Source of the DNA: a virus | DNA: 64,000 bases | Direction: 5' to 3' (one strand) | IMG/VR virus record: IMGVR_UViG_3300030031_000041 | Location: 2,764-66,763 of that record | In this document: positions 1 to 64,000 of the stretch, piece after piece | Layout: each line of letters begins with the position of its first letter | Numbering within the stretch: the stretch's first letter is position 1 | Notes under the pieces: generated by a model | Database searches by the model: none | The model's input: only the letters and a program-made list of their open reading frames with translations | What the model was told of the DNA's origin: nothing | Translations under genes and position numbers: made by a program

Positions 1-1
1 G

Positions 2-388
2 AAAGTTTCTGAGATCGGAGAACTGGAAGCGGTTATTGATTGTGAGGAATTAAGACCGTACATTTCTCCGTCGTACTACGAAACACAGTCCAGAGAATCC
101 ATGATTATTCGTAAAATGCGTAACAACATCATGAAGTCTATTCCTAAGAAATGGGATAATCCGGTGCAGGCTTATGAATATAACACGATGGATGCCACAT
201 ACAGAGAAGTGCAGGAAGAAATCGAACAGAACGCTAACAAAGAGGAATTCATTCCAGAGCCAATGGCAATCGAAGAACAGCCTAAACAGCCAACAGTCGC
301 AGAAGTCGTAAAGACTGCCGAGAAAGAACCAGTTCCGGCAGCAGTTGTTGAGCCAGAGATTCCAGATTTTATGAAGCAGGAGGAATAA
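2..388 (+). CDS. hypothetical protein, 5-prime partial (frame open to window start)
   Basis: ORF track 101..388; same frame has no stop back to nt 2; acidic/Pro-rich C-terminus. Confidence 0.4.
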   Translation, partial: KVSEIGELEAVIDCEELRPYISPSYYETQSRESMIIRKMRNNIMKSIPKKWDNPVQAYEYNTMDATYREVQEEIEQNANKEEFIPEPMAIEEQPKQPTVAEVVKTAEKEPVPAAVVEPEIPDFMKQEE

Positions 389-400
389 CGAGGTGATAGC

Positions 401-802
401 ATGATCGGGACGTTAGAAGAAGTCATGAAGGATATGAAATATGGCGTACTTGATTTCACAAAGGACGGTAAATGCAGTGGTTGTGGACAATGTTGTAGCA
501 ACTACTTGCCAATATCCAGTAAAGAAATTAAAGAAATTAAACGTTACGTAAAGAAGCATCATATCACTGAACAGAAGCATAATTATCCTTCAGTTGTGGC
601 ATTTGACCTTACTTGCCCGTTCCTGGATGATTCCAAGTCAAAAGAAAAATGTCTTATATATCAAGTGAGACCTGAGATATGCAGAGATTTTGTCTGCAAC
701 AATCCGAACGGGGCAATCAAAAACAAGAAACTTATGCATAAGAAGTACGCAGCAGTAGATATGCGAGAAATATTTTTTGGAGGCAACGGGAATGAACAAT
801 AA
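401..802 (+). CDS. YkgJ/UPF0153-like Cys-cluster protein
   Basis: CSGCGQCC (CxxCxxCC) motif near N-terminus plus second Cys pair; RBS GAGGTG upstream. Confidence 0.5.
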   Translation: MIGTLEEVMKDMKYGVLDFTKDGKCSGCGQCCSNYLPISSKEIKEIKRYVKKHHITEQKHNYPSVVAFDLTCPFLDDSKSKEKCLIYQVRPEICRDFVCNNPNGAIKNKKLMHKKYAAVDMREIFFGGNGNEQ

Positions 803-1394
803 AGAAATTTTACAGAAAGCAAAGGAACTGGTTGAACTTCTGGAAAAACAGGAAGAAGCTGACAAAGTTGTGCTGTCAACACTGAAACGAGGAGATGTGT
901 TTCAGACCACTGGAAAGCGTAAATACAAGGTTCTGGAACAGTATGGAGATACAACGAAAATTATTTCGCTTGATCTGGTGAAAGAAAAGGTAGAGTTTGG
1001 TGATACCTTAGATTACAAAACATCAAAGGTAAAGAAACTGTGTGACACTGAAATCCTGAAAGACTTCGAAGAAGAATTCGGGGCAGGAAATATCGAGACA
1101 CACACAGCAGATATTATCACTGCGGATGGACAGAAATTGTGGACTGTTGATTGTAAAATTCGACCGATTACGTTTGATGAAGCACGAGAATACACAGATA
1201 TTACACCGAACAATGATCTGAACGACTGGTATTGGACGTTGTCGCCATGGTCGACAGAAGAGCGCGGTTGGAGTAGAAACTTAGCCGTTGTTTCCCCTTC
1301 GGGCTGTATCGGCGGCCGCCGTTGCGTCGGGGGTGGTGTTCGCCCAGTTTGTATCTTAAAATCTAATATCTTTGTATCTAAGGTGGAGGAATGA
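792..1394 (+). CDS. DGR variable (target) protein 1, C-terminal CLec-like variable region
   Basis: VR1 at C-terminus; W-rich motif DWYWTLSPWST before VR, ends ...VVSPSG..GVRPV; RBS GGAGG 8 nt before ATG 792. Confidence 0.75.
   Translation: MNNKEILQKAKELVELLEKQEEADKVVLSTLKRGDVFQTTGKRKYKVLEQYGDTTKIISLDLVKEKVEFGDTLDYKTSKVKKLCDTEILKDFEEEFGAGNIETHTADIITADGQKLWTVDCKIRPITFDEAREYTDITPNNDLNDWYWTLSPWSTEERGWSRNLAVVSPSGCIGGRRCVGGGVRPVCILKSNIFVSKVEE
1286..1345 (+). repeat. DGR variable repeat VR1 (plus IMH-like GTTTGTATCTT to ~1357)
   Basis: aligns to TR 2393-2457; 14 substitutions all at TR adenines plus one AAC codon deletion. Confidence 0.8.
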
Positions 1395-1996
1395 TTGTGA
1401 AGAAAAATCTGAAATATTTTGAGGATGAATTATCCAGATTAAGTAAAGAGTTCACAGAATTCAAGAAAAAGCACATCGGAAAGCCGGAAATCGGAAAAGC
1501 TATTAAGCTTGCTGGCATGGAATGGCTGATTCTGGATAATACAGAAAAAGGATATTTTGCCATTTTGAATGGATTTGATGGAAAAGAAAGAACATTTGAT
1601 TCAGATTCAAATAACTGGATTTCAAGTAAACTGAGAAATGAGTTAAACACTCGTTTTCTTAAAAAAATTACGGACGAGCTTGGAGAAGATGCAGTTATTG
1701 AGCTTGATCGAGATTTGCTTTCTCTGGACGGTCAGACAGAATACGGACATTGTAAAGATAGGATTTCACTTTTGACTGTGGATGAGTACCGGAAATATCG
1801 TAAATTGCTGCCGAACATGTCGAAATGGTGGTGGTTGATTACGCCATGGAGTACACCAGTAAATGATTACAGTACAACAATTACCGTTGTTTCCCCTTCG
1901 GGCTATATCTTCTTCATCCATTGCTACAACGTTCTTGGTGTTCGCCCGGTTTGTATCTTTTCTTCTTCAATCTTTGAAACAGGAAATGATGATTGA
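1391..1996 (+). CDS. DGR variable (target) protein 2, paralog of target 1
   Basis: VR2 at C-terminus; KWWWLITPWST motif; start overlaps stop of target 1. Confidence 0.75.
   Translation: MIVKKNLKYFEDELSRLSKEFTEFKKKHIGKPEIGKAIKLAGMEWLILDNTEKGYFAILNGFDGKERTFDSDSNNWISSKLRNELNTRFLKKITDELGEDAVIELDRDLLSLDGQTEYGHCKDRISLLTVDEYRKYRKLLPNMSKWWWLITPWSTPVNDYSTTITVVSPSGYIFFIHCYNVLGVRPVCIFSSSIFETGNDD
1883..1947 (+). repeat. DGR variable repeat VR2 (plus IMH-like GTTTGTATCTT to ~1959)
   Basis: 65-nt alignment to TR with 10 mismatches, all at 10 of the 18 TR adenines, no non-A differences. Confidence 0.85.
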
Positions 1997-2367
1997 TGGC
2001 GAATGAAGATTTAAAGGTAATAACAAAGGCCAAGCAACTTGCAAAGCATACATTAATAGTTACGAGTAATGCCAGACGATACCCGAAAAAATACAGGTTT
2101 TCACTTGTAGATAAAATGCAAAATAAAGCATTGGAAATTTATGAGTTACTATTTGAAGCCAACCGAACTGATCTGAAAGATTATAAAAGAGAACGATTAG
2201 AACTTCAAACAAAAGCCATTACTTATTGTGATGAGTTGATGTACTTTATAGAACTTTCATATGAATTAGGAATTATCAATTCCGGTGGAATGGAAGCATG
2301 GTCGCAAATGGTAAAAGATATAAAGTACATGACTATTTCATGGAGAACAAAAGACAGAAAAAGATAA
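1993..2367 (+). CDS. avd: accessory variability determinant (Avd)-like protein
   Basis: 124 aa basic helical ORF located between targets and TR/RT, the canonical Avd position. Confidence 0.6.
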   Translation: MMANEDLKVITKAKQLAKHTLIVTSNARRYPKKYRFSLVDKMQNKALEIYELLFEANRTDLKDYKRERLELQTKAITYCDELMYFIELSYELGIINSGGMEAWSQMVKDIKYMTISWRTKDRKR

Positions 2368-2392
2368 TTTTCACAGGTTATGCACTGCGAAT

Positions 2393-2457
2393 ACCGTTGT
2401 TTCCCCTTCGGGCTATATCAACAACAACCATTGCAACAACGAAAATGGTGTTCGCCC
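2393..2457 (+). repeat. DGR template repeat (TR), intergenic, AAC-rich
   Basis: intergenic copy of VRs with A at every variable position (AACAACAAC..AACAAC GAAAAT); 3-prime flank differs from VR flank (IMH* vs IMH). Confidence 0.85.
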
Positions 2458-2562
2458 AACATGGATCACATGCAGACAGAGTAAGCGTAAAGCTGAAATC
2501 AGAAAAGATACAAGCAAATGCATAACCTTTCCGCAATGGACAAACATAAAGGAACAAAATAA

Positions 2563-3582
2563 ATGGATAAAGAAATTGTTGCAAATTTTGAGAATTTATA
2601 TCGTTCTTACAAAAAGGTTAAGAGCGGTAAAAAATTTAATTCAGGTACTGCAAGATTTTCTAATTTGTCTCTTGAAGGCATTCATCTCTTGAAGGAACAA
2701 TTAGAAAGTCAAACGTATACCATAAATCCGTATAATAAATTTCAAATTCATGAGCCAAAAGAGCGAACGATAGAATCATGTGCATTTAAGGACAAAGTAG
2801 TGCAGAGATGCTTTTCTGATTACATTTTGACACCAAAACTTGAAAATATCCTGATTAAATGGAACACTGCCGGGCAGCAAGGAAAAGGGCAACACATGGC
2901 AATGGACGGGTTAAAAAATCAAATGTTGGATTTCTATAAAAGAAATGGAATGAATAGTTGGATTGTAAAATGTGATATTCACAAATACTTTTATTGCATA
3001 GACCATGAAATCATGAAAGATGTTTTGGATTATTACTTTGATGATGATTTTACAGTCTGGTTAAACCATTTGTTTATTGACAGTACAGGTAATCCCGGGC
3101 TTCCATTAGGAAATCAGGTAAATCAGAAGTACGCATTGTTGCTTTTACATTCACTGGATCAGATGATAACGATTGAATTTGGAAATCCATATTACGGACG
3201 ATACAACGATGATTTTTATGTGATTTGTAAAACGAAAGAAGATGCCAGAGAAATTCTTGAGGCAATCCGAAAGATGGTTGAAAGCCTTGGACTGGAACTA
3301 AACCCTAAATCACAAATTGTACCATTTCGCATGGGCTTGTGTTATCTGGGCTTTCATCATTACGTGACTGATGAAGGAAAATATATCAGAAAATTGCGTG
3401 GTGATAAGAAACGAAAAACACAGAGAAAAATCCGAAGATGGGTACGGGCAGTAAATGACAGGAAGATGTTGATAGAAAAATTTCATGAAAAATACGGAGC
3501 ATGCAAGAATCATATGCTTCATGGAAATTGCACCAAACTATGCCATAGTATGGATTTGGATATTGAAAGGAGAATGAAGTGA
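2563..3582 (+). CDS. DGR reverse transcriptase
   Basis: RT motifs: LPLGNQVNQ (DGR-type [I/L]GxxxSQ-like motif 4), YNDDF catalytic box (YxDD), 339 aa. Confidence 0.85.
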   Translation: MDKEIVANFENLYRSYKKVKSGKKFNSGTARFSNLSLEGIHLLKEQLESQTYTINPYNKFQIHEPKERTIESCAFKDKVVQRCFSDYILTPKLENILIKWNTAGQQGKGQHMAMDGLKNQMLDFYKRNGMNSWIVKCDIHKYFYCIDHEIMKDVLDYYFDDDFTVWLNHLFIDSTGNPGLPLGNQVNQKYALLLLHSLDQMITIEFGNPYYGRYNDDFYVICKTKEDAREILEAIRKMVESLGLELNPKSQIVPFRMGLCYLGFHHYVTDEGKYIRKLRGDKKRKTQRKIRRWVRAVNDRKMLIEKFHEKYGACKNHMLHGNCTKLCHSMDLDIERRMK

Positions 3583-3932
3583 AATTAATTAGTCAGAATG
3601 GGGAATTTGATGTTCCTTATGAAATTGCAGTATTAAGTAGAACAGGAAATATCATAAGAGTATATGTGCCGATAGTTGGTGAAAAAGGAACAATTATGGC
3701 GACATACTCAACAGAAGAAAAGGCTAAGAAAGTTATGGAAATGTTGCACAACACATATACAGGAGCATTCTTCGCACAGAATATAGAAGTTCCAGAAGAT
3801 ATCGAAAAGGAATTTATGAATATGGCAGCAACAAAAGGTTTTGGAATTATTAAAACTGCTATTGATAGTTCTGATATAAAATTCGAACCGGCAAACATTG
3901 TGTTTAGATTTCCAGAGGATGATGAAGTATGA
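3579..3932 (+). CDS. hypothetical protein (paralog of 8662..9003; both end FxxPEDxEV)
   Basis: GTG start with RBS; shares YSTEEKAKKV..../PEDDEV pattern with 8662..9003. Confidence 0.5.
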   Translation: MKLISQNGEFDVPYEIAVLSRTGNIIRVYVPIVGEKGTIMATYSTEEKAKKVMEMLHNTYTGAFFAQNIEVPEDIEKEFMNMAATKGFGIIKTAIDSSDIKFEPANIVFRFPEDDEV

Positions 3933-4132
3933 AAAGAGTAGACAGTAAGAAAGACTGGGAACAGGTAATAACCATTGAACTTCCGTTGAAGCAACTCAAA
4001 TTAATGCGAGATAGCATGTGCAAAGTAAGCTATGCGGAGTTAGAGAGCCTAAATAAAGGAAAAGACATTCCATATGCCTATTCCGATTTAGAAAAAGCCA
4101 TAGATGAAGTTGAAAATATCTTAGAAGCATAA
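3929..4132 (+). CDS. hypothetical protein
   Basis: ORF track, start overlaps upstream stop. Confidence 0.4.
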   Translation: MKRVDSKKDWEQVITIELPLKQLKLMRDSMCKVSYAELESLNKGKDIPYAYSDLEKAIDEVENILEA

Positions 4133-4163
4133 ATGCAATGTACAGAAAGCGAGGTGATGTCAT

Positions 4164-4925
4164 TTGTTCATGCGAGTAATTTCAACAGGTAGTACCAAAG
4201 GAAATTGTTACGCTTTGCAGTCAAGTGCAGACGAGATTGTTCTTCTTGACTGCGGATGCAACTACAAGAAAATCCTCAGAGGGATTGACTACCAGATAAG
4301 CAATGTTTCTGGCGTACTTCTCTCCCATGAACACGGAGATCACACTGGCAATCACAACAAAACTGTTCGTGAAATCATGAACGCTGGAATCACGGTCTAT
4401 ACCGGAGCAGAAACAATCAAAAATTTAGGCATAACGGACGGAACTATAAAAGCTGTTGCTAAAAAGAAATACTTCAAAATCGACTCGTTCAGCGCAGTTC
4501 CGTTCAGCCTGCCACATACATCTGCAAATAAAGAGCCGTGCCCGAACTTCGGGTATCTAGTGGAACATGAGGAAATGGGAAAGCTTCTTTACCTGACAGA
4601 CTTTGAGCATTGCCGGTACAAATTCAAATCAATGGAACTTAATCATTTGGTTATTGGTTGTAATTACTGCGAGGAGCTGATAGACAGAAACAACTCGAAG
4701 TGGGAGCACCAGATCACTGGGCATTGCTCTTTATCAACTTGCAAGCAATTCGTTAAGCAGAATCGCACAGAATCGCTTCGGACAGTAACACTTGTACATT
4801 TAAGTGGGGATTCATCTGATGCCCGTAAAATACAGCGAGAAATACAAGAAGTTACAGGAAACAATGTTCTGGTTCAGATTGGACGGGCTGGACTGGAAGT
4901 TGACTTGAATTTATGCCCGTTCTGA
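4164..4925 (+). CDS. MBL-fold metallo-hydrolase
   Basis: LSHEHGDHTGN (HxHxDH) motif. Confidence 0.65.
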   Translation: MFMRVISTGSTKGNCYALQSSADEIVLLDCGCNYKKILRGIDYQISNVSGVLLSHEHGDHTGNHNKTVREIMNAGITVYTGAETIKNLGITDGTIKAVAKKKYFKIDSFSAVPFSLPHTSANKEPCPNFGYLVEHEEMGKLLYLTDFEHCRYKFKSMELNHLVIGCNYCEELIDRNNSKWEHQITGHCSLSTCKQFVKQNRTESLRTVTLVHLSGDSSDARKIQREIQEVTGNNVLVQIGRAGLEVDLNLCPF

Positions 4926-4936
4926 AAGGAGATAGG

Positions 4937-5161
4937 ATGATAAATTTAAAAAATTGGAAAGAGGTTACGAAAGGGCTTTACAGATATGTTGTTTCATCAA
5001 ATGTTGCATACGAAATTCACGTCAAATATTGGGACATGGACACAGACATTTTAAGTGCGAATGCAAGTCTGTACATTGTTGGTGATTGGCGTTCGAGAGA
5101 TGGAAAAACACAAGAGAAAGAGAGCGCTTACTTGAATCTGCGCCTGTCATGGCTTGCTTAG
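4937..5161 (+). CDS. hypothetical protein
   Basis: ATG 4937 preceded by AGGAGATAGG; ORF track 4913..5161. Confidence 0.4.
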   Translation: MINLKNWKEVTKGLYRYVVSSNVAYEIHVKYWDMDTDILSANASLYIVGDWRSRDGKTQEKESAYLNLRLSWLA

Positions 5162-5321
5162 CCAAAGCAGAAGAAGATAATATTGAAAATAATGTCGAAT
5201 CTTAGAGGAGATAAGCCATGAACGAATTAACTGATTGTAGCAAATGTAGATTCCGTAATTGCTGTACGTTAGCATGGGATTACGGCTCGCTTTACTGTAA
5301 CGATTATGAGGAGGAAGATAC

Positions 5322-5693
5322 ATGAAAATTTTCTTAAAAGTGCTGGAAAAGTTAAAGAAAAAACAGTCTTCAAGCAAAATTACAGACGCATATCTCGGAT
5401 GTCAATACGATAAGGGCTGGAATGATGCAATCGAAAAGGTTGAGAAACTGATTAATTCCTATAGCTTATCGGATATGTGGATTCCAGTAGACGTGAAACT
5501 GCCTCCGGAACCAAAACCTAATCATATTTTCAAAGGAGACATATATTTGATTGCTACCGAAAAAGGAACAATTCCATTCAGAGCAATGTGGAATGGAGAA
5601 TATTTTACAGACGGTTTCGAAAAATTGAAAGTAATTGCATGGATGCCTTTGCCAGCTATGCCAGAACCGTACAAGGAGAACAAACATGAATAA
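5322..5693 (+). CDS. DUF551-like phage protein
   Basis: WIPVDVKLPPE ... IAWMPLP motifs typical of DUF551; paralog of 9179..9505. Confidence 0.55.
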   Translation: MKIFLKVLEKLKKKQSSSKITDAYLGCQYDKGWNDAIEKVEKLINSYSLSDMWIPVDVKLPPEPKPNHIFKGDIYLIATEKGTIPFRAMWNGEYFTDGFEKLKVIAWMPLPAMPEPYKENKHE

Positions 5694-6109
5694 AGTAATT
5701 TTGATCGGACGTTTGATTAAAGATCCAGACATCCGAATGGGAACAAATGATACCAAGATTGCCAGATACACGCTTGCAGTCGAAAGACAGTATCGCAAAA
5801 ATAATGAACGCACATCAGACTTCATAAATTGTGTTGCGCTTGGAAAAAAATGGTGAGTTTGCCGAAAAGTACTTGCATAAAGGCATGAAAATTGCGATTG
5901 TCGGCTCATGGCAGACTGGAAATTATACTGACAAGGACGGTAAGAAAGTTTACACAAATGATTGCCTTGTTGCATCTCAAGAATTTGCGGAAAGCAAGAA
6001 GAGCCAGCCAGAAGAACAGTCGCAACCACCAGTTCCAAGTCCAGAACAGGACACAAGTGGATTCATGGATATGCCGTCAATTATGGACGATGAACTTCCG
6101 TTTAATTAA
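5686..6109 (+). pseudogene. ssb: single-stranded DNA-binding protein, reading frame interrupted at A7 tract 5844-5850
   Basis: N-terminal MNKVILIGRL..SDFINCVALG in frame 1 stops at 5856; OB-fold continuation and C-terminal acidic tail DDELPF in frame 2 (5831..6109); deleting one A restores full SSB. Confidence 0.65.
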
Positions 6110-6120
6110 GGAGTGATGAA

Positions 6121-6540
6121 ATGGTACAAACAGGACAGATTATTTATTTTAGCAATCAGAAAATGATGTGCTTTGATGTTGAATCCATTGAGGATATTAC
6201 TGAACCACCAGAACAAATAGAAACTACATCGGTTTATGGCGAAACAAGAACATATGTGCCGGCAATGATGAATCCAACAACTCTTGTTGTAACTGGAAAG
6301 GAACTTGTAAAACTTGACCCAACAACCATGAAACGCATCGCCAGATATAATCTGGAAAAAGAGAACGCAGCACTGCTTAAAGAAATTGAAGAACGCAAAA
6401 AGGTTATTGATGATCTCGAACAGAAAGAACAGGTCTTGCGTGGCAGGTTCAGAAAGGCAATATCTACATTTAAAGAAATCATGGAAAATGGTTACTATGA
6501 TGATGGTGAAGAAGATGATGATGAAGATGAATGGGAGTGA
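6121..6540 (+). CDS. hypothetical protein with acidic C-terminus
   Basis: ORF track; coiled-coil plus DDGEEDDDEDEWE tail. Confidence 0.45.
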   Translation: MVQTGQIIYFSNQKMMCFDVESIEDITEPPEQIETTSVYGETRTYVPAMMNPTTLVVTGKELVKLDPTTMKRIARYNLEKENAALLKEIEERKKVIDDLEQKEQVLRGRFRKAISTFKEIMENGYYDDGEEDDDEDEWE

Positions 6541-6546
6541 TACTGG

Positions 6547-7125
6547 GTGGACTACAGAAAGGTTTTCGCCATAAATCAAGAGCGAGAAAACAGAATACAA
6601 AAGATATGTCCAAACATTCCGAATTCTAGTGGCATATATGCTTTTTACAGGGTGGATGAAGCTGGGATTAGGCGCAGTTACGTGGGACAAGCACTCAGGC
6701 TTCGCGAGAGATGTGCGGGCCATTTAGGCGAATATGACCACATAGCATTAAGCCTTAAAAAGCATAAGTTTTACAGTAAAAGCAATCCTACTGGTTGGAA
6801 ACTTGCATACAGAACTTGCCCTAAAAGTGAGCTTGACCAAAAAGAAATTGAAACGATCAAGACTTTTGCAGATAAAGGCTTCCAGATGTACAACATTACA
6901 GCTGGCGGACAATCAACCGGTAAGCAAGTAACAGGGCAGTACAAACCGCCTAAGACATACAGACAGGGTATACAGCAAGGCAAAATTACCCTTGCAAGAG
7001 AATTAAAACATATCATTGATACTCACTTAGATGTATCAATCAAACCAGAGAAATCAAACAACAAGGTGTCTATAAAGGCACTTGAGAAATTCAATAATCT
7101 TCTTGATGAAGAATCTTACAAATGA
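6547..7125 (+). CDS. GIY-YIG domain nuclease-like protein
   Basis: GIYAFYRV...YVGQA...R...H motif pattern of GIY-YIG; GTG start. Confidence 0.55.
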   Translation: MDYRKVFAINQERENRIQKICPNIPNSSGIYAFYRVDEAGIRRSYVGQALRLRERCAGHLGEYDHIALSLKKHKFYSKSNPTGWKLAYRTCPKSELDQKEIETIKTFADKGFQMYNITAGGQSTGKQVTGQYKPPKTYRQGIQQGKITLARELKHIIDTHLDVSIKPEKSNNKVSIKALEKFNNLLDEESYK

Positions 7126-7766
7126 TAAAGCTGCCAGTTCTGGCAGACAAAATCCCAAATAATTACAACTAAATATGCGCACGCCCTCTGGGTTTGGACT
7201 GATTCATGCAACTTCCTTGGCATATGAGCGCGATCTGAACCCAGAGGTTAAAAGAAATGAGGTAACTATGGTAAGTAAATATAACGCCGAAAGAAAGTAT
7301 CTCGAAGGGCAAGAGAACAGAACTGATCGAACGTGGAAAGAATATGTCCAGAAATAAATCAATTGATTACGAAGAAACGTCAGATTTCGATTCTGATGAT
7401 GATAACGAGGAAATGTTCACGTTTTAATGAAAGGCGGTTTTAGATAAAAATGAGCAAAGTAAAATCTTATGGTTTAAAAGCCTACGTATCCAATGCATTT
7501 GATTTGCATGTTGGAAAAAGAATTAAATACTCAGAAAGTGGTGAGGACGGAATAGAACATATATACGAAGTAAAACAGATGTTTTCATTTTGCGTTTTAC
7601 TGGAAGATATTTTCGATCACACAAGAATTTGCCCTTGTTATAGCAAATTAAGTTTGATGTTAAGAGGGATTGAATAAGAATCTGGTTAAGAAGATGGGAG
7701 TATAAAATTATGGAGGACTGCACAATAGCGTGTCAGTTGTTTACATAGGGAAAGGGAATAAGAAAA

Positions 7767-8291
7767 ATGAGAGATAAAGAACGCATTTTGATGATTATTA
7801 TTTCAAGGATCATACCGGGACTGACTTCTTGTACGGCAAAGAAAGAACATTATATTCGACCGTTTATATTTAACACGCATGAATTAAAAGCCGGTGATCT
7901 AGTTATGGCGAATACTACTATTTTCCCGAATGAATTTATGGTCGGTTTCGTGCATGAGGTAAAAAGTGATTGCGTCGTTATCCGGGAAATAGGCTCTAAA
8001 AAGTTGTGCAATTATTATAACGAAACTTTTTCGGTCATTAACAAGGAAAAACTGGGGTACGAAATTCTTGAAGGTGTGCAGTATAAAACGTATCAGAAAG
8101 TTTTGAAGGCATTTTCAAAATACACAAGCTATTCAACCAGATTTCGAAGTATAGAATTTTCTGGTAATACTTGCACGGTAACAAGCAGGATAATGTTCAA
8201 GAACGACAAAAACGGCGAAATTTCTTTCGAGTACAACCAGAAGACGAAAATTTCCGATATAGGTAAATTGTTGGAAAAAGCCGGGTTATAA
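7767..8291 (+). CDS. hypothetical protein
   Basis: ORF track. Confidence 0.4.
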   Translation: MRDKERILMIIISRIIPGLTSCTAKKEHYIRPFIFNTHELKAGDLVMANTTIFPNEFMVGFVHEVKSDCVVIREIGSKKLCNYYNETFSVINKEKLGYEILEGVQYKTYQKVLKAFSKYTSYSTRFRSIEFSGNTCTVTSRIMFKNDKNGEISFEYNQKTKISDIGKLLEKAGL

Positions 8292-8320
8292 TACGAAAAC
8301 GGGGAAAGTGAGGATGAGAA

Positions 8321-8668
8321 ATGGAGAAATTAAAACCTTGTCCGTTTTGTGGAGGAAAAGCAATAACCGAATGTTGGGCTAGTGGAGGCATTATGTACAT
8401 GGTTAAGTGCGGTAATCCAGATTGCGTTGTACCAGCGGAAGGTTATCCTTCTGGAAGAAATTTGACAGCTGTAAGAGAACAGTGGAATAGGAGGGTAAAA
8501 AAAATGAGCTACTGTGGCGGAACCTGTAAGTATCTGAATACAAGAAAACACAAATGCGAATTGACAGGAGAAAAACTCACATACATGACAAACAGTTGTG
8601 GAATCGAGTATTCAGTGCATGAGCACAGAGGATTCTGTGAGAAAGACAAGGAGGACGCAAAATGCTAA
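8321..8668 (+). CDS. Lar-family restriction-alleviation-like Zn-ribbon protein
   Basis: N-terminal KLKPCPFCGG motif and WNRR motif characteristic of Lar family. Confidence 0.5.
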   Translation: MEKLKPCPFCGGKAITECWASGGIMYMVKCGNPDCVVPAEGYPSGRNLTAVREQWNRRVKKMSYCGGTCKYLNTRKHKCELTGEKLTYMTNSCGIEYSVHEHRGFCEKDKEDAKC

Positions 8669-9003
8669 TCAGAAGTCAGGATAATAAAACACTGTTTAAT
8701 TTCACGCAATGCATCAATATTGGAGAGCACGGAAAAGGTGCTGTGATTTATGTTAATAATTTGTATCCGGCAGGCGAGTATTCTACCGCAGAAAAAGCTT
8801 TAAAGGTACTGGATATGATTCAGGATGCATACATGGAGTACAAATCTGGCGAAATTGTTGGCAACGGGCTGGCGGGATCAGCATATACAGGAAGCTATGA
8901 TACAAAAGAAAGTGTGGCGCATGGAATTGCTGTATTAAAAGGCTATGGAAATGAGATAAGAAAATCAATCCTGTTTCAGATGCCAGAAGATAGTGAGGTG
9001 TAA
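8662..9003 (+). CDS. hypothetical protein (paralog of 3579..3932)
   Basis: RBS AGGAGG; YSTAEKALKV.. and C-terminal QMPEDSEV shared with 3579..3932. Confidence 0.5.
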   Translation: MLIRSQDNKTLFNFTQCINIGEHGKGAVIYVNNLYPAGEYSTAEKALKVLDMIQDAYMEYKSGEIVGNGLAGSAYTGSYDTKESVAHGIAVLKGYGNEIRKSILFQMPEDSEV

Positions 9004-9005
9004 GT

Positions 9006-9182
9006 ATGAACAAGACCAATATTGGCTCTTTGAAACATGGAGATGTTTTCCAATATAAATGCGAAATGTATAGAGCTGGACATGTAATCGAAAATACAGA
9101 TGGATATGTTTCTTGCACAAATATCAAAACACGCAAAGTTGAAAGGATTTACATAGATACAGAAGTGGAGGTGGAAGTATGA
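9006..9182 (+). CDS. small hypothetical protein
   Basis: ATG 9006 in frame to TGA 9182; GDVFQ motif also seen in DGR target 1 N-terminus. Confidence 0.35.
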   Translation: MNKTNIGSLKHGDVFQYKCEMYRAGHVIENTDGYVSCTNIKTRKVERIYIDTEVEVEV

Positions 9183-9505
9183 GCCATATCAAAGACAGAT
9201 TATCGGATTATCATGATTTCATGAAGAAACTTGCGGATGGCCACCAGATGGTTTTAGCAAGTGATGTTCTGGAAATGATAGAGCAGCTTCAAGATGATCT
9301 GGAACAGGACGAGAAAGAAAATGGTTGGATTCCAGTCAGTGATAGATTACCGGAAGACGGAACATATATCACTACTTTAGACGGAGAGCTTGTCGGACAG
9401 GAAGAACCATTCACGGGAATGTGCGGTATCGAAAATGGAAAATGGGATGATGAAGACTGTGTTATTGCCTGGATGCCTCTTCCGAAACCATACAAGGAGG
9501 ATTAA
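9179..9505 (+). CDS. DUF551-like phage protein
   Basis: WIPVSDRLPEDG ... IAWMPLPKPYKED. Confidence 0.55.
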   Translation: MSHIKDRLSDYHDFMKKLADGHQMVLASDVLEMIEQLQDDLEQDEKENGWIPVSDRLPEDGTYITTLDGELVGQEEPFTGMCGIENGKWDDEDCVIAWMPLPKPYKED

Positions 9506-9507
9506 AC

Positions 9508-9696
9508 ATGGAAATGTCAATTTTCAAAAAGGATGACAAAACCTACACCAGATTCAAGATCACGCTAAAAGAGTTTAAATCTTGGCAGGCTTTACTCGAG
9601 ATAAAGTATTGTATTGATACATCAAAGCCGGTCAAGAAAAACAGCAGATACATTTACTTCGAGAAAGAGGGAGACTGGATTAATGGGATATTGTAA
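9508..9696 (+). CDS. hypothetical protein
   Basis: ORF track. Confidence 0.35.
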   Translation: MEMSIFKKDDKTYTRFKITLKEFKSWQALLEIKYCIDTSKPVKKNSRYIYFEKEGDWINGIL

Positions 9697-9946
9697 ATTA
9701 GAATGCCCGGACGGCGAAATAGAGTGCTGCATTTGTTGCGATAAACAAGGCGGTTGCGATAACCGGTGTGATATGATGGATAGCTACGAATATGCAGAAG
9801 ATTGCGAAGATTATGTTAAGGAGGAAGAAACATGATTGCATTTTTATTAGGATTCACACTTGGAATCATAGTCGGAGTGGTCGGTCTTGCATGCATAGCG
9901 ATCATGTACGATAAGCACCACCCAGACGATTAGAAAGGAGAACGGT

Positions 9947-10261
9947 ATGCTGACAAGGAATAAAAAGTTGAAAGACTACGGTATTCCGGCAGAGGACATA
10001 GAAAAACTGAATACGATGCTGAAAGACTTCCCGGCAGAGTACGGATACCTGCTTTCCGGTGCTGCCTTGTCAGCTTGCCCGAAGAACACGGTGATAGCGG
10101 ATATGGTGATTGAGAATATCCTACACCGGAAAAGTTACAGGAAAATCAGCAAAGAAAGATATATCCCGATGAATCCGAAAGACTTTTATGGATACAGACG
10201 CAAGACCGTCGCTGTACTGTATGAGAGGATGCGGTTGTTGGGAGTGTGGGAGGAAAAATAA
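9947..10261 (+). CDS. hypothetical protein
   Basis: ORF track, RBS AAAGGAG. Confidence 0.45.
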   Translation: MLTRNKKLKDYGIPAEDIEKLNTMLKDFPAEYGYLLSGAALSACPKNTVIADMVIENILHRKSYRKISKERYIPMNPKDFYGYRRKTVAVLYERMRLLGVWEEK

Positions 10262-10516
10262 ATGAAAGAATATAAATGTCCAAAGCAGAAACACGTAGAC
10301 GATGCTAATAGCAAACAAGACGATATTGCAAGCATCATTTATAGCACTCTCGATCATATGTATTGCGATAATTGCAGATTCAATAGCGAAATTAAAGAAA
10401 GTGATAATGGTGAATGGAACTGTGATGAATGCCACAGAAAATATAATGGATGGGGAATTTCCATGCAGGAAAGTAATAAAATCGCAAAAGAAATTTTAAA
10501 ACAGTTAGGAGAATAG
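10262..10516 (+). CDS. Cys-rich small protein (Zn-binding motifs CxxC)
   Basis: CDNCRF...CDECHRK. Confidence 0.4.
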   Translation: MKEYKCPKQKHVDDANSKQDDIASIIYSTLDHMYCDNCRFNSEIKESDNGEWNCDECHRKYNGWGISMQESNKIAKEILKQLGE

Positions 10517-10519
10517 AAT

Positions 10520-10747
10520 ATGAGCAGACTGATTGATGCAGACAAAATAATTGACTCTCTTGGAAATTCGGATATGGATTTTGCAATAGGTGCAGTTATT
10601 GACGAGCAGCCGACAGTTTTTGATGTGGATAAGGTTGTGGAAACACTTATGAACAGGTTTCGTGTTATTTCCAAGGATGAGGACTTGGAATGGAATAGAG
10701 CTATAGATTATGCTATTAAAATCTTAGAAGGTGGTGGAGTTGAATGA
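10520..10747 (+). CDS. hypothetical protein
   Basis: ORF track. Confidence 0.4.
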   Translation: MSRLIDADKIIDSLGNSDMDFAIGAVIDEQPTVFDVDKVVETLMNRFRVISKDEDLEWNRAIDYAIKILEGGGVE

Positions 10748-11022
10748 GTAAATCAGTATTAGTGATGAAAACGCCAGAAAATTGTGATTCATGTAGATTT
10801 GGAGAAAAGAAAAAAGTTCCAGCAGGCGAATTTATTCTTTGCAAATTGAGCCACACACTAAACGATATTGGAATGAAAAATATACCGGAATGGTGCTATC
10901 TAACTTTGCTACCAGAAAAACTCACTTATGAAGATAGTTACAAATATGCAAACGATTATTACCGTGACGGTTGGAACGATTGTATTGATGAGATTACAGG
11001 AGGAGTGGATTCTGATGATTAA
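10744..11022 (+). CDS. hypothetical protein
   Basis: ORF track, overlapping start/stop. Confidence 0.4.
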   Translation: MSKSVLVMKTPENCDSCRFGEKKKVPAGEFILCKLSHTLNDIGMKNIPEWCYLTLLPEKLTYEDSYKYANDYYRDGWNDCIDEITGGVDSDD

Positions 11023-11377
11023 TTTAACAGGAAAAAGCGTGTTCGTAAAGACGCAGGAAGAATATGAAAATATTCTTAACATTGCAAGGTTACACGGTTT
11101 TGATAAATGGTCTGATAAAGTCAGTTTGTCGTCTAGGAATATCAAACTGCCAAATATTTTGATTTTTAAGGATAATGGAACAGTTGCTTATTGGAGTGAT
11201 AAAGAAGTGCTTGAAGCATCCGAAATCATCGAAGATGAAGAAAGAATCAAGGATGCAATAAACCTTGTCAGAACATTCGCTAAATACCCAGACAGAACAG
11301 CATTGACGGACTCATTTATTGAGTCCTTGAAGTTACTTGCAGATACTGTAAAAAGTCAAATGAAAGAGGTGAAGTAG
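11015..11377 (+). CDS. hypothetical protein
   Basis: ATG 11015 after AGGAGG; within ORF track 10928..11377. Confidence 0.45.
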   Translation: MINLTGKSVFVKTQEEYENILNIARLHGFDKWSDKVSLSSRNIKLPNILIFKDNGTVAYWSDKEVLEASEIIEDEERIKDAINLVRTFAKYPDRTALTDSFIESLKLLADTVKSQMKEVK

Positions 11378-11941
11378 ATGGAGAGATTAACAATTGAAGA
11401 TGCCATCAATCGTTCAAGAAAATTAGCAGAACGTCATAGATGGAATAGTAGAAACGCAAAACTTGAAACGTTAGATGAAAATGCTAATGAAGTATATAAA
11501 AATACTTGCATCCTATATGCGAATCAGGAAGAACAGTATGCGGAATGGTTAGAAGAGCTAAAATCATATAAAGATATTGGCACTCCAAAAGAATTAAAGG
11601 AACTCAAAGAAAACGGTGCGTTTACTGGATTGGAGCTTGCTAAATTAGCGATAATGCAGAAAGAATTGAAGTCTTATAAAGACTTAGAAGAACAGGGCTT
11701 GCTTGTGAGATTGCCGTGTAAGGTTGGAGATACAGTGTATGTTCCAACAAGAAATTTTATTTCGGAGTTGAGAATCATAATGATATCAGTTGATATGCAC
11801 GGTACTTATTTCAGATGGATGTTGAACAGTGGAATCTATCCCAACTTGGACGGATTTTCAAGAAGCAAACTTGGCAAAACAGTATTCCTCACTCGTGAAG
11901 AAGCTGAGAAGAAGTTGGAGGAGATGAAGAAGAATGATTGA
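11378..11941 (+). CDS. hypothetical protein
   Basis: ORF track. Confidence 0.45.
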   Translation: MERLTIEDAINRSRKLAERHRWNSRNAKLETLDENANEVYKNTCILYANQEEQYAEWLEELKSYKDIGTPKELKELKENGAFTGLELAKLAIMQKELKSYKDLEEQGLLVRLPCKVGDTVYVPTRNFISELRIIMISVDMHGTYFRWMLNSGIYPNLDGFSRSKLGKTVFLTREEAEKKLEEMKKND

Positions 11942-12200
11942 AGCGATAAAAGAAATTTTTATGATACTGGGAATGTGCGTAGTTGGACTTGCTGTTTACA
12001 TACTATTGTATACAATAATCAGAAAATTCAACAGATGGCACAAGAGTGGCTGTAAAATCAAGTGTCTCTGCAAACCACACATTTACGAAATTCAATGGCA
12101 TTGGCGTAGAGATGGGGAAACCCAATTGGTATGTAAGAAATGTGGCAAAAAGAAAACACTGTTTATTGACTACGATTTCTCCAAGGAAAATAATCATTAG
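11934..12200 (+). CDS. membrane-anchored Zn-ribbon protein
   Basis: N-terminal TM helix; CxxC pairs. Confidence 0.4.
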   Translation: MIEAIKEIFMILGMCVVGLAVYILLYTIIRKFNRWHKSGCKIKCLCKPHIYEIQWHWRRDGETQLVCKKCGKKKTLFIDYDFSKENNH

Positions 12201-12210
12201 GAGGATTAAT

Positions 12211-12516
12211 ATGAAACCAGAAGAAGCAAAAGACATCTTATCAGATATGAGAGACCAGCATTTATGTTTCCTTGAAAATTCTGAAAACAAAGATGAATGG
12301 CAGAAAAAATATCTCAAGGAAGCATGGGCGTGTGATTCCGGAGCAAAAGCATTGGAAAAGCAGATTCCATGCAAACCTGAAGAATATGTTCCAGATTTTC
12401 CGTACAATATATTTTCCACTCAAAAATGTACGAAATGCGGAACACCTGTTATTGGTAAAAAAATAAGCAAGTACTGTTCTGAATGCGGGCAGAAAATTGA
12501 CTGGGGAGAGGAGTGA
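12211..12516 (+). CDS. Zn-ribbon protein
   Basis: ATG 12211 after AGGAGGA; CTKCG..CSECG. Confidence 0.45.
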   Translation: MKPEEAKDILSDMRDQHLCFLENSENKDEWQKKYLKEAWACDSGAKALEKQIPCKPEEYVPDFPYNIFSTQKCTKCGTPVIGKKISKYCSECGQKIDWGEE

Positions 12517-12680
12517 TTAAATGGATTTTAATACAGCAATGGCGAAATCAGTAGCATGGGCCAGTACATCATTTGCCGTAATAGCGGCACTCAGTTATAC
12601 AAAAGAACCATTATGCTTAATGGCATTAGTTCTTCCGCTGTTTGTTGGATTACCGCTTGATTGAGAGGAGCGATAGATAA

Positions 12681-13574
12681 TTGGCAGAAGTAAAATGGAT
12701 TAAAATGGCAACAAACATTTGGGATAATAGAAAAATTGTTCAAATTGAATCCCTTCCAGATGGAGATACGATCATTGTTATATGGTTAAAACTTTTGTGC
12801 CTTGCCGGGACAACTAATGATTCTGGAATGGTTTATTTTACAAAAGAAATACCATATACAGAACAAATGCTCTCCACACTGTTTAATCGACCTCTGGCAA
12901 CTATACAGTTTGCTTTAAAGGTGTTCCAAGAATTCGAAATGATATCAATTATTGATGATTTTTTACAGATTTCCAATTGGAAAAAATATCAGAACATCGA
13001 AGGCATGGACAAAATTAGAGAACAGAACCGAATCAGGAAGCAAAATCAGAGAGAAAGGCAAAAAATTATGATTGAACAAGATATGTCACGTGACATGTCA
13101 CGTGACGTCACGCAACAGAATAAGATAAAGAATAAGAAAGAAGATATAGATAAAGAGAAAGATAATAAATTAATAGTATCTAAAGATACTATTTGTCAGA
13201 CTGATGTCCGACGCGTCATCGAAGAATGGAACAAATTACAGGAAGTTGGTATCAATCCAATACGCGATATTAAACCATCATCAAAAAGATGTCAGTTACT
13301 CAAAGGGCGAATCCGTGAATACGGAATTGATGAAGTCCTTAATGCAATCAACAACGTTCGCAACAGTGATTTTCTGCGAGGAGAGAATAACCGCGGATGG
13401 ATGATAACATTTGACTGGTTCGTAAAGCCGAATAATTTTGCAAAAGTTTTAGAAGGAAACTACAACAAGGAGGGACAGCATGGAACTCGTAGAACAGTTA
13501 CAACACCTGTCAAACCACTTGTCCCATTCGACCAGTGGGACGGAGGAGAAGCTTCAGACACCCCATTCGTCTGA
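12681..13574 (+). CDS. phage replisome organizer (N-terminal phage_rep_org_N-like)
   Basis: MAEVKWIKMATNIWDNRKIV...; internal iterons. Confidence 0.65.
   Translation: MAEVKWIKMATNIWDNRKIVQIESLPDGDTIIVIWLKLLCLAGTTNDSGMVYFTKEIPYTEQMLSTLFNRPLATIQFALKVFQEFEMISIIDDFLQISNWKKYQNIEGMDKIREQNRIRKQNQRERQKIMIEQDMSRDMSRDVTQQNKIKNKKEDIDKEKDNKLIVSKDTICQTDVRRVIEEWNKLQEVGINPIRDIKPSSKRCQLLKGRIREYGIDEVLNAINNVRNSDFLRGENNRGWMITFDWFVKPNNFAKVLEGNYNKEGQHGTRRTVTTPVKPLVPFDQWDGGEASDTPFV
13083..13112 (+). repeat. tandem 12-bp iteron ATGTCACGTGAC x2.5 containing palindrome GTCACGTGAC; candidate replication origin
   Basis: direct tandem repeat inside replisome organizer gene linker region. Confidence 0.5.
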
Positions 13575-14331
13575 ATGCCCGAAATGTCATGGGACTGGAT
13601 ATTATATAGAATTTGAAGGTGACGTTCAGTATGCTGTGGAGTGTCAATGTGGAATTAGAAAGAAAACTATTTTGCAGAACCAGTTAAAATTTGCAGAGAT
13701 TCCCGAGATGTATAAAGAATGTACATTTGCGAATCTGAGAAGCAATGTTTATCGGTTGCCGGAAAGCAAAGAAATATTTATTCAGGCAGCAAAAGCTGTG
13801 AAGTACTGGATTGAAAATATCGGAGAGATGCAGGAACAGGGAATGGGATTGTATATCTGTTCCGGTGTAAAGGGATCTGGAAAGACAAGATTTGCGTGTA
13901 GCATGGCTAATGAACTGATACAGAAATACCAAAAATCAGTTAAGTTTACTACTTCATTGAGAATTCTTGAAGAAATCAAGTCCACATGGTCATCCCGTGA
14001 TAATGCGACGGAAAGCAAATTGATTCGTAATCTAACATATGCAGACATTTTGATTATTGATGATTTCGGAGCGGATTCCGGGAGAGATTGGATTAACGAA
14101 AAATTCTATGGGATTATCAACGGACGGTATGTGGATAGAAAAATCACTATCTTCACAAGTAATTATCGCATATCACAACTTCCGTATGATGATCGAATCA
14201 CGAATAGGATTCTGGAGCGGTCTTATGAAATCCCGTTTCCGGAAGAATCAGTCAGGGAACACATAGCGGATGCAATGAAACAGGAACTTATCAAAAAGAT
14301 TCAAGGCGGTGAAAATGGAAAACAAGCGTAA
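13480..14331 (+). CDS. DnaC/IstB-like helicase loader ATPase with N-terminal Zn-ribbon
   Basis: Walker A GVKGSGKT, Walker B ILIIDDFG; overlaps organizer gene end. Confidence 0.7.
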   Translation: MELVEQLQHLSNHLSHSTSGTEEKLQTPHSSECPKCHGTGYYIEFEGDVQYAVECQCGIRKKTILQNQLKFAEIPEMYKECTFANLRSNVYRLPESKEIFIQAAKAVKYWIENIGEMQEQGMGLYICSGVKGSGKTRFACSMANELIQKYQKSVKFTTSLRILEEIKSTWSSRDNATESKLIRNLTYADILIIDDFGADSGRDWINEKFYGIINGRYVDRKITIFTSNYRISQLPYDDRITNRILERSYEIPFPEESVREHIADAMKQELIKKIQGGENGKQA

Positions 14332-14569
14332 ACCGTGGAGAAAATTGACGCCACAAGAAATTCAGAATTTGACTAATCGTCAATGCACAGACTGCAAGTT
14401 CTATCCGAAATCAAACGGCACATCAGGGAAAATGCAACCGTGCGATTATATTTTTATGGTCGGCCATAGTCGAGGATGTGACCCAAGAGATTGCGTAAAA
14501 GAAGGCAAATTTGAATATGCAGCAACAAAGAAAAGGAGAAAAGCATGGAGGGCAAAGACGAAAAGTTAG
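14309..14569 (+). CDS. hypothetical protein
   Basis: ORF track. Confidence 0.4.
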   Translation: MKMENKRKPWRKLTPQEIQNLTNRQCTDCKFYPKSNGTSGKMQPCDYIFMVGHSRGCDPRDCVKEGKFEYAATKKRRKAWRAKTKS

Positions 14570-14690
14570 ATATCACGCCAGAACTGGTGCTTATATGCAG
14601 GAAAGTAATACGACAATACGCAAAGCAAATTGGTAGGCATGATTGCCATAAATGCGTCATATATGCAGAATGCGAGCATGACTTTGTCAG

Positions 14691-14939
14691 ATGCCCGGAA
14701 TTATGGAAGGACATCAGCCTATGAGAAGAATCAGCGAAATGTACAAGCGTTCGGGCGGTACGAACTACGAACATCAATGCTTTGAATGTAGGATGTTTAA
14801 AAACGTTAAAAGATGCAAATGCTTAAATTACGAACTGGATGCTGACTGGAATCCGAATTGGACAGCCTGCAAATTTTTTACAAAAGATGAAATAGAAGAA
14901 ATACAAGGACAGATGAATATTTTTGATTTTGTGAAATGA
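14691..14939 (+). CDS. hypothetical Cys-containing protein
   Basis: ORF track. Confidence 0.4.
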   Translation: MPGIMEGHQPMRRISEMYKRSGGTNYEHQCFECRMFKNVKRCKCLNYELDADWNPNWTACKFFTKDEIEEIQGQMNIFDFVK

Positions 14940-15079
14940 GAGGTGAGCATATGGCAATTGTTACGATTGATGGAAAAGAAATTGACATCGAACAAATTGA
15001 ACTGCCAGAAGAAATTATTAAAATCATAATTGAATGCTTAGGTTGACCGCAAAAATATTGTAGTGTAAAATGTGTCGTA

Positions 15080-15097
15080 ACATGATATGTGCGGCAC
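15080..15097 (+). repeat. inverted repeat arm L (ACATGATATGTGCGGCAC) upstream of recombinase
   Basis: 17/18 match to reverse complement of 16533..16550. Confidence 0.6.
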
Positions 15098-15122
15098 ATT
15101 TCTACACAAAGGAGGAATAGTC

Positions 15123-16487
15123 ATGGAATGTGTTGCGTATTTGCGTGTATCAACAGAAAAACAGGCCGAAGAGGGAAATGGATTAGACAGTCAGAAAAGA
15201 GATATTGAAAATTATTGTAGAAAAAATCAATTGATTATATCTGATTGGTACGAGGATGACGGCTTCACAGGTTCGAATATGAATCGTCCAGCATTGCAAC
15301 GCTTAATTAATGATTGCTCAAAGAAAAAATTAAAATGTGTTGTAGCGTTTAAACTAGATCGATTATCAAGAAGCATGGTCGATGGAATATACTTAATTGA
15401 ACGTGTATTCATACCTAATGGGGTGGATTTTAGATGCGTGCATGATAGTGTAAGCTACGACAGCCCAATGGAGCAAGCATACACTCAGATGATGGCAGTG
15501 TTTGCGCAACTTGACAAAAATACTATGTTGCTTAGAATGCGTGGCGGTATGCTGGAGCGAGTGAAACAGGGATATTGGATGGGAGGTGGCAACACTCCTT
15601 ATTGCTATAGATATAGCAAAGAAGACGGAATCTTAGTTCCCATACCAGAACGCAAAGAAATGGCTTTGCGAGCTATGAATTTGTATATATCCGGTTATTC
15701 TGATGTTCGAATACATAAATTGATAGGATTTAAAAGCGAGTTTGTTACACGACAGGTTCTTACCAGTCCTGTAAATATTGGCATGATTCCGTATAAAGGG
15801 AAACTATATAAGGGAAGACATGAACCAATTTTCGATATTAAAGTATTTGAATTAGCCCAGGAATTAAGAAAAACTCGTAAGCAAAGTAAAAGCTTCTGTG
15901 TTAATCACGAGAATCAGCTCTTGACGGGGCTGTGCTATTGCGGAGTGTGCGGGTGCAAGATGAGATATCAGAAATGGACTCATGGAAAGCATAAAATTTA
16001 TTGCTATTCAAGGGATAACGGCATGTCGTACTTACCAAATTATAATCCGAATTGCAACAATTCGCTTGAGTGGGCAGAAGATATTGAAAAGCAGGTTGAA
16101 GATGAGATTTTAAAGATTTCCCTCAATTTATCATCGCATAAGCCAAAAGAAAGAGAAAGCTGTCTGGACATTTTGAGTAAACAACTCCAAAAAGAAAAAA
16201 CGAAGCTAAAACGTCTATATACTCTTTATGCTGAGGGAAATGATACGGTTTTGGAGATGATAAAAGAAACGGAATCCGGTATAGATGAATTAAAACTAAA
16301 AATACAGAACGAGATGAAGAGCCCGGATAACTCACAGAAGAAAGAATTTGTATACGATAATATAAAAAAGCTTGCCGATGTGTGGGAACACATTGACAAG
16401 CAAAACAAAAACCGTATATTAAAAACTATAATATCAAAAATAATTATAGTCAATGGAAATATTGAAATACAGTTGAAGAAATTTTAG
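15123..16487 (+). CDS. large serine recombinase (integrase-type)
   Basis: VAYLRVSTEKQ..GLDSQ catalytic N-terminus, recombinase and Zn-ribbon/coiled-coil C-terminal region; RBS GGAGG. Confidence 0.8.
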   Translation: MECVAYLRVSTEKQAEEGNGLDSQKRDIENYCRKNQLIISDWYEDDGFTGSNMNRPALQRLINDCSKKKLKCVVAFKLDRLSRSMVDGIYLIERVFIPNGVDFRCVHDSVSYDSPMEQAYTQMMAVFAQLDKNTMLLRMRGGMLERVKQGYWMGGGNTPYCYRYSKEDGILVPIPERKEMALRAMNLYISGYSDVRIHKLIGFKSEFVTRQVLTSPVNIGMIPYKGKLYKGRHEPIFDIKVFELAQELRKTRKQSKSFCVNHENQLLTGLCYCGVCGCKMRYQKWTHGKHKIYCYSRDNGMSYLPNYNPNCNNSLEWAEDIEKQVEDEILKISLNLSSHKPKERESCLDILSKQLQKEKTKLKRLYTLYAEGNDTVLEMIKETESGIDELKLKIQNEMKSPDNSQKKEFVYDNIKKLADVWEHIDKQNKNRILKTIISKIIIVNGNIEIQLKKF

Positions 16488-16532
16488 CACAAACTATATG
16501 CCATAGGAACTGCATTATGTAAGTGCTAATAA

Positions 16533-16550
16533 GTGCCGCACGTATCATGT
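16533..16550 (-). repeat. inverted repeat arm R (GTGCCGCACGTATCATGT)
   Basis: reverse complement matches 15080..15097 at 17/18. Confidence 0.6.
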
Positions 16551-16573
16551 CAATAAATAACAGGAGGGTAACG

Positions 16574-17251
16574 ATGATCTCACAGGGAATCAGCCATACT
16601 GCATACGATACCATGAAAGAATATATGCTCACAGGAGCCGAACTGGACGGCAAATACCAAATTCCAATGATGGACAGGTATGTGGACGAAATACCACAAG
16701 ACACAGTGGATTTTAAAGACAGTTTCAGCCGAAAGATAAAGAATCATCGAGAATTAAGCATCAACTTTTATATCCATGACTGCGAATTTGAAAAGCTATG
16801 GAATAATCCAGATAGATACCTGGAACACTTGAAATGTTTCAAGAGCGTGATCGCACCAGACTTTTCAATGGCAGTCGGTGAAAATGGTATGCCATTTGCT
16901 ATGAATATCTGGAACAAATACAGAAATCATGCCATGGCTCATTATCTCAGTATGAACGAGATAAAGGTGATTCCTAACGTGAGCATACCTCCAGAGTATT
17001 GCTATGACTGGGCTTTTGATGGTGTGCCAAAAAGAAGCACCGTAGCATGTTGCACCAATGGAAGAATTAAATCCAGAGCATCCAGAGAAGAATTCTGTAT
17101 AGGCTTTAAAGAAATGGAAAGGCGCATAGAGCCGCTCCGAGTTATCGTTGTAGGGAAAATACCACCTGAACTCAATACGGACGTGGAAATCATCAATTTC
17201 AAGACCAGAAGTCAGAAGATCAAGGATAAGGAGGGAAAATATGGGGTATAG
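16574..17251 (+). CDS. hypothetical protein
   Basis: ATG 16574 after AGGAGGG; ORF track 16523..17251. Confidence 0.5.
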   Translation: MISQGISHTAYDTMKEYMLTGAELDGKYQIPMMDRYVDEIPQDTVDFKDSFSRKIKNHRELSINFYIHDCEFEKLWNNPDRYLEHLKCFKSVIAPDFSMAVGENGMPFAMNIWNKYRNHAMAHYLSMNEIKVIPNVSIPPEYCYDWAFDGVPKRSTVACCTNGRIKSRASREEFCIGFKEMERRIEPLRVIVVGKIPPELNTDVEIINFKTRSQKIKDKEGKYGV

Positions 17252-18157
17252 TACTGGAAACTCATTGAGAAAGAAATCGAAGACCAAAAAACAGGAAGAA
17301 CGAGAACAGAGGATGAAAAGTGGAACCGCAATAAAGAAGAAAAGAAGCACTGGTAAAGTAGATCATCTAAATAAATTGAAATAATTTTACATTTTCCACA
17401 GTCCCAAAATAGATGCTATAAAAATATTTGTACAAAATTACAAATAAATAAAAATTATAAAACGACCCGTATCCATGGAAAAATGATTTTTTTCGTTCAA
17501 AATCCATGCTTCGGGTCTTTTTGAATGTCTGTGAAAATTAGCGCTCGTGAGGCTTCATAGTAAAGCGATGATACATCAAGGAATATACCCGCGGCAAAGC
17601 ATGCCGCCATCCGATGCGCACGATCATACTAGAAACATTGTAATTAATTGCATAATTGCGCCTAAAATCAATTCGAACGGCATAAGCCTATACTTTATCG
17701 GGTGACGATATAAAACGGCTTAAAAACCAAAAATACAGCGTTACAGCACGAACAGGAACATAAACACACCTATAAATATATCTAGCAAGCCCGTAAACGT
17801 GTATAAAATCAATTTTATATTTACAGTCGATAAAATTCACATGTAAGCATATAAACAGCCGTAAAATGCCAAATAAGTGCTTGCAAGGATAACGAAACCG
17901 GCAACAGCTGCATAAACTGTACAGAATCCAAGTCGGCAATTATCCACATTGACATATATTATCATAATACGCCTGTTATATTTTGCCGTCAATCCTTTTA
18001 GTTGATTGTGTAAAACTGCTCAGAAACGATTTTATAGCCGTATGCGGTATATTTTACCGAAAGCCAGTTATAAACCGTTAAAAGTCGAATAAAAGGCACT
18101 ACAGCAGAAATCCCGGCACAGGTCACGAACCAACGCCGCCCGGAGAGGATGCAGGAC

Positions 18158-18186
18158 ACGAGAAAAATAGCAGCTTTTTACTGCTC
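18158..18186 (-). terminator. intrinsic terminator of minus-strand cassette
   Basis: AGCAG/CTGCT stem followed on minus strand by U-rich tract. Confidence 0.45.
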
Positions 18187-18564
18187 TAAATAATATATAT
18201 TTGTTATCGTTGGCAAGTCCCGGAAGAATTCCAGGAAGCCGGAACTGTCAAGAATATTATACTGGCGGTCAGATGTTGGAATCATGCAGCCGTTTTTGAT
18301 CTCCATACAGGAAAGTTGTAAATATCCCGGTTTTTTCGTGGATTTATGCAGCGCGTACCGCATAACAGACACCGCACCAGACCGGCAGCGCACCGGCGGC
18401 AAGTCGTACCAGATTAGCGGGACAGCACCGAAAGAAACCGTATCAAAGACCTGTTTAGCGTCTCTTTTTGCGGCTGCTCCGATTTTATCAACGGTGGAAA
18501 AATCCCCGCTTAAAATTGCGTCAATGGTCTGTTCTGACGTTGGTTTTACAATTCTGTCTATCAT
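18178..18564 (-). CDS. hypothetical protein
   Basis: ORF track; GC-richer than surroundings. Confidence 0.5.
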   Translation of the reverse strand: MIDRIVKPTSEQTIDAILSGDFSTVDKIGAAAKRDAKQVFDTVSFGAVPLIWYDLPPVRCRSGAVSVMRYALHKSTKKPGYLQLSCMEIKNGCMIPTSDRQYNILDSSGFLEFFRDLPTITNIYYLEQ

Positions 18565-18638
18565 ATATAAGCCTCCATTCTGATTGAAAAACAGGCGGGA
18601 AAGCCCCGCCCGAAATTGTTTTATTTGATTTAAAAAGC

Positions 18639-19007
18639 CTAAATCCTTTTTATAAACTCGGTTTCCGTATAGTTTTCTCCGGTTACCTCATTCACAAATG
18701 CCAAGATTCCGGACTTTGTGAAATCAAAGCGGGTAAAGTCAAAGCCCCTTTGTGCAAGCCTGTATTCATAAGAACGTCCGCAGCCTTCAGCGTCGTAATA
18801 CGTTCCGTCGATATGCAAGGCGTTAGGCTGTACCACTGGACAGCCTTTTTTATTTGCGTCGCGCCTCTGGTAGCTTCCAAAATCCGCAATAACGTGCAGG
18901 CCGTCCAATGTATCAAATTCTGCGCGAACTCTGCAATTTGGAACGTCTGAGCCGTTTCTATAGCCTGTTCCTGTACATCCGTATTCTACTAATGTTATTT
19001 TTTTCAT
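18639..19007 (-). CDS. hypothetical protein
   Basis: ORF track. Confidence 0.5.
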   Translation of the reverse strand: MKKITLVEYGCTGTGYRNGSDVPNCRVRAEFDTLDGLHVIADFGSYQRRDANKKGCPVVQPNALHIDGTYYDAEGCGRSYEYRLAQRGFDFTRFDFTKSGILAFVNEVTGENYTETEFIKRI

Positions 19008-19077
19008 GTTTTTAATCCTCCTGATTTTATTTTAAAAGGCCGCCGGGGAAATGCTCCCCGGTACGCTTGCCGGTCTG

Positions 19078-19677
19078 TTAATCGCAGATATATGACCAAG
19101 AATTCACTTTTGTTGTTCCGTATCTTTTTAAATATGCATCAATCCGTTTTTCGAATGCTTTTCTAACTTCTTTAAAGCCGTCAATAATTTTCTGGATATC
19201 GTCCGCACCCAGCTTTTTTATATCCTTGCAATTAATCCAACGCATCGGGGTAAATTCTGGATTATATCCGGTTCTCACCACCGTGAAAGCCTTTAATTTG
19301 CTGTCGTCTGGCTGTCCCATATAATGAGTATATGTATAACACTCGTATTCATAACCGCTCAAACATTTTTCAAGATCCTCTATATCAGAATCAATCTTTT
19401 TTAGATTTTGTTCTTTAAAATATTGCTCGCTTTTTCGGGCTAATGCTGCCATGTCTTCGGCGTCTTTCATTTCTTCATTGGTGCAAGTACCATAAGAGCC
19501 AGCACCAAAACAAAAGTCCTTTTTTATAGATGGTTTTTCAATATCTGCGATATCTCCATTTGAAAATTGAACCACATAAGCGCAATTTTTCTTTGCAAAA
19601 TTTTGCATGTACTCATCTTCCCATACCTCTGTTTTAATAATACTCATGTACATTTCTTTTAATTCTTTCTGCGTCAT
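19078..19677 (-). CDS. hypothetical protein
   Basis: internal Met MTQKELK chosen as start; upstream extension Arg/Ser-rich and likely spurious. Confidence 0.45.
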   Translation of the reverse strand: MTQKELKEMYMSIIKTEVWEDEYMQNFAKKNCAYVVQFSNGDIADIEKPSIKKDFCFGAGSYGTCTNEEMKDAEDMAALARKSEQYFKEQNLKKIDSDIEDLEKCLSGYEYECYTYTHYMGQPDDSKLKAFTVVRTGYNPEFTPMRWINCKDIKKLGADDIQKIIDGFKEVRKAFEKRIDAYLKRYGTTKVNSWSYICD

Positions 19678-19756
19678 AGCTGTTATACCTCTTTTCTTAT
19701 TTTTTTGAAATCCGGCGGTTGCGTTGGGGCTACGGCTTGACCGCCGCCGGAAAAAT

Positions 19757-20095
19757 TTATTTGATTTTTGTATCTGTCCAGATATCAAGGATACTACGGA
19801 AACAATTTAATTCATCAACGGTAAAGCCGCCGTCATTAATATGGAATATTGCATAATCTCCATATTTTTCGTTTATGTCCTGAACGTAATTATAAAATTT
19901 TTCGAACCGTTCCAGGCGGTCAAAATCTAAAATATACCATTTGTGACCGGCTGGAAGAGTTTTGATAAATTCCTCCGCGTTACTCGGGCAATTGAATGCA
20001 CCCGAAACGCTCACTTTGCTTTTACGGTCGTCTTGTGTGCTGCGGTCGATCATTGTGAAGACTGCCCAACTTAAATACTTTGTATATTTATTCAT
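19757..20095 (-). CDS. hypothetical protein
   Basis: start MNKYTKYL at 20095; upstream part of ORF track is Cys/Tyr-rich low-complexity overlapping operator region. Confidence 0.45.
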   Translation of the reverse strand: MNKYTKYLSWAVFTMIDRSTQDDRKSKVSVSGAFNCPSNAEEFIKTLPAGHKWYILDFDRLERFEKFYNYVQDINEKYGDYAIFHINDGGFTVDELNCFRSILDIWTDTKIK

Positions 20096-20243
20096 TGCTT
20101 TTTTCCTCCATTCTCCCGGCTTTGCGACCGGGTTGGTTGTTCTCTGTTGATGGTTATATAATACTATATATAACGCACATATACAAGACGGAATACTAAC
20201 CAAATAACGCACATATATTAAAGACAAAATTGTGCATAATGTA

Positions 20244-20290
20244 TAACGCACATAGATATATTGACAATCTAACGCACATACATTATAATA
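20244..20290 (+). promoter_or_regulatory. promoter-operator copy 1: TTGACA-17-TATAAT with TAACGCACATA sites
   Basis: exact 47-bp direct repeat with 20505..20551; consensus -35/-10 with 17-bp spacer. Confidence 0.6.
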
Positions 20291-20321
20291 GAAGAAAAAC
20301 GAAACGGGAGGCGGTCGAGTT

Positions 20322-20507
20322 ATGGCAACAGAAGCACAGCGTAAAGCAGTCAGAACATATGAAAAAAACAACTATAGACTTAATATAGTATTTCCCAAGG
20401 ACACCAAAGAACGCATTGAAAAATTAAACCTTAATAAAAGCAATAGCGCATTTATTAGAGATACCGTTCTTGCAGAGCTGGACAGACTTGAAAAAATATT
20501 AAAATAA
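20322..20507 (+). CDS. ribbon-helix-helix (CopG/Arc-like) regulator
   Basis: 61 aa, N-terminal basic beta-strand-like segment then helices; flanked by operator repeats. Confidence 0.5.
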   Translation: MATEAQRKAVRTYEKNNYRLNIVFPKDTKERIEKLNLNKSNSAFIRDTVLAELDRLEKILK

Positions 20508-20551
20508 CGCACATAGATATATTGACAATCTAACGCACATACATTATAATA
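20505..20551 (+). promoter_or_regulatory. promoter-operator copy 2
   Basis: identical to 20244..20290. Confidence 0.6.
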
Positions 20552-20602
20552 AAGATAACAAAAGAAGAACTCCCCAGACGGGGAAATATAGGAGGGTAAG
20601 AA

Positions 20603-20923
20603 ATGCAGGAAATTTACAGGAGTTTTGAAGGGAAGTTAAATGTTGATTGTCAGGACGGATATATTATCCTTGAGTTGAAAGAAAGATACCAAATTGAATG
20701 GTTGACTGTCTGGGGGAAAACGCAGAAAATACGAGTAAAAAAAGATCTGCTTCCGGTGGAAGATTTCGGAAATGCTTCGAAAATATCTGAACTTTTTACG
20801 GATATTTCGCATGGATGTTTAAAAGGATGCATGTATTATTACAAAAACTCGTGGTATAGCTATGACAAAATACTTGAGATTCAAAAGAAAAATCAAAGTA
20901 ATAACTGGCAGGCATATGTATAA
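20603..20923 (+). CDS. hypothetical protein
   Basis: ORF track, RBS GGAGGG. Confidence 0.5.
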   Translation: MQEIYRSFEGKLNVDCQDGYIILELKERYQIEWLTVWGKTQKIRVKKDLLPVEDFGNASKISELFTDISHGCLKGCMYYYKNSWYSYDKILEIQKKNQSNNWQAYV

Positions 20924-20993
20924 AATTAACAATTAAACAAGGGGAGGGAACAAGAGGATAATTACAAACAAGCCATATTTGAATACAAAATAA

Positions 20994-21025
20994 GCCCTTT
21001 GGAATTCACCAAGGGGCTTTTATCA
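20994..21025 (+). terminator. intrinsic terminator
   Basis: GCCCTTTGG/CCAAGGGGC stem then TTTTATC..TTTTTT. Confidence 0.5.
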
Positions 21026-21236
21026 TGCTTTTTTGTGGCGGCTTTTAGGACAGGTACAGAACTGCCGCCGAAGTCCTGACATAATTATTCATAGCACAAT
21101 ATCATCAAAAAGTCAACGACAAATTTTTACTTGACTTTTACGAGTCGTTCTGTTATGTTCAATACAACGAAGCCGACGGAACTCAGGAAGGGGCAGGGCT
21201 GACAAAGCGGATCGTAACTGAATACGAAAAAAATAT

Positions 21237-21280
21237 AGCCAGATCACACCGGAATAGCTGCCGGAAGGTCTGGCTTTTTG
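21237..21280 (+). terminator. intrinsic terminator (possible sRNA 3-prime end)
   Basis: AGCCAGATC..GGTCTGGC stem with inner hairpin, then TTTTT. Confidence 0.45.
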
Positions 21281-21656
21281 TGTGTTCAAAATGCCCTATT
21301 ATAATATTATATATATTAATATTATGGATTATGAATATCTATAATTATAGTTATTCCCTGTCCCTTCATAGATTCCAGAGGCTGAGTTGATTAATATAAT
21401 ATTGTATATAGTATATATAATATACATAGATATAGTATATGCTGTTATATGAGATTGACTAAAAGTTTTAAATTAATAGTTGACAGAATAACAACTTGTA
21501 TGTTAATACTGTTAATAGAGATACAGATACAGGCCGAAAGCGAGAACGAACCGCTGGAGGACTGAACCGGTTAGCTACTGGACAACGAACCAGAGTCGAC
21601 CGGCTTTTTTTATTTATGATGATTTAATAGATTAACGTTATAAAGGAGGTGATACA

Positions 21657-22352
21657 GTGCAGAGTACAGACAATAGCGTGTTAGATACGTTTAAACAGGA
21701 CACAAAGAAATACTTAGATATATTTTGCGCTGAATATGGTATTGAAGACCTTATGAAAGCACCTCAGAACACATTTGAGTCAGCTCTTAGTTATGCAGGG
21801 GATCATGTATTTCTGAAGCCTGAAAACGTAACGCTCAAGTACAACAGACAGACTATATTAGATTGCGATAATGCAGAACTGATCAATTACATACTCGACT
21901 ATTATATATTTATATGTGGCGTATATAACAAGGAGTCAAATATACAAGGGTTTGCTAAATATATTAAGATTAGTGAACAGACTATGTATAACTGGGTAAA
22001 TGGAGAATATAAGACAAAGATATATATAGATACAGACGGCAATGTTATTAAGGATATACAGGAGTGGAAGTTGAATAAGAGAGGGGAGTATAGGGAAATA
22101 GCAAGCACAGCACACCTTGACCTAATCAAAAAATTAAATGCGAATGACGAACACTCACTTGCGAACATTGGAATCAGTGATAAGAATAACACAGGCGTGG
22201 CAATGAAACTCAATTCTAAATTCGGATGGAACGCACCAAACGGACGGAGCGCAGAAGAGAACAACGGAAAGCCAAAGCAGACGGCACAGCAGATTGCGGA
22301 TAAATACAAAGATGTTCTAGAGCTTCCGGAGATGGAAAAGCCGGAGCTATAA
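21657..22352 (+). CDS. hypothetical protein
   Basis: GTG start after AAAGGAGGTGAT. Confidence 0.5.
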   Translation: MQSTDNSVLDTFKQDTKKYLDIFCAEYGIEDLMKAPQNTFESALSYAGDHVFLKPENVTLKYNRQTILDCDNAELINYILDYYIFICGVYNKESNIQGFAKYIKISEQTMYNWVNGEYKTKIYIDTDGNVIKDIQEWKLNKRGEYREIASTAHLDLIKKLNANDEHSLANIGISDKNNTGVAMKLNSKFGWNAPNGRSAEENNGKPKQTAQQIADKYKDVLELPEMEKPEL

Positions 22353-22629
22353 CAATATGTTGTAATTTCTGGGACTAGCACACAATATATAGTAACGTTC
22401 AATGTTCTTTTAGGGTGTACTCTAAGTATACATCAGCACAACAACGATTTTTTGTGCAATATGACAATAAAACGGCGAGTAATATTCCTTGATCGCTGCC
22501 GCAGGCTGAACGAATAACAGCGTTTAGACCGGGACAACGGGAACCCATGGGACAAAGGGTTGCCCGGTCAGCGATACCAGGAACAGACCCGGGAGGGGGT
22601 ATATATACAGACCCACATCGGCCTAGTGA

Positions 22630-22682
22630 GTGCCCCAAGTTCCCGAAAAAAATAAAAAAGCCCCGTCAATGTGACGGAGCAA
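22630..22682 (-). terminator. intrinsic terminator for XRE gene
   Basis: minus-strand hairpin CTCCGTC..GACGGGG followed by CTTTTTTATTTTTTTC. Confidence 0.5.
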
Positions 22683-22701
22683 GTAAAAAAAAGAAGAGCC
22701 A

Positions 22702-22935
22702 TTACGACTCTTCTCTAACATCATCAATATTAAATTTGACAATTACATCTGGTATGGCTTCAACCACTATTTGGCATCCGAGGAAATCCAGAATAGTAAT
22801 CAACTCATTAGCAGAAAGCGTTCCTCTGGAAAACTTATTTGCCAAAGCTTGTGGAGAAGTTCCAAGATGTTCGGCAACTTGAACATTGGTTGCTTTTTTG
22901 AGTCTCATTATCTGTTTTACTTTTTGAGAAACCAT
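22702..22935 (-). CDS. XRE-family HTH transcriptional regulator (Cro/CI-like)
   Basis: 77 aa, HTH QVAEHLGTSPQALANKFS. Confidence 0.7.
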   Translation of the reverse strand: MVSQKVKQIMRLKKATNVQVAEHLGTSPQALANKFSRGTLSANELITILDFLGCQIVVEAIPDVIVKFNIDDVREES

Positions 22936-23017
22936 AACGATACCTCCTATAATTATATAATAAACGCAAACGTTTCAAAAATCAATAATAATTCACTTGA
23001 ATGTGAACAATATACTT

Positions 23018-23046
23018 GCAATCACACACGCTAAGGTGTATAATTT
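23018..23046 (+). promoter_or_regulatory. sigma70-like promoter TTGCAA-17-TATAAT
   Basis: upstream of small serine recombinase. Confidence 0.4.
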
Positions 23047-23074
23047 ATTTATAAAGAAACAGGAGCGTGTATAT

Positions 23075-23665
23075 ATGAAGGTAGGATATGTAAGGGTTTC
23101 AACAGTTGACCAGAACGAAGCAAGACAGATTGAAGCCATGAAAGCAGATAGCGTTGAAAAAATATACGTGGACAAACAGTCAGGAAAAGATTTTAATCGT
23201 CCGCAATACCAGCAAATGATTTCGGAACTTAGAGAAGGTGACATGCTGGTTCTCCATTCTATCGATCGTCTCGGAAGAAATTATGAAGAGATTCTGGAAC
23301 AATGGAGGATTATTACAAAAGAAATCAAAGCGGACATCATGGTTCAAGATATGCCACTTCTCAATACATCCATATCAAAAAATTTGGATGGTACGTTTGT
23401 AGCAGACTTAGTTCTCCAGATTCTTTCGTATGTATCGCAAAAAGAAAGAGAAAATATCAAACGCCGTCAAGCAGAGGGCATTGCCATTGCTAAGGCTCAG
23501 GGCAAATATAAAGGACGTGCAAAGAAAGAGATTGACAAAAAACTTTTTGAAGATACTAAAGCCAGATGGCAGAATGGTGAGATTACAAAAATTCAATTTG
23601 CTGAAACCATTGGAGTTTCCAGGGGAACATTATACAGAATCTTAGGGGAGGAAAAGGATGATTGA
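23075..23665 (+). CDS. small serine recombinase (resolvase/invertase type)
   Basis: MKVGYVRVSTVDQN..., C-terminal HTH GVSRGTLYRIL; RBS AGGAG. Confidence 0.75.
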   Translation: MKVGYVRVSTVDQNEARQIEAMKADSVEKIYVDKQSGKDFNRPQYQQMISELREGDMLVLHSIDRLGRNYEEILEQWRIITKEIKADIMVQDMPLLNTSISKNLDGTFVADLVLQILSYVSQKERENIKRRQAEGIAIAKAQGKYKGRAKKEIDKKLFEDTKARWQNGEITKIQFAETIGVSRGTLYRILGEEKDD

Positions 23666-24125
23666 TTTTACAAACAAGGCTATTACTACAAAAAGTGATT
23701 TAGAATCGGAACAGTTACTTAAAAAAGCTGTGGCACAAGGGTTTGGATTACCAAAAGGCGAAAAAGCTTTAATCACTAACAGATTCTTTAGATTTATCGG
23801 AAGTCCATATAAGCAGATTTTAATTCCAGCAACGATAAGCCATGCAGAATTTGACCAGGCTATTTCTTACACGGATTTGTTTGGTGATCCTGAAGCGGAA
23901 TTAAGAAAAATTGTTGATTCAGCTACAAGATGGTGCAGAGCTTATGGATATGAGCATTTAAGCATATTTGCAAATGAGGGAATAGATAAATTTTCTGGCA
24001 AAGGACTTGCGAAAACTTCAGAAGGCATTATCCAGCGTGTTGATGCTGATGTGATGAAGCCAAGAAAGATTACTATTGCCGAGTTGGAAAAACAGCTTGG
24101 ATGCCCGATTGAGATTGTTAGTTAA
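23658..24125 (+). CDS. hypothetical protein
   Basis: ORF track. Confidence 0.45.
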   Translation: MIDFTNKAITTKSDLESEQLLKKAVAQGFGLPKGEKALITNRFFRFIGSPYKQILIPATISHAEFDQAISYTDLFGDPEAELRKIVDSATRWCRAYGYEHLSIFANEGIDKFSGKGLAKTSEGIIQRVDADVMKPRKITIAELEKQLGCPIEIVS

Positions 24126-24136
24126 GGATACTGCCT

Positions 24137-24286
24137 ATGAAAAAGAATAACTCTCAGGGCGAATCCATCCGCATCCGGTTGCCGTACCAGCTAGAACGAA
24201 AACTCATAGCTGAGAAGAACCGAACCGGCAAAAGTATATCACAGATTACTCGTGAAGCACTGGCAGAATATTTTCGAAAGAGGTAG
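24137..24286 (+). CDS. ribbon-helix-helix (CopG-like) small protein
   Basis: 49 aa ORF not in track; IRIRLPYQLERKL..GKSISQITREALAEYF. Confidence 0.45.
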   Translation: MKKNNSQGESIRIRLPYQLERKLIAEKNRTGKSISQITREALAEYFRKR

Positions 24287-24290
24287 GTAA

Positions 24291-24725
24291 ATGTCGATAC
24301 TCGAAAAATTTTTCAAAAATAAAAAAAGGCTTTCTGAGAAACCAGAGCCACAAAAGTCTGCTTCCCCCAAAATCATACAGAATGAACCTATAATTGCACA
24401 TGCTAAAGCAATTCTTTGTGACGAAAAAATGTATGACACAAGTAAAGCAACAGAGCTTATTGTAATAAATAAATACGAAAGGTTTTCTTTTAGCGAATCT
24501 GTTTATCGAGCGTATTTTGTAACGGAAAATGGAAGATTTTTTTCGGCTGAGAAAGTTATAGACCGCACGAAAGAATACAAAATGTTAGAAAATATTGAAG
24601 TGCATACGCAGCATATTCATTACTCTGATTTGAGAGTGGAAGCAGAAAACGTAGTTAAAGCAATTATTGGACAGCATGATATAGCACTGTATAAGCAGTT
24701 ATTCGGGGAGGTAGAGAAAGCATGA
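24291..24725 (+). CDS. hypothetical protein
   Basis: ORF track. Confidence 0.45.
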   Translation: MSILEKFFKNKKRLSEKPEPQKSASPKIIQNEPIIAHAKAILCDEKMYDTSKATELIVINKYERFSFSESVYRAYFVTENGRFFSAEKVIDRTKEYKMLENIEVHTQHIHYSDLRVEAENVVKAIIGQHDIALYKQLFGEVEKA

Positions 24726-25117
24726 ATAATAACGAGAAAGTTTATTATGTGTACGTAGAAAACGGAAAAGCAGTTATTACAGAGGAAGCACCGGACTTCG
24801 ATAAAGTTCACGATTACATGCTAATGAAAGCGGATGGAATCGAGCTTTTTATGGGAGTACATAAGAATCAGGACGATTTAATGCTTCCAGACGAACCAAT
24901 TGACGCGGCGTCCATGCTGATTAATGCAACGATAACTGTTGAACCTAGCAAATCCGGTACATTTTCACCATTGCATAATAAAGAACCGCAGACCTTTGCA
25001 AAGTACGACACAAATCAGCTTCAAGAGATTGCAGAACATCTACTGACATATTGCAATGCACAAGAAAGGGGATGTGTAGATGCCTGTTGTGAAAATTATA
25101 AATCCGAGTCCGTATAA
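24722..25117 (+). CDS. hypothetical protein
   Basis: ORF track. Confidence 0.45.
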   Translation: MNNNEKVYYVYVENGKAVITEEAPDFDKVHDYMLMKADGIELFMGVHKNQDDLMLPDEPIDAASMLINATITVEPSKSGTFSPLHNKEPQTFAKYDTNQLQEIAEHLLTYCNAQERGCVDACCENYKSESV

Positions 25118-25463
25118 CTGGATGGGGACACAGTGCTTTATTGACGGACATGAAGTCCCAAGAGTAAAGTCTGTTGATTTCCATGTTGCTGTTGACGAGC
25201 TTCCGACATTTGTATTCGAGATGGTGGCAGAGCCGGATATTGAAATGGAGTGTCTGGCACAAATTAGTTTCACTTCTCAATCAATTACTGATGCAGTTTC
25301 AGTTTTAAGGCATGAACTGTTACAACACGGGGAAATTTACCGTGGATTCAAAGCAAGCCTAAAATCGGCTTTAGAGCGTTATAATTACTGTGGATTACCA
25401 TTTGAGCCGGAAGAAGAAATTGCAGATAAGATACTTAATTTTATGATTGGAGAGGAAAAATGA
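25080..25463 (+). CDS. hypothetical protein
   Basis: ORF track. Confidence 0.45.
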   Translation: MPVVKIINPSPYNWMGTQCFIDGHEVPRVKSVDFHVAVDELPTFVFEMVAEPDIEMECLAQISFTSQSITDAVSVLRHELLQHGEIYRGFKASLKSALERYNYCGLPFEPEEEIADKILNFMIGEEK

Positions 25464-25633
25464 GATTACCATTAACCATTATCGCAGTGGCAATTAATAT
25501 TCTGATATTTACTACATTAGCTGCATTTTTGATGAGCCGGAATTACAAAGGCAATCAATTTTCCACAGCATTCTTCTTGCTGATGGAAGCAGGAATGATA
25601 CTTAATACAGTTTTGATTTGCACTGCGAGGTAA
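25460..25633 (+). CDS. small membrane protein (two TM helices)
   Basis: 57 aa ORF, hydrophobic. Confidence 0.4.
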   Translation: MRLPLTIIAVAINILIFTTLAAFLMSRNYKGNQFSTAFFLLMEAGMILNTVLICTAR

Positions 25634-25930
25634 ATACATGCTGATTGCAATTCCTATGAGGATTATTCCGTTTTTTATCATAGAACGGGTTAAACCTATA
25701 ATTAAACCGAAAGGATACGCTTGTCCGGTAGTGGAGCGGTATGCAAGCAAACGATCGAGGCATCCGATTTAGCAAATATGACTCTACAAAAAAAGAGAAC
25801 AACTTAGTTATTTAAACGCTGATTCTCCACATAAGTTGTGTTGCAATTGTAGAGCACATAATAAAAATATTATCACACACTCAATTCTTTCTCCTGCTTT
25901 TGTAATGGTGCGGAGTGGGAGAAAGATTCT

Positions 25931-26002
25931 AGGGCTATCGCCAAGTGGTAAGGCACAGCACTTTGACTGCTGTATTCGCGGGTTCGAATCCCACTAGCCC
26001 AG
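25931..26002 (+). tRNA. tRNA-Gln (anticodon TTG)
   Basis: cloverleaf: acceptor AGGGCTA/TAGCCCA, anticodon loop CTTTGAC, T-loop TTCGAAT; A1:A72 mismatch, one C-A in T stem; no encoded CCA. Confidence 0.65.
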
Positions 26003-26224
26003 CTTGCTAGGTTGCGCATGTACCTGGCAAAGGTTTATTTCACATAGACCCTCCGATACCCATCTAGCTCAACGGAGCTGTCTAAAGGGGCTTCAAACGT
26101 CCCGGATGGGATTCCCGTATAGGTGACAGCAAAACCAAAAAAGGGAGCCTTTGTTGCGACTGGTGGCAAAGAATCGCAACAGTAGAAAATATGGCTTTGA
26201 GGTGCTGGTAATATTTTCTACTCA

Positions 26225-26297
26225 GGAAATTTAGTTCAGTGGTTAGAACGCCCGGCTCATAACCGGCAAGTCCTGAGTTCGAATCTCAGAATTTCCA
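26225..26297 (+). tRNA. tRNA with CAT anticodon (Met or Ile2)
   Basis: acceptor GGAAATT/AATTTCC, D stem GTTC/GAAC, loop CTCATAA, T arm CTGAG-TTCGAAT-CTCAG. Confidence 0.65.
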
Positions 26298-26855
26298 TTT
26301 CTTCCATATGCTGCCCATCCGTTTTATGGGCAGAAAAAACTTTCGGATGAGCGTATGTGAATCAGAATGAGCAAAGATATGTAACGGCATAGGCTTGTGC
26401 TTGATCTGATTTCCCGTCCGATGAATGTTTCTTAGTTTCAATAAGCCATCACAGGTGCACATTGATGACAAGGGAGTTTTCAAGAAACATAAAGTCAAAA
26501 GGCATAATAATATCCGAAACAACTCTGTGTGGCTGACACAGCATAAAACAGTCTAGTGGAAAGCATAACACGATAAACATATTGCTAACCCGGGAATCCG
26601 GGTTATGGGAAAGCGGCAACGATTGGTGGTGTTGCGGCGGTCTGTAAAACCGTTCCCTTGTGGTAAACATTATAGGTTCAATTCCTATCTTTCCCATTGT
26701 TTGGAGACTGAAAGTTTGGTGGTAGGAAAAGCACAGGGCAGTGCGCAGGAATGTATAACCGAGTTCCGAATGCGTACTGTTTATCGGTGATATAGTGACT
26801 TCCTCTAGTAGTCAATAAGTGAACGTGCTGAAATGGTTCTTCCAAACATGTACAT
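26298..26855 (+). ncRNA. candidate large structured ncRNA between tRNAs (ROOL/GOLLD-like location)
   Basis: 558 nt, no credible ORF, many local hairpins; sits between tRNAs. Confidence 0.3.
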
Positions 26856-26927
26856 CGCAGGATAGAGAAGCGGAATCTCGCAAGGTTCATATCCTTGAGA
26901 ACGGCGGTTCAAATCCGTCTCCTGCAA
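26856..26927 (+). tRNA. tRNA with CAT anticodon, C1:A72 mismatch (initiator-like)
   Basis: acceptor CGCAGGA/TCCTGCA, D stem GAGA/TCTC, anticodon stem CAAGG/CCTTG loop TTCATAT, T arm GGCGG-TTCAAAT-CCGTC. Confidence 0.6.
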
Positions 26928-27613
26928 TTTCAAACATGATTAACTCAGTGCAGATAGATTTTCAGTCTAGCTGAGATACAGGGTTATGTAAGATGGAGTA
27001 GTTCGGGATACTGGACTATCAACCATCTTTTTAGCAGAAGTGATTCTGTTAGAGGAGGAAGAAACTTCCAACACACCTTGTAGTGTATCATCATAAAGAG
27101 ACCAAAAGCAGAATCCTTGTGGTCGGCGTACAATAGACGCTTGCTGTGCAAGAATAATCCGTTGATGTGAGTGGTGTGAGAGACCACAGACTAAACGGAA
27201 ATCTCGTTAAGCTGATTTGCCTTGAACCTGAGAAATTAGGGTATAACACAAGAGATTCGTTAAAGTAGCGGTATGGCAATTCATAAAAAAATTTCATGCT
27301 ATAAAAAACATTTTCTGAAAGAACCGTGAAATTTGTGGGTGACACTCCCATGTGTGCTTTGACCGCGGTAAGAAGCTCAGGGTCGCTCCCGAAAGCTCAG
27401 ACTTATCGTCACAGTGGCTGAACATGGTTGCAAGTATGGTGAATAAGGAGAAATCCTAATCGTGGTTGAATATGGTGCATTGCTGTAATGGTATCAGAGT
27501 AGGTTGCTAACCTATCCAACAGAAATGTTGTACACGTTCGAATCGTGTATGCACCGCTCCATCTACCATGAGTAGATAGGAAATCCGACTTTAGCATAGC
27601 TATTGTTGGTTTT
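26928..27613 (+). ncRNA. candidate large structured ncRNA between tRNAs
   Basis: 686 nt noncoding, structured, flanked by tRNAs. Confidence 0.3.
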
Positions 27614-27687
27614 CGGAATGTATCTCAGTTGGGAGAGCGGAGGACGCATAGTCCTTGACGTCGCAAGTTCGAATCTTGCCTTTCCGA
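27614..27687 (+). tRNA. tRNA-like gene with CAT in anticodon loop (atypical G33; possibly degenerate)
   Basis: acceptor CGGAATG/CTTTCCG (one mismatch), T arm GCAAG-TTCGAAT-CTTGC, loop CGCATAG. Confidence 0.4.
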
Positions 27688-27945
27688 TTCCTACGATTGC
27701 CATAGTAGGAATAAATTACTCCTAAAGTATGGTTTGGTTTCCAGTACTCCACGTTGGGTGGCTAGTTGCGGTTCAAGTCCGTGTACTGGAATTTTTGTTT
27801 AAGGATGTGACTTATGGAAGAAAAATGTTGTAAGAATTGCAGAAGACATGATGCTTCACATGGGTTTGTTTCAATGGTGTCAGTGAATATTGTGCAGACT
27901 TTAGATGTCTTGATGATAGTTGTGAATGTTGGGAGGGTGTAAATA

Positions 27946-28221
27946 ATGAAAATTCATGAAGCGATACGTCTGAGAAATGTATACGGTGGAGAAACGACTC
28001 TTAATGGTCTTGTAAGTCTAATACAAGGAAATAAAATTCATAGATGCCCGAAGTGCGGCGGAAGTGGAACTACTATCAAAAGAGTAAATCGTGCACAATA
28101 CTGGGAGTGTTGCGATGATTACAAAGAAATAGAAGTTACTTGCGACTTATGTAACGGCGAGGGATACACCGAGAAAATATACAAGCCTAAAATGGTACAG
28201 GATGGATGGAAATGCGAATAG
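27946..28221 (+). CDS. Zn-ribbon protein
   Basis: CPKCGG...CDLCNGEG. Confidence 0.45.
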   Translation: MKIHEAIRLRNVYGGETTLNGLVSLIQGNKIHRCPKCGGSGTTIKRVNRAQYWECCDDYKEIEVTCDLCNGEGYTEKIYKPKMVQDGWKCE

Positions 28222-28373
28222 CAGGCAAAGAAATCAACGATGAATGTTCCAAGTGCGGAAATATTCTCGAATGCGAGTTGTTTCGACAGGGACATGGAAT
28301 AAAACAGGAACGTGAGAATATAGCAAAGATGATCGAGTGCCAGATGAAACACAGGGAGGGCAAGGAAAAATAA
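28212..28373 (+). CDS. small Cys-containing protein
   Basis: ATG 28212 in frame to TAA 28373; overlaps upstream stop. Confidence 0.35.
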   Translation: MRIAGKEINDECSKCGNILECELFRQGHGIKQERENIAKMIECQMKHREGKEK

Positions 28374-28377
28374 AATT

Positions 28378-28659
28378 ATGGAAAATAATTTATCGTTACG
28401 AGACAAACGTAAATGTCCGTTTTGCGGAGGAGTAGTAATCAATACAGGAGTGGATTTCTTTTGCGGTGATGTAGATATTATTGATTTGAGAACTGATGCA
28501 GAATGGATTTGTACAAATTGTAAAACTGAATTTGATGCTGAATTTGATTTTTCAATTGATGGAATTAAAAAAATTCATAACTTAAAAGCGACATTCTTTG
28601 ATAGACGTAACAATGGTGTTAATGTGCTTGGAGAGACAAGCAATAGAATAAAAAGGTGA
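28378..28659 (+). CDS. Lar-like Zn-ribbon protein
   Basis: N-terminal KRKCPFCGG motif. Confidence 0.45.
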   Translation: MENNLSLRDKRKCPFCGGVVINTGVDFFCGDVDIIDLRTDAEWICTNCKTEFDAEFDFSIDGIKKIHNLKATFFDRRNNGVNVLGETSNRIKR

Positions 28660-28665
28660 TATAAA

Positions 28666-28836
28666 ATGATTAAAAGACTTTATAATATCTGGTTTAAACA
28701 AAAAACAAAGAATTTTACTCGCATTCCGGTGTTCGTAATGACGTTTGATTGGAATAAATTTCTAAAAGAAAAACTCAGTGGATGTGTAGATTATATCCGG
28801 GATAACTACGATATGGAAATGTTTACCAAAATTTGA
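28666..28836 (+). CDS. small hypothetical protein
   Basis: ATG 28666 to TGA 28836, 56 aa. Confidence 0.35.
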   Translation: MIKRLYNIWFKQKTKNFTRIPVFVMTFDWNKFLKEKLSGCVDYIRDNYDMEMFTKI

Positions 28837-28847
28837 GGGAGGATGCC

Positions 28848-29213
28848 ATGAGAATTGAAGATTTGAAAAATTGGACTGTAGATCAGCTAAAAGAAGAAGT
28901 TGTTCGTCTGGCTGATGAGAGAGAAGCAAAGCAACATGAAATTCTGGACAAAAATGAGAAAATCAATGAGCTTCAGGCTGAACTGGATAAAATGTATGGC
29001 TATAACAATGAATTGAAAGAACAGATAGCTGAATTGAAACCTATTTCTGACCTTATGGATGATTTCGAAGAGATACCCTTTGATAAGGATGAAATAAAAA
29101 GCCTGAGACTTGCTCACCATGAAAATTGCATCACAATCAATCAGCTTCTGACAACGATTGATGTTCTGGTTGACCGATATGCAAATTTAAGAAAGATTCA
29201 CGGGGGGAGTTAA
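28848..29213 (+). CDS. coiled-coil protein
   Basis: ATG after GAGGGAGG; heptad-rich. Confidence 0.45.
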   Translation: MRIEDLKNWTVDQLKEEVVRLADEREAKQHEILDKNEKINELQAELDKMYGYNNELKEQIAELKPISDLMDDFEEIPFDKDEIKSLRLAHHENCITINQLLTTIDVLVDRYANLRKIHGGS

Positions 29214-29214
29214 G

Positions 29215-29385
29215 ATGAGTGAAAAAGACACAGAAAACTTTATTGTTGGTGGAGGAGTTTTACAACGAAATTCTGACGGTTCTTTCACAGAGGTTGAATC
29301 TTTTAATATGAATATTGGGATGAACTCTTATGATAAAAAGAATCACAGGACACAGGTACAGCAGAATTTGTCAAAGAAATTATAG
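29215..29385 (+). CDS. small hypothetical protein
   Basis: ATG 29215 to TAG 29385. Confidence 0.35.
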   Translation: MSEKDTENFIVGGGVLQRNSDGSFTEVESFNMNIGMNSYDKKNHRTQVQQNLSKKL

Positions 29386-29498
29386 ACTTTGCGAAAACAC
29401 ATCCATATGAGTATATGAAAATAAGTTCACAACAATATCCGTATTGGGAAAACAAATACAATGGTTTTAATCGACAGAAAATTTAAGGAGATTTTTTA

Positions 29499-29732
29499 AT
29501 GAGCATCAAATCAGCATTTGAATCTGAGGGAATAGATTTCTCTCAGGTAATGAACTCACCAGAGCCGTGGGACGGACGGGCATTAATAAAGAACATCAAT
29601 GGCAAGTTGTGGTATTGCTGTCCTTTTTGCCAGAAGAAAGCACTTCTGATTAGTCCAGATACAAAAATCCAGCATCTTAAATTGAAGTGCAAGGGTAGTA
29701 ACTGCAAGAAAGAGTTCGAGGTGAATGTATGA
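29499..29732 (+). CDS. Zn-ribbon protein
   Basis: CCPFCQKK...CKGSNCKK. Confidence 0.45.
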   Translation: MSIKSAFESEGIDFSQVMNSPEPWDGRALIKNINGKLWYCCPFCQKKALLISPDTKIQHLKLKCKGSNCKKEFEVNV

Positions 29733-30307
29733 ATACTTGTTATGATTGTGCGTGTTCAAAAATTGAAACAGATGGCAGTCTCAGATTCCTTATTTGTGGA
29801 ATTTATGCAAAGCATTTTCGCGTCCCGTTCTCACTTCCGGTGCCAGATATATGCAATGAATTTCAAAAACGAAGTGGATTTTCTGCATTAGAAGTACTTA
29901 CTCCTGAGGAAAAAGAGAAATGCTTCAAAATATATCGGAAATTGCCTTCGTACAATCCAGAAGTAAGTCCTGAAGAATTTTTCGGAGGTATGGACAGTGG
30001 ATTTTTGGGGATATATCCGAAAAACACTTCGGACATTGTTAAAGCTATTGATTCTATAAAGGTGCCTGATGAAGATGTTATTAAAACAGTTGCCAGCGAT
30101 GCGGAAGAACTTCAAAAGACTAAACCTGTGGAACTGGACGAACTTTCGGAAGAAACCAAGTTTAGAATTTATAAATTAATTGTAAATGAAATTGGAAAGC
30201 ATTTTTACAATTGCGAGATGCGTATGTCATATAAAGACTTTATACTTGTTGAGGATTGCATCAGAAAAGTTTTGCAAGGAGAACAAGATGAACACAAAAC
30301 GGATTAA
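29729..30307 (+). CDS. hypothetical protein
   Basis: ORF track. Confidence 0.45.
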   Translation: MNTCYDCACSKIETDGSLRFLICGIYAKHFRVPFSLPVPDICNEFQKRSGFSALEVLTPEEKEKCFKIYRKLPSYNPEVSPEEFFGGMDSGFLGIYPKNTSDIVKAIDSIKVPDEDVIKTVASDAEELQKTKPVELDELSEETKFRIYKLIVNEIGKHFYNCEMRMSYKDFILVEDCIRKVLQGEQDEHKTD

Positions 30308-30464
30308 ATGTATTTTGACAGGTGGATGCAAGTTCAAAAGTTCTGATACAGAATCGAAATGTAATGACAAAGAAAAAACTTGCACTATTACAGAAACTTG
30401 CTGCAAATGCGGAAAGAAATATACAGCGGTATTTACTTACAAACAATTAGGTATTCCAGATTGA
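30288..30464 (+). CDS. small Cys-rich protein
   Basis: MNTKRIKCILTGGCKF..CKCGKK. Confidence 0.4.
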   Translation: MNTKRIKCILTGGCKFKSSDTESKCNDKEKTCTITETCCKCGKKYTAVFTYKQLGIPD

Positions 30465-30473
30465 GGTTAATGT

Positions 30474-30794
30474 ATGAGCAAATATTTTGTAGTAAATTTT
30501 CCAATAAAGATTTTTGCTAAAGACAAAAAAGTTGTCGATGCGTTGGCAAATATTGATGTGTACCATGAAAAAGATAAGAGAATTATTTTTGTAGAATTTG
30601 TCACACTTTATACTGTTTTTCCAAAAGAATGTGTTTTTGAAATAGGATATCTTAAAAAGAAATTCAAATTCTTACATGTTGAGCCACACGTATCTGATTC
30701 TGGACTATATAAAATAAAAATTCAATATAAACGAGAAGAAGATATAAAAGAAAAAGATGAGTGGTGGTATTCACTTAGAAGTATTGTGAGGTGA
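30474..30794 (+). CDS. hypothetical protein
   Basis: ORF track. Confidence 0.45.
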   Translation: MSKYFVVNFPIKIFAKDKKVVDALANIDVYHEKDKRIIFVEFVTLYTVFPKECVFEIGYLKKKFKFLHVEPHVSDSGLYKIKIQYKREEDIKEKDEWWYSLRSIVR

Positions 30795-30798
30795 GTAA

Positions 30799-31383
30799 AT
30801 GAAAAAGATACCAACATTATTTGAGCGAGAATTTAAAGACCATAAGGTTGTAAAGGTTCTTCCGAAAGTGCATCCGGGCATGGAATGGGTACTTAAAGGA
30901 GAAGGTGTTGCAACAGTCAAATACGACGGTTCTTGCTGCGCGATAATTGACGGAGAATATTATAAAAGATATGACTGCAAGAAAGACAAAATACCACCAG
31001 AGGGATTTATTCCTTGTTGTGAGCCAGATTCCATTACAGGTCATTGGCCGGGATGGGTAAAGGTTGATGAGAATAATCCGTCTGATAAGTGGTTTGTAAA
31101 AGCGTATAACTTTTCAATGCAATGTAATCTTAGCCCATGGGTGGACGGCACGTATGAAGCTATTGGAAAACATTTTAGTGGAAATCCATATAACTATAAT
31201 TACGATGATCTTGTCCCGCATGGGAGAAATGTTGTAGAAGTCGAACGAACATTTGAAGGAATCAAGAAATATCTTTCCGAACATAGAATAGAGGGATTAG
31301 TTTTCTGGAAAGACGGAAGCCCACAATGTAAAATCAAGCGTTCAGATTTTCGTTTTGAATGGCCAGTAAAGGGGGATTTATGA
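30799..31383 (+). CDS. small nucleotidyltransferase-type RNA ligase-like protein
   Basis: motif I VKYDGS (KxDG), motif IV EGLVFWK, motif V CKIKR. Confidence 0.55.
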   Translation: MKKIPTLFEREFKDHKVVKVLPKVHPGMEWVLKGEGVATVKYDGSCCAIIDGEYYKRYDCKKDKIPPEGFIPCCEPDSITGHWPGWVKVDENNPSDKWFVKAYNFSMQCNLSPWVDGTYEAIGKHFSGNPYNYNYDDLVPHGRNVVEVERTFEGIKKYLSEHRIEGLVFWKDGSPQCKIKRSDFRFEWPVKGDL

Positions 31384-31544
31384 ATCCAGTATTTATATTT
31401 CTAGTGATATGCGGGGCAGTGGCAGTATGGTTCCTGCTTTATAAATTATTTCAACCACTAGGTAAATTATTGAATCACATTGGCAGAAATGCTATTGATG
31501 AGTTAAATAAAGACGAAAGTCAAAACAAGGAGGACAAAGAATGA
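31380..31544 (+). CDS. small membrane protein
   Basis: single TM helix, overlaps neighbours. Confidence 0.4.
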   Translation: MNPVFIFLVICGAVAVWFLLYKLFQPLGKLLNHIGRNAIDELNKDESQNKEDKE

Positions 31545-32494
31545 AGAAAGGACTTTTAGGTGGAATCGGATTAGCTGCTGTAATCGTTGCAGGACTTATA
31601 TGCGTTGCAAAGTGTAGTGTAAGGGTTCCTGCTGGTTACATTGCGGTCGAGTACAAAATGAACGGAGGAATCTCTAAGAATGTACTTACACAGGGATGGC
31701 ATCTAATTTCACCTACAGTAAAAACTTCACTATATTCTGTTGGAATCGAACAGTCTTATCTTACATCTGAAGATAAAGGCGATTCTCCAAAAGACGAAAG
31801 TTTCAAGACACCAACAGCAGATGGCAAATCTCTTTTAGTTGATTTGGAATTTTCGTATAAATTCGATCAGAGCAGGGTAACTGATGTATTTACTCAGTTC
31901 AAAGGTCAATCCGGGGAATCTGTGAAAAATACCTTTATTAAGCCGAAAATGAAAGCATGGACGCAGGAAGTAACTGCGAAGTATCCAGTAACAGATGTTT
32001 TTGGTGATAAGCGCCAGGAACTGAATGAAGCACTTGACGAATATCTTAAACGGAAGTTTGAACCATACGGAATCATTATTGATACAGTAAACTTTACTTC
32101 TATTTCCACTGATGATGAAACACAAGCTGCAATCCAAAAGAAAGTAAATGCACAGCAAGAGCTTGAATTGGCCAATATTGAAGCTAAAACAGCCAAAGTA
32201 CAAGCCGATAAAGATAAAGAAGTTGCACTGATTGCTGCTGAACAGGAAAAAGAAAAAGCAGCTATTCAGGCAGAACAAGCCAAAATTGATGCAGAAGGTA
32301 AAGCTGAAGCGATTAAGATTAAAGCTGAAGCCGAAGCGGAAGCAAACAGAAAGATTGCAGAATCGCTTACCCCTGAACTAATTGAAAAGCAGAAAATTGA
32401 TAAATGGAATGGTGAAGTTCCGAAGATTCAGGGAAGTAACACTTCTACCATCGTAGATACAAGAGATATGACAGCCAATGAGAATGCTGAATAA
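31541..32494 (+). CDS. SPFH/band-7 domain membrane protein with C-terminal coiled coil
   Basis: N-terminal TM, SPFH-like core, long EAKxA coiled-coil repeats. Confidence 0.55.
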   Translation: MKKGLLGGIGLAAVIVAGLICVAKCSVRVPAGYIAVEYKMNGGISKNVLTQGWHLISPTVKTSLYSVGIEQSYLTSEDKGDSPKDESFKTPTADGKSLLVDLEFSYKFDQSRVTDVFTQFKGQSGESVKNTFIKPKMKAWTQEVTAKYPVTDVFGDKRQELNEALDEYLKRKFEPYGIIIDTVNFTSISTDDETQAAIQKKVNAQQELELANIEAKTAKVQADKDKEVALIAAEQEKEKAAIQAEQAKIDAEGKAEAIKIKAEAEAEANRKIAESLTPELIEKQKIDKWNGEVPKIQGSNTSTIVDTRDMTANENAE

Positions 32495-32522
32495 TAAATA
32501 AATCAGTCAGAGAGCCACATGA

Positions 32523-32566
32523 GAGCCAGACTAAATCCTAAAAGAAAGGAGGTCTGGCTCTATTTT
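32523..32566 (+). terminator. terminator-like hairpin whose loop contains the terminase RBS
   Basis: GAGCCAGAC/GTCTGGCTC 9-bp stem, loop with AAAGGAGGT, then TATTTTT-ATG. Confidence 0.5.
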
Positions 32567-32567
32567 T

Positions 32568-34262
32568 ATGCAAAAATTCACAGAAGGTTCGATTGAATGG
32601 TATCGGGCAATTTTAAATCAAATCATTAATGATGATATGACGGTCTATCAAAACCAAAAAGATTGCCTTGATCTGCTGTTAAATATGAATATTGACCTTC
32701 CTTTCAAGGATAATCCAGATGCACGGAACATGGCAATGAAAGTCAGCCGGTACGCTCATACAGTTGCAGCAAGAAACGCGGCACTGACTGGAAGCGGTAA
32801 TTTTGATGATATTTACTGGCAGTATTTACTGTTGGAATCCCCATGGGCGTTCGAGAGTTATTTGTTATACATGGAGAAGAATAGACCGGACAGCAAAAAG
32901 TTCTATATCCCAAGAAAAAAAACACTCCAAGTAGTCGCTCAAGATTTACAGGATTTGGAAGATAGGATAATTGAATTTTACGGTCTATCGTTACCAAGTC
33001 GTGTTGGTAAGAGTACTATGTGCATATTTTTTATGTCGTGGATAATGGGAAGACGACCAAACAGCCACAATGCAATGGGCGGTCACTCTGGAAAACTGGC
33101 CAAGGGTTTCTATGGTGAGCTTCTGAATCTCATAAGCACACAAGAATACACTTACAGTGAGATATTTCCAAAATCAAAATTGCAAAAGCAAAGTGCCGAT
33201 GATTTTGAGATAAATTTGGACAAGCCAGACCGATTCGCCACAATGACTTGCCGCGGTATCGAGGGAACATGGACGGGTGCTGTTGATATTTCGTCTGATG
33301 GATATTTGTATGTGGATGACCTTGTTCGAGACAGGCAGCATTCTTTAAGCCCTACTCGTTTGGAGAATACCTATCAAGAGTATCTGAACAAAATGGTTGA
33401 CCGTAAAATTGATGGGGCAAGAGAGTTGATGGTTGGAACAAGATGGAACCTGTACGACCCATTAGGCAAAATTGAAAAGCTCAATCGAGATAATCCATTG
33501 TATCGGTTCCGTAAGATTCCTGCCTTGAATGACGATGGTGAATCAAACTTTGAATATGATTATGGAGTTGGTTTTTCTACGAAGTATTATGTAGATATGA
33601 AAGCCAGACTTGATGCTAACGAATGGGAGGCTAAATATCAACAGAAACCATTCTTGCGTGAAGGAATCATGTTCGCAGAAGATGAACTAAGATATTACAA
33701 TGGAATTCTTCCAGAGGGCGGATTTGTAAAGAACGTATCTGCTTGTGACGTTGCGTGGGGCGGTGGTGATAGTTTGTCCATGCCGGTTGGTGCGGAATTT
33801 GAAAACGGAGATGTATACATTTATGACTGGATTTTTAATACAGGTCCGAAGGAAGTCACACTTCCACTGGTTGTCGGAAGAATTATGGGAAATGAGATCC
33901 AATCTATCAATTTCGAAGCTAACAATGGTGGCGATATGTATGCTTATTATGTCAGCGGAAGACTAAAAGAACATGGATATGCTTGCAGCACTACCAGCAC
34001 AAAAGCTCCATCAAAGCAAGCTAAAAAAGAAAAAATCAATCAGTACTCTGGAGATGTTAAAAGAAGATTCATATTTCTAGCACCTAAATACCAAAACAAG
34101 GAATATTCAAAAGCAATGGAACAGTTGACCACTTTTGTGTATATTGGCGACAACGATCACGACGATGCACCAGATGGTGTTACACAACTTATGATAACTC
34201 TGACTCAAAAACGATTTGCAGAAGTTACAGCAACTAAGAATTTTATGTGGGGAAGGAGATAG
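32568..34262 (+). CDS. terL: terminase large subunit
   Basis: 564 aa; P-loop-like GLSLPSRVGKST; position before portal. Confidence 0.75.
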   Translation: MQKFTEGSIEWYRAILNQIINDDMTVYQNQKDCLDLLLNMNIDLPFKDNPDARNMAMKVSRYAHTVAARNAALTGSGNFDDIYWQYLLLESPWAFESYLLYMEKNRPDSKKFYIPRKKTLQVVAQDLQDLEDRIIEFYGLSLPSRVGKSTMCIFFMSWIMGRRPNSHNAMGGHSGKLAKGFYGELLNLISTQEYTYSEIFPKSKLQKQSADDFEINLDKPDRFATMTCRGIEGTWTGAVDISSDGYLYVDDLVRDRQHSLSPTRLENTYQEYLNKMVDRKIDGARELMVGTRWNLYDPLGKIEKLNRDNPLYRFRKIPALNDDGESNFEYDYGVGFSTKYYVDMKARLDANEWEAKYQQKPFLREGIMFAEDELRYYNGILPEGGFVKNVSACDVAWGGGDSLSMPVGAEFENGDVYIYDWIFNTGPKEVTLPLVVGRIMGNEIQSINFEANNGGDMYAYYVSGRLKEHGYACSTTSTKAPSKQAKKEKINQYSGDVKRRFIFLAPKYQNKEYSKAMEQLTTFVYIGDNDHDDAPDGVTQLMITLTQKRFAEVTATKNFMWGRR

Positions 34263-34263
34263 T

Positions 34264-34686
34264 ATGGATATAAAGGAGTATCTGAATCAAATTCAACGAT
34301 ACGAAAAAATTATAAATAACAAACTGGAAGAAATCGAACACTTAAAATTGCTTGCTACTAGCATTAGTGCTTCGACGTATGGCATTGAACGCGTTCAAAC
34401 TTCTGGAAGCCAAGATAAAATAGGCGATACAATTGCAAAATTGGTGGATGCGCAGCGAGAACTAGCTGACAATGTGGTAGAGCTTATGGAGAAAAAGCAG
34501 AAACTTATAGATGTTATAGAGTCTGTGGAAAATTCCCAGTATTATGATTTTTTGTATAAACGATACGTAGAGGGAAAAAAGCTAACTGTCATTGCAGATG
34601 AAATGGAATACAATGAAGAATATATTAAACAATTTCACGGGAAAGCAGTAAATTACGTAAAAGAAATGCTTAATTTCAAAAGTTAA
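34264..34686 (+). CDS. putative late transcriptional regulator (ArpU/sigma region 4-like HTH)
   Basis: C-terminal HTH-like LTVIADEMEYNEEYIKQF; between terL and portal. Confidence 0.4.
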   Translation: MDIKEYLNQIQRYEKIINNKLEEIEHLKLLATSISASTYGIERVQTSGSQDKIGDTIAKLVDAQRELADNVVELMEKKQKLIDVIESVENSQYYDFLYKRYVEGKKLTVIADEMEYNEEYIKQFHGKAVNYVKEMLNFKS

Positions 34687-34688
34687 CA

Positions 34689-34776
34689 CCTTTTCTTACT
34701 GAATATAACTTTCCGATTATGTATAATATATGATGAAAATGTATGAAGCATCGGGTGAAAACTCGGTGCTTTTTTC
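34689..34776 (+). promoter_or_regulatory. late regulatory element copy A (CCTTTTCTTACTGAATA box, -10-like TATGTATAAT, leader hairpin + U-tract)
   Basis: one of three conserved copies; hairpin 34748-34769. Confidence 0.55.
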
Positions 34777-34802
34777 ATGCTCAAAAACAGGAGGTATAGG
34801 CA

Positions 34803-36290
34803 GTGGGAAGAAACAAAAGTAATTTTGTTGACCTATGCCAAGGCGATTTTGGCAGAAAAACTGCCTACACTGGCGTAGCTCAAATTACTACCGAAAATGT
34901 TGTTCAAGTTCTATCTGATACGATTGGTACACATAATCGAAACAGAATGATGATTAATTATCTTTATCGGTACTACAAAGGCGACCAACCAATCTTATAT
35001 CGGGAAAAGCTTGTGAGACCGGAAGTAAATAACAGAGTTGTCGAAAATCACGCTCTGGAAGTTGTCAAGTTTAAGGCAGGACAAATATATGGAGAACCTA
35101 TTCAATATGTCTGCAAAAAGAAAAAAGCAGATAAAAAGATAAATGAGCAGGTCGACTTGCTGAATGATTATCTGGACGAAGCAAATGCGGATGCCCGAAA
35201 TATTCAGCTTGGAATATACCAGAGTGCCGTAGGAACTGCATACAAGACAATTCTACGAGAAGACGATTGGACAAAAGACCGTGATTTACCACCATTTAGA
35301 ATTTTTATTCCGTATCCGGGAGATGTTTATATTGTTTATTCCAGAAACACAGGAAAAGCAATGCTTTCCGTGCAGATACTGAAAGATGAAGAGAATCAGC
35401 AGTATTATCTTTGCTATTCTTCAAATCAATATTTCAAGATAAAGAACGGACAAGTAACCGTCAGCGGCATTAATGGCTTTGGCGGAATCCCAATTATCGA
35501 GTATCCAAACAACCATGACCGGCTATCTGATGTCGAAATTGCAATTACAGCATTTGATGCGATCAACAAGTATCAGTCGGATAGATTAAACGGTGTTGAA
35601 CAGTTTGTTCAAGCATTTATGAAATTCAAAAACTGTGAAGTTGACGAGAATGAATTTTTGAAAATGGTCAAGCTAGGAGCAATATCTGTAAAAGATGCTG
35701 GAAACGGTGTTCAGTCAGATGTTGACTTGATGACTGCGGAATTAAACCAGTCGGAGAGCCAAGTTGCTAAAGACGACATTTACAATAATATGCTGATTGT
35801 AGAAGCAATGCCAAACCGCCAGAGCAACACCGGTGGTGATACTGGTAATGCTGTATATTTGCGTAATGGATGGGATTTTGCAGAGCGAGATGCAAAACTT
35901 GTTGAAGCATTTACAAAAGAAGCCGAAAAAGCTTCTGTCAGAATTATTCTCAACATCATTCGCAAAACCTCCAATGATGTCAAGATTTCTACCAGAGATT
36001 TTGATGTCAAAATCACCAGAAACCCAACAGATAACATGCTTGTTAAAGCACAGGCACTTGATTATCTGTTTAAGAATAAAATTCACCCGCTTATTGCATT
36101 GATTACTTGTGGATTATTCAGCGATCCGCAAAAGGTATATGAAATGAGCTTACCATATCTTGGAACTGTTTATCCCGAACTGGCAAACCCAGACGCAGAA
36201 ATGAAGAAAGCACAAGAATTGATTAAAGATTTTAGTCAGAAATCAATTCAAAATCAATCAGCAACAATTTCTTCCACTGGTGAAGAATAG
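34803..36290 (+). CDS. portal protein
   Basis: 495 aa after terminase; GTG start with RBS GGAGG. Confidence 0.7.
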   Translation: MGRNKSNFVDLCQGDFGRKTAYTGVAQITTENVVQVLSDTIGTHNRNRMMINYLYRYYKGDQPILYREKLVRPEVNNRVVENHALEVVKFKAGQIYGEPIQYVCKKKKADKKINEQVDLLNDYLDEANADARNIQLGIYQSAVGTAYKTILREDDWTKDRDLPPFRIFIPYPGDVYIVYSRNTGKAMLSVQILKDEENQQYYLCYSSNQYFKIKNGQVTVSGINGFGGIPIIEYPNNHDRLSDVEIAITAFDAINKYQSDRLNGVEQFVQAFMKFKNCEVDENEFLKMVKLGAISVKDAGNGVQSDVDLMTAELNQSESQVAKDDIYNNMLIVEAMPNRQSNTGGDTGNAVYLRNGWDFAERDAKLVEAFTKEAEKASVRIILNIIRKTSNDVKISTRDFDVKITRNPTDNMLVKAQALDYLFKNKIHPLIALITCGLFSDPQKVYEMSLPYLGTVYPELANPDAEMKKAQELIKDFSQKSIQNQSATISSTGEE

Positions 36291-36449
36291 ACGTTTTTAC
36301 ATCAATTATTTAAGGAATCTTGGAAAACTGAGATTCCTTTTTTAATACTCAAAAATATTGCAACAGCCCGTGAGCGCAAATCGGGTACAGATCATGTGCG
36401 GAGCGAACCGTGTGAACAAAGCGTGTTGGTCTGGAAGAAAGGAGATTTC

Positions 36450-37091
36450 ATGACAAGAGAACAGGCAAAACAAGTACTTATCGGTATGGGAATTGAGGAG
36501 CCGTCTGATGAACAGGTGTCTAAATACCTTGATTCCGTTACAGGAGAAGTAAAGAAAGAAAAAGACAAAAATGCTTCATTACAAGAAAAAGCCAACAAGG
36601 CAGCAGACCTTGAAAAAGAATTGGAAGAGCTGAAACAGCAGAATATGACAGACGCTGAGAAAGCAGAACTGGAACGCCAGAAAGAAAAAGCTGCAAACGA
36701 GAAAAGAATTTCTGACCTTGAATCCGCACTTGCAACTTCCCAGAGAGAAGCACTGACAGGAAAAATCACTTCCATTTTTGCTAATGCAGGAATGCAAGGT
36801 GATGCCTACGCAGGAGCAATCAAAGCATTTTCCAATATGAATAAAGAAGATGCACTCAAAGAAGCACAGACTTTTGTTGATGGAATTTCCGAAGTAAATA
36901 AAACAACTCTCGATACTGCAAAAGCTGCATGGGAAAAAGAAATCCTTGAAAACACGCCTAATCCGGGTGGTGGAGCTGGCGACAGTAACGAGACAAAGAA
37001 AAGTGATGCATCTGAATATGCAAAAGCGTACTCAGCAAGAATGAATCAAGAAGCCAAGGCAGCAGATGATAATGCCCCGGTAAATATTTAA
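36450..37091 (+). CDS. scaffolding protein
   Basis: coiled-coil, acidic, between portal and capsid. Confidence 0.6.
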   Translation: MTREQAKQVLIGMGIEEPSDEQVSKYLDSVTGEVKKEKDKNASLQEKANKAADLEKELEELKQQNMTDAEKAELERQKEKAANEKRISDLESALATSQREALTGKITSIFANAGMQGDAYAGAIKAFSNMNKEDALKEAQTFVDGISEVNKTTLDTAKAAWEKEILENTPNPGGGAGDSNETKKSDASEYAKAYSARMNQEAKAADDNAPVNI

Positions 37092-37113
37092 TTTTAGTAA
37101 AGGAGAAAAAGAT

Positions 37114-37458
37114 ATGGCTTTTATGAAAACTGAGCAGTATGAATCCAGACCTAACATCCTTGAATCTGAGGTTGGATTAGTACTCAAAACTTACACAGCA
37201 GATCAGACAAATGCTGAAACAGTTGGAACTAAGAAAATCATCAAAGCAGGTTCTGTATATCCGACAAATGCAACAGGCGCAATCGGCATTGTGTTTGAAG
37301 ATGTTGATATGACAGATGATGCTAAAAGACCGATTTCTGTGATTATTGCAGGTCGTGTTCTTGAAAAAAGACTCCCGGTAACAGTTGATGAAACTGCAAA
37401 AACTGAACTTGAGAAATCAGGTATCGTTTTTGTGGTCACAGAAGATCCAGTATATTAA
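37114..37458 (+). CDS. head-associated protein (decoration/minor capsid)
   Basis: position between scaffold and capsid. Confidence 0.45.
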   Translation: MAFMKTEQYESRPNILESEVGLVLKTYTADQTNAETVGTKKIIKAGSVYPTNATGAIGIVFEDVDMTDDAKRPISVIIAGRVLEKRLPVTVDETAKTELEKSGIVFVVTEDPVY

Positions 37459-37471
37459 GGAGGTATAACAA

Positions 37472-38506
37472 ATGCCATTTAATGTTTTAGAATCCATCAC
37501 AGAGGAAGAGAGACTTAATTTCTCCCAGAGTTTTGATGTAAAAAGACCTGGTATCCTTGATACTATTTTTCCAGATATAAAAACACAATATCTGAAAGCC
37601 GAATATTACAGACTTATGGCCGGACAGAGACTTCCAGAAGTAGCGTTTGTTCATGCTCTTGATACTGAAGCAGAAATCGGTACAAGACCAGGATTCGAAA
37701 AAGTACTGACTGAAAAACTTTTCATTAAAAGAAAAATCAATCAGTCTGAAAGATTACGTCAGGCAATCGAAAATGGTGTGCCGGACAACGAAGCACTGAA
37801 AAACTTTGTATTTGACGATGCAGCTAACCTGTTTGAAGGCGTTGTTGCAAGAGCAAATGTCATGAAAGGTCAGTTCCTTTCTACTGGTGCTGTAACAATC
37901 AAAGAAAATCATGTTGATATGGGAATCAATTATGGTGTTCCAGCAACTGCAAAAGTAACACTTACCAACTGGGCTACACCAGAAGCAGATATCATGGGAG
38001 ATATCCAGAAAATGGTAGCTGTAGCAGAAGACAATGGTTATGTAGTTAATAAAGCCCTTACTTCTCTCAAAATGATTAACTACATGAGAAATAACACTGC
38101 TATGCAGACAGCAGTTCTGGGAGCAGATAACAAACGTCTTCTGACAAAACAGGAACTTGCAAATCTGCTTATGCAGGAATACGGAATCACAATTGATCGT
38201 TGCGATGAGAAATTCCGCTTCAGAAAAGCAGATGGTTCTCTTAAAACAGGCAGATACTTCAAAGAAGATGTATTTACTCTGTATGAAGCAGATGCAAACG
38301 GTTCTTTCGGTACAGGACTCTGGGGCGTGACGCCTGAGGAACTTGAATACAGACAGTTCATTCAGGAAGAAAACCGTTCTTTCGTAACACTGTCCATGTG
38401 GGCTACACAGGATCCGGTTGCAGTATGGACAAAAGCGTCCGGTATATTCGTTCCGGTTGCTCCGAAAGCTAATGGCGGTATCGTTATCGGCACAAAGGGG
38501 GAATAA
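37472..38506 (+). CDS. major capsid protein
   Basis: 344 aa, position and composition typical of HK97-fold capsid proteins. Confidence 0.7.
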   Translation: MPFNVLESITEEERLNFSQSFDVKRPGILDTIFPDIKTQYLKAEYYRLMAGQRLPEVAFVHALDTEAEIGTRPGFEKVLTEKLFIKRKINQSERLRQAIENGVPDNEALKNFVFDDAANLFEGVVARANVMKGQFLSTGAVTIKENHVDMGINYGVPATAKVTLTNWATPEADIMGDIQKMVAVAEDNGYVVNKALTSLKMINYMRNNTAMQTAVLGADNKRLLTKQELANLLMQEYGITIDRCDEKFRFRKADGSLKTGRYFKEDVFTLYEADANGSFGTGLWGVTPEELEYRQFIQEENRSFVTLSMWATQDPVAVWTKASGIFVPVAPKANGGIVIGTKGE

Positions 38507-38523
38507 GCGGGCATAGTCTCAAT

Positions 38524-38709
38524 GTGAACAGCCAATCACCGTCTGTAGCAAGTGTTGAATCCGAAGAACCAACACATAAATACACAGAAAGTGAGCTGTC
38601 TAATATGACTGTACCACAGTTAAGGCAGCTTGCAAGTGATAATGGCTATGCCCTGACCTCAACAAATAAGGCTGGTATCATTTCTGAAATATTAACTCGG
38701 CAAGGGTAG
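38524..38709 (+). CDS. small protein with Rho-N/SAP-like motif
   Basis: TVPQLRQLASDNGYA. Confidence 0.4.
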   Translation: MNSQSPSVASVESEEPTHKYTESELSNMTVPQLRQLASDNGYALTSTNKAGIISEILTRQG

Positions 38710-38719
38710 GTGATTTTGG

Positions 38720-39046
38720 ATGAACGAAGAGCTTATAAACGATTTGGTAAACTATCTTACCGATGATACAGAATCACCTGAAATGATTTCTCTTGCCGTA
38801 AAACGGGCAATTCGTTCGTTCAAGAATAAGAGAAACTATCCTTCAAGTTATACAGATAAAAAAATAGATAGTGACATGGAAAAGTGCTATGATTGCATAT
38901 TTGATTTAGCCCTCTATTTTCTTGTGAAGCAGGGGGCTGAGTTCCAAGGAATACATTCTGAATCTTCTGTAAATAGAAGTTGGGAATCTGAAACTGAAAT
39001 TTATATTAATCATGGTGTTTTTCCTTTTGCTGGAAGTTTCAGTTAA
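38720..39046 (+). CDS. head-tail connector-like protein
   Basis: position after capsid. Confidence 0.45.
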   Translation: MNEELINDLVNYLTDDTESPEMISLAVKRAIRSFKNKRNYPSSYTDKKIDSDMEKCYDCIFDLALYFLVKQGAEFQGIHSESSVNRSWESETEIYINHGVFPFAGSFS

Positions 39047-39156
39047 AAAAGATGGGATGGAACGCAATGTGTTTTTCCTCCCGGCACGTTGCAGGGTTGC
39101 TCGTTAAAGTAGGGAAAGAGCAAAAATCTTATAGGGAGTGAAAGAAAGGAAAAGCG

Positions 39157-39468
39157 ATGGGATGTGAACATGAGTGCTTTAACAATCACCGCTTCGAAGA
39201 AATTGAAAAAAATATTCATGATATGCAGGAAAAGCAGTCTGAAAGACACAAGGAATTTTATTCTAGAATTAATAAACTCGAACAGAAGACTGCCCTGTAT
39301 AGCAATGACTTAGATCATATCAAAGAAACAGTCGATGAGATGAACAACAATTTAAAAATTCTCATGGCAGTCCCTGGCAAACGTTATGACACCATTATTG
39401 TATGCATTATAACAGCAGTCGTGGGAGCAGTTGTAGGATTTATGTTGAGCGGTGTATTTCCTATGTAA
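39157..39468 (+). CDS. XhlA-like membrane protein (coiled coil + C-terminal TM)
   Basis: 103 aa; C-terminal IIVCIITAVVGAVVGFMLSGVF. Confidence 0.45.
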   Translation: MGCEHECFNNHRFEEIEKNIHDMQEKQSERHKEFYSRINKLEQKTALYSNDLDHIKETVDEMNNNLKILMAVPGKRYDTIIVCIITAVVGAVVGFMLSGVFPM

Positions 39469-39507
39469 CAAATCGATTCCACTTGTAAGGGAGGACGGTG
39501 GAGTTAT

Positions 39508-39762
39508 ATGAATTATGCGGATTTTTCAGAAGATGAAAGAAAATTTTACTTGCAAGAAGCAGGTTTTGATTCACGTGAAGAAAAATTATTTCGATTACGG
39601 GCTTATGGCGAAAAAACATTATGGGAAGCATCTGAATTAATGGGGTACAGTCCCAGAACCATAGACCGAATCAATAGAAAAATAAAAAAGAAAATTACCA
39701 AAGTTGCCCCGATGTATATTCGGGGCTTTTCTTTGTATAATGGCGGAAATGTGGCGAAATAG
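39508..39762 (+). CDS. small HTH protein (sigma region 4-like)
   Basis: EASELMGYSPRTIDRINRKIKKKI. Confidence 0.45.
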   Translation: MNYADFSEDERKFYLQEAGFDSREEKLFRLRAYGEKTLWEASELMGYSPRTIDRINRKIKKKITKVAPMYIRGFSLYNGGNVAK

Positions 39763-39917
39763 TGACGTTCAAATACAGTGTTCCTTCCTATATAATATAA
39801 TCATAGGAGAAAACGTAATGATTATATTAAGAAACCCTTACGAGGGTATATGGGAAAAGCATCGTTCTATAGATGATATGGATATGATTCTTGAATCCCG
39901 GACAGGAGGAACAGATT

Positions 39918-40424
39918 ATGGCAGGTTATCCGTATTATCCGCAACAGCCAATGATGAGCAACCCTTACGGACAAATACAGCCGTATCAAGACAGGTTGGC
40001 ACAATTACAGAATAACTATCAACAGGCAATGCCATATGGACAAATGCAGATGCAGCAGCCTGTACAACAAATGCAGCAAATGCCAATGCTTCAAGGGCAG
40101 ATGGTTGATGGCATTGATACTGTAAAAGCAAAAGATGTAGATATGTCTGGAAATCCTGTTTATTATCCAAAAACAGATGGTACAGAAGTCTACAGGAAAC
40201 AATTACAAGCAGACGGAAGAAGCAAAATTTTTGTTTACCGACTTGTCAATCCAGAAGCAGAGCAGCAACAGGAAGAACCAAAGCAGGTTGATCTAGTTGC
40301 TATGATTAATCAGCTTCGAAACGATGTATGTGCTGAAATTTCTGGAATCAAAGACATGTTTCCGACATTTATATCGGGAACATCGGAGCCTGCAAAACAG
40401 CAGAACGGAGGTAAGCAGAGATGA
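39918..40424 (+). CDS. Gln/Pro/Met-rich low-complexity protein
   Basis: RBS AGGAGG before ATG 39918. Confidence 0.45.
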   Translation: MAGYPYYPQQPMMSNPYGQIQPYQDRLAQLQNNYQQAMPYGQMQMQQPVQQMQQMPMLQGQMVDGIDTVKAKDVDMSGNPVYYPKTDGTEVYRKQLQADGRSKIFVYRLVNPEAEQQQEEPKQVDLVAMINQLRNDVCAEISGIKDMFPTFISGTSEPAKQQNGGKQR

Positions 40425-40666
40425 ATTTCAGCCCAAACGCTATGATGAAAAAGCAATTCGAGAAAATGATTTCTCAGAGGTTCGGAAGTGTGGATAACAT
40501 GATGAACGATATGAGTAAATTTGCAGGAAACAATCCGACATTGAAAAATGCGTTGGATTTATACAAAAAAGGTGATGCAGACCAGCTACATCAAATACAA
40601 CAAAATGTATTCAATGAAAAACATTTATCTCCAGATGGAATTATCCAGAAATTCCTTGGATTATAA
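40421..40666 (+). CDS. hypothetical protein
   Basis: ORF track. Confidence 0.4.
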   Translation: MNFSPNAMMKKQFEKMISQRFGSVDNMMNDMSKFAGNNPTLKNALDLYKKGDADQLHQIQQNVFNEKHLSPDGIIQKFLGL

Positions 40667-40762
40667 CATTTCCCCATAATTGGGTGATTCAGAATCGCTA
40701 CAATTTGGGACGACAGCCGCGGATGTCTCCTATTGTAAATAATATTTAAGGAGACTAAAAAC

Positions 40763-41563
40763 ATGATGAATGGTTCAAATTACAGTCTTAGTGACATTGC
40801 TGCCGCTACAGGCTCTAATAATCGCGCCAATGATATGTGGGGCGGTGATGGCTTTTCACTTATCTGGCTTGTCTTGATCTTTGCTATCTTTGGATGGGGA
40901 GGTTTTGGCGGCTGGGGCGGCGGCTTCGGTGGCAATGGTGCAAATGGTGCAGGTTTCCAAGGATGGGCTACACGTTCCGATATCAATGAGGGATTTGCTC
41001 TTAATGATATCCAGAATGGTATTAGAGGTATTCAGCAGGGTATCTGCGATAGCACATATGCTCTCAACAATACCATGCAGAGTGGATTTAATGGCATGAA
41101 TGTTGGAATGCTCCAAGGCTTCAATGGAATTCAGCAGGCTATTAACGCTGATACTGTAGCAAACATGCAGAACACAAATGCATTACAGTCTCAATTAGCA
41201 AATTGTTGCTGTGAAACAAGAGAAGCTATCCAAGGTATCAACTACAACCTGGCAACCAACACTTGTGCTCTTCAAAACACAATGAACAACAATACCAGAG
41301 ATATTCTGGACAATCAGAACAGCAATACAAGAGCAATCCTTGATTTCTTGACGAATGATAAGATTGCAACATTGCAGGCAGAGAACTCTGATCTGAAGCG
41401 TGCTGCATCTCAGGATCGCCAGTCCGCGCTGATTGTAACTGAAATGAATGCACAGACGCAGCGATTAATCAATTCAATCAATCCATCCCCGATTCCTGCA
41501 TTTCAGGTACCGGCTCCGTATGCATACGCAGGATGCAACGGATATGGAAACGGTTGCTGCTAA
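40763..41563 (+). CDS. Gly/Asn-rich membrane protein with C-terminal Cys pair
   Basis: TM helix LIWLVLIFAIFGW then GGFGG repeats, ends CNGYGNGCC. Confidence 0.45.
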   Translation: MMNGSNYSLSDIAAATGSNNRANDMWGGDGFSLIWLVLIFAIFGWGGFGGWGGGFGGNGANGAGFQGWATRSDINEGFALNDIQNGIRGIQQGICDSTYALNNTMQSGFNGMNVGMLQGFNGIQQAINADTVANMQNTNALQSQLANCCCETREAIQGINYNLATNTCALQNTMNNNTRDILDNQNSNTRAILDFLTNDKIATLQAENSDLKRAASQDRQSALIVTEMNAQTQRLINSINPSPIPAFQVPAPYAYAGCNGYGNGCC

Positions 41564-41640
41564 GTAACTCGCCCTTAGAGGTTGACTAATTCTAAGAGGT
41601 GGGTTGCGGCTCACCTCTTATTTGATTGAGAGGTAGAAAT

Positions 41641-42066
41641 ATGAGTTGTAAAAATGTTTGTAAGCTCTGCAACCATCTTGTGATAAGCCAGTCTGTCGCA
41701 TTCACTGGTGGGAATCTTGTGGTTACACTCCCGGCAGGCAGTTATTCCAATGGAGAAAAGTATTGCATTGTTATCGCACAAAGCATACCAGAAGCCACTA
41801 CGATTACTGCCCCGGTAATGATTCAAATAGGAACAGGAACAACTTTGTATCCGCTAGAGAATCGTTGCTGCGCACAGGTTACAGCTTGTGGCGTAAGAAC
41901 CAGAACGAAGTACGCAACCAGAATAGCTACAAGTGCAACTGGTGGAGTATTCAAGATGCTAGGAAACCCGGCTTGTAGTCCGAGTAATAATTTAACTGCA
42001 ATTAATGGTACAGCCCCAACAACAGACACACCTGTTACACAGGCTGTTAGAAAGGGGGCACTGTAA
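41641..42066 (+). CDS. Cys-containing hypothetical protein
   Basis: ATG after GAGAGGTAG. Confidence 0.45.
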   Translation: MSCKNVCKLCNHLVISQSVAFTGGNLVVTLPAGSYSNGEKYCIVIAQSIPEATTITAPVMIQIGTGTTLYPLENRCCAQVTACGVRTRTKYATRIATSATGGVFKMLGNPACSPSNNLTAINGTAPTTDTPVTQAVRKGAL

Positions 42067-42692
42067 TGCATAAAGTTGCAATGGAAATGGGAAAATGGGC
42101 TATGGAAAAAGCCAAAACACATGGCTTCGATAATCTCAGTGCTCAAGACTGGGACGATCTGAAAGACTGCATGGAATCCGTAAAGTGTGCGATTTGTGCA
42201 GATAAAGATTACAGAATCGTAGAAGCTATGGACGAATGTGAACAGGAAGAGAAATATCTTGGACGCATGGGATATGACAGATATCGTTATGCAAACGGCA
42301 GATTTGCACCAAAAGGCAGAGGAAGCCGTATGGGATACAAGCCGTATCTGTACATGGAAGATGATGACTGGATGGAAGAGTATCTGAACAATCCAGAGTT
42401 CGAACGTAATATGTACCGCATGGGATATCATCCAGATCGTAGTGATATGAGAATGGATGGAATGAACCATAAGCAGTCCAGATATGGCGAAAGCTATGAC
42501 AGATACAGCGAGAATCGCAGGCATTACCATGATTCCAACGATACAGAATCTAAGAGAAAAATGGATGATTCCATGAAAGAGTACACATCTGACATTATCC
42601 GCAATCTTACTGAGATGTGGTCTGATGCAGATGCGACCCTTAGGCAGTCGATGAAAACCGACTTAACTCGTCTGATACAGCAGATGAATTGA
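42066..42692 (+). CDS. repeat-containing hypothetical protein (RMGY repeats)
   Basis: ORF track. Confidence 0.45.
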   Translation: MHKVAMEMGKWAMEKAKTHGFDNLSAQDWDDLKDCMESVKCAICADKDYRIVEAMDECEQEEKYLGRMGYDRYRYANGRFAPKGRGSRMGYKPYLYMEDDDWMEEYLNNPEFERNMYRMGYHPDRSDMRMDGMNHKQSRYGESYDRYSENRRHYHDSNDTESKRKMDDSMKEYTSDIIRNLTEMWSDADATLRQSMKTDLTRLIQQMN

Positions 42693-42761
42693 ATATGAAA
42701 TGAATTTTGCCCTTGTTACAGGAATGTAGCAGGGGCTTTTAATTGGAAATGGGGTATAAAC

Positions 42762-43010
42762 ATGATTCCTAATTTAAGAAAGTTATTTTGCAAACATAAG
42801 AACAGCGAAGTGATCTGCTGGCACTGGACACACGGACCGAATGGCAATGATATAAGATTTTTGGAAATCCAAAGAAAATGTATGGAATGTGGAAAATATT
42901 TCTTTACGCATATAAAAGATTGGGATGAGTGCGATGAATTTATTAAGAAGTATCCCGACAAAGAATGGTCAGATAAATGTAAGCCCGTTTTATACTTTAA
43001 AGGATGGTGA
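42762..43010 (+). CDS. Zn-binding small protein
   Basis: CWHW..CMECG. Confidence 0.4.
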   Translation: MIPNLRKLFCKHKNSEVICWHWTHGPNGNDIRFLEIQRKCMECGKYFFTHIKDWDECDEFIKKYPDKEWSDKCKPVLYFKGW

Positions 43011-43016
43011 TAAACC

Positions 43017-43403
43017 ATGCTAAGACAATTTTACATGAACGGCGACTTATGGAGAGTGCAGTTCGTATCTCCGCACGACAGTGTGTTAATTGATCGCACA
43101 GGTAATAGAACACTTGCGGTATCGGATTATTCTACAATGATAATTTCAATTGCAAATAATCTGCATGGGGAACTTCTGAACCGTGTGTTTATCCATGAAT
43201 TAGGTCATTGCGTGATGTTCAGCTACGGTCTATTACCAGAACTTCACCGCATGGTCAAAAAACGATACTGGGTGGACGCAGAGGAATGGTGTTGCAATCT
43301 TCTAGCTGACTATTCTTGTTTCGTGATTGGCACAGCTAGAGATGCTTTAGGAAACCAGTTCACATATGTATCTCCTGTTGGGGTAGAAAGGATGATAGCT
43401 TAA
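43017..43403 (+). CDS. HExxH metallopeptidase-like protein (ImmA/DUF955-like)
   Basis: IHELGHCVMF. Confidence 0.5.
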   Translation: MLRQFYMNGDLWRVQFVSPHDSVLIDRTGNRTLAVSDYSTMIISIANNLHGELLNRVFIHELGHCVMFSYGLLPELHRMVKKRYWVDAEEWCCNLLADYSCFVIGTARDALGNQFTYVSPVGVERMIA

Positions 43404-45043
43404 TGGCATTTGCAGACAATAATATCATACCAATACAATTAGATTATAGATTCGTGACAACCCGTAAAATCTGGCAATACGACTACGGTCAGATATTGAG
43501 CATCACGGGACAGAATCTTCCAACAGCTACGGAGGTACATTTTAGCCTTGACATAAGAGGTGGAAGCACACTGTCAAGAGTTGGAACAACAATGGATGGC
43601 GTGACAACTGTTAAGATTCCAGACGAATTACTGAAAAACAATGGAAAGTCTGGTGATTTTTCCATCTATGCATTCATATATGTGGCTGATGAGGAATCTG
43701 GCAATACAGAGTACAGAATTACTATTCCGGTGTACAGTCGACCAAAGCCAGAGAATCCAAGCGTAGATCCAGCACCGGAACCGAATATTTTCCACGAAAC
43801 GGTTACTGCGGTCAATAACGCGGCTGATCGGGCAGAAAAAGCAGCGAAAGATACGGAGCAAATACGTGACAATCTGAATCTTGACCTGTCAGAGAAAATC
43901 ACTCGACCACAGTACGCAAAGGTTGGACAGGTAATAGCGGTAAAAGAAGTCGGTACAGACGGCAAACCGACAGATTTCGAAGCGAAGGACATGACAGGCG
44001 GTGCGTCTACGGAAGAAATCAAAGAAGCTGTCGGCGCGTATATGCAAGAACACCCGTTTGAAGAGACCGACCCAACAGTTCCAGACTGGGCGAAACAACC
44101 AGAAAAACCGACATATACTGCGGAAGACGTTGGTGCATTGCCAGATAATACAAAGATTCCAACAAAGACATCTGAGCTAGAAAATGACAGCGGATTTCTT
44201 GATTCTCCCCCAGCTCCCGAAGTTGGCAAAATCCTCAAAATTAAATCAGTCAACGAAGACGGCACATTCACTTGTGAGTGGGCTGATGGTGGAAGTAACT
44301 TGGATGTGCGGATTAATGGTGAGAGTATTGTGCAGGATGGGGTTGCGGAGATACCGATATCTTCGCATGATACTCTTGGATTGGTATACACCGACAACTC
44401 GGCCGGAGGCTATACTACTGGGCTAATGAATCAACAAGGAAGATTAAAAGTAAATACCGCAAGCATTGACGATGTAAATAAGAGACGTCTTAGAAAAGAA
44501 ATTGATTGTTCCAACTTTGATTACGCCGTCAAAGCCGCCATGTGCGACGGAAAAGGTGCTGCATGGACAGCAGAGGAACAGGCGACGGCTAGAGCGAGGA
44601 TAGGTGCGCTTGACACTCAAGATATGATAGACATCACAGAAATAACAATGGATGCCGAAACATTGAAATATGTATTCCCATCATTTGCAGACTACAGAAT
44701 ATTAGAGATTTCATTTTTGAAAACAAAAAAAGAGATCGCAGGACTTACAGGGAATATTTGGCTTAAGCCTAATTATGCTCATGCTCAATGGATTGTTACC
44801 AGTACGTTTGCGGATATGCTTAATATATTCACTTTAGACACGTCTGGAAAATCATGCATCGGGAAAAATGTGCATACAAACAATACACAAATTGTAATAG
44901 GCACACAAGGACTCATTGTAGATAAAGAATATTGGAACACAGAGTTTCGGGGATCCCCCTATCTCTTGTTACCAAATACAGAGTGGGCACAGTATTGTGC
45001 AGAATGTAATACAATAATAAAAGTTAGGGGGATTAAGAGATGA
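43403..45043 (+). CDS. structural protein, tail fiber-like
   Basis: 546 aa, Thr/Asp/Gly-rich. Confidence 0.5.
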   Translation: MAFADNNIIPIQLDYRFVTTRKIWQYDYGQILSITGQNLPTATEVHFSLDIRGGSTLSRVGTTMDGVTTVKIPDELLKNNGKSGDFSIYAFIYVADEESGNTEYRITIPVYSRPKPENPSVDPAPEPNIFHETVTAVNNAADRAEKAAKDTEQIRDNLNLDLSEKITRPQYAKVGQVIAVKEVGTDGKPTDFEAKDMTGGASTEEIKEAVGAYMQEHPFEETDPTVPDWAKQPEKPTYTAEDVGALPDNTKIPTKTSELENDSGFLDSPPAPEVGKILKIKSVNEDGTFTCEWADGGSNLDVRINGESIVQDGVAEIPISSHDTLGLVYTDNSAGGYTTGLMNQQGRLKVNTASIDDVNKRRLRKEIDCSNFDYAVKAAMCDGKGAAWTAEEQATARARIGALDTQDMIDITEITMDAETLKYVFPSFADYRILEISFLKTKKEIAGLTGNIWLKPNYAHAQWIVTSTFADMLNIFTLDTSGKSCIGKNVHTNNTQIVIGTQGLIVDKEYWNTEFRGSPYLLLPNTEWAQYCAECNTIIKVRGIKR

Positions 45044-45336
45044 AGGTGTCAGAATACAAACAAACAGGAACCCGTACAGAATCCTACACAGTAACCGTTC
45101 CAGCAGAATACGATGAAGAGGGCAATCTCATCTCCGAAGAACACGAAGAAACCCGTACCCGTGAAGTCCCAGTCATGGGAATGGTCTACAGAGATATGAC
45201 ACCTGAAGAGATTGCCGAGCTGGAGAAGATTCAGACGGAACTCCCAGAAGAACAACCGACTCAGCAAGATCGTATCGAGGCACAGGTTATGTACACGGCA
45301 CTGATGACAGACACATTATTAGAAAGTGAGGAATAA
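45040..45336 (+). CDS. XkdW-like protein
   Basis: precedes XkdX-like ORF. Confidence 0.4.
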   Translation: MKVSEYKQTGTRTESYTVTVPAEYDEEGNLISEEHEETRTREVPVMGMVYRDMTPEEIAELEKIQTELPEEQPTQQDRIEAQVMYTALMTDTLLESEE

Positions 45337-45338
45337 AA

Positions 45339-45464
45339 ATGTTTGAGAAAATTAAGAGATTTTTCAACCTGCATCTGTACACGAAGAAACAGATCAGACA
45401 GTTTGCGGAGAAAGGTGTAATCACCCCGGAGCAGTATAAGCAGATCACCGGAGAAGAGTACTAA
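45339..45464 (+). CDS. XkdX-family small protein
   Basis: 41 aa ORF not in track: LYTKKQIRQFAEKGVITPEQYKQITGEEY. Confidence 0.45.
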   Translation: MFEKIKRFFNLHLYTKKQIRQFAEKGVITPEQYKQITGEEY

Positions 45465-45469
45465 CACGA

Positions 45470-45868
45470 GTGAGGTATATTATGAGAGGGTTAAAGCGAC
45501 AGCAACAGATAGTATACTGGTCAAAAGTAACCGAAGCACTTGATGGGATAGATACCGTATCGTCCTACAGTCAGCCACAAAGTTTTAAGTTTTCCGTATC
45601 ATCCACCGCAGGAACACCAGAGGAAATATCGGCAGGAATTGTGCCGGATTACGACAGGTACATTACTTCATTCAACCGTTCTTTCCATCCGCAAGAGGGA
45701 GATGTATTTTGGATTGATACCGTGCCACAGGTTGACACACTCGGAAATCTGGTTCTGGAAGATGGTATTCCTACAACACCGCCAGATTATCGTTTGAAGA
45801 AAATCCTTGATACGCAAAGAGGGAATCTGGCTAGATATGGAATTAAAAAGATAGGTGCAGAAGAATGA
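45470..45868 (+). CDS. hypothetical structural protein
   Basis: ORF track. Confidence 0.45.
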   Translation: MRYIMRGLKRQQQIVYWSKVTEALDGIDTVSSYSQPQSFKFSVSSTAGTPEEISAGIVPDYDRYITSFNRSFHPQEGDVFWIDTVPQVDTLGNLVLEDGIPTTPPDYRLKKILDTQRGNLARYGIKKIGAEE

Positions 45869-46383
45869 ATGGACGAGTAATCAAATGCAATCTGAGTCAA
45901 AAATCTATTGGAAATGCAATCAAAGAATTGGAAGCATACCAAAACAGTCTTCGCGATAAAAACGAGTTGTTCCTTAAAAGGCTTTGCGAATTGGGAATTC
46001 CTGTCATAGACGAAAATATTATGTTGGCACAGGGAGATTCTGATAAAAACCACAATACCTACATCAAAATCAACAGGTTCGGAAATTACGCGCAGGCAAC
46101 TCTTGTGTGCGAGGGTTCTGGGATTTTATTCATAGAATTCGGTGCAGGTATTTCGTACAACACTCCGGCAGGAACAAGCCCGCATCCAAAAGGAGAAGAA
46201 TTTGGTTACACAATCGGTTCTTACGGACAAGGCAAAGGAAAAAACGAATCGTGGGTATATGTGGCAGATTCTGGCGAGTGGGTACGTTCTTACGGTACGG
46301 AGGCTACAATGCCCGTTTACAAAGCAAGCGTAGAAATTATGCAGAATATCCGTAGAATCGCAAAAGAAGTGTTTTCTGCATAA
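45865..46383 (+). CDS. hypothetical structural protein
   Basis: ORF track. Confidence 0.45.
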   Translation: MNGRVIKCNLSQKSIGNAIKELEAYQNSLRDKNELFLKRLCELGIPVIDENIMLAQGDSDKNHNTYIKINRFGNYAQATLVCEGSGILFIEFGAGISYNTPAGTSPHPKGEEFGYTIGSYGQGKGKNESWVYVADSGEWVRSYGTEATMPVYKASVEIMQNIRRIAKEVFSA

Positions 46384-46393
46384 AAACATAGCA

Positions 46394-46474
46394 CCTTTTC
46401 TTACTGAATATAACGTCTGTTTTATGTATACTGTAAGATATAAAAGCATCTACCGAAATGGTGGGTGCTTTTTC
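46394..46474 (+). promoter_or_regulatory. late regulatory element copy B
   Basis: box CCTTTTCTTACTGAATA, TATGTATACT, hairpin 46446-46468 + U-tract. Confidence 0.55.
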
Positions 46475-46501
46475 TATGCTCAAAACAAGGTGGTGACAGA
46501 G

Positions 46502-46903
46502 ATGCCAGATGTAGTAAAAAATCCAGTTTCAGACGTATTTGAAAGATGGAGAACAACTATTGAACCTGTTGTAGGAAAAGGTAACTTTTCTAATGATGAA
46601 AGCCAGACGGTAGCTTCAAACAAAAGGGTTTACGCACGTTTGTTCTTGCTTGGAAATCCAACATCACGTGGCAATCTTGAGGGGGATGAGTGCGCGACAA
46701 CGCCATCTTTCCAATCAGAATCCTATGCGGCTGGTTCAAAAGCTTCTTCAAAAGTATATGAAATTGACGATGCCAGCCACAAGGCCATGGTTGACATGGG
46801 GTTCCGTAGGATATACGGGCCCGTAAGACAGAATAATGCTGATAACAGCATAAAACGTGTTGTTAGCAGATATAGCCGGATATATACCGGCACATTACTC
46901 TAG
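46502..46903 (+). CDS. hypothetical structural protein
   Basis: ATG 46502 after AAGGTGGTG. Confidence 0.45.
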   Translation: MPDVVKNPVSDVFERWRTTIEPVVGKGNFSNDESQTVASNKRVYARLFLLGNPTSRGNLEGDECATTPSFQSESYAAGSKASSKVYEIDDASHKAMVDMGFRRIYGPVRQNNADNSIKRVVSRYSRIYTGTLL

Positions 46904-46920
46904 GAAAGGAGTGAAAAAAC

Positions 46921-47214
46921 ATGGAACAGATTATGAACTATGTGAAACCGGAACTTCTTATTGTCGCGGTTGTACTGTACTTTATCGGAATGGGTATTAA
47001 AAAATCCGAAGTCATACCGGACAAATATATCCCGGCAATCCTTGGTGCTTTAGGCATTCTGATTTGTGGAATTTATGTTATTGCTACATGTGCTATATCT
47101 GGCGCACAGGAAATCGCAATGGCAATTTTTACCGCAATCACACAGGGAATCCTCGTTGCAGGACTTAGTAATTATGTAAATCAGATCGTAAAGCAGGCAA
47201 GCAAAGAAGACTAG
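46921..47214 (+). CDS. putative holin (multi-TM small protein)
   Basis: 97 aa, 2-3 TM helices, charged C-terminus. Confidence 0.45.
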   Translation: MEQIMNYVKPELLIVAVVLYFIGMGIKKSEVIPDKYIPAILGALGILICGIYVIATCAISGAQEIAMAIFTAITQGILVAGLSNYVNQIVKQASKED

Positions 47215-47262
47215 AAGGAGGTGATCCTTTTATCTCCCGGTACAGGGTTAAGTATCAGAACC

Positions 47263-47287
47263 AGAGCCATTAAGGCTCTTTTTTATT
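47263..47287 (+). terminator. intrinsic terminator
   Basis: AGAGCC/GGCTCT stem + TTTTTTATT. Confidence 0.45.
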
Positions 47288-47324
47288 GCAATAATTCATA
47301 GCCGAAAGGCAGAAAGGAGCCAAA

Positions 47325-47804
47325 ATGGCACGATTAACTACACTTGGTGTGAAATTTTCATATGCCGTTGAAACCGTGAAAGGCACAAAGCCTACCAAAT
47401 TCACACAGCTGGAAGAAGCCTCTTCCATTGGCGGCATTTCTCTTGAAACAGAACAGATTGACGTTTCTGCACTGGAAGATTATCTGACACAGTATGCAGC
47501 TGGTAGACAGGATACTGGTGGTACATGGGAAATTGAATTCATCATGGATCCAGACAAATCTGTTAAACAGATTAAAAAACTGTACGAAGATTCTAAAGCT
47601 GCAAAAACTACAGGACTGGCAACCTGGTTCCAGGTGTCATTCCCGGATATGTCCGACGCATTCTTTGTTATTGCGGAATGCGGTCGCGAAATTCCAATGC
47701 CAGAAATTGCACAGAACGAAGCAGCAACCATGTCTATTTCTCTTATCATCAATACATATAAGGGACTGGATACCAAAATTGAGCCGACAGCGGCTGCTGA
47801 ATAA
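47325..47804 (+). CDS. major tail protein
   Basis: 159 aa upstream of chaperone pair and tape measure. Confidence 0.55.
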   Translation: MARLTTLGVKFSYAVETVKGTKPTKFTQLEEASSIGGISLETEQIDVSALEDYLTQYAAGRQDTGGTWEIEFIMDPDKSVKQIKKLYEDSKAAKTTGLATWFQVSFPDMSDAFFVIAECGREIPMPEIAQNEAATMSISLIINTYKGLDTKIEPTAAAE

Positions 47805-47828
47805 GATGTAGATCAGGGAGGATAATTC

Positions 47829-48248
47829 ATGTTTAGTTTCTCAGTAAATGATAAAACATACAAAGTAAAATTCGGATACGGAGTGCTTACTCAGTCGGAC
47901 ATTCTTACACAGGTGTCTTCTATGGGGGCAATTAATAATCCGAAAGATATGATTAAAATGCTTCCAGAACTGATTCTGGCAGGACTGCAAAGAAAACACA
48001 AAGATGAATTTGGGTATGAAACCGAAGAGGAAAAGAAAGTTGCATATGAAAAGGTATGTGACCTTCTGGATGATTACGAAGATGAATCCACAGAGGAAAA
48101 TCCTCAGAATGGATTTACTCTATTTGAAAAAGCGAGTAAGGAGCTTGAGAAGAACGGTTTTTTATCCGGCATGCTGAAAGCGATGGAAGAAGCCGAGAAG
48201 AATCAGAAAGTAACCAAAATGCCACAGGATCACAAGAAGAAGAGCTGA
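47829..48248 (+). CDS. tail assembly chaperone (gpG-like)
   Basis: position; acidic; followed by -1 frame extension. Confidence 0.6.
   Translation: MFSFSVNDKTYKVKFGYGVLTQSDILTQVSSMGAINNPKDMIKMLPELILAGLQRKHKDEFGYETEEEKKVAYEKVCDLLDDYEDESTEENPQNGFTLFEKASKELEKNGFLSGMLKAMEEAEKNQKVTKMPQDHKKKS
48158..48164 (+). promoter_or_regulatory. slippery heptamer T TTT TTA for -1 programmed frameshift
   Basis: X XXY YYZ site in frame 0; frame -1 open from 48128 to 48652. Confidence 0.55.
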
Positions 48249-48652
48249 GCTTTCCTGAGGTAGTCCATAAAAAACTACTTCCACTTTATTTGTCTATTGG
48301 CGTTTCTGAGGAAAAGTTTTGGGATTCCACACCGTATGATTTAGAACCATATATGGAAGCCTACAAATTAAAACAAAAAATGGCCGATTCGCAAGCATGG
48401 CAGTTCAACATGTACACGATGTGTGCAGTTCAGACTGCAGTTGCAAATGTGCTTATTGGCAAAAAGTCAAAGGCTGAATACCTTAAAGAACCATTTTCGC
48501 AAACAGCCGAAAAGCAAAAGCAAGAGGATGAAGAGAATCTTTCTGAAACAGAAAAGAAACGGCAACGTGACAGGTTGCTCATGACATTGCAACTCATGCA
48601 AGCAAATTTTGAGTTGAATCATGGTAATAATGACGAGGGCAGGCAGGATTAA
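48164..48652 (+). CDS. gpGT-like frameshift extension of tail chaperone
   Basis: frame 2 open across overlap; ORF track 48290..48652. Confidence 0.5.
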   Translation: MRHAESDGRSREESESNQNATGSQEEELSFPEVVHKKLLPLYLSIGVSEEKFWDSTPYDLEPYMEAYKLKQKMADSQAWQFNMYTMCAVQTAVANVLIGKKSKAEYLKEPFSQTAEKQKQEDEENLSETEKKRQRDRLLMTLQLMQANFELNHGNNDEGRQD

Positions 48653-48679
48653 AAGTCTTGTCTGCCCTTTATTTTTTTG
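48637..48679 (+). terminator. intrinsic terminator
   Basis: GGGCAGGCAG..CTTGTCTGCCC stem then TTTATTTTTTT. Confidence 0.5.
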
Positions 48680-48698
48680 ATTAAAAGGAGGTGCTTTA

Positions 48699-50273
48699 AT
48701 GGCCGATAATACCATAGATACCCTCAATATACAAATAGACAGTAGCACAACTCAGGCGGTACGGTCTATTAATAACCTTGTAAAAAAATTAGATACATTA
48801 AACACTGCCCTTGGAAATCTTGACATAAGCCGGTTAAATAATTTTTCCAATTCTTTAAAAAGTTTAGGTAGCGTGAATTTTAAAGCAAATGGATTGAATG
48901 CGGCTATAAACGCTATCAATCGTCTTGGAAAATCCGATTTCAGTCAGTTTGATACAGGGAAATTAGGCAAAATTCTTACTGAGATGCAGAAACTTGATGC
49001 TATTCCAGATGTTTCTCCGAGCGTTAGCCGGTTTACAACCGCTATAGCTAAACTTGCCGGTACAGGACAGTATATCGGCAATGTATCAAAGGAACTTCCG
49101 AATCTTGCGACAGGTTTAAATAATGCGGCTACTAAATTAGGCTCTATGAGTGAAGTATCAGCATCCACCAATGCCTTTATTACTTCTCTTGGAAAATTAG
49201 CTGGTGCAGGAGATAAAACTGGAAAGACTGCAAGTCAATTATCAACTCTCGCGCAAGAGGTTTTGAAGTTTTTTGACGTAATGAAAAGTGCACCAGATAT
49301 CAGTTCGAGCACAATAAGAATGACAGAAGCTCTTGCAGTATTAGCATCGTCTGGAAGCAAAGTAGGGCGTGCCACAAGTATCGTTTCGAATTCATTTAAC
49401 ACGCTTTCTTCGTTAGGTTCAAAAGCAAGTACTGTAATCAATGGGCTGACAAATGCTTTTCAAAAATTTGCTTCAAAAGCTATTTCTTTAGGCGGAAAAG
49501 CCGTATCTGCAATCGCAGGTATTGGAAATGCATCTTCTGAAGCTGGTGAAAAAATAAGAAGATTGTCAAATCCTCTGAGTTCGGTAACGAATAAGTTGAG
49601 TGCTCTTTACGCCAAAGGTTTTCTCGCAAAAAGAGCATTAGATGTTCTGGCATCGCCAGTAGAATCCGCAATGAACTATGTAGAGACTCTGAACTATTTC
49701 AACTCTGCGTTCAATCAGGTGGCAGAAGGAATCAACACTGACGAATGGAAAAAAAGTGGCATAAAATCCGCTGAAGCATATGCAAATTCATTCCAGGAAA
49801 GGGCAAAACAGCTTTCACAGAAACTGACAGGATTCGAAATTTCAGATACTGGTGAACTGGCTAGAACCAATACCGCTAGTCTTGGACTTGACCCAGAAAA
49901 AACAATGCAGTATCAGGCAACATTTGCACAGATGGCATCATCTATGGGCGATACATCAGAGACTGCATTAAAATTGTCTAATGCACTCACTATGATTGGT
50001 GCAGATCTTGCTTCTGTAAGAAATATGGACTTCGAGGATGTATGGCAGGACATGGCATCTGGCTTGACTGGTATGAGCCGCGCTATGGATAAGTACGGCA
50101 TTAATATCCGTAATGCCAACATGCAACAGGAACTGTATAATCTTGGGATTAATACCAGCATATCGAAGTTGTCTCAGGCAGATAAAACGATTTTGAGAAC
50201 GATTATCTTGCTAAACAACTCTAAGTATGCATGGGCTGATTTGTCAGAAACGATAAATAGGTCAGTAGCGTGA
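48699..50273 (+). CDS. tail tape measure protein, 5-prime part (exon 1 candidate)
   Basis: 524 aa Ala/Ser/Leu-rich helical; ends DLSETIN.. just before intervening sequence. Confidence 0.65.
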   Translation: MADNTIDTLNIQIDSSTTQAVRSINNLVKKLDTLNTALGNLDISRLNNFSNSLKSLGSVNFKANGLNAAINAINRLGKSDFSQFDTGKLGKILTEMQKLDAIPDVSPSVSRFTTAIAKLAGTGQYIGNVSKELPNLATGLNNAATKLGSMSEVSASTNAFITSLGKLAGAGDKTGKTASQLSTLAQEVLKFFDVMKSAPDISSSTIRMTEALAVLASSGSKVGRATSIVSNSFNTLSSLGSKASTVINGLTNAFQKFASKAISLGGKAVSAIAGIGNASSEAGEKIRRLSNPLSSVTNKLSALYAKGFLAKRALDVLASPVESAMNYVETLNYFNSAFNQVAEGINTDEWKKSGIKSAEAYANSFQERAKQLSQKLTGFEISDTGELARTNTASLGLDPEKTMQYQATFAQMASSMGDTSETALKLSNALTMIGADLASVRNMDFEDVWQDMASGLTGMSRAMDKYGINIRNANMQQELYNLGINTSISKLSQADKTILRTIILLNNSKYAWADLSETINRSVA

Positions 50274-50570
50274 TAAATGCGTAGCTACTGGCAAGTCGCT
50301 CATATCGAAACCGTCAAGTAGGATATGAGTTATTAGTGATGAAATAAGCTGGAAAGCCGTTTGCAACGGTAATCAGAGAGTGAAGGCTATGATTAAAAGC
50401 ATAGTCAACCGCAACGCGTAGGAAGTGAAACTGTAGTTGAGATACTACAGAATATAATCTTCCCAAGAGGCATCACTATCGGACGGTACAGGTGCAGAGC
50501 CTGTGGTAAAAAGGTACGCTGGACATGCATTGTAATAATGCAGAAGTGAGGATAAAAAGCCTTACGATAA
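50257..50570 (+). other. 314-nt intervening sequence (group I intron candidate) flanked by 7-bp repeat ACGATAA
   Basis: removal joins 48699.. frame to 50564.. frame exactly; highly structured, multiple stops. Confidence 0.5.
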
Positions 50571-53500
50571 CAAATCGAAATCAACCGGCAAATCAGATTC
50601 GTATGCTTCAATCTAACTTTGCATCCCTTGGTAGAACAATAGGTTCCTTATTCATTCCTATACTGCAAACAGTACTTCCATATATCAATGCAATAGTAAT
50701 CGCAATACAAAGAATGTTCGCTTATATTGCAAAACTTCTTGGAATCAAACTGTCAAACTTCGTATCATCTACTGGTGGTATTTCTGTAGATACCGGAGAT
50801 ATTGCAGATAATATGGATAATGCCAGTGGCGCAATTGATACAGCAAATTCTAATGCTAAAAAACTTGAAAAAACATTATCTGTTATGTCCTTCGATGAAC
50901 TGAATCAGCTCAACGATAACTCTGATTCTAGCAGCTCAACTACTCCGTCTTCTGGTTCTGGAACAGGCGGTTTGGGGCATATCGGAGCACTTGACGCAGC
51001 TTTGGACGATGCTTTATCTGCTTATCAAAAAGCATGGGACGAAGCATTCAAGAAAATGTCCAACAGAGCAAATGAGATGGCAGATGCTATCGTGAATGCC
51101 TTTAAGAGAAAAGACTGGAAAGGTCTTGGAAAAATCATGGCTGACGGCATTAACTGGGGAATGCAAAAGCTTTATGATTTCATTAACTGGAATAACGTAG
51201 GCCCTTACATCACTAAATTCACCAGTGCGTTCACCCAGACTTTCAACAGCCTTGTTGATAATATCAACTGGGATTTGATGGGACGTACCGTTGGAGCTGG
51301 TATGAATACTATTGTAAATACTGCAAACCAACTTCTGGAAGGAATCGACTGGAAGAACCTTGGTGCTAAATTTGCCAATGGTATCACTGGCCTTGTTCGT
51401 GAAGTGAATTGGGAAAACTTCGGCAATCTGCTTGGAAATTCCTTTATGCGTGGATGGGATATTTTCTCAGGCTTCGTAGAAAATCTCCAGTACGGAGAAA
51501 TTGGAACAGCTGTCGCAGAAGGCTTGAACGGAATCTTTGAAAAGATTAATTTCGGTGAAATTGCTCATACACTTGCAACTGGATTGAATGGTGCTTTTGA
51601 TACATTGGCTTCATTTACAGCAAGCTTTAATTGGGAAAATCTTGTTGATAACATTACAAATGGAATCACCACATTCATGCAAGAATTCAACTGGAAAGAG
51701 AATGGACAGAAGTTAGAAGAATTTATTAACAAATTACTCACGTCACTTATCGAGATTGCAAGGGGTGTCGATTGGGAAGCGTTTGGACACAATGTAGGCG
51801 TATTCCTCAGTGAAATTGACTGGGGAAAACATCTTGCACAGTTACTTACGGTTATCGGAGACGTTCTTGGTGGAATCTGGGAAGGACTTGGAACAACATC
51901 TGCCGGCACATTTGTTCAAGCTATGGCTGTATTTGCAGTTGGTAATAAGCTCATGCCATTAGTTGATACAATTACTAAGTTTTTTACAGGTGATACTGTA
52001 TTTGGAAATCTTTCTAAAGCTGTACGAGGTATGCTGAGTCCCGCAATCACAGAAGCAGTCTCAACAACTATTCCGGCTCTTGGGACATCGTTAGGCTCAC
52101 TTGTTGCAACTGGTGGTGGAATTGCTCTTGCAGTAGATGGTGCAGTATTACTTACCAAGAAATTAGCAGGACTTTTTGAGACCATGCAAGGTGGTAATGG
52201 AATGACTACACAGTATGGTGGTTATCTCCATGATTACGCAACACAGCTGACTGATGTAGCAAATCTTACAAACGATCAATCGGAAGCGTTGTGGCAGCTT
52301 ATTGAGAAGGATGAAGAACTTGGAAAAACTCACGATGAAATGTACTCTGATATGGTTGAAAAATTGAAAGAGTATGGCGTTTCATCCGATCAGGCTAGAA
52401 CAGCTCTTGAGCAGTATGGCGCACAGGCCGGTGTATCGGCTGAATTTGTTGAGGGTATGACTAATCAAATCTCCGCACTTGGAGATGGCGTGTCAGAAGC
52501 AGCTGGTAAATTCGATACATCAAAAATCAGTATTTCGGATTTGAAAGACGAGCTATACTTATTGAGTCTGAAATCTGACGATTTTGGTGGTTCATACAAA
52601 ACAGCCATGGACGAACTTGATAATGCTAATAATGGTGGAACTATCACAAATACCAAAGATGCATTAGATACAGTCTACACTTCATTGAAGAATGCAGGAG
52701 TTCCACTCGATGAACTGAACAACAAACTTGCAAAAGACTTCCCGAACGCTACGTTAGCCACAAAATCAGCAGTAGACAAGAATATTGTTGGAGCACAGCA
52801 GACTATATCAACATCAGTTGGACAGGCATCAAGAGACACTCAAACAGCCACAAATCAAATGGCAAAAAATGCCACAGATGATTTCTCGGAAATCCAGAAA
52901 CAGGCTGATACTTACATGAAAGGCATGGAAACTACAACTACTAGCTCATGGGGAAATTCTTCCAGAGAAGCGACATTAAAGGCAAGGGAGATGAAAAATG
53001 CCGTAAGTACAGAACTTGGAAATATGGACAAATCTGTAACAAGCCATTTCCAAAGTCAGTACAACATTGCTTATAAGAAATGGGAGAATATCGGAAGAGA
53101 TATCTCTTCTTATGTTTCTGGAAGTATGTCAAAGAGTATGGATAGCTCTTTAAATAGCTTTATGAGAACTATTCGCAGCGCATTCAGTGATATGTACAGC
53201 ATTGGCCATAATGCGGCTCAATCATTAAGAAATGGAATGAAATCCGTGAGAATGCCTACGCTTTCGTATTATATTTCTCAGTGGAAAACACATAGCCTTG
53301 GGAACGGCGGTACCAGTTCAACCCCTGTCTATAGTCCGAACTGGTATGCAAAAGGTGGTTTGTTCAAAAATGCATCTGTCATTGGTGTAGGCGAAGCAGG
53401 ACAGGAAGCTGTTCTCCCTTTGGAAAATCGTAAAGCCATGAAATCCATTGCCGACAGCATCATGTCCGGCTATGACGGCAACATGGGACTTACGAAAGAT

Positions 53501-53683
53501 GAGATCATGGAAGCTGTCGAGCGTGGCGTAGTTACTGCTTTGATGAACAATGGTGGTTTTGGCGGTTCTTCACCAGAGTACATCATGAACAGCATCAAAG
53601 TGAACGAGCGTGAACTGGCGCGAATTGTCACAAAGGCTCAGAACAACACAGATTACCGCATGAATCCGTCCCCGGCATATTGA
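50571..53683 (+). CDS. tail tape measure protein, 3-prime part (exon 2 candidate)
   Basis: continues TMP core motif PANQIRMLQ..LGRTIGSLFIPIL; 1000+ aa. Confidence 0.65.
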
Positions 53684-53739
53684 TTTTTGCGGTAGAATTT
53701 GATATACTAAACGAGAAATAGTTATTACATTTGTTGAAG

Positions 53740-53802
53740 AGAGCACACTAAAGATGAAACGAGGGAAAAACCTCACGATTCTTTGGTGTGCTCTTTTTTT
53801 TG
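53740..53802 (+). terminator. intrinsic terminator after tape measure
   Basis: AGAGCACAC/GTGTGCTCT stem then TTTTTTTT. Confidence 0.55.
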
Positions 53803-53829
53803 TTTGGTAAAGCAAAGAGAAAGGTATTT

Positions 53830-54039
53830 ATGAAACCGTATGGATTAGTTGATAAGAAAATTTTATTTAACAACAATTTATCTCTTGAAGCCAAGGGAAT
53901 TTATGGACTTATAATGAGCTTTGATAGTGAAAGAATTAATGTAGAGGAAATTTATAAATTATCATTAGAAGATAAAGAGGTTGTTGACAGAGCCATAGAT
54001 GAATTGCAATCACACGGCTATGTCTTTATTGAAAAATAA
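53830..54039 (+). CDS. small winged-helix-like protein
   Basis: ATG 53830; LSLEAKGIYGLIMSF. Confidence 0.4.
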   Translation: MKPYGLVDKKILFNNNLSLEAKGIYGLIMSFDSERINVEEIYKLSLEDKEVVDRAIDELQSHGYVFIEK

Positions 54040-54172
54040 TTTTGGTAAAACCAGTAGGCTAGGGTAGCTCCCGAAAAGTGTAATTCCATGATACACCTGC
54101 CTACTGTTTTTATAAATCATGGATCTGTGGCTACAAGGCAGTCACGCATTAACGACATGGAGGTTATCTATT

Positions 54173-55333
54173 ATGAGCGAACAAATCAAAGAATTATCCC
54201 AAAATGAATTAGAAAGAAAAGTAGATTACATATTTTCACATAGATTTAATCACACTCTGCATGCTTATATCGATATTGCAGGTGATTTAACAGCAGGTGT
54301 TTTATTATCTCAAATTATGTACTGGTTTGATAAAGATTCAAAAAATGAGTGCGTCAGAACAAAAATCAAAAAGAAAGGTTATTTTTGGATTGCTAGGCGT
54401 AGAGATGAATGGGCAAACGAAATAAGAGTTGCACCTAAGCAGTATGATTCTGCGATGAAAAAATTAAAAGCTAGAAATTTGGTAGTTGTTGAAAAATTTA
54501 AAATTAATGGTGCTCCAACAACGCATATCAGACCTAATGATGAAGTAATAAATGTTGCTATTAAAGAATGGAAAGAACAAATTGCTCTTGAAATTATCAA
54601 AGACAACGAAGCGGAACAAAGTGACGTGAATTCCTCAAATCAGAATTTACCAGAAGAGGAAAATCACGAAAAAGTAGTGCCAAATGATGATAAACACTGG
54701 TTTTCCCCAAAAGAGGAATTTCCAAATTCCCAAAACAAGGAAAACCATGGAATTTCCCAAAATGGGAAAATGGAACTTCCCCAAAATGGAAACTCTTTAA
54801 TTAATAAGAACTATAATAAAGATTTAGATGAGGTTTATAAAAAGAGGGTTAAAGATTCTGATACTACTAAAGTAGTACCAGTAGATTCTCCATGTCCGGG
54901 TAAGCCGGAAACAAGGAGCATCCAGTCTCCACTCGGAATGGGAATAAGCGAAATCCTTTTGAGGAAAGGAATAAACCAATATTGGAATGATGTAGGATGC
55001 GAAGAGTATGAAGAATTGAAAACAAATGTCACTAATGTCATATTATATTTTTTGGAAAAATACAAAATTAAACTAGGCAAAAGCCATGTTCATTTAAAAG
55101 AAGAATATATAAAAACCGTAGTAGAAGGAATTGTTACAGTACCAGACGAGATGATTGAGTTGATAGATGCTTATGGCTTTGAGTATATTTATAAATCATG
55201 CATTGACATGTATTTTGATACAAAATTCAGAGAAGATACCAATTATCGTATTTTTCATTTCATAAAAGGTGATATTAGGAAAAATATTGCAATGAAACTT
55301 TCAGACCAAATAGAGTTGATAAGCGATAAATAA
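54173..55333 (+). CDS. replication-initiator-like protein (inserted module)
   Basis: RBS GGAGG before ATG 54173; N-terminal wHTH-like region, Asn/Lys-rich middle. Confidence 0.45.
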   Translation: MSEQIKELSQNELERKVDYIFSHRFNHTLHAYIDIAGDLTAGVLLSQIMYWFDKDSKNECVRTKIKKKGYFWIARRRDEWANEIRVAPKQYDSAMKKLKARNLVVVEKFKINGAPTTHIRPNDEVINVAIKEWKEQIALEIIKDNEAEQSDVNSSNQNLPEEENHEKVVPNDDKHWFSPKEEFPNSQNKENHGISQNGKMELPQNGNSLINKNYNKDLDEVYKKRVKDSDTTKVVPVDSPCPGKPETRSIQSPLGMGISEILLRKGINQYWNDVGCEEYEELKTNVTNVILYFLEKYKIKLGKSHVHLKEEYIKTVVEGIVTVPDEMIELIDAYGFEYIYKSCIDMYFDTKFREDTNYRIFHFIKGDIRKNIAMKLSDQIELISDK

Positions 55334-55477
55334 AAACGAATAGTTCCTGTGGCAACAGGCAATTAAAACGAGCCAAAATCCATTTAAAATACCGTAGGTG
55401 ATAACTTCTTCACGTAAACGATTCAAATTGATTCTGACTTAAAATAATACAGTAATTAATTAGAAAGTGAGAAAGAA

Positions 55478-55807
55478 ATGAGTAGACTTGGAAAAGAAAT
55501 GCCGGCAGAGTATTCTGACCGATTTGATGAACTGAGGCAAAACCGGTGCGAAACAAGCTTTTACAAATACGGCACGGCAAAAGATAATTTTGGAGAACGT
55601 CTGGTAAATGCGATTGAATCACACGATATGTGCATTAAAAAATATAAAGAAACTGGTAACACGGAGTATCTTTGCGATGCTGCGAATTATCTGATGTTCG
55701 AATTTATGTATCCACAAATCGAAGGTGCTTATTTCAAAGCAACCGACAGTGGGAAAAGTGCCGGAGTAGTTGGAACACCAATTAATCAGTTAAAGGAGAA
55801 ATGGTAG
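55478..55807 (+). CDS. hypothetical protein
   Basis: ORF track. Confidence 0.45.
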   Translation: MSRLGKEMPAEYSDRFDELRQNRCETSFYKYGTAKDNFGERLVNAIESHDMCIKKYKETGNTEYLCDAANYLMFEFMYPQIEGAYFKATDSGKSAGVVGTPINQLKEKW

Positions 55808-55912
55808 GATGAAAAAATCGGGCAATTCTTATGGGAAACACGGATTATGAATCATTTTGCAAAGAGCACTTCGAAAGATTCATTTCTGATATCCAAAAGA
55901 AACATTAATATA

Positions 55913-56033
55913 ACTTTTTCTTACTGAATCTCACCTTGTATATGTGATAGAATAAAGAATCATAAAGCGTCTATCAGAGCGATAGGCGCTATTTTCGTGT
56001 AATTAAGCATCTTCTTTCGGGAAGGTGCTTTTT
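55913..56033 (+). promoter_or_regulatory. late regulatory element copy C
   Basis: box CTTTTTCTTACTGAAT, TATATGTGATAGAAT, hairpin 56006-56027 + U-tract. Confidence 0.5.
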
Positions 56034-56049
56034 CTTTTATGAGGTGTTA

Positions 56050-56413
56050 TATGGCAGAAATATTTTTAAAAGTAAACGGTGTCTCGATGCCTTGCCCGTC
56101 TTCCTACACATGGGGATTACAGGACGTATCAGCGGCAAAATCAGGAAGATCTGATGACTCTGTCATGCATAAAAACAGGGTAGCACAAAAAAGGAAATTA
56201 GCTTTGCAGTGGAAAGGTAAAGATTGGGCTACTACAGCTAAGATTCTTCAAGCGTTCAATCCCGAGTACATCCAAATTACATATCCAGATATGATGTCTG
56301 GAAAATACGAAACCAGAACATTTTATGTTGGTGACAGGAGTGCGCCTGTTAAATGGTGGTGGCATGGAAACCAGAGAACAGAATCTATCAGTTTTGATGT
56401 GATTGAGAGGTAA
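56050..56413 (+). CDS. tail-associated structural protein
   Basis: ATG 56050 after TGAGGTG. Confidence 0.45.
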
Positions 56414-56416
56414 TGC

Positions 56417-59400
56417 ATGAGAAAATTATCTAACAGATGGAAAGAAAAAGTTAAGAACGGAATGGACGTGCAGTACCTCAAGTATGCAGATATCACACTT
56501 ACAGATGGAACTGTACTCAATCTGACCAGTGCCAATCTGTGGCAAAACGGAATGGAATTCGAAGATTCCGTGTCCGGGGATAGTAGCTTTGACATCGGTT
56601 CTGCAATCATTAATGTATTGAATCTTAGCATTAATAATTTTGACGGTGAGTACTCCGATTACGATTTTGAGGGAGCAGAAGTCATATGTTATGTTGGATT
56701 ACAGATTGAAGATGAGGACACAAGTGAACTGTTAGATTCAGACGGAGAACAAATACTGGATTCAACCGGTGATACAATCATAGTTCATAAAAATGCGGTT
56801 ATTGAAAAAACACGTATTTGCACAGTGACAGTTATTGAACAGCCGGAAGACGAAACGGTGACCATAGACCTTACGTGTGAAGATAATATGCGGAAGTTTG
56901 ACCGGAACTATTCAGACAGCAAATTGAAGTATCCGGCAACCAGAGGGCAGATTGTACGAGATGCCTGCGAGGTATGTGGAGTTACTTTGCAAACAACATC
57001 ATTTGACAGAGATGATTATATCGTGCAGAATCGTCCAAATGACGAAGCTTTAACATTTCGCCAGGTTCTACAGTGGGTTGCACAGATTGGCTGTCAGTGG
57101 ATGAGATGCGATGAATATGGCAGATTGTGCATCAATTGGTACGGTTCTGTCAATGAAGAAGAACTTACAGTTGATGAACTTGGAGTATTAAAAACACAGG
57201 ACGGAAGCAACGTTAATCTTAACTTCTCGAACTCAGATGGTGCGTTGTCGGCTGACAATGGTACGCTTCTTGAAAATGATGGGATTCTGAGGCTTTTTGC
57301 AACTGACGAAAAAGGTAACATTTCTGAAATAGAAACCACCTATGGTTTTACTCCGCATCATACAGATGTAGTAATCACAGGCGTGAAAGTAACTGAATAC
57401 AGCGAATCCTCTTCTGATAATCCGCAAACTTACATGGTTGGTACAGAGGGATATGTACTTGGAATTTCTGGTAATAAATTAATTCGTGTTGGCGATGGCC
57501 AGACGATTGCTTCAATGATTGCCGAGAAATGCGTTGGCATGAGATTTAGACCATTTGAATCCGAGTGCCCTACAGATGTGGCTCTGGAAGCCGGAGATTC
57601 ACTGATTATTGTGGATAGAAATGGAAAAATATACACATCGCTACTTACCACAACTACATTGAAACCGGGATCCGGTCAGAAGATAGCTTGTAATGCCAAA
57701 AGCGCTGCTAAAAATAGCAGCACCCAATATTCCCAGGCGACGCAGGCATTTGTTACTGCAAGAAATATGGTTAAGCAGGAAAAAACCGAGAGAGAAAAAG
57801 CTCTTGAAGAATTTGGAAAAAGAATTGATTCGGCCACTGGTGTATATACCACCGAAGAAATACAGGAAGATGGAAGCCGGATTTTTTATTTGCATGATAA
57901 GCCTACACTCGCTGAATCCAAAGCAATTTGGAAGATGACCTCCGAGGCGTGGGGCGTATCCACAGATGGTGGTCAAACGTGGAATGGCGGCATGACTGTT
58001 GATGGCGATACCATTGTTCGAATCTTGAATGCAGTTGGAGTAAATGCAACGTGGATTAATACAGGAGCAATCACAGTAAAGGATGCAAACGAAAATATTC
58101 TTTTCCAAGTCGATATGGACACCAAAACGGTTGTTATCGACCCAGATGTTTTGATTATCGGAAATATGACATTGTCCGAGAAATTGGAAAACATGGATGA
58201 GAATATTGCATCTGCCAAGAATATGACATTCCAGCTGTCAAACGATATGCAGACGATTACATCTGACGCAGACGGCAACATTCCGGTATTTCCAACAGTG
58301 GCAACTACAGCGAAAGTTATGTACGGCTCGTCAGATATCACAAATGATTGTAGCTATACCATTACAAAATCAGACAGTGTAACCGGCTCTTGGGATGTAG
58401 ATACGCATACCTATACAGTCACAGGTTTGAGTGCCGACAATGGATGGGTGGACATTAAGGCAACGTACCTGATTAATCTTTCTGTAACGAAGAGATTTAC
58501 ATTAGCGAAACAAAAGCAGGGACTTGAAGGTGACAAAGGACTTCCGGGAAAATCACCGACCATTCGTTATGCGTCTATGCCGGATGGCACCGATATGTCG
58601 GATAATCCGAAGTATGTAAAATTACTTGACAGTGCCGGAAATATAATAAGCGATTCAACTGGTGACATTATTTATACAAGTGGTGAAGCATTTTATGTCG
58701 GATTCCTAAAAGAAAGCGCAGAAGTAGACAGTACGAATCCAAGTGACTATGAATGGTCACGGTACAAAGGAACTGACGGGCTGACTCAATACACTCATCT
58801 CGCTTATGCGAATAGTGCTGATGGAAAAACAGATTTCTCAGTCGATAATCCAAACCGTGAATATATCGGAATGTACGTGGACTTCGAAGAACAGGATTCC
58901 ACTAACCCGGAAAAGTACGCATGGACATTGGTTAAGGGCGCAAACGGAGCACAGGGCGTGCCGGGGAAACCTGGAACCGATGGTAAAACACCTTATTTCC
59001 ATATTGCCTATGCGAACAGTGCGGATGGAAAGACTGAATTCTCAGTAGATAACAGTGTCGATAAGCTGTATATCGGTCAGTACACAGATTACTTACCAGA
59101 TGATAGCACTGACCCAGCTAAGTATAGTTGGACAAAGATTAAAGGTAACGACGGTACTCCGGGAAGAACGTATTATCTGAGAGCCAACGCAGGAGTTCTG
59201 ATGATGGGACAGGATAAGAAAATAACTCCTAATCCATTTAATGTTCATGCGTATTACAGAGATGGACAGGGTGACGAAGCAACTTTTAAAACCTGGTGGG
59301 TAGTAGAATACAGCAAAGATGCCGGAAAAACATGGACAAAAATGGCCTTTAATTCACAGACCAGTGGAATAACTATTAATCCAGATAGCTATTCTCTTGG

Positions 59401-60385
59401 TGCTGACGGAATGATACGTGCAACAATTTATACGGATTCCGGAAGAACTAAAATCGCCGATCAGCAGACATGGCAGGTTGCTGTTGACGTTGGCATGCTT
59501 ACGCAGGAGCAGATTGTTGAGATATTGTCTAATGACGGAGAATTTAAAGGTCTCTACTATCTGAATGGACATCTGTACATCAGTTTAGACGCATTGATGG
59601 GAAATGCCGCAATTCTAGGTGGAGCCAAAAACGGCAACGGATACCTAAAGATTAAAGATAAAAAAGGCACCGTGAAGGAACTGATAGATTACTCAGGCTA
59701 CACTGCATTTACAAGCTATGAAGAAAATTCTACGCGCATGAAATATACAGGAATTTGTTTTTCAGATACTGGAATAAATCCTGTTAGTGCCGAGAAATAC
59801 TTTAGCAGCACTGCGGATATTGAATACGTTGAAACGGCGTGGGGAATCGACTGGACTGCCGAAGAGCTTAATATTAGTGCAACAGAAGTATCGGCTGATA
59901 CCGGTACATTTGGAGATTTAACTGTTACTAATTCTGCATCTTTTGCAAAATCGCCAAAGATAGAAGACATGGAGTATACGACATCATCAAATACTATTTG
60001 TTGGGATGGACGTACAGGATACAAACAGCTGATGCTGAAATCTTCATCCTCGAAACGCTATAAAGATATTGGAAACGATATTTCAGAGCAAGAAATTGAA
60101 AACTGGTACAATATTGAACCAACGTGGGCGAAATATAAAGAGGGATATCTAGTTGAAGGGGACGAGAATGAAGGCAGATATATCCCGATGTTTATTGCTG
60201 AGAATGTAGAAGCATTCTTTCCAGAAGCTACTCGGTATCAAAACGGACTTGTTGAGGACTGGAACGAACGTATCATGATACCGGCAATGTTTGCGATGAT
60301 AAAAAGCCAGAAAAAACAGCTTGACCGACAGGAGAAACTAATTAATCAGCTCTATAAAAAGCTCAATATAGAAAAGGAGAATTAA
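56417..60385 (+). CDS. tail fiber/host-specificity protein with collagen-like GxPGKxG and repeated AYANSADGKT motifs
   Basis: 1322 aa; three repeats of Y(T/F)H(L/I)AYANSADGKT(D/E)FS. Confidence 0.7.
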   Translation: MRKLSNRWKEKVKNGMDVQYLKYADITLTDGTVLNLTSANLWQNGMEFEDSVSGDSSFDIGSAIINVLNLSINNFDGEYSDYDFEGAEVICYVGLQIEDEDTSELLDSDGEQILDSTGDTIIVHKNAVIEKTRICTVTVIEQPEDETVTIDLTCEDNMRKFDRNYSDSKLKYPATRGQIVRDACEVCGVTLQTTSFDRDDYIVQNRPNDEALTFRQVLQWVAQIGCQWMRCDEYGRLCINWYGSVNEEELTVDELGVLKTQDGSNVNLNFSNSDGALSADNGTLLENDGILRLFATDEKGNISEIETTYGFTPHHTDVVITGVKVTEYSESSSDNPQTYMVGTEGYVLGISGNKLIRVGDGQTIASMIAEKCVGMRFRPFESECPTDVALEAGDSLIIVDRNGKIYTSLLTTTTLKPGSGQKIACNAKSAAKNSSTQYSQATQAFVTARNMVKQEKTEREKALEEFGKRIDSATGVYTTEEIQEDGSRIFYLHDKPTLAESKAIWKMTSEAWGVSTDGGQTWNGGMTVDGDTIVRILNAVGVNATWINTGAITVKDANENILFQVDMDTKTVVIDPDVLIIGNMTLSEKLENMDENIASAKNMTFQLSNDMQTITSDADGNIPVFPTVATTAKVMYGSSDITNDCSYTITKSDSVTGSWDVDTHTYTVTGLSADNGWVDIKATYLINLSVTKRFTLAKQKQGLEGDKGLPGKSPTIRYASMPDGTDMSDNPKYVKLLDSAGNIISDSTGDIIYTSGEAFYVGFLKESAEVDSTNPSDYEWSRYKGTDGLTQYTHLAYANSADGKTDFSVDNPNREYIGMYVDFEEQDSTNPEKYAWTLVKGANGAQGVPGKPGTDGKTPYFHIAYANSADGKTEFSVDNSVDKLYIGQYTDYLPDDSTDPAKYSWTKIKGNDGTPGRTYYLRANAGVLMMGQDKKITPNPFNVHAYYRDGQGDEATFKTWWVVEYSKDAGKTWTKMAFNSQTSGITINPDSYSLGADGMIRATIYTDSGRTKIADQQTWQVAVDVGMLTQEQIVEILSNDGEFKGLYYLNGHLYISLDALMGNAAILGGAKNGNGYLKIKDKKGTVKELIDYSGYTAFTSYEENSTRMKYTGICFSDTGINPVSAEKYFSSTADIEYVETAWGIDWTAEELNISATEVSADTGTFGDLTVTNSASFAKSPKIEDMEYTTSSNTICWDGRTGYKQLMLKSSSSKRYKDIGNDISEQEIENWYNIEPTWAKYKEGYLVEGDENEGRYIPMFIAENVEAFFPEATRYQNGLVEDWNERIMIPAMFAMIKSQKKQLDRQEKLINQLYKKLNIEKEN

Positions 60386-60386
60386 C

Positions 60387-60884
60387 ATGGCAAAATTTAA
60401 TGAATACACAGTAAAGGCAACTCCAGAAGATGCAGATACCTTAATGCTCTATGATGCTGCATCAAAAACAAACAAACTTTCACCATTCAGCGGAATCTGG
60501 AACTGGATGGTCAATAAATTGACAAATGCAGTAATCAATAACTTGCAGACTTCAAACAAGACTGTAGTGGGGGCTCTTAATGAATTAAATAGTAAGCTCT
60601 TCTTTGATATTCGAAATCTTTCGACTTTTTCTGTGCAAGCCAAGCTTGAGAAAGAGAATTATACGTCTTTCCTTATGTACGGATCAACTTCCGCAAATAA
60701 TGGCTTTATGTATATTGTTTTTGTTAATAACGCTGCGGGAAAACGACAGGTCAGTTTTATTAAAATTGCAGATTTTGCGGCAACCAGGACTTTTTCAGGT
60801 ACATACAGTGATGACTCATCCACACTGACAATAAATTCCAATGAGACCATATGGGGAGGTATCAAATTGCTGATGATTAAATAG
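60387..60884 (+). CDS. hypothetical tail-associated protein
   Basis: ORF track. Confidence 0.45.
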   Translation: MAKFNEYTVKATPEDADTLMLYDAASKTNKLSPFSGIWNWMVNKLTNAVINNLQTSNKTVVGALNELNSKLFFDIRNLSTFSVQAKLEKENYTSFLMYGSTSANNGFMYIVFVNNAAGKRQVSFIKIADFAATRTFSGTYSDDSSTLTINSNETIWGGIKLLMIK

Positions 60885-60964
60885 TAATACTCCTGTTTAG
60901 TTAACTAAGGACTTTGAAAATTTCATAAAAATGTTTCATGATTTCATGAAAGGAGCTGATAAAT

Positions 60965-62440
60965 ATGGAAATTAAAGGAATTGACGTATCATCGTGGCAA
61001 GGGAAGATCGATTGGAATAAGGTTGCAAATTACGGAATGGATTTTGCAATCTTGAGAATTACAGAAGCCGGAAATGTTATTGATGGACAGTTCGAGAACA
61101 ACTTTGCCGGATGCAATAAATATAAAATTCCAGTAGGAGTATACAAGTATTCCTATGCTTCGACAGTATCCGAAGCCCGGAGTGAAGCCAGAAAGGTTGT
61201 TTCCGTACTGAACGGAAGAAAGATTCAGTTTCCAGTATTCCTCGACTTAGAGAATCATAGACAGAGAGTACTTGGAGCTGAAAGTATTCATAATCTGGCA
61301 GAAGCATTCAGAGAGATTATTGTTGCTGCTGGTTATAAATTTGCAATCTATTGCAATCTTGACTGGTACATGAATGTGATTTGCAGTCACCTCAAAAAGC
61401 ATGATTTCTGGATTGCCAGATATCCGGCAAATGATAACGGGACAGTAGTTGAGAGATTACGTCCAAGTTGGGGTGTTGGCTGGCAGTACAGCTCAAAAGC
61501 AACGATTCCAGGAATTAATACCAAAGTTGATAGAAATATATTTTATAAAGATTATACAGAAGCAAAGGAGAGTGGAACAATGGCAAAGACAAAAGAACAG
61601 ATTATCCAGAATGTGAAAAACGATGCAGTAAGCTTTGCGGTAAATATTGCCAATGATAACAGTCATGGATACAGTCAGAGAATTAGGAGTTTATACGAAA
61701 TTAACATTCCGAAATCTTTTGACTGTAGCTCATTGGCACTTACTGCTTATTACTATGCGTTCCTCAAAAATGGGCTTACCAAACAGGCGCGTTATCTCAA
61801 AGAGAATTGCTCTTATACTGGCAATATGCTCAAGATGCTGAATGCCGGATTTGAGGTTGTCGCTAGGAATCAGACCGCACACAAACAGATGATAAAAGGC
61901 GACCTGGAACTGGCGGACAATAATCCGAATGGATCCAATAGTCATGTAGCAATGGCGATTGGTAAGAACGACATTGTTCATGCCAGAAGTTCGGAGGGCA
62001 CAAAAGATACGAAAGATAATTCTGGAAATGAGATCCGTACACAGCCCTGGTACCTGTACAGTCACGGATGGACGCATCGTCTTAGATTTACTGGAAAAGG
62101 AATTGATTTTAGTGGACTTACCAATACTACTGGAAGTAAGCCTACCGCAAAACCATCAACTAGCACAAAACCATCAACGACCACATCGAAAGGAGCCGGT
62201 TATATGTTTGAGCCAAAATTAGTAAAACTTGGAAGCGAAGGAACTTCTGTCCTGTTGCTTCAAGAGATTTTGATCGCAAGAGGATTTAAAGGAAAAAACG
62301 GGAAAGCACTGAGCTTATCCAGAAAAGCAGATGCAAATACCATTTATGCATTAAAACAGTATCAGAAATCCAGAAACGGGGTTCTGAGCGTTGACGGGGA
62401 ATGCGGAAAGAACACCTGGAAAGATTTGATTGCCATCTAA
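60965..62440 (+). CDS. endolysin: GH25 muramidase N-terminus, middle domain, C-terminal peptidoglycan-binding repeat
   Basis: GIDVSSWQGKIDW..DFAILR (GH25 signature); PG_binding_1-like C-terminus. Confidence 0.7.
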   Translation: MEIKGIDVSSWQGKIDWNKVANYGMDFAILRITEAGNVIDGQFENNFAGCNKYKIPVGVYKYSYASTVSEARSEARKVVSVLNGRKIQFPVFLDLENHRQRVLGAESIHNLAEAFREIIVAAGYKFAIYCNLDWYMNVICSHLKKHDFWIARYPANDNGTVVERLRPSWGVGWQYSSKATIPGINTKVDRNIFYKDYTEAKESGTMAKTKEQIIQNVKNDAVSFAVNIANDNSHGYSQRIRSLYEINIPKSFDCSSLALTAYYYAFLKNGLTKQARYLKENCSYTGNMLKMLNAGFEVVARNQTAHKQMIKGDLELADNNPNGSNSHVAMAIGKNDIVHARSSEGTKDTKDNSGNEIRTQPWYLYSHGWTHRLRFTGKGIDFSGLTNTTGSKPTAKPSTSTKPSTTTSKGAGYMFEPKLVKLGSEGTSVLLLQEILIARGFKGKNGKALSLSRKADANTIYALKQYQKSRNGVLSVDGECGKNTWKDLIAI

Positions 62441-62630
62441 TAATTGGCTAATGGCATTGCCACCTTTTTGTCGCTGATAGGAACAAAAGACAAAACCGAC
62501 TGGTACTACATCCGCATTGCCGGAAAGTATTTCGGATTTGTTTCCACGAAATATATTTGCAAAGTGTGATAAATGTGATATAATAAATATACCATAATTC
62601 AACTCCTCCCCAGAGTTTGGATATGAACTC

Positions 62631-62682
62631 AAAAAAGAGATGATCTGTTTCTATTCCTTGACAGATCATCTCTTTTATTTTA
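62631..62682. terminator. bidirectional intrinsic terminator between convergent genes
   Basis: 13-bp stem AGAGATGATCTGT/ACAGATCATCTCT with A-run and T-run flanks. Confidence 0.6.
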
Positions 62683-63387
62683 TTTAATAATATATTCCCA
62701 ATATTGATTTTTAATATCCGCATATCCGTTCTTACGAATCAGTACTTTATCACCAGAAAACATCGTAAAATCAGAATCCAGCTTTTGCACATAATCCATG
62801 TTTACAACAAATGACTTATGGCAACGCAAAAACCGTTTATCAAGGTAAGGCTCAACCGACTTTAAAGTTGCATACATACTGTGCATAATCCCGTTCGTGC
62901 AATGAACAAAAACTTGCTTATCCCGTGCTTCGAGGTACTCGATTTTGTTCAATGGAATCCTTATAATGCAATCTCTGTGTCTGATTGTGAGCATCTTGTG
63001 TTTCATATCACTCAAGGTATTGTCAATCATAGAAAACATTCTTCCGTGTTCATTTCCCTTGATGATATAATGCGTAAATTCAACATCCAACGCATCAAAA
63101 ACAAAATCCTTGTGAGCTGTCCAGAAAGCAATTTTGCCCTTATATCCACACTCTCGGAGTTCTTTGGCAATATCCACGCCATTTTCGTTTTTAAGTATTA
63201 CATCCAAGACAATCATATCAAACCATTTTCCGTCCTTAACATCATCTATCAAGGGTTCCCCACTGAAATAACCGTCTATCGTATAATTCCGGTCACCGTT
63301 TTGCTTCAAAAACGGTTCAATCCGATGCTTAAAATACTCAACCTGTAGTTCACAATCGTCACAAATAGCAATTTTCATAGTAATCAC
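62680..63387 (-). CDS. LytTR-family two-component response regulator
   Basis: N-terminal receiver (IAICDDCE, D residues), C-terminal LytTR DNA-binding domain. Confidence 0.7.
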   Translation of the reverse strand: MITMKIAICDDCELQVEYFKHRIEPFLKQNGDRNYTIDGYFSGEPLIDDVKDGKWFDMIVLDVILKNENGVDIAKELRECGYKGKIAFWTAHKDFVFDALDVEFTHYIIKGNEHGRMFSMIDNTLSDMKHKMLTIRHRDCIIRIPLNKIEYLEARDKQVFVHCTNGIMHSMYATLKSVEPYLDKRFLRCHKSFVVNMDYVQKLDSDFTMFSGDKVLIRKNGYADIKNQYWEYIIK

Positions 63388-63622
63388 CTTCCGTTTATCG
63401 CCTACGCTTCAACTTTCATCAGATTATCCTCATCTAATCAATTAATTATGGTAATATAGTAGCACTGAAACGGAAATGTGTAAATAGTTCAGCGAAATTT
63501 CGAAAAAATTCGACATATTAATTCGTTGGTACAGCCTGCCAGATTGCTCTGGGGAGGAACGTGATCGTGAATGCAGGTTTTACCATAAAAAGAGCCGAGG
63601 ATTTTACTCCCCGGCTCTTTGC

Positions 63623-64000
63623 TTACTGCAATTTAATTAATACTTTTTCATCAGTCCAGACGTTGGCAGTATACTCCAATTCTACAGACTGAGAATCAAT
63701 TGGTATACTGTAATATGTAGAAAAAGAAACACTTCTTCCAGAGGAAAGATTAGTATTTATGAAACCTCTGTTATCCAAACCATATGTTTGTTCACAAGTT
63801 TGATTATCAGCATAGCACTTAAAGTCATAGATACTTGCGTACTTGTCTGTGTTTCCAACATTATTGTATGTAAAAGATACCTTTGCATATTTCATTCCAT
63901 CGGCAGGCGTATAAAGCCCGTATTCGTCTTCGTAATCCTGAAAATCAGTGTCCGCATCATCTACAGTGATTTGCAACCCGTTAACTTCAAATGTAGATCC
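63623..64000 (-). CDS. hypothetical protein, 5-prime partial (continues beyond window)
   Basis: minus-strand frame open to window end. Confidence 0.4.
   Translation of the reverse strand, partial: GSTFEVNGLQITVDDADTDFQDYEDEYGLYTPADGMKYAKVSFTYNNVGNTDKYASIYDFKCYADNQTCEQTYGLDNRGFINTNLSSGRSVSFSTYYSIPIDSQSVELEYTANVWTDEKVLIKLQ

Follow-up and report, generated by a model that had tools for sequence, protein, structure and literature searches.

The window analysed here, a stretch of viral DNA of 64,000 nucleotides, carries phage genes for an integrase, a terminase, a portal, a capsid, a tape measure and an endolysin. Within it, a region free of credible open reading frames at 25931-27797 makes up the probable tRNA operon of a temperate prophage of siphovirus type, whose host is probably a Lachnospiraceae gut bacterium; the GenBank phage records that match are all short, unannotated contigs from human faeces. 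ARAGORN and the Rfam tRNA model together place six tRNAs there which, like every other element described below, lie on the + strand. In order, they are tRNA-Gln (UUG; 25931-26003, 55.5 bits with the Rfam model), a CAU tRNA with a G1-C72 pair that is either an elongator Met or a lysidine-type Ile2 tRNA (26225-26297, 69.9 bits), an atypical tRNA-Tyr of 92 nt (GUA; 26606-26697, called by ARAGORN), an initiator-like tRNA-Met (CAU; 26856-26927, 56.2 bits), tRNA-Ser (GCU; 27474-27557, 53 bits) and an atypical CAU tRNA (27613-27688, 37.9 bits). Depending on the tool, the ends of the initiator-like tRNA fall at 26855/6-26927/8 and those of the last CAU tRNA at 27613/4-27687/8. A first-pass annotation had described four cloverleaf tRNAs in this region, namely the Gln and the three CAU tRNAs; all four were recovered at their places by ARAGORN and Rfam, together with tRNA-Tyr and tRNA-Ser, which it had missed.

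The initiator-like character that had been read from a C1:A72 mismatch is borne out by the cloverleaf and the sequence at 26856-26927. C26856 faces A26926, leaving position 1:72 unpaired, and the D stem GAGA/UCUC contains A11:U24, a defining feature of bacterial initiator tRNAs. The anticodon stem CAAGG/CCUUG has two G:C pairs, in contrast to the three consecutive G:C pairs of bacterial initiators. At position 1:72, homologs of this tRNA elsewhere carry GxA or A-U. The unusual G33 of the last CAU tRNA was likewise seen again, and this tRNA also has a U.U mismatch in the acceptor stem and a weak D stem. In tRNA-Tyr the D stem is extended and the variable region is both long and poorly paired; the best Rfam clan match of this tRNA is tRNA-Sec with 33 bits, below the gathering score of 47, and its homolog in locus L006 scores 41 bits on the tRNA model.

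The intervals outside the tRNAs measure 221 nt (S1), 308 nt (S2), 157 nt (S3), 545 nt (ROOL) and 55 nt, followed by a tail of ~125 nt. The first-pass annotation had treated the DNA between its CAU tRNAs as two densely structured segments of 558 and 686 nt and had proposed large ornate RNAs in them. These segments are not units, being split by tRNA-Tyr and tRNA-Ser. The '686-nt' segment does hold a ROOL RNA (RF03087, see below), whereas the '558-nt' segment consists of S2, tRNA-Tyr and S3, with no match to a large RNA family in Rfam. Among the families that had been named as candidates, cmsearch matched ROOL and left GOLLD, HEARO and tmRNA unmatched, both in the window at gathering score and in 25700-27900 at E up to 5; ARAGORN called no tmRNA. 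Group I/II introns and ribozymes were rejected, as neither of these two scans gave an Rfam match to them, and S1, S2 and S3 matched no Rfam 15 family even with permissive filters and E up to 5. As to the dense local structure, the hairpins quoted at 26311-26333, 26586-26605 and 26185-26217 exist; the first and third covary in relatives and 26586-26605 is essentially invariant. Minimum free energy (MFE) folding, compared with shuffled sequence, is significant by itself for S1 and S2 only. For S3 and the tail, covariation rather than MFE supplies the structural evidence, and each of S1, S2 and S3 has a covariation-supported fold and no Rfam family.

ROOL occupies the interval between the initiator-like tRNA-Met and tRNA-Ser. 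The model of this family (RF03087), reportedly described by Weinberg et al. in 2017, matches 26920-27477 with 384.2 bits against a gathering score of 99.1 (E = 1.8e-88) and over its full length (positions 1-574 of 574). From this match, covariation and the tRNA-flush ends, the predicted mature form is a 545-nt RNA at 26929-27473. Its terminal helix P1 (26929-26941 with 27458-27470) begins at the first base past the upstream tRNA, and 12 of the 13 pairs can be read directly from the sequence; in the Rfam register P1 is poorly paired here (39%), and a one-base shift resolves the pairing. With the Rfam structure mapped to 31 distinct phage ROOLs, 81% of cells were paired, compared with 31-50% when the partners were slid, and compensatory pairs, changed on both sides, numbered 37 versus 2-10. 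An A/U-rich linker at ~27275-27315 (alignment columns ~466-530) varies strongly in length and sequence, in keeping with the variable, poorly conserved linker described for ROOL (PMC12286853), which is disordered within the cage.

Retrieval with an exact 29-mer from this ROOL gave related loci from about four clades, a biased sample in which ROOL lies flush (-1 to +4 nt) between two tRNAs in 37 of 41 loci. In the flush loci the upstream tRNA can be Met, Tyr, Phe, Glu or Ile, and the downstream one is Ser-GCU or Ser-UGA; in the clades L005 and L008, 14-102 nt separate ROOL from the tRNA on one side or both. Among 185,579 species-representative genomes the 29-mer matched once, in a Roseburia MAG, where tRNA-Glu, 546 nt and tRNA-Ser follow one another in the same flush arrangement. 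Close relatives (L048, L059, L064, L071 and L072) share the Gln-Met-Tyr-Met array and lack ROOL, which shows ROOL to be a tRNA-bounded cassette. The 5' end of tRNA-Ser, a putative RNase P site, would set the 3' end of ROOL, and it is probably RNase P and RNase Z that cut the cassette free. The cited ROOL papers (PMC12286853, PMC12990946) do not state this exact tRNA-to-tRNA fit.

S3 (26698-26854) resembles ROOL in this respect. Both abut the tRNA ends exactly, both have a terminal helix formed by the first and last bases of the interval, and both show presence/absence polymorphism among otherwise collinear arrays. In S3, P1 (26698-26705 with 26841-26848) closes both ends around a long hairpin at 26737-26781, and positions 26814-26843 are an invariant 30-mer. 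This 30-mer occurs in 86 IMG/VR contigs, and tRNA-Met begins 10-11 nt past it in 87 of 87 loci; S3 always has a tRNA 3' end directly upstream and an initiator-like tRNA-Met downstream. Across relatives, whose S3 is 156-161 nt long, 99% of cells of the 40 pairs were paired versus 36-45% when slid, with 11 compensatory pairs versus 0-2, and pairing is kept across three clades, down to 76% identity. S3 is 96-99% conserved, compared with 35-57% identity in the neighbouring spacers, and its MFE relative to shuffled sequence (z = -1.5) is not significant alone. No Rfam match was obtained for S3 in the window or for the divergent S3 clade of L025. The covariance model R3, run on 74 sources, found no divergent copies besides the loci that bear the 30-mer, and the exact 30-mer had no match in the 185,579 species-representative genomes. 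A 188-nt spacer in place of S3 in L051 and L056 is unrelated to S3.

S2 (26298-26605) contains the hairpin at 26311-26333 followed by A6, a long covarying hairpin at 26345-26419 and, as its last 53 nt, a leader module that travels with the downstream tRNA (S2b, 26553-26605) and ends in the hairpin 26586-26605. S2b and tRNA-Tyr are 92-96% identical in >50 loci, and the remainder of S2 is 48-57% identical. S2 is stable relative to shuffled sequence (MFE z = -3.19) and 288-342 nt long among relatives, where 95.7% of cells were paired versus 39-44% when slid and 15 compensatory pairs were counted versus 3-6; as for S1, these counts come from about 5-6 independent lineages and from structures predicted on the same alignments. 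RAGATH-21 (RF03097) takes the equivalent upstream slot in L001, L003, L004 and L045, so that in these related gut-phage arrays it lies ~70-130 nt upstream of the same S2b leader/tRNA-Tyr module. As an identity for S2 it was rejected, being present in relatives and having no match in the window at E up to 5. We found no mention of RAGATH-21 in the literature searched.

S1 (26004-26224) begins with a hairpin at 26004-26030 and a U-rich tract, and ends with hairpins at 26151-26182 and 26185-26217, the latter reported as ending 4 nt before the next tRNA. Between them, 26059-26111 folds into a three-way junction that is tRNA-like but lacks an anticodon arm. S1 has an MFE z of -3.25 versus shuffled sequence; on 10 distinct relatives, with lengths of 149-233 nt, 98.6% of cells were paired versus 39-49% when slid, with 11 compensatory pairs versus 0-4. 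A model of the junction element, R1, recovered it from 10 relatives; the unrelated array L005 gave a single match (32.5 bits, E = 2e-6).

The tail element (27739-27797) has three stems, one acceptor-like (27740-27747 with 27783-27790), one in a D-like hairpin and one in a T-arm-like hairpin whose loop is UUCAAGU; a U5 run follows. Its MFE z versus shuffled sequence is -1.4, and all three stems are compensatorily changed between two clades. The corresponding model, R2, found the element in the window and in 10 close relatives only. In both the S1 element and the tail element, acceptor-, D- and T-like arms are present, a linker of 6-7 nt stands where a tRNA would have its anticodon arm, and neither ARAGORN nor RF00005 called a cloverleaf at 26059-26111 or 27739-27790. 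We rejected the idea that the two form one family: within the window R1 scores no site but its own, and scans of the loci with R1 and R2 recovered different, non-overlapping sites. Their resemblance is architectural only.

A consensus scan detected no promoter-like site on the + strand within 25900-27800, and terminator-like matches on this strand of the region lie only inside one tRNA T arm and inside ROOL. The hairpin and U-rich tract that follow tRNA-Gln (26004-26040) could stop transcription in some cases and so split the operon. The 3' end of the array is a structured element followed by a U-run; the tail element probably ends the RNA operon there, 17 nt upstream of the next open reading frame (ATG at 27814).

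Taken together, the locus is likely to be a six-tRNA operon in which S1, S2, S3 and a full-length ROOL are inter-tRNA cassettes released by tRNA punctuation. What was observed in favour of this reading is the identity and full-length fold of ROOL and covariation in every spacer. The array would be transcribed as one precursor. Judging from the geometry, RNase P would cleave where each downstream tRNA begins, and the upstream tRNA would be processed by RNase Z or a 3' exonuclease; both steps together would free spacer RNAs with defined ends. The freed 545-nt ROOL is predicted to fold with P1 closed and to self-assemble into a hexameric or octameric RNA-only nanocage, as seen by cryo-EM for other ROOLs (PMC12286853). 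Such cages are homo-oligomers assembled by way of kissing loops and A-minor bridges.

The most serious competing reading, which we nevertheless regard as improbable, is that the spacers other than ROOL are ordinary tRNA-operon spacers, i.e., decaying tRNA pseudogenes and processing or insulating hairpins that have no function themselves, and that their covariation reflects a few related lineages. It draws on the tRNA-like remnants in S1 and the tail (T-loop UUCAAnY, acceptor-like stems), on the restriction of the tail, and very nearly of S1, to one phage lineage, on the mere 5-6 or so lineages that inform S1 and S2, and on the lack of significant stability by MFE alone in S3 and the tail. Compensatory upkeep of all three tail stems, however, is unexpected in decaying pseudogenes, and S3 is hard to reconcile with such a spacer, given its 99% pairing with 11 compensatory pairs over three clades, its invariant 30-mer in 86 contigs and its near-identity beside far more divergent spacers. 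S3 bears equally on a somewhat less probable reading, in which the block 26553-26854 (S2b, tRNA-Tyr and S3) is conserved for a role at the DNA level and not as a functional RNA, e.g. as a promoter or as a recombination junction that exchanges tRNA cassettes. Relatives are indeed mosaics whose breakpoints fall at S2b and at the ends of tRNAs; S2b precedes different tRNAs (Tyr, Met2, Met3-like); and the block is 96-99% identical against 35-88% in its flanks, the signature of a recent exchange. Yet the compensatory changes in the S3 helices indicate selection on RNA pairing, no sigma-70-like promoter was detected in the block, and the terminal helix of S3 runs exactly from tRNA to tRNA.

Two further readings appear very improbable. 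That the inter-tRNA segments encode small proteins would be compatible with mechanical open reading frames of 40-86 aa on both strands, but the finding of the first-pass annotation that none is credible holds: the longest (78-86 aa) lie on the - strand, as do most of the others in this + strand operon, they overlap tRNAs or ROOL, the lengths of S1, S2 and S3 differ among relatives by non-multiples of three, and substitutions keep base pairs, not codons. Equally hard to credit is the notion that each of the two long segments is a large ornate RNA (ROOL, GOLLD or HEARO type). One of them is ROOL, but the other is interrupted by tRNA-Tyr, and its pieces of 308 and 157 nt matched nothing in Rfam at E up to 5.

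Within the reading of the locus as tRNA-punctuated cassettes, a broader generalization seems to us about evenly balanced: gut-phage tRNA arrays may carry exchangeable ncRNA cassettes of this kind, with ROOL as the largest, S3 as a new structured RNA family whose own function is tied to the phage-encoded initiator tRNA, S1, S2 and RAGATH-21 as further members, and the tRNA-processing enzymes as shared maturation machinery. More tentatively, and with considerable doubt on our part, ROOL and S3 might have a role in the tRNA or translation economy of the infected cell, e.g., by sequestering or protecting translation components. ROOL is one of few natural RNA-only nanocages, and at this locus and in about 40 relatives a tRNA-to-tRNA interval is filled exactly, with a terminal helix from its first and last bases. 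This exact fit provides a testable RNase P/RNase Z maturation route and defined ROOL ends at 26929-27473, and the natural ROOL-plus/ROOL-minus and S3-plus/S3-minus arrays are ready-made comparisons for function. S1, S2 and S3 are candidate structured RNAs outside Rfam and the modestly novel part of the locus; the literature searched yielded no paper describing these spacer RNAs. They suggest that ROOL be studied within a tRNA-linked RNA module and not alone.

The ROOL described here is a new copy of a known family and, as a ROOL, ordinary. It has in common with known ROOLs the full-length model match, the conserved multi-pseudoknotted fold, the variable linker and the location in a phage or prophage tRNA array. 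Its length of 545 nt is nearer to that of the hexamer-forming L. salivarius ROOL (550 nt) than to the 580-598 nt of the octamer formers (table in PMC12990946). The cryo-EM structures of ROOL were reported by Kretsch et al., 2025 (PMC12286853); the family is known from phage and prophage tRNA arrays and forms octamers or hexamers, its function being unknown (PMC12286853, PMC12990946). GOLLD is likewise a large, nanocage-forming phage RNA of tRNA arrays, and no GOLLD match exists anywhere in the window.

Smaller RNAs offer further parallels. E. coli 3'ETS-leuZ is a tRNA-spacer sponge, and the bacterial Y RNAs, including YrlA, are tRNA mimics (PMC4201824); these RNAs likewise mimic parts of tRNAs or are functional RNAs cut from tRNA precursors. 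Here, Y RNA/YrlA had no Rfam match, and neither a Ro-binding stem nor an sRNA target was identified. RNAC and RNAD of phage T4 ('species 1 and 2') are likewise small stable non-tRNA RNAs of a phage tRNA region, encoded among the tRNA genes and matured together with the tRNAs. They have been called 'RNAs of yet unknown functions' (PMC9697503). T4 differs in having a proteobacterial host, and the likeness of RNAC and RNAD to the spacer RNAs rests on the genomic setting. In tRNA punctuation, real tRNAs as well as non-canonical tRNA-like structures, such as the t-elements of plant mitochondria, direct RNase P and RNase Z to make the ends of neighbouring RNAs (PMC1920247). The elements in S1 (26059-26111) and the tail (27739-27790) resemble t-elements in combining an acceptor-like stem with a T arm; unlike in the t-element system, the products here are predicted bacteriophage non-coding RNAs.

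The ROOL model of Rfam (RF03087) matches the + strand at 26920-27477 over its full length (model positions 1-574 of 574; 384.2 bits against a gathering score of 99.1; E = 1.8e-88), and we regard the RNA at 26929-27473 as a ROOL with near certainty. The first-pass annotation had proposed candidate large ornate RNAs in two inter-tRNA segments of "558 nt" and "686 nt". One of them is a ROOL, but there are not two ornate RNAs: GOLLD, HEARO and tmRNA, which had also been suggested as search models, had no match in the window with the Rfam models and ARAGORN. The two segments are not real units, because only four of the six tRNAs had been seen. The three hairpins quoted there all exist and our ORF check bore out the absence of credible ORFs; the observation is confirmed in part and its interpretation supported in part.

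On the + strand ARAGORN calls six tRNA genes, including all four that had been named: tRNA-Gln-UUG (25931-26003), a tRNA with a CAU anticodon (26225-26297), tRNA-Tyr-GUA (26606-26697), an initiator-like CAU tRNA (26855-26928; cloverleaf 26856-26927), tRNA-Ser-GCU (27474-27557) and a last CAU tRNA (27613-27688). Five score above the gathering score of the Rfam tRNA model. The 92-nt tRNA-Tyr has an extended D stem, capable of 6 bp, and a long variable region that is unpaired; on account of these features its best score is with the tRNA-Sec model, at 33 bits and below the gathering score of 47. The C1:A72 mismatch reported for the initiator-like tRNA is present at 26856-26927 together with A11:U24, and its anticodon stem lacks one of the three G:C pairs that an initiator would be expected to have. 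The last tRNA carries the reported G33 and also a U.U mismatch in its acceptor stem. Related IMG/VR loci hold further unusual tRNAs. L064 has a tRNA with an opal-reading UCA anticodon (7118-7189; labelled 'SeC' by ARAGORN) in the slot of the tRNA-Ser(UGA) of sister phages, which could be a suppressor tRNA. Matches of ~118-121 nt to the full Rfam tRNA model (1-71), not called by ARAGORN, directly follow the initiator-like tRNA-Met in ROOL-less L048 (1982-2099), L066 (667-784) and L072 (2481-2601) and lie within the tRNA array in L002 (1570-1690); these may represent tRNAs interrupted by an insertion or intron of ~45 nt.

The ROOL fold is supported by covariation. An invariant 29-mer of the ROOL core retrieved 40 IMG/VR loci, and the Rfam consensus structure was projected on a MAFFT alignment of 31 distinct copies, which form about four clades with identity down to 75%. 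In these copies, 81% of cells are in standard pairs versus 31-50% when pairing partners are slid by 1-3 columns, and compensatory pairs number 37 versus 2-10. In the Rfam register the terminal helix P1 pairs poorly, which a one-base shift mends: 26929-26941 (UUCAAACAUGAUU) pairs with 27458-27470 (AAUCGUGGUUGAA) in 12 of 13 positions, and a second clade is fully complementary (UAAACAUGAUUA with UAAUCAUGUUUA). With this shift P1 therefore begins on the base that directly follows the upstream tRNA and stops three bases ahead of position +1 of tRNA-Ser.

This fit between tRNAs recurs. Among the 41 loci with both ROOL flanks readable (window included), a sample biased in that every ROOL locus carries the 29-mer, 37 have a ROOL-to-tRNA distance of -1 to +4 nt on both sides and an interval of 532-551 nt. 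Upstream of ROOL, these flush loci have a variable tRNA (Met, Tyr, Phe, Glu or Ile); downstream it is Ser-GCU or Ser-UGA. Two of the remaining four, L005 and L008, have Asn downstream and gaps of 14-102 nt, with Trp upstream in L008; in the other two, L027 and L032, a tRNA-Tyr homolog missed by ARAGORN is present by BLAST. Among species-representative genomes only one, a Roseburia MAG, contains the 29-mer, in the layout tRNA-Glu, 546 nt, tRNA-Ser. Five close relatives without ROOL (L048, L059, L064, L071 and L072) retain the Gln-Met-Tyr-Met array together with its spacers. Sample bias notwithstanding, the ROOL-tRNA junction persists across many differing recombination contexts.

The other intervals, S1 (26004-26224), S2 (26298-26605) and S3 (26698-26854), match no Rfam family at E up to 5, nor does a divergent S3 clade. 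S3 is the most striking: loci that match the window at just 35-57% identity in S1 and S2a (S2 without its last 53 nt) still show 96-99% identity in S3. It contains an invariant 30-mer (26814-26843) that is present in 86 IMG/VR contigs and absent from all 185,579 representative genomes searched. Each of the 87 loci examined has a tRNA-Met(CAU) starting 10-11 nt past the 30-mer. The 30-nt stretch directly preceding S3 is a tRNA T arm and acceptor strand in each of the 12 commonest versions of that stretch, and in L025 Rfam tRNAs lie 1 nt from either end. Across 21 distinct variants in three clades (identity down to 76%), the 40-pair fold has 99% of cells paired versus 36-45% in slid controls, with 11 versus 0-2 compensatory pairs, and S3, like ROOL, has its two ends linked by a terminal helix (26698-26705 with 26841-26848). 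Since the downstream tRNA also occurs without S3 (e.g., L013 and L017), S3 is an optional cassette.

With ~5-6 informative lineages and folds predicted from the same alignments, S1 has 98.6% of cells paired (39-49% slid) and 11 compensatory pairs (0-4), and S2 95.7% (39-44%) and 15 (3-6). The last 53 nt of S2 (S2b, 26553-26605) move together with the downstream tRNA in >50 loci, many of them otherwise unrelated gut-phage contigs in which this leader and tRNA-Tyr are strongly conserved. The slot upstream of S2b, taken here by S2a, is occupied by RAGATH-21 in other phages; in relatives this RNA is flanked by CCUCCUUUC and CACCUCCUUGU motifs resembling the 16S rRNA 3' end (anti-Shine-Dalgarno sequence; L001 2780-3000, L003 3835-3990, L004 2350-2500, L045 6750-6900). 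S1 contains a three-way junction (26059-26111) with an acceptor-like stem, a D-like hairpin and a T-arm-like hairpin (loop UUCAAAC), without an anticodon arm. A similar element (27739-27790), in which every stem covaries between two clades, ends the array and is followed by U5. By covariance models the two are largely lineage-restricted and not detectably one family.

A rival reading takes the spacers as remnants without function and as processing hairpins; it is plausible for the tail of the array and for parts of S1, but S3 is hard to reconcile with it. Conservation of 26553-26854 could also reflect recent modular exchange, which mosaic breakpoints favour, or a DNA-level signal; the compensatory changes, however, indicate pairing in RNA. 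Small ORFs in the spacers are excluded because length differences break the frame and substitutions preserve base pairs.

The window is a temperate phage, with replication genes (12.7-14.3 kb), a large serine recombinase (15087-16487), an invertase-like recombinase (22997-23665) and late genes comprising terminase (at 32568), portal, major capsid protein, tape measure, tail genes and endolysin (60965-62440). The array lies ~5 kb upstream of terminase amid small genes of unassigned function, and GenBank look-alikes are only unannotated human-faecal contigs. A LytTR-family response regulator directly past the endolysin (62680-63387, - strand) is probably host DNA, which would put the right prophage end near 62.5 kb. 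A diversity-generating retroelement (777-3582) comprises a reverse transcriptase (2563-3582; Pfam RVT_1), a template repeat (2392-2457) and variable repeats at 1882-1947 (85% identity) and 1283-1348 (61%), which differ from the template at template adenines and lie at the 3' ends of ORFs 1391-1996 (DUF6273) and 777-1394. The tape-measure gene appears split (48699-53683): ORFs 48699-50273 and 50525-53683 match successive parts of one PHROG (positions 1-195 and 198-914), and neither a + strand ORF nor an Rfam intron match lies in the ~250-nt gap. Between tape-measure and tail protein genes sits an odd tail-module insertion (54052-55333), an int-alpA motif (RF02996; 54 bits, gathering score 35.8) directly 5' of a DnaD-like/replication-O-like ORF (54119-55333).

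For the ROOL ends, the simplest reading of the sequence is that the 3' end would be set by RNase P cutting at the downstream tRNA, and the 5' end by RNase Z or a 3' exonuclease acting on the upstream one. We consider such tRNA-punctuated maturation somewhat probable, and any specific function doubtful at best. What is useful and partly new is the precise fit from tRNA to tRNA, the presence/absence variants that occur in nature, and the accompanying RNAs, S3 above all. ROOL RNAs, whose function is not known, occur in phage and prophage tRNA arrays, form octamers or hexamers and are very abundant (PMC12286853; PMC12990946); since this is already in the literature, the ROOL described here is a new member of a known family with the expected biology. 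The S1 junction and the element at 27739-27790, in turn, resemble the t-elements of plant mitochondria, which are RNase P/Z signals (PMC1920247).

Follow-up and report, generated by a model that had tools for sequence, protein, structure and literature searches.

The question raised by this locus is what a minimal RNA-ligase-like nucleotidyltransferase, encoded a few kilobases from a tRNA cluster of a virus, could seal during infection, and whether it could do so alone. The gene lies within 64,000 nucleotides of the IMG/VR record IMGVR_UViG_3300030031_000041; this whole stretch is called here the window, and coordinates refer to it unless a related locus (L-number) is named. A preliminary description, made from the letters alone, had placed at positions 30799-31383 a 194-aa reading frame with the motifs of covalent nucleotidyltransferases and had suggested a function in tRNA repair. 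The frame is indeed there: in the window ORF list it spans 30799..31383 on the plus strand, starts with ATG and translates into 194 residues. A Shine-Dalgarno-like GAGG, read directly from the sequence, occupies positions 30788..30791 (+), 7 nt before this ATG, and the stop codon of the preceding ORF (30792-30794) stands 4 nt ahead of it. Such proximity of stop and start suggests close coupling of the upstream ORF and the ligase gene.

Searches against ligase-family profiles, proposed in the preliminary description as a check, gave a match over the whole protein. PHROG 14301 (“RNA ligase”) was aligned over the full length of its 186-position profile (1-186, E 7e-54), and the Pfam model PF17720 RLIG1, formerly DUF5565, scored 29.1 bits at a gathering cutoff of 25 (E 5.9e-7). 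The same Pfam family is assigned by precomputed annotation to nearly all close homologs, and a search of NCBIfam with the protein gave no match. Sequence search of the PDB (phmmer) returned as sole real matches the entries 9c6l and 9c6m, which represent the 5'-to-3' RNA ligase RLIG1 of Yasminevirus (YspRLIG1; E 2.7e-8), and a profile built from 64 homologs aligned residues 21-191 of the phage protein with residues 52-267 of the 9c6l crystal chain at E 2e-25. The assignment to RNA-ligase-like nucleotidyltransferases is, therefore, borne out by PHROG 14301, PF17720 and the similarity to 9c6l, and the likeness, which might have shrunk to a few short motifs, extends over the whole protein and its fold. 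Family membership is directly established, and the protein adds one more ordinary member to RLIG1 (C12orf29), a family that has been described before. When the region was compared with GenBank phages by megablast, just two short unannotated fragments were matched.

Conservation of the active site was estimated on 64 representatives, each from a different 50%-identity cluster and 38-61% identical to the ligase, and residues were matched by HMMER alignment to YspRLIG1, in which the SEQRES index equals the residue number plus one. All motifs are encoded on the plus strand. Motif I, VKYDGS (residues 40-45, 30916..30933), aligns to K73/D75 of YspRLIG1 and contains the predicted AMP-accepting lysine K41 (30919-30921; Ysp K73, 63/64 homologs) and the predicted metal ligand D43 (Ysp D75, 64/64). 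Downstream of it are R57 of motif Ia (30967..30969; Ysp R89, which contacts the ribose 3'-OH in YspRLIG1; 63/64), E120 of motif III (31156..31158; Ysp E174, 64/64), H141 of motif IIIa (31219..31221; Ysp H195, 64/64), motif IV, EGLVFWK (residues 165-171, 31291..31311), with E165 (Ysp E240, 64/64), and motif V, CKIKR (residues 177-181, 31327..31341), with K178 (Ysp K253, 63/64); at position 180, 63 of the 64 homologs have K or R. The preliminary description had located motifs I, IV and V in the same places, and its assignments agree with the motif residues known from the structure of Yasminevirus RLIG1; the catalytic lysine, on whose conservation it had made the idea depend, proved to be nearly invariant. 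In YspRLIG1 mutation of K73, D75, R89, E174, H195, E240 and K253 lowered both adenylylation and ligation (PMC11494293). According to the alignment with 9c6l all seven residues are present in the phage ligase, and its conserved active site is intact. Given the PHROG and Pfam matches, more than 5,500 homologs and the near-invariant motif residues, the set of motifs goes far beyond chance. Enzyme activity, as well as the substrate and the role in infection, we infer: judged by its sequence the 194-aa protein is very probably an active ATP-dependent RNA ligase of the RLIG1 type.

A structure model, likewise suggested at the outset, was calculated with AlphaFold2 from a 53-sequence alignment. It is confident (mean pLDDT 93.6, pTM 0.86), contains no disordered segment, and every one of its closest structural neighbours is an RNA ligase. 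The fold is the minimal ATP-grasp-like/NTase fold of YspRLIG1 with no extra domain. The OB-fold domain that follows the NTase domain in ATP-dependent DNA ligases was sought in the model and is absent, as is the C-terminal tRNA-binding domain of the Rnl1 family, so that the gene encodes a nucleotidyltransferase domain alone, free of OB or RNA-binding appendages. Both this fold and the stand-alone status belong to what is directly established. With 194 aa the protein is smaller than YspRLIG1 (277) and human RLIG1 (~325; the Pfam model has 324 positions), shares about 21-26% identity with them and, as compared to YspRLIG1, lacks ~30 N-terminal residues and two internal insertions. This size is not peculiar to one phage. 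An index of 5.8 billion proteins yielded 5,503 homologs at E<=1e-3, falling into 1,670 clusters among 50%-identity representatives; the 150 best-ranking representatives have a median length of 197.5 aa, and ten longer homologs have no second recognisable domain besides that of RLIG1. The ~190-aa protein is, then, the usual prokaryotic-virus form of RLIG1, trimmed relative to the Yasminevirus and human enzymes.

Much of what can be expected from such a protein is already in the literature. Human RLIG1 carries out ATP-dependent ligation of single-stranded RNA with 5'-P/3'-OH ends and does not seal duplex nicks (PMC9931718). RLIG1 homologs exist in some bacteria and viruses, and several of them join tRNA-Lys halves (PMC11494293); autoadenylylation and 5'-P/3'-OH joining are known for the human, Yasminevirus and several bacterial and viral homologs (PMC11494293, PMC9931718). 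Homologs designated “R. bacterium” and “C. phage” were among those synthesised (PMC11494293). The same paper predicted for viral RLIG1 an action against host immunity comparable to that of T4 Rnl1 (PMC11494293). The enzyme assignment, the link to tRNA and the anti-defence idea have thus all been published previously, and the ligase described here mainly confirms those predictions.

Among phages the label “RNA ligase” is found in GenBank/RefSeq on homologs from Mycobacterium phages (Paola gp78 and others), Ralstonia jumbo phage RP12 (ORF259) and Cellulophaga phage phi10:1 (gp057). They are likewise stand-alone proteins of ~170-215 aa, 37-43% identical over at least 80% of length, and are lone ligases too, with no annotated Pnk nearby; in phi10:1 the gene is likewise situated ~1 kb upstream of the terminase. 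They belong, however, to other lineages with other hosts, and a tRNA/ROOL array a few kb upstream is characteristic of the gut lineage only. More distant enzymes differ in architecture. T4 Rnl1 (gp63) is a member of another family and possesses the C-terminal tRNA-specificity domain that the present ligase lacks, and NgrRnl of Naegleria gruberi (Rnl5 type, PDB 5cot) has an N-terminal domain and seals duplex nicks, which RLIG1 does not. The carriers differ as well: the genome considered here is that of a siphophage-like gut virus of presumably temperate habit, whereas YspRLIG1 comes from a giant virus and human RLIG1 from an animal.

An identical ligase protein is encoded on many metagenomic contigs of ~80 kb, and close relatives are found on gut-virome contigs of 75-88 kb. 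The nearer genomic homologs, with identity up to 69%, come mostly from gut and rumen Clostridia MAGs, and in the one MAG case inspected the ligase gene resides inside a prophage. In the window there are genes for a large serine recombinase/integrase (15087-16487) and a DNA invertase (22997-23665), on the basis of which the phage is probably temperate. A Lar-like restriction-alleviation protein (8321-8668) and a DUF4417 nuclease-like protein (16523-17251) represent further anti-restriction functions. A diversity-generating retroelement likely occupies positions 401-3582 (+); it would comprise a CxxCxxCC protein (401-802, +), two paralogous PHROG 9958/Hoc-like ORFs (777-1394 and 1391-1996, +), an Avd-like protein with 23S_rRNA_IVP/bAvd matches (1993-2367, +) and a reverse transcriptase (2563-3582, +; PHROG 1423, E 6e-87). 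An int-alpA RNA motif (Rfam RF02996; 54052-54122, +; 54 bits at a gathering threshold of 35.8) is present within the tail-gene region. About 16 kb outside the window, running from the endolysin up to the window's first gene, close the circle and bring the whole genome to ~80 kb.

The ligase is the last conserved gene ahead of the large terminase (32568-34262) and portal, and what surrounds it is variable. The two ORFs upstream, 30474-30794 and 29729-30307, have no family match in PHROG/Pfam scans. In relatives the stop codon of a Pfam Tad8 homolog overlaps the ligase start (L004 9720-10004, L017 9720-10004, L019 898-1077), and in L015 a Tad2-like gene (4790-5302) immediately precedes the tRNA array, ~5 kb upstream of the ligase. 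Tad8 acts against the Thoeris defence by binding TIR domains or effectors (PMC13243611). The ORF 30474-30794 was compared with Tad8 and rejected as its homolog, and in general the window ORFs occupying the Tad8 and Tad2-like slots are unrelated to the Tad genes of the relatives. On the other side, the start of a 54-aa hydrophobic protein (31380-31544, +) overlaps the ligase stop (ATGA), and its own stop is overlapped in the same manner (ATGA) by the start of an SPFH/Band-7 protein (31541-32494, +); in relatives this slot is taken by LemA with a 248-aa ORF (L017 10585-11882) or by nothing. The cassettes directly downstream of the ligase are membrane-associated. Among 80 prophage loci no conserved ligase neighbour was found, 561 neighbour proteins forming 451 clusters. 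Location in a variable accessory region is thus directly established, and the stretch from the tRNA island to the terminase shows the pattern of a swap-prone accessory and anti-defence hot spot, which would be an association rather than proof; guilt by association with Tad genes gives the proposed role of the ligase weak support.

The tRNA cluster noticed a few kilobases from the ligase in the preliminary description was recovered by ARAGORN as an array of six genes at 25931..27688 (+), in the order Gln-UUG, Met, Tyr, Met, Ser-GCU, Met, three of them with the CAU anticodon. It lies upstream on the same strand and ends 3.1 kb from the ligase ORF. Throughout the ~80 kb lineage the array is always 2-6 kb upstream of the ligase, with a constant Gln-Met start and variable later members, and in a related lineage of ~58 kb there is usually a single tRNA-Ser upstream. 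A tRNA near the ligase in 48 of 60 viral loci cannot be counted at face value, since these loci represent mostly two lineages and are non-independent; within the ligase's own lineage the proximity is shared synteny and not independent evidence. Among prophage loci, which are more diverse (55-69% identity), a tRNA gene was found within 10 kb of the ligase in 15 of 54 cases (28%, a raw count), several of these tRNAs being only 1-2 kb away and tRNA-Gln(UUG) recurring among them. This matches the published enrichment: according to ProFaNA, tRNA genes are significantly over-represented in the neighbourhoods of bacterial DUF5565 proteins and are present in more than 20% of 390 of them (PMC10364804). 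About 70% of the diverse loci that carry the ligase lack a tRNA gene within this 10-kb distance. A functional tie of the array to the ligase is suggested by context only.

The tRNAs themselves show some peculiarities. The tRNA-Tyr of the window (26606-26697, +) is 92 nt long, where most relatives have 84-85 nt, and its anticodon stands at position 39; in Rfam it gave a sub-threshold tRNA-Sec-like match (33 bits) and not that of a standard tRNA. In several related phages the array is closed by a 72-nt tRNA with UCA anticodon, called tRNA-SeC by ARAGORN (L041 7749-7820, L043 1001-1072, L044 7296-7367, L048 7701-7772, L049-L051, L053) and absent from the window; it may be a UGA suppressor, hinting at stop-codon recoding in part of the lineage.

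Inside the array a full-length ROOL RNA (Rfam RF03087) extends from 26920 to 27477 (+; 384 bits at a gathering threshold of 99, E 1.6e-89), with tRNA-Met (26855-26928) on one side and tRNA-Ser (27474-27557) on the other. ROOL is a nanocage-forming RNA of phages and prophages that typically resides in tRNA islands (PMC12286853). A general link between ligase and ROOL was considered and rejected, as iterated nhmmer detected ROOL in only 2 of 183 loci (L015, L024), and an Rfam search of seven diverse tRNA-bearing loci found it in none. In relatives, some of them with an identical ligase, the ROOL slot contains a ~484-aa DUF2828/DUF7788/VWA_2 gene (L013 5622-7073, L014 6046-7503, L016 5610-7061, L004 5811-7265), so that one position of the tRNA array is held alternately by a large structured RNA or by the gene of a vWA protein.

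If the enzyme works as its active site predicts, K41 would attack the alpha-phosphate of ATP with formation of enzyme-(lysyl-N)-AMP, AMP would then move to the 5'-phosphate of RNA to give AppRNA, and the attack of the 3'-OH on AppRNA would seal the break. Binding of metal and phosphates would fall to D43, E120, E165 and K178, and positioning of the ribose to R57 and H141. Suitable substrates would be 5'-P/3'-OH breaks held by RNA structure, for instance a nicked anticodon loop of tRNA. In the infected cell the ligase may reseal structured RNAs, host or phage tRNAs among them, that host nucleases have nicked, and could in this way serve as an accessory counter-defence gene, the likeliest targets being metal-dependent tRNases that leave ligatable ends.

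Other ends require healing. PrrC leaves a 2',3'-cyclic phosphate and a 5'-OH, and the T4 repair pathway therefore needs Pnkp. In the ~60 window ORFs scanned, PHROG and Pfam revealed no Pnk, HAD, 2H, HD or metallophosphoesterase protein, small unannotated ORFs remaining. A screen for P-loop, HAD and metallophosphoesterase motifs gave P-loop matches only in a DnaC-like and in structural proteins, the sole early-region ORF with an N-terminal P-loop being a DnaC/IstB-type loader, and the precomputed Pfam annotation of the ~16 kb outside the window contains no healing enzyme either. In contrast to the T4 system, where Rnl1 and Pnkp jointly repair tRNA-Lys cleaved by PrrC, this genome has no Pnkp partner, and the ligase alone would be incapable of repairing 2',3'>P/5'-OH breaks. 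With no healing enzyme found, damage of the PrrC type should be beyond repair by phage proteins alone.

One can nevertheless imagine that the phage follows the T4 scheme of healing and sealing against HEPN-type anticodon nucleases (PrrC/RloC-like), with the healing step entrusted to a host enzyme, to an unrecognised phage protein or to an MBL-fold hydrolase. The published prediction that viral RLIG1 acts against immunity as T4 Rnl1 does (PMC11494293) is in line with this scheme, many neighbouring ORFs have no family match, and of 80 prophage loci 4 contain a metallophosphoesterase gene no more than 5 kb from the ligase, and one contains a small P-loop protein. Yet the ~80 kb genome yielded no match to a kinase, HAD, 2H, HD or metallophosphoesterase, its one early P-loop candidate is a loader of the DnaC/IstB kind, and no partner is conserved across the 80 loci. 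The MBL-fold protein (4164-4925, +; PHROG 392, “metal-dependent hydrolase”), which the preliminary description had tentatively drawn into RNA repair, does not fit the part. Its only named relatives are the anti-Pycsar cyclic-nucleotide phosphodiesterases Apyc1, and even these are weakly similar (18 bits in Pfam at a cutoff of 50; PDB 7u2r, E 1e-3 over ~50 residues). The gene is 26 kb from the ligase, adjoins the retroelement module and is dispensable in relatives, being kept in L100 and replaced by a different 207-aa ORF in L101. That earlier link has consequently lost its ground; instead of taking part in RNA repair, the protein is possibly a cyclic-nucleotide phosphodiesterase directed against CBASS/Pycsar. 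All this makes a complete pathway of the T4 kind improbable.

Sealing of already ligatable ends agrees better with this inventory. Having neither an RNA-binding domain nor a kinase or phosphatase in its genome, the ligase should be a “seal-only” enzyme limited to clean 5'-P/3'-OH breaks, and the lack of a healing partner points to selection by host tRNases whose cuts can be ligated directly. Cuts of this kind are expected from PIN-domain toxins. Toprim tRNases of the OLD/PARIS type also leave 5'-P/3'-OH termini, which a ligase alone can reseal, and the single nick with these ends introduced by P2 OLD was closed by T4 Rnl1 or Rnl2 without healing (PMC12445682). The best explanation overall, in our opinion somewhat more likely than not, is an active RLIG1-type ligase that only seals and that may reclose nicked tRNA or other RNA in the course of infection. 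Repair of tRNA or RNA breaks as counter-defence is the more tentative part of it, to which we give slightly less than an even chance. A broader version, in which the whole ~190-aa phage RLIG1 clade is a dedicated counter-defence of “seal-without-heal” type, i.e. the smallest natural polynucleotide ligases, operating without partners to reverse single tRNA nicks made by metal-dependent nucleases, and in which the adjacent, rapidly swapping tRNA/ROOL island forms with the ligase one RNA-protection module in this lineage, is speculative and rather unlikely to hold in full.

A different outcome of the same chemistry should also be weighed. The enzyme might stop after the second step, its end product being 5'-adenylylated (App- or Ap2N-capped) RNA; RNAs with a 5'-monophosphate, for example processed phage tRNAs, would thereby be marked or protected. 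In vitro human RLIG1 converts 5'-pRNA into Ap2A/Ap2G-RNA and accounts for ~20% of the cellular pool, full-length tRNAs being the main capped species (PMC13598233); the phage ligase shares the active site of the human enzyme and has a tRNA array upstream. But AppRNA, an obligatory intermediate of ligation, is a product that any ligase should form in vitro, viral and bacterial RLIG1 homologs carry the joining of tRNA halves to completion, and nothing in the sequence, motifs IV and V included, signals a defect in step 3, which leaves capping as a quite improbable main function. A DNA-directed enzyme sealing nicks in replication or recombination, or a non-catalytic morphogenetic role resembling the tail-fibre attachment by T4 gp63, might be read into weak structural hints and the position directly before packaging genes, but is highly improbable, because the protein has no OB or other DNA-clamping domain, human RLIG1 leaves duplex nicks unsealed (PMC9931718), the closest folds are those of RNA ligases exclusively, the strict conservation of catalytic residues favours catalysis, and the gene, variable in its position, is not beside morphogenesis genes in other phages.

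Resealing of ligatable RNA breaks by a lone RLIG1-type ligase thus remains the preferred reading, and its implications reach beyond a single phage. The ~190-aa version is the commonest form of RLIG1 in metagenomes, with over 1,600 clusters when sequences are grouped at 50% identity. If the ligase is active, ~190 residues would suffice for a complete RNA ligase, which may be of use as a minimal ligase scaffold, and the idea that tRNases leaving ligatable ends are its natural counterparts would inform the role of human RLIG1.

Follow-up and report, generated by a model that had tools for sequence, protein, structure and literature searches.

A putative late-gene control cassette present three times in an uncultured gut phage: a predicted promoter with a phage-specific box and, immediately downstream, a terminator-type hairpin

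Introduction

Late control in lambdoid phages involves the gene for the Q antiterminator and the promoter PR', which contains a binding element for Q. Near this promoter RNA polymerase makes a sigma-70-dependent pause at a -10-like element, and farther on comes the terminator tR'; in lambda the late terminator lies at +194. Another arrangement is found in the C-dependent promoters of Mu (Plys, PI, PP and Pmom) and the MotA-dependent middle promoters of T4, where an activator box replaces the -35 element. A further group of late regulators, from phages of Gram-positive bacteria, is the Ltr superfamily (RinA, ArpU, LtrA, LtrB and LtrC; Ferrer 2011, PMC3152322; Quiles-Puchalt 2013, PMC3753634), within which LtrB, the DUF1492 family, is one of four Ltr families experimentally shown to control late operons (PMC3753634). 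Ltr proteins are called activators in the published work (PMC3152322, PMC3753634). In phi11 the binding site lies immediately 3' of the ltr stop codon, RinA binds at a distance of over 155 bp upstream from the mapped 5' end, and a terminator in the gap blocks read-through from Pcad unless Ltr is present (PMC3152322, PMC3753634). Ltr-dependent 5' ends have been mapped downstream of the terminator, in 80alpha by a method specific for 5'-triphosphates (PMC3152322). In our view the published phi11 data fit read-through and activation equally well.

Here we describe a 64,000-nucleotide stretch of an uncultured gut phage (hereafter the window) in which a putative late-gene control cassette is present three times. 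In each copy a predicted promoter, marked by a box specific to the phage, leads straight into a terminator-type hairpin.

Results

The cassette lies before three late gene blocks

The 14-mer TTTTCTTACTGAAT occurs exactly three times in the window, always on the + strand and always between genes (34691, 46396 and 55916), with 0.01 occurrences expected from shuffles and 0 of 100 shuffles reaching three or more. The three copies of a preliminary description, at its coordinates, and its conserved box are both borne out. The cassettes precede the portal, tail and baseplate/lysis gene blocks at spacings of about 11.7 and 9.5 kb, and all are oriented toward the genes, each directly 5' of a ribosome-binding site (RBS): that of portal (34803), of a tail-module gene (46502) and of a Dit-like gene (56051). 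Each copy has ACTGAA at the -35 position, a near-consensus -10 hexamer 18–19 nt further on and a second -10-like hexamer (Table 1). From this geometry we place the predicted transcription start about 7 nt after the -10 hexamer. The match to the -35 consensus is only 3-4/6. The box region is identical over 23 bases in copies 1 and 2, whose -10 elements read TATGTATAAT and TATGTATACT, respectively. The -10-like TATGTATAaT described earlier for all copies applies to these two, whereas copy 3 has a TG-extended TAGAAT lying one base farther from the box. Over 20 leaders the second -10-like hexamer gave a mean best match of 4.45/6 against 3.83 ± 0.15 in shuffles, in a post hoc comparison of related, AT-rich sequences that are not all independent.

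Table 1. Positions of the regulator gene, the parts of the three cassettes and the terminator-like hairpin behind portal
Feature	Position	Strand	Remarks
Candidate regulator gene, 140 aa, DUF1492/LtrB type	34264..34686	+	N-terminal long helical hairpin and C-terminal sigma-70-region-4-like helix-turn-helix
Copy 1 box CACCTTTTCTTACTGAATATAAC	34687..34709	+	core ACTGAA 34698-34703 at -35 position
Copy 1 -10 hexamer TATAAT	34722..34727	+	TATAAT kept in orthologous elements
Copy 1 second -10-like hexamer GAAAAT (relatives: TGTAAT)	34735..34740	+	about +1 to +10 of predicted transcript; candidate sigma-dependent pause element
Copy 1 leader hairpin GCATCGGGT-GAAA-ACTCGGTGC + T6	34748..34775	+	-16.8 kcal/mol, z -7.3; covariation
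CATGCTCAAAAA motif 3' of copy 1 T-tract	34776..34787	+	followed by RBS GGAGG (34790-34794) and portal GTG 34803
Copy 2 box, 23-mer as in copy 1	46392..46414	+	identical sequence
Copy 2 -10 hexamer TATACT	46427..46432	+	followed by -10-like TATAAA 46439-46444
Copy 2 leader hairpin GCATCTACC-GAAAT-GGTGGGTGC + T5	46446..46473	+	-17.6 kcal/mol
CTATGCTCAAAA 3' of copy 2 hairpin	46474..46485	+	ATG at 46502
Copy 3 box AACTTTTTCTTACTGAATCTCAC	55912..55934	+	TTTTCTTACTGAAT match at 55916
Copy 3 extended -10, TGTGATAGAAT region	55944..55953	+	hexamer TAGAAT 55948-55953, 19 nt after ACTGAA
Copy 3 first leader hairpin GCGTCTATC-AGAGC-GATAGGCGC, tail TATTTTCG	55967..55997	+	stem-loop 55967-55989; -15.1 kcal/mol
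Copy 3 second leader hairpin GCATCTTC-TTTCGG-GAAGGTGC + TTTTTCTTTT	56007..56038	+	-13.5 kcal/mol
Intrinsic-terminator-like hairpin 3' of portal gene	36313..36344	+	conserved; stem covaries in L184 and L186

The leader hairpins covary and have terminator features

The stems quoted in the preliminary description were correct and fold stably (z-scores -5 to -7; free energies in Table 1), with T5-T6 directly 3' of each and the RBS directly after. Its picture of one hairpin per leader was accurate for copies 1 and 2, whereas in copy 3 the first of two tandem hairpins had been missed, and the motif cATGCTCAAAA that it placed behind the T-tract is confined to copies 1 and 2. That the stems differ through compensatory change was upheld: across 21 distinct orthologous and paralogous hairpins the upper stems differ and 97.6% of cells remain paired, pairing and covariation scores of this size were reached by 0/500 shuffles, and sliding the partner columns lowered pairing to 33-68%. 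Within the window the compensatory change falls on stem pairs 6-9, which over the 21 hairpins show 4-6 pair types each and one A·C mismatch. A simple terminator scan flagged both hairpins of copy 3 and missed copies 1 and 2, likely because the scan's stem extension, as judged from the sequence, pairs part of the T-tract with an upstream A-run. The full set of intrinsic-terminator sequence features combined with covarying stems and a retained T-tract make a terminator or attenuator within late leaders, as first proposed, the best structural reading of these hairpins.

In copy 3 the RBS (GAGG at 56041, before the ATG at 56051) begins 3 nt past the second terminator tail, and therefore no space is left there for another promoter. 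The copy 1 hairpin would also end the terL-regulator transcript. Moreover, the hairpin 3' of the portal gene has no box-type promoter behind it, and a late polymerase has to traverse this hairpin before arriving at the major head gene (37472).

The candidate regulator belongs to the DUF1492/LtrB type

The stop codon of the candidate regulator gene lies just 5' of the copy 1 box, with the ACTGAA core 11 nt downstream. Its product, 140 aa long in most database gene calls, matches the PHROG family phrog_36 ('transcriptional regulator', 4e-19) and weakly phrog_79 ('Q-like'). It scores 20.5 bits against Pfam DUF1492, where the cut-off is 21.5, and 15/17 aligned members of its family match DUF1492 (best 1e-9). 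Beyond generic coiled coils in the fold searches, the sequence and fold matches in the PDB (AlphaFold model, pLDDT 82.8) were only to sigma region 3/4 domains. The protein falls in no Q family, as PF06530 gave 16-17 bits against a cut-off of 26 and the fold searches returned no Q match, and its helix-turn-helix has weak, sub-threshold matches to Q-type antiterminator profiles. The second activator that had been proposed, at 39508-39762, is a stand-alone sigma-region-4-like protein.

Cassette layout is conserved in related and distant phages

The suggested search for the box in related phages found cassettes orthologous to all three copies (E1, E2 and E3) at the corresponding positions in clades whose regulators are 45-54% identical. 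The ACTGAA-N18/19-TAnAAT spacing is constant across these clades (ACTGAA-N18-TATAAT for the copy 1 type), while the box variant is common to the copies within one phage, being CTTACTGAAT in the window type and CATACTGAAACATAC in other clades. In relatives the copy 3 -10 reads TGATATAAT, TGATAAAAT or TGGTACAAT at unchanged spacing. Orthologues of the copy 2 hairpin occur in other clades, among them one with the variant stem GCATCTGC/GCAGGTGC. A distant clade keeps the first copy 3 hairpin with a longer loop, and in a distant clade the second is replaced by an unrelated stem, AACGTCC/GGGCGTT, with a T-run. One clade (L391, L392, L394 and L402) retains the copy 3 box and -10 and lacks a leader hairpin, the hairpin is also missing from the distant phage L498, and the T-tract from Javan191; the terminator is thus not obligatory for the promoter.

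Regulators of about 30% identity are found in Streptococcus Javan630 and Javan191, Erysipelothrix phi1605, several Ruminococcus and gut phages, and Gardnerella vB_Gva_AB1. Behind their genes come first repeats or a box, then a TATAAT-like -10 and a second -10-like hexamer, next a strong hairpin and a T-tract with YATGCC, and finally the RBS and the first late gene. The YATGC(C) motif is kept even in distant LtrB-type phages. In phi11 the parts of the gap between rinA and terS follow one another as in the cassettes. Anatomy, position and conservation at orthologous sites fit the original suggestion that these are late regulatory units.

Discussion

We favor, with a probability of roughly 0.45, a reading in which the cassettes are regulator-dependent late promoters gated by their leader terminators, with promoter-coupled, lambda-Q-like read-through. 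An ACTGAA-centered box specific to the phage type would sit at -35, with a near-consensus sigma-A -10 hexamer 18-19 nt downstream, and one intrinsic terminator would be encoded within the first ~15-50 nt of the transcript, or, in copy 3, two in tandem within about 85 nt. The RBSs of the portal, tail and baseplate genes lie directly 3' of the T-tracts, and therefore all late expression must traverse these terminators. They would serve as gates or insulators against polymerases arriving from upstream, i.e. from the terL-regulator operon or the variable gene cassettes, and polymerases that start at the box promoter with the DUF1492/LtrB-type sigma-4-like protein would gain the ability to read through, with the second -10-like hexamer possibly acting as a sigma-dependent pause and loading site. 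Read-through is suggested by the lack of promoter space in copy 3 and by the terminator between portal and major head with no promoter behind it. The enrichment of the second -10-like hexamer over shuffles and the weak Q-profile similarity of the helix-turn-helix also point to it. Against it stand the protein's place outside the Q families, the published account of Ltr proteins as activators with 5' ends 3' of the terminator, and the relatives that lack the hairpin or the T-tract. Fully processive antitermination would, in addition, make three promoters partly redundant.

That last point suits plain activator-dependent promoters, in which the DUF1492 protein would only recruit RNA polymerase to the box and -10, non-processive transcription would call for three separate promoters, and no dedicated antitermination would exist. 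We regard this as somewhat unlikely, though it is the strongest of the alternatives. Here the hairpin would be passive, i.e. a terminator and 3'-end stabilizer of the upstream unit and, locally, a leaky attenuator and 5'-proximal stabilizing stem-loop, and at ~5-15 nt from the predicted start it is near enough for a 5' stabilizer in Bacillota. Ltr proteins are indeed described as activators (PMC3753634, PMC3152322), the poor -35 match is typical of activator-dependent promoters, and copy 3 does without any hairpin in one clade. However, with stems of 8-10 bp and T5-T6 the hairpins have the form of canonical strong terminators, and the T-tract, needless for a stabilizer, is conserved (Javan191 excepted). 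Moreover, copy 3 places tandem terminators directly 5' of the RBS of an essential gene, a conserved terminator also lies 5' of the major head gene, and many independent lineages agree in placing the promoter before the terminator.

Less credible is a regulator-dependent start 3' of the hairpin, with the box acting from afar, the hairpin ending only the upstream unit and TATAAT not being the late promoter. In staphylococcal phages the published 5' ends fall 3' of the terminator, in phi11 and phi55 at 23-28 nt before terS (PMC3152322, PMC3753634), and in copies 1 and 2 a conserved T-rich YATGC motif lies past the hairpin at 27-28 nt from the start codon. Yet such a start in copy 3 would give an mRNA with no RBS, no recognizable -10/-35 pair occurs within or 3' of the hairpin, and the conserved TATAAT with its fixed 18-nt spacing to ACTGAA would be left unexplained.

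It is improbable that the cassettes are genes for short promoter-to-terminator RNAs of ~45-85 nt, like the lambda 6S transcript but trans-acting: each cassette is a promoter plus terminator unit and the weak sub-threshold Rfam matches are sRNAs with terminators, but the unpaired 5' segments are short and unlike between copies, the position directly 5' of late-gene RBSs is conserved and no RNA family matched at gathering score. It is very improbable that the copies have no role in transcription and are a MITE- or REP-like dispersed repeat, whether selfish or neutral, or a signal in the DNA, for instance for packaging or as a replication origin. Even though three scattered copies, each with an inverted repeat, lie at mosaic junctions of variable modules, all share the gene orientation, are always intergenic and directly before an RBS, keep orthologous positions and promoter geometry across clades, and have stems that change by compensation and not by decay.

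If the cassettes are indeed terminator-gated late promoters with regulator-coupled read-through, 'late activators' may act by letting RNA polymerase through terminators, a suggestion based on the common layout and regulator family in distant phages.

Comparison with known systems

The window shares with the Ltr systems a DUF1492/LtrB-type regulator and, as in ltr-terS regions, a recognition sequence (here a candidate one) right after the regulator stop. Ahead of the first late gene, the gap likewise holds a terminator, and the RBS of that gene comes ~25 nt past it. It differs in that its regulator gene lies between terL and portal and not before terS or HNH, its control region occurs three times where those phages have a single late promoter, and it has a single ACTGAA-centered site at -35 in place of 7-nt direct repeats far upstream; the literature, moreover, places the terminator before the promoter.

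As in lambdoid late control, the regulator gene is the immediate upstream neighbor, the -10 comes close to consensus and a putative regulator site falls inside the promoter. The predicted initial transcript likewise covers a -10-like hexamer and, soon after it, an intrinsic terminator, and more terminators lie inside the late operon. However, this regulator shows only sub-threshold helix-turn-helix similarity to Q, the window has three cassettes where lambdoid phages have one, the terminator is far nearer the start (about +15 to +50), and pausing and read-through are predicted here. Mu C and T4 MotA promoters resemble the cassettes as several dispersed promoters, each heading a late gene block with a conserved box at about -35 to -30 and a good -10, although the proteins are unrelated and a conserved leader terminator is absent there. 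Finally, the cis-acting RNA antiterminators put of HK022, EAR and conAn of pLS20 (PMC8191782) likewise place a structured RNA just 3' of a promoter that heads a long, terminator-containing operon. Those elements do not themselves terminate transcription and depend on a sequence and shape that are conserved, whereas here the stems vary freely, a T-tract follows each and the structure is that of a plain terminator.

The three late cassettes of the window

The late region of the window is one co-directional block, and we found within it all three copies of the late element that had been proposed in a preliminary description, each at its proposed site. The 14-mer TTTTCTTACTGAAT occurs exactly three times in the 64 kb, always on the + strand, against a chance level of 0.01 expected from shuffles (three matches in 0/100 shuffles), and searches with core heptamers found no further composite site in the window. 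Successive copies are spaced 11.7 and 9.5 kb apart. Copies 1 and 2 have in common a 23-nt box (CACCTTTTCTTACTGAATATAAC), the element TATGTATAAT or TATGTATACT, an AAGCATC hairpin, a T5-6 tract and (C/CT)ATGCTCAAAA. That every copy contains the same parts proved correct for the box core, the AAGCATC hairpin and its T-tract, all of which copy 3 shares, but copy 3 is without ATGCTCAAAA and has a different -10, a TG-extended TAGAAT lying 1 base farther from the box than in copies 1 and 2. Copy 3 also has an additional upstream hairpin (55967-55989) that had been overlooked. Compared with the consensus, the -10 hexamers match at 6/6 (TATAAT), 5/6 (TATACT) and 5/6 (the TG-extended TAGAAT) positions, and the -35 position is occupied by CTGAAT in the window (3/6, spacer 17-18 bp) and by CTGAAA in other clades (4/6). 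A generic promoter scan does not list these promoter-like sites because its rule asks for at least 4/6 in each hexamer. The box of copy 1 begins at 34687, immediately after the regulator stop codon (34684-34686), and its hairpin lies at 34748-34775.

Positions of the late cassettes and of surrounding features in the window
Feature	Position	Strand	Remark
ROOL RNA RF03087	26920-27477		384 bits
Large terminase	32568-34262	+	
140-aa regulator	34264-34686	+	
Copy 1	34687-34787	+	heads head block
Portal	34803-36290	+	
Major head protein	37472-38506	+	
84-aa protein	39508-39762	+	sigma-region-4 match only
Copy 2	46392-46485	+	heads tail block
Gene without assigned function	46502-46903	+	
Major tail protein	47325-47804	+	
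Tape measure protein, two ORFs	48699-50273 and 50525-53683	+	
Inserted cassette	53788-55807		
HTH protein	53788-54039		in slot
int-alpA RNA motif RF02996	54052-54122		in slot; 54 bits
DnaD/replication-initiator-like protein	54119-55333		in slot
109-aa ORF	within 53684-55911		in slot
Copy 3	55912-56038	+	heads baseplate/lysis block
Dit-like DUF6711 protein	56051-56413	+	
1322-aa tail protein	56417-60385	+	
Endolysin	60965-62440	+	

The leader hairpins

The four leader hairpins of the cassettes fold stably (-13.5 to -17.6 kcal/mol, z-scores of -4 to -7), with stems of 8-10 bp and loops of 3-7 nt that fall within the range of terminator stems (~5-14 bp, short loop). They are followed by U-tracts, which read T6 in copy 1 and T5 in copy 2. 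In copy 3 the tract is T5-C-T4 after the second hairpin and the weaker TATTTT after the first. The T-tract is kept in all orthologues. A generic terminator scan flagged both copy 3 hairpins and missed those of copies 1 and 2, likely since it allowed the upstream A-run to pair with part of the T-tract.

The proposal that the stems differ yet stay paired was borne out by a covariation test on 21 distinct hairpins, in which the eight lower stem pairs are standard pairs in 97.6% of cells. Neither the observed pairing nor the covariation score was reached in 500 shuffles, and when the partner columns were slid pairing went down to 33-68%. Counted by register, pairs 1-2 are invariant, pairs 3-5 show 3 pair types each, and at pairs 6-9 there are 4-6 standard pair types per position and a single A·C mismatch. 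Copy 1 alone has at least nine different upper stems (e.g. GCACCGG/CCGGTGC, GCACCGAT/ATCGGTGC, GCATTCGG/CCGAGTGC and GCACTGAGG/CCTTGGTGC), and one clade has, in place of the second copy 3 hairpin, an unrelated stem, AACGTCC/GGGCGTT, again with a T-run. Conservation of structure and U-tract but not of sequence is the signature of an intrinsic terminator and not of a sequence-specific RNA. No Rfam 15 family matched at its gathering score, and a permissive search gave only sub-threshold matches of 16-21 bits to unrelated sRNAs. Two other readings of the leaders were rejected: a riboswitch-like alternative fold, as the terminator hairpin persists in the MFE and the centroid structure of every leader, and a leader peptide from the ATG of CATGC, for which we saw by eye neither an RBS nor a reading frame that is consistent between copies or phages.

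The adjacent regulator

The 140-aa protein encoded directly upstream of copy 1 scores 20.5 bits against Pfam DUF1492 (PF07374), just under the cut-off of 21.5. Among its aligned homologues 15/17 match DUF1492 (best 1e-9) and 13/17 match Sigma70_r4, and its database homologues have a precomputed PF07374 annotation. A PDB profile search returned only region 3/4 parts of sigma factors, and in an AlphaFold model (pLDDT 82.8) the chain forms a long helical hairpin and then a three-helix HTH. Fold searches likewise returned only sigma-4 domains and coiled coils, and no Q structure. The protein is not a member of the Q families PF03589, PF06530 and PF06323 (PF06530 gave 16-17 bits against a cut-off of 26); its match to the Q-type phrog_79 (E 5e-5) covers the HTH only, and the Q-profile matches are sub-threshold. 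DUF1492 is the family called ‘LtrB’ by Quiles-Puchalt et al. 2013 (PMC3753634), where ArpU, LtrA, LtrB and LtrC are the four families shown to be required for late-operon expression, RinA having been described earlier (PMC3753634).

The head module also encodes a conserved 84-aa protein that consists wholly of a sigma-70 region-4-like HTH (TIGR02937, E 1e-6, profile positions 116-163) and whose homologues in distant relatives occupy the corresponding position. The 3' end of its gene contains a terminator-like hairpin (39706-39726) with TTTTCTTT.

Conservation in related and distant phages

IMG/VR holds more than 60 close relatives of ~77-81 kb. Copy 1 is almost invariant in these (64 loci) and so offers little covariation information, for which more distant clades were needed; as a scan of the sequence collection with the box 14-mer gave mostly chance matches, protein-anchored loci were used instead. 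Clades whose regulator is 45-54% identical keep the order terL, regulator, ~110-nt gap and portal. Their gaps contain an ACTGAA-centred box, TATAAT exactly 18 nt on, a -10-like hexamer ~6 nt farther, a hairpin whose base is conserved (AAGCAyy…rrTGC), and a T5-6 tract, after which mostly CATGC and then the RBS follow. Copies 2 and 3 are found at orthologous positions in the same clades, one of which has the box and -10 of copy 3 and no hairpin. The synteny of regulator, box and terminator is kept in relatives, and the box, whose presence in related phages was a prediction of the preliminary description, was recovered at orthologous sites in phage-type variants. The copies of one phage have a common variant that differs between phage types (CTTACTGAAT(A/C)T(A/C)AC in the window type and CATACTGAA(A/T)CATAC in other clades), as expected of a recognition site for a phage-encoded factor.

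The window phage appears to be an uncultured, possibly virulent gut phage of 39% G+C. A single-protein query of 185,579 species-representative genomes found no prophage copy of the regulator. The nearest annotated large terminase (41.7% identical) is that of Clostridium phage Maintenon of [Clostridium] innocuum, and in the GenBank phage collection positions 34000-38000 have only one nucleotide-level match, to a 6.2-kb contig from human faeces that carries no annotation (83.7% identity).

Moreover, regulators ~30% identical are encoded by the Streptococcus phages Javan630 and Javan191, Erysipelothrix phi1605, Gardnerella vB_Gva_AB1 and others, as well as by phages of Ruminococcus and other gut Clostridia (‘Ca. 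Heliusvirales’ records). Most gaps that we read downstream of these distant regulators begin with repeats or a box, after which come a -10 resembling TATAAT, another -10-like hexamer 5-10 nt on, a strong hairpin (-16 to -23 kcal/mol) and its T-tract with (C/T)(T/A)TGCC, and finally an RBS and the first late gene, usually HNH. These leaders align to copies 1 and 2 of the window through G(G/T)GCTTTTyyyATGCC, and their stems also covary; exceptions are one distant locus (L498) without a hairpin and Javan191, whose hairpin has no T-tract. In vB_Gva_AB1 (locus L504, 1043-1110) and a second distant locus (L508, 971-1010) 3-4 direct repeats TGGCAT(G)/TGGCAC lie right after the regulator stop, and their reverse complement, CATGCC/ATGCCA, follows the leader terminator. 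We did not see this symmetry in the phage family of the window. We rejected the general reading that YATGCC is an inversion of the binding repeats upstream of it, as this fits vB_Gva_AB1 and NatCom_27610 (TGGCAT/ATGCCA) but not the window or most phages.

Gene surroundings and module borders

Each copy is preceded by DNA other than core late structural sequence: copy 1 by the terminase-regulator operon, copy 2 by a stretch whose genes differ between clades, and copy 3 by a cassette slot whose content varies even among close relatives. The cassettes therefore mark module borders. Near-identical relatives also have three mosaic variants of the portal 5' leader right after copy 1 (34776-34802 compared with L120-L182) and two variants of the sequence right before copy 3 (55888-55911 compared with L339-L403), so that the conserved cassettes coincide with recombination junctions between modules. 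They probably restart late transcription after variable inserts.

The slot itself (53684-55911) extends from the tape-measure gene to copy 3 and holds unrelated genes in relatives (L339, L341, L347, L392 and L393). Its int-alpA segment (~54040-54179) is ~86% identical even in a distant clade, as if heading exchangeable cassettes. The two tape-measure ORFs match consecutive parts of phrog_28918 (positions 1-195 and 198-914) and are separated by a 251-nt gap; this may be due to an intron or an insertion, or else the gene could be frameshifted or truly split. After the portal there is a conserved terminator-like hairpin (36313-36338 plus T6) whose stem covaries (window 36291-36395, L184 11998-12160 and L186 8642-8800, the latter two from related phages). 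Its tail TTTTTTAATACTCAAAAA resembles CATGCTCAAAAA of copies 1 and 2, and it is followed, before the next head gene, by a conserved non-coding stretch of ~100 nt (…TATTGCAACAGCCCGTGAGCGyAAATCGGGTACAG…) that may be another leader RNA element. In the early/middle region (25931-27688) six tRNA genes (Gln, Met x3, Tyr and Ser) surround a full-length ROOL RNA. A minus-strand island at 41.6-43.0 kb in a first greedy ORF map is an artefact; gene calls of the related locus L184 indicate + strand ORFs at 41626-42066 and 42066-42692.

Discussion

Taken together our observations suggest, with a probability of about 80%, that each copy is a regulator-linked late promoter coupled to a leader terminator. 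Transcription would start ~7 nt downstream of the -10 hexamer, and the hairpins would terminate the terL-regulator operon at copy 1 and variable-cassette transcription at copies 2 and 3. Late expression would then require read-through, because these hairpins lie in the path of every polymerase that reaches the portal, tail or Dit genes. How this is achieved is less certain, and we put slightly under even odds on regulated read-through by the adjacent protein, in which the regulator at the box would render locally initiated polymerase terminator-resistant in a Q-like, promoter-coupled manner. A -10-like hexamer with 4-5/6 matches lies 4-10 nt after the -10 in 19/20 leaders examined, and might be a sigma-dependent pause site; its mean match of 4.45 exceeds the 3.83 ± 0.15 of shuffles (0/5000), in a post hoc comparison of sequences that are related and AT-rich. 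The terminator after the portal has no box-type promoter behind it and the major head gene downstream, which also speaks for a terminator-resistant late polymerase.

Less likely, although we take it seriously, is that the regulator is a plain activator and the hairpin leaky and stabilising. This explanation follows the wording of the literature and agrees with the weak -35 and with the clade whose copy 3 is without a hairpin; it does not sit well with canonical terminators in tandem right in front of essential genes, nor with promoters that uniformly precede the terminator. It is improbable that transcription instead starts downstream of the hairpin, since this leaves the conserved TATAAT geometry unexplained and is impossible for copy 3, where only 3 nt separate the last T-tract from the RBS and there is no space for another promoter. 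The conserved orientation and position of the cassettes fit poorly with sRNA genes, which we consider very improbable, and with selfish repeats, which we consider more improbable still.

Ltr-type regulators (RinA, ArpU, LtrA, LtrB and LtrC) switch on packaging and lysis genes in many Gram-positive phages, and thereby also govern transduction and pathogenicity-island mobilisation. DUF1492/LtrB and RinA-type proteins have been called late ‘activators’ since 2011-2013 (PMC3152322, PMC3753634). RinA binds >155 bp upstream of the mapped 5' end with a terminator between, the mechanism being left open in the original work (PMC3152322), and the gap terminator blocks read-through from Pcad unless Ltr is present (PMC3152322, PMC3753634). 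These published observations are equally compatible with read-through, and a search of the papers available to us for links of Ltr, RinA or ArpU to antitermination found none proposing it. We can speculate, and regard it as rather doubtful, that Ltr ‘activators’ are promoter-loaded antiterminators, functional analogues of lambda Q on a sigma-region-4 fold, and that all DUF1492/LtrB proteins, and perhaps RinA-type ones too, target the conserved promoter-terminator-YATGCC leader, copied three times here to restart and insulate late transcription after variable cassettes. Such a role would explain the position of Ltr binding sites, which precede a terminator and are distant from mapped 5' ends. 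The window and its relatives offer a compact, repeated and strongly conserved version of the Ltr control region, in which promoter-like elements are clearly upstream of canonical terminators that abut the RBSs of essential genes, and this makes Q-like read-through a concrete and directly testable hypothesis. For an abundant uncultured human-gut phage family (~77-81 kb) they also define a late promoter motif and three late units (head; tail; baseplate and lysis), with cassettes bordering variable gene slots.

Precedents are known for each part, namely for late promoters that are dispersed and have an activator box, for regulators of the Ltr type, and for promoter-proximal terminators that are read by antiterminators. 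What appears to be new is the combination of box promoters, Ltr-type regulator and leader terminators, its triplication, and the conservation of the promoter-terminator-YATGCC leader throughout the DUF1492 branch, among phages whose hosts belong to different bacterial phyla. The layout is that of the LtrB late regulators (PMC3753634), with the gene just upstream of the late operon, the box after its stop and a terminator in the gap. The rinA-terS gap of phi11, as we read its sequence, is similar in having repeats just after rinA, TATTAT-N7-TAGGAT and a 9-bp hairpin with T6, and the published RinA-dependent 5' end lies downstream of this gap terminator (PMC3152322). With regard to a lambdoid Q-type module, an intrinsic-terminator-like hairpin is present shortly downstream of the putative promoter, and its read-through might depend on the regulator.

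Follow-up and report, generated by a model that had tools for sequence, protein, structure and literature searches.

Group I introns in phage tail genes

The orf142 introns of the Staphylococcus phage Twort have been experimentally proven to be self-splicing, and orf142 I2 is the crystallised Twort ribozyme, a member of subgroup IA2. Subgroup IA typically has a peripheral element in the form of an extra arm inserted between P7 and P3'. Furthermore, introns of the subgroups IA1/IA2 have been reported from prophages of the Bacillus cereus group, where they interrupt genes for tape measure and tail-tube proteins (Tourasse & Kolsto 2008, PMC2504315). Introns of this kind were thus already described for both genes in 2008, and nothing reported here is conceptually new.

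Here, a stretch of 64,000 nucleotides from the IMG/VR virus record IMGVR_UViG_3300030031_000041 (the window) was analysed. Within the codon for Ile519 of a tape measure gene it contains an ORF-less element (Table 1). Very probably, this is a self-splicing phage group I intron, presumably of subgroup IA, and a relative of the introns in Twort orf142; catalysis in vivo would be expected from this assignment.

A model built from the intron family of the window (R1) scores 171 bits over 50334-50577 and aligns over its full length to two Twort orf142 introns (in L129, 1106-1321 at 43.7 bits and 1384-1630 at 31.2 bits). Both systems interrupt phage tail genes and share the helix order P3-P9 with the extra arm after P7, as well as a 3' part consisting of UGAAC-P9-GAAG-P9.1 and a G(A)UAACAnnnUUG tail ending with omega-G. 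In contrast to Twort, where P7 has the canonical pairs GACUA/UAGUC, the window intron carries GCGUA/UACGC, a reduced P4-P6 and an additional hairpin inside the P1 loop. Between P7 and P3', where subgroup IA has the extra helices P7.1/P7.2, one extended and strongly supported arm (P7.1 and P7.1a) is seen. The two Twort introns reach approximately 97-101 bits with the Rfam group I model RF00028, whereas the window intron yields no match to it within 50150-50700 even at E <= 10.

The introns of the B. cereus group resemble the window intron in that they are small, some lack a complete endonuclease gene, and they lie in conserved tape measure stretches. Their presence varies among related phages, and P1 changes at different sites, as is seen here between copies in tape measure and major tail protein genes. 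However, they stem from other hosts and phages, the material here being from an uncultured gut or metagenome source.

A family intron is also found in L131 (JGI 3300045988), in the gene of a tape measure protein with 58% identity and at the identical site (ACGAU followed by AAAU). It shares the GUCG guide and the 3' module (R1, 122.9 bits), but is approximately 1.2 kb long, contains remnants of homing endonuclease ORFs (GIY-YIG and NUMOD1) and has another P4-P6 subtype. Since the window copy is without an endonuclease gene, it has probably spread by recombination or by an endonuclease acting in trans.

Table 1. Features of the interrupted tape measure gene and elements of the predicted intron fold (window positions).
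Feature	Positions	Strand	Description
ORF1	48699-50273		524 aa
Tape measure exon 1	48699-50254	+	end of the similarity to tape measure proteins without the intron
Group I intron	50255-50577	+	323 nt, ORF-less; starts AAAUAGG, ends AACAAAUCG; from R1 score and allele comparison
P1	50251-50298	+	exon CGAU 50251-50254 with internal guide GUCG 50295-50298
P1a	50262-50291	+	hairpin inside P1 loop; UCAGUAGC 50262-50269 with GCUACUGG 50284-50291; loop GUGAUAAAUGCGUA
P2	50299-50329	+	hairpin; CUCAUAUC with GAUAUGAG
P3	50336-50476	+	GUGAUG 50336-50341 with CAUCAC 50471-50476; pseudoknot with P7
P4 enclosing P5	50349-50376	+	P4 CUGG 50349-50352/UCAG 50373-50376; P5 GCCGUU 50356-50361/AACGGU 50365-50370
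P6	50385-50406	+	hairpin; GGCUAUG with CAUAGUC
P7	50414-50520	+	A50414 and GCGUA 50416-50420 with UACGCU 50515-50520; C50415 bulged
P7.1 and P7.1a	50421-50463	+	arm between P7 and P3'; GGAAG with CUUCC, CUGUAGU with ACUACAG
P8	50477-50508	+	outer UAUC 50477-50480/GGUA 50505-50508; inner ACAGG 50488-50492/CCUGU 50500-50504
J8/7	50509-50514		AAAAAGG, 3' of P8
P9.0, P9, P9.1	50522-50577	+	P9.0 G50522-A50523 with U50575-C50576, enclosing P9 and P9.1; P9 50526-50531 with 50537-50542; P9.1 50546-50551 with 50560-50565, loop AUAAAAAG; terminal omega-G 50577
ORF2	50525-53683		1052 aa
Tape measure exon 2	50578-53683	+	starts with A, the third base of the Ile codon, then NQPANQIRML

The interrupted gene and its empty site

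The initial annotation had read the 524-aa and the 1052-aa ORF as one split tape measure, and this is supported by the PHROG tape measure profiles, which are colinear over both ORFs. Here, phrog_28918 matches ORF1 with its positions 1-195 and ORF2 with 198-914, while phrog_1535 matches with 230-359 and 356-1140, respectively; within exon 1 both matches extend to residue ~520. Pfam gave nothing useful on the two halves. The intron-less homologues are single continuous proteins, and ten of them align gap-free across the junction with the product of a 323-nt excision, as does Dulem virus 39. The intron-containing allele is common as well, with ORF1-type proteins of 524-528 aa forming clusters of 39, 81 and 54 members in the protein database.

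One of these ten, the intron-less allele L128 (94% protein identity), reads ACGATC followed by AATCAACCGG at the site. Two blastn matches to this allele abut exactly there and are 323 nt apart in the window, which corresponds to an insertion of 323 nt without a duplication of ACGATAA. Exon 1 ends with AU, the first two positions of the Ile519 codon. The ligated mRNA is predicted to be GAAACGAU joined to AAAUCAACC, encoding DLSETINQPANQIRML. This would result in a single tape measure protein of 1553 aa, in which DLSETI is followed by NQPANQIRML, with the junction peptide YAWADLSETINQPANQIR.

Initially, the boundaries had been placed at the repeat ACGATAA (50250-50256 and 50564-50570). Each copy indeed reads ACG ATA A in its own frame, and a 314-nt deletion fuses the frames. 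Nevertheless, the second copy is part of the conserved 3' tail of the intron, and the excised length is 323 nt instead of 314 nt. An excision of 314 nt would leave an extra Thr-Asn-Arg (TNR), which is absent from all homologues, and provides neither a U at the end of the exon nor a G at the end of the intron. A candidate excision of 50259-50566 (308 nt, U...G, product TINITNR) is ruled out by the same homologues, where TNR is missing. Furthermore, the repeat does not exceed chance, with eight seven-mer repeat pairs present within 50200-50650 in comparison to 8.7 +/- 3.9 in shuffled sequences.

The 7-nt direct repeat flanking 307 nt could also be seen as the target-site duplication of a small non-autonomous transposon. 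However, a repeat at chance level hardly argues for this, terminal inverted repeats were not seen by eye, and the second copy falls into the intron tail GAUAACAnnnYG, a conserved element found irrespective of the host gene. At all loci with flanking genes that were checked (L001-L004, L062, L112, L131) the element is in sense orientation of the interrupted gene. The empty-site comparison, with an insertion of 323 nt and different ends, already contradicts a transposon, the probability of which is negligible.

Just as negligible is the probability of a ribosomal bypass, in which ribosomes would hop between the ACGATAA copies as in T4 gene 60 and the junction would read SETITNRNQPANQ. Matching ACG ATA codons are available at both ends and in the right frames, but the bypass known from T4 gene 60 spans 50 nt in contrast to the 314 nt here. 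Also, the product would contain the extra TNR absent from the homologues, and the segment to be bypassed has the conserved fold of a ribozyme.

A further explanation would be that ORF1 and ORF2 are translated independently into two polypeptides, with a structured RNA spacer between them that always stays in the transcript. Both ORFs are open, ORF2 begins with an ATG of its own (50525), and gene callers list many ORF1-type proteins of 524-528 aa. On the contrary, the first 18 residues of ORF2 derive from conserved parts of the intron, namely P9, P9.1 and the tail, the similarity to tape measure proteins starts only at residue 19-22, and a strong ribosome-binding site was not found upstream of 50525. 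Together with the continuous intron-less homologues and a spacer harboring a full, covariation-supported group I core, this makes two separate products very unlikely.

Predicted fold and splicing of the intron

The intervening sequence folds better than its shuffled versions (z = -3.97). As the initial annotation stated, it has stop codons in all frames (7-11 per forward frame) and contains the five hairpins listed there, which correspond to P1a, P2, P6, P7.1a and P8. Covariation in 40 relatives points to a complete group I core from P1 to P9.1 with the P3/P7 pseudoknot. In the predicted fold 82.9% of the cells are paired, compared to 61.4% in shuffles and 36-45% in slid controls, and both-side changes occur at 53 of the 62 pairs. 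Pairing amounts to 75-100% in P3, P4, P6, P7, P7.1 and the outer P8 stem, where compensatory changes are numerous, and covariation supports P3, P4, P6, P7, P7.1, P8 and P9.0. Both sides have changed at 6/6 pairs in P3, and compensatory changes are present at three of four pairs in P4 (98% paired), at all seven in P6 (96.7%) and at four of five in P7.1 (100%); the outer P8 stem is paired in 94%. J4/5 and J5/4 are A-rich.

A first reading with a non-canonical topology, in which GCGUA/UACGC was P3 and the GGAAG...CUUCC arm was P4/P5, was dropped because L098 has the canonical GAUAUAGUC at the same position. Furthermore, the elements could be mapped by aligning L097 to RF00028, which places R, P7.1, P3', P8, S and P9 as assigned in the window, and the true P3 (GUGAUG/CAUCAC) covaried.

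P7 is paired in all of the 40 sequences and three of its pairs covary, including AAC...U versus AGA...C before the bulge; the pair preceding the bulge is A-U in 26 and G-C in 14 of the sequences. Directly after the bulged C50415, the pair G50416-C50519 is G-C in 40/40. Judged by position, this pair and the bulge would form the guanosine-binding site.

P1 comprises only 4 bp, with the U·G wobble of the splice site formed by U50254, the last base of the 5' exon, and G50295. It tracks the exon, since CGAU/GUCG in the window and L131 is replaced by UGGU/GCCG in L062 and L112. The P1a loop is identical in L062, on a different stem sequence. At the other end, 86 of the 111 family members have P9.0 with a G directly after it, in comparison to 59.6 +/- 2.7 in shuffles, with the pair classes AG/CU, GA/UC, AC/GU and GU/AC, and based on this covariation the omega-G, the last base of the intron, was assigned to 50577. 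For P10, nothing convincing was found in this copy; GGCAA (50290-50294) lacks complementarity to AAAUC of the 3' exon, and in L131 a P10 of 2 bp is possible. Many group I introns have a weak P10 or can do without it.

The element does not fit a group II intron. It starts with AAAUAG instead of GUGYG, its 323 nt stand against at least ~600 nt and six domains including domain V, and Rfam gives no group II match, neither in the whole window at gathering score nor within 50150-50700 at E <= 10. In contrast, the small ORF-less structured group I intron proposed at the outset is borne out by the full covarying core, the P7 bulge with its G-C pair, the U·G wobble, the terminal G fixed by P9.0, the score of L097 above the gathering score and the link of R1 to Twort. 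By sequence comparison, the exon/intron boundaries, the fold, its conservation and the homology to proven self-splicing introns are established here.

A decayed group I intron that is dead for splicing, leaving the tape measure as a pseudogene in a defective prophage, would fit to the missing RF00028 match, the short P1, the failure to find a P10 and the lack of a homing endonuclease gene. However, the window matches alignment A1 at each of its 42 invariant columns, by definition, and these columns are distributed over the core; with the family model it scores 171 bits. Both exons are open and conserved, the allele recurs on many contigs, and in the near-identical copy L047 a C-to-U change in P6 retains the pairing as G·U. 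Decay is therefore highly improbable.

For the intact intron, established group I chemistry suggests the following mechanism. The transcript would fold into the P1-P9.1 core, and free guanosine bound at G50416-C50519 of P7 would attack the bond after U50254, which is held in P1 as the wobble with G50295. The terminal G50577, placed by P9.0 (GA 50522-50523/UC 50575-50576), would then enter the guanosine site, and the 3'-OH of U50254 would attack after G50577, joining the exons. Without splicing, translation would end at the stop codon of ORF1, the TGA at positions 50271-50273.

The intron family and its detection

At gathering score, Rfam has no group I match in the whole window, and the group I cmsearch, which had been named as a check, failed on this copy also at E <= 10. 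Within the family, L097 reaches 54.2 bits and L098 45.3 bits with RF00028 (gathering score 50). Taken alone, the missed match would have led to the rejection of a correct intron reading; a match to RF00028 is a criterion of detection, not a biological one. R1 has a second match in the window, with 15.4 bits at 57643-57816. It falls within a continuous ORF of 1322 aa, is without the elements R and S, and is attributed to chance.

The family is present on >120 IMG/VR phage contigs. It is possible, although rather doubtful, that these introns represent a distinct, large phage group I sub-lineage, characterized by the GCRUA/UAYGC P7, the conserved AUAAAAAG loop of P9.1 and the GAUAACA tail, and largely invisible to RF00028. 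If this is true, split tail, replication and other phage genes would be systematically mis-annotated in metagenomes.

The length of the tape measure protein sets the length of the tail. As a further possibility, inefficient or conditional splicing might determine how much of a 524-aa N-terminal fragment is made relative to the complete tape measure. For the annotation, the two 'hypothetical' ORFs should be merged to one tape measure protein of 1553 aa. Furthermore, intron homing and the loss of the endonuclease are illustrated in nature by three states of this site, namely the empty allele (94% protein identity), the copy without an ORF, and the divergent tape measure gene whose intron retains GIY-YIG remnants. 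Finally, this locus shows that a common lineage of phage introns escapes the standard Rfam group I model. As a consequence, gene calling fragments many phage genes in metagenomes, as exemplified by the dozens of ORF1-type fragments of 524-528 aa in the database.

One tape measure gene and its empty site

ORF1 (48699-50273, 524 aa) and ORF2 (50525-53683, 1052 aa), both on the + strand, had been proposed to be the halves of one tape measure gene, split by 314 nt between two copies of ACGATAA (50250-50256 and 50564-50570). Each copy is indeed phased ACG ATA A in its own ORF, deletion of the 314 nt fuses the frames, and the intervening sequence holds 7-11 stop codons per forward frame. The profile phrog_28918 aligns with positions 1-195 to ORF1 residues 325-520 and with positions 198-914 to ORF2 residues 22-672, and the tape-measure family phrog_1535 with positions 230-359 on ORF1 and 356-1140 on ORF2; both continue unbroken across the gap between the predicted proteins. 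Furthermore, the uninterrupted 'minor tail protein' of Dulem virus 39 (1078 aa) is colinear with both ORFs.

The intron in the tape measure gene was correctly recognized in the initial annotation, its 314-nt bounds were not. The 7-mer repeat is no signal, with 8 seven-mer repeat pairs in 50200-50650 vs. 8.7 ± 3.9 in shuffled sequence, and at the junction Dulem virus 39 reads DTI---NQPANQ against SETITNRNQPANQ in the 314-nt-deletion product. All ten junction-spanning homologues from a protein search align gapless to ...SETINQPANQ..., a product which requires excision of 50255-50577 (323 nt). The DNA encoding the best of these (P0001, 94% identical), phage locus L128, reads ACGATC/AATCAACCGG at the site (slash, junction). 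Two blastn matches between the window and L128 abut in L128 and are separated by 323 nt in the window; L128 therefore represents the empty site and the window bears a precise 323-nt insertion.

An apparent inserted block (53788-55333) separates the end of the tape measure gene from a 1322-aa tail protein (56417-60385); it contains an 83-aa HTH_36 ORF, an int-alpA RNA (RF02996, 54 bits, 54052-54122) and a 404-aa ORF for which no Pfam match was found. Elsewhere, the window harbors a ROOL RNA (RF03087, 384 bits, 26920-27477) within a cluster of five tRNA genes (25931-27687, + strand) and, at 2563-3582 and 15087-16487, an ORF for a reverse transcriptase (RVT_1, E = 5.5e-13) that may belong to the diversity-generating or retron type, along with a large serine recombinase (Resolvase plus Zn_ribbon_recom).

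Splice sites and fold

The intron ends are ambiguous over four bases, as AAAU stands at both the intron start and the exon 2 start; the sole register with an exon-final U and an intron-final G is 50255-50577. P9.0, pairing the two bases after P7 with the two before the terminal G, is found in 86 of 111 family members vs. 59.6 ± 2.7 after shuffling, in the covarying classes AA/UU, AG/CU, GA/UC, AC/GU and GU/AC. In the window, G50577 directly follows a GA/UC pairing, and P9.0 independently confirms the predicted 3' end. At the 5' splice site, exon CGAU pairs with GUCG (50295-50298), giving a U50254·G50295 wobble. L062 and L112, structurally the closest relatives, combine exon UGGU with the guide GCCG at the equivalent aligned position, and in L131, a same-site intron in a 58%-identical tape measure gene, CGAU with GUCG recurs. 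P1 comprises just 4 bp, and a search for P10 in the window intron revealed nothing convincing.

Helices of the window intron (window numbering) and related introns in other phage loci (locus numbering)
Feature	5' strand or location	3' strand	Remark
P1	50251-50254	50295-50298	
P1a	50262-50269	50284-50291	
P2	50299-50306	50322-50329	
P3	50336-50341	50471-50476	
P4	50349-50352	50373-50376	
P5	50356-50361	50365-50370	
P6	50385-50391	50400-50406	
P7	50414 and 50416-50420	50515-50520	
P7.1	50421-50425	50459-50463	
P7.1a	50431-50437	50444-50450	
P8 outer	50477-50480	50505-50508	
P8 inner	50488-50492	50500-50504	
P9.0	50522-50523	50575-50576	
P9	50526-50531	50537-50542	
P9.1	50546-50551	50560-50565	
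L062	4931-5260 (-)		nearest in P1a, P2, P8
L112	8930-9255 (+)		nearest in P1a, P2, P8
L119	(-)		nearest in P1a, P2, P8
L131 (JGI 3300045988 contig Ga0495776_031548)	4088-5303		family intron, ~1.2 kb, same codon as window, GUCG guide

All hairpins listed initially were found, and folding of the segment is more favorable than after shuffling (z = -3.97). In A1, an alignment of 40 family sequences, standard pairs fill 82.9% of cells vs. 61.4 ± 0.7% after shuffling and 36-45% with a slid partner strand, and 53 of 62 pairs show changes on both sides. The paired fraction reaches 100% for P7 and P7.1, 98% for P4, 97% for P6 and 94% for the outer P8 stem; the lower values of P9 and P9.1 are due solely to a MAFFT register shift, and visual inspection showed covariation of P9.1 in each sequence examined. 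P7 carries the group I signature, a bulged C50415 followed by the pair G50416-C50519, invariant in A1, and covariation marks the pair just before the bulge (A-U, 26 sequences; G-C, 14). The 14-nt P1a loop GUGAUAAAUGCGUA (50270-50283) is identical in L062 despite differing stems, which suggests a tertiary contact or a protein site.

An intron family linked to canonical group I introns

An Rfam search at the site gave no match, neither at the gathering score nor at E <= 10. When the insert was compared with phage genomes by blastn, unrelated phages of Clostridium, Enterocloster, Bacillus and Staphylococcus were found to contain short conserved blocks, in every case in the gap between two same-strand coding sequences. 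An IMG/VR scan with GATAAAAAGC-N4-8-GATAACA, derived from the conserved 3' end, retrieved at least 120 stretches, and among the matches listed nearly all share one architecture. Individual IMG/VR contigs (L012, L018, L051, L006, L078) carry two or three family introns a few kilobases apart, and in L003 and L004 a family intron adjoins canonical introns that RF00028 detects.

L097 has the variant P7 of the window family (ACGCAUA/UAUGC) and scores 54.2 bits with RF00028 (gathering score 50), whose alignment assigns R, the P7.1 insert, P3', P8, J8/7-S and P9. In L098, the canonical GAUAUAGUC precedes P9.1 and the tail module of the window family. Through these two members, the family is tied to group I introns of canonical type. 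R1, a covariance model built from the 40 sequences, scores 171 bits on the window (50334-50577) and matches full length two of three experimentally self-splicing Twort orf142 introns (43.7 and 31.2 bits; RF00028, 97-101 bits), the nearest characterised relatives among those tested directly. A further R1 match (57643-57816, 15.4 bits) lies within the uninterrupted 1322-aa tail-protein ORF, has no P7 core and was dismissed as chance. Across the A1 columns, P7 of the whole lineage reads G-C, C-G, (A-U or G-C), U-A, A-U vs. the canonical G-C, A-U, C-G, U-A, A-U; this variant and reduced P4-P6 domains probably explain the poor sensitivity of RF00028.

The L062, L112 and L119 introns reside not in the tape measure gene but in the major-tail-protein gene, just past its start (MALSGVSTLGVTFG/YGTE...); in L119 the expected exon-terminal U fits the reading frame poorly. 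The L131 intron contains a 51-aa GIY-YIG fragment and a 206-aa NUMOD1 ORF, which look like a decaying homing endonuclease.

Probable splicing, possible homing and meaning

The boundaries, fold and homology of the window intron are shown here; judging from its family, it would most likely undergo ordinary group I self-splicing. Exogenous guanosine would attack after U50254, omega-G50577 would next take its place in the P7 site, and exon ligation would then yield the coding sequence of a tape measure protein of 1553 aa. The window intron contains no endonuclease gene. The remnants in L131 suggest that an endonuclease borne by an intron formerly acted at the homing site, the window intron being either a reduced descendant or an independent invader with no ORF. 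A free-standing endonuclease and an ORF-less intron are documented to cooperate (PMC3984707).

In Bacillus cereus-group prophages, work from 2008 described IA1 and IA2 group I introns within tape measure and tail-tube genes; it also treated copies lacking a complete endonuclease gene, presence/absence polymorphism and the fitting of P1 to different insertion sites (PMC2504315). The window intron differs in its variant P7, reduced P4-P6, extra P1-loop hairpin and lack of an RF00028 match; these differences are within-family variation and no new kind. The novelty is low and the practical use lies in annotation; moreover, a common phage intron lineage is shown to go unseen by the Rfam model.
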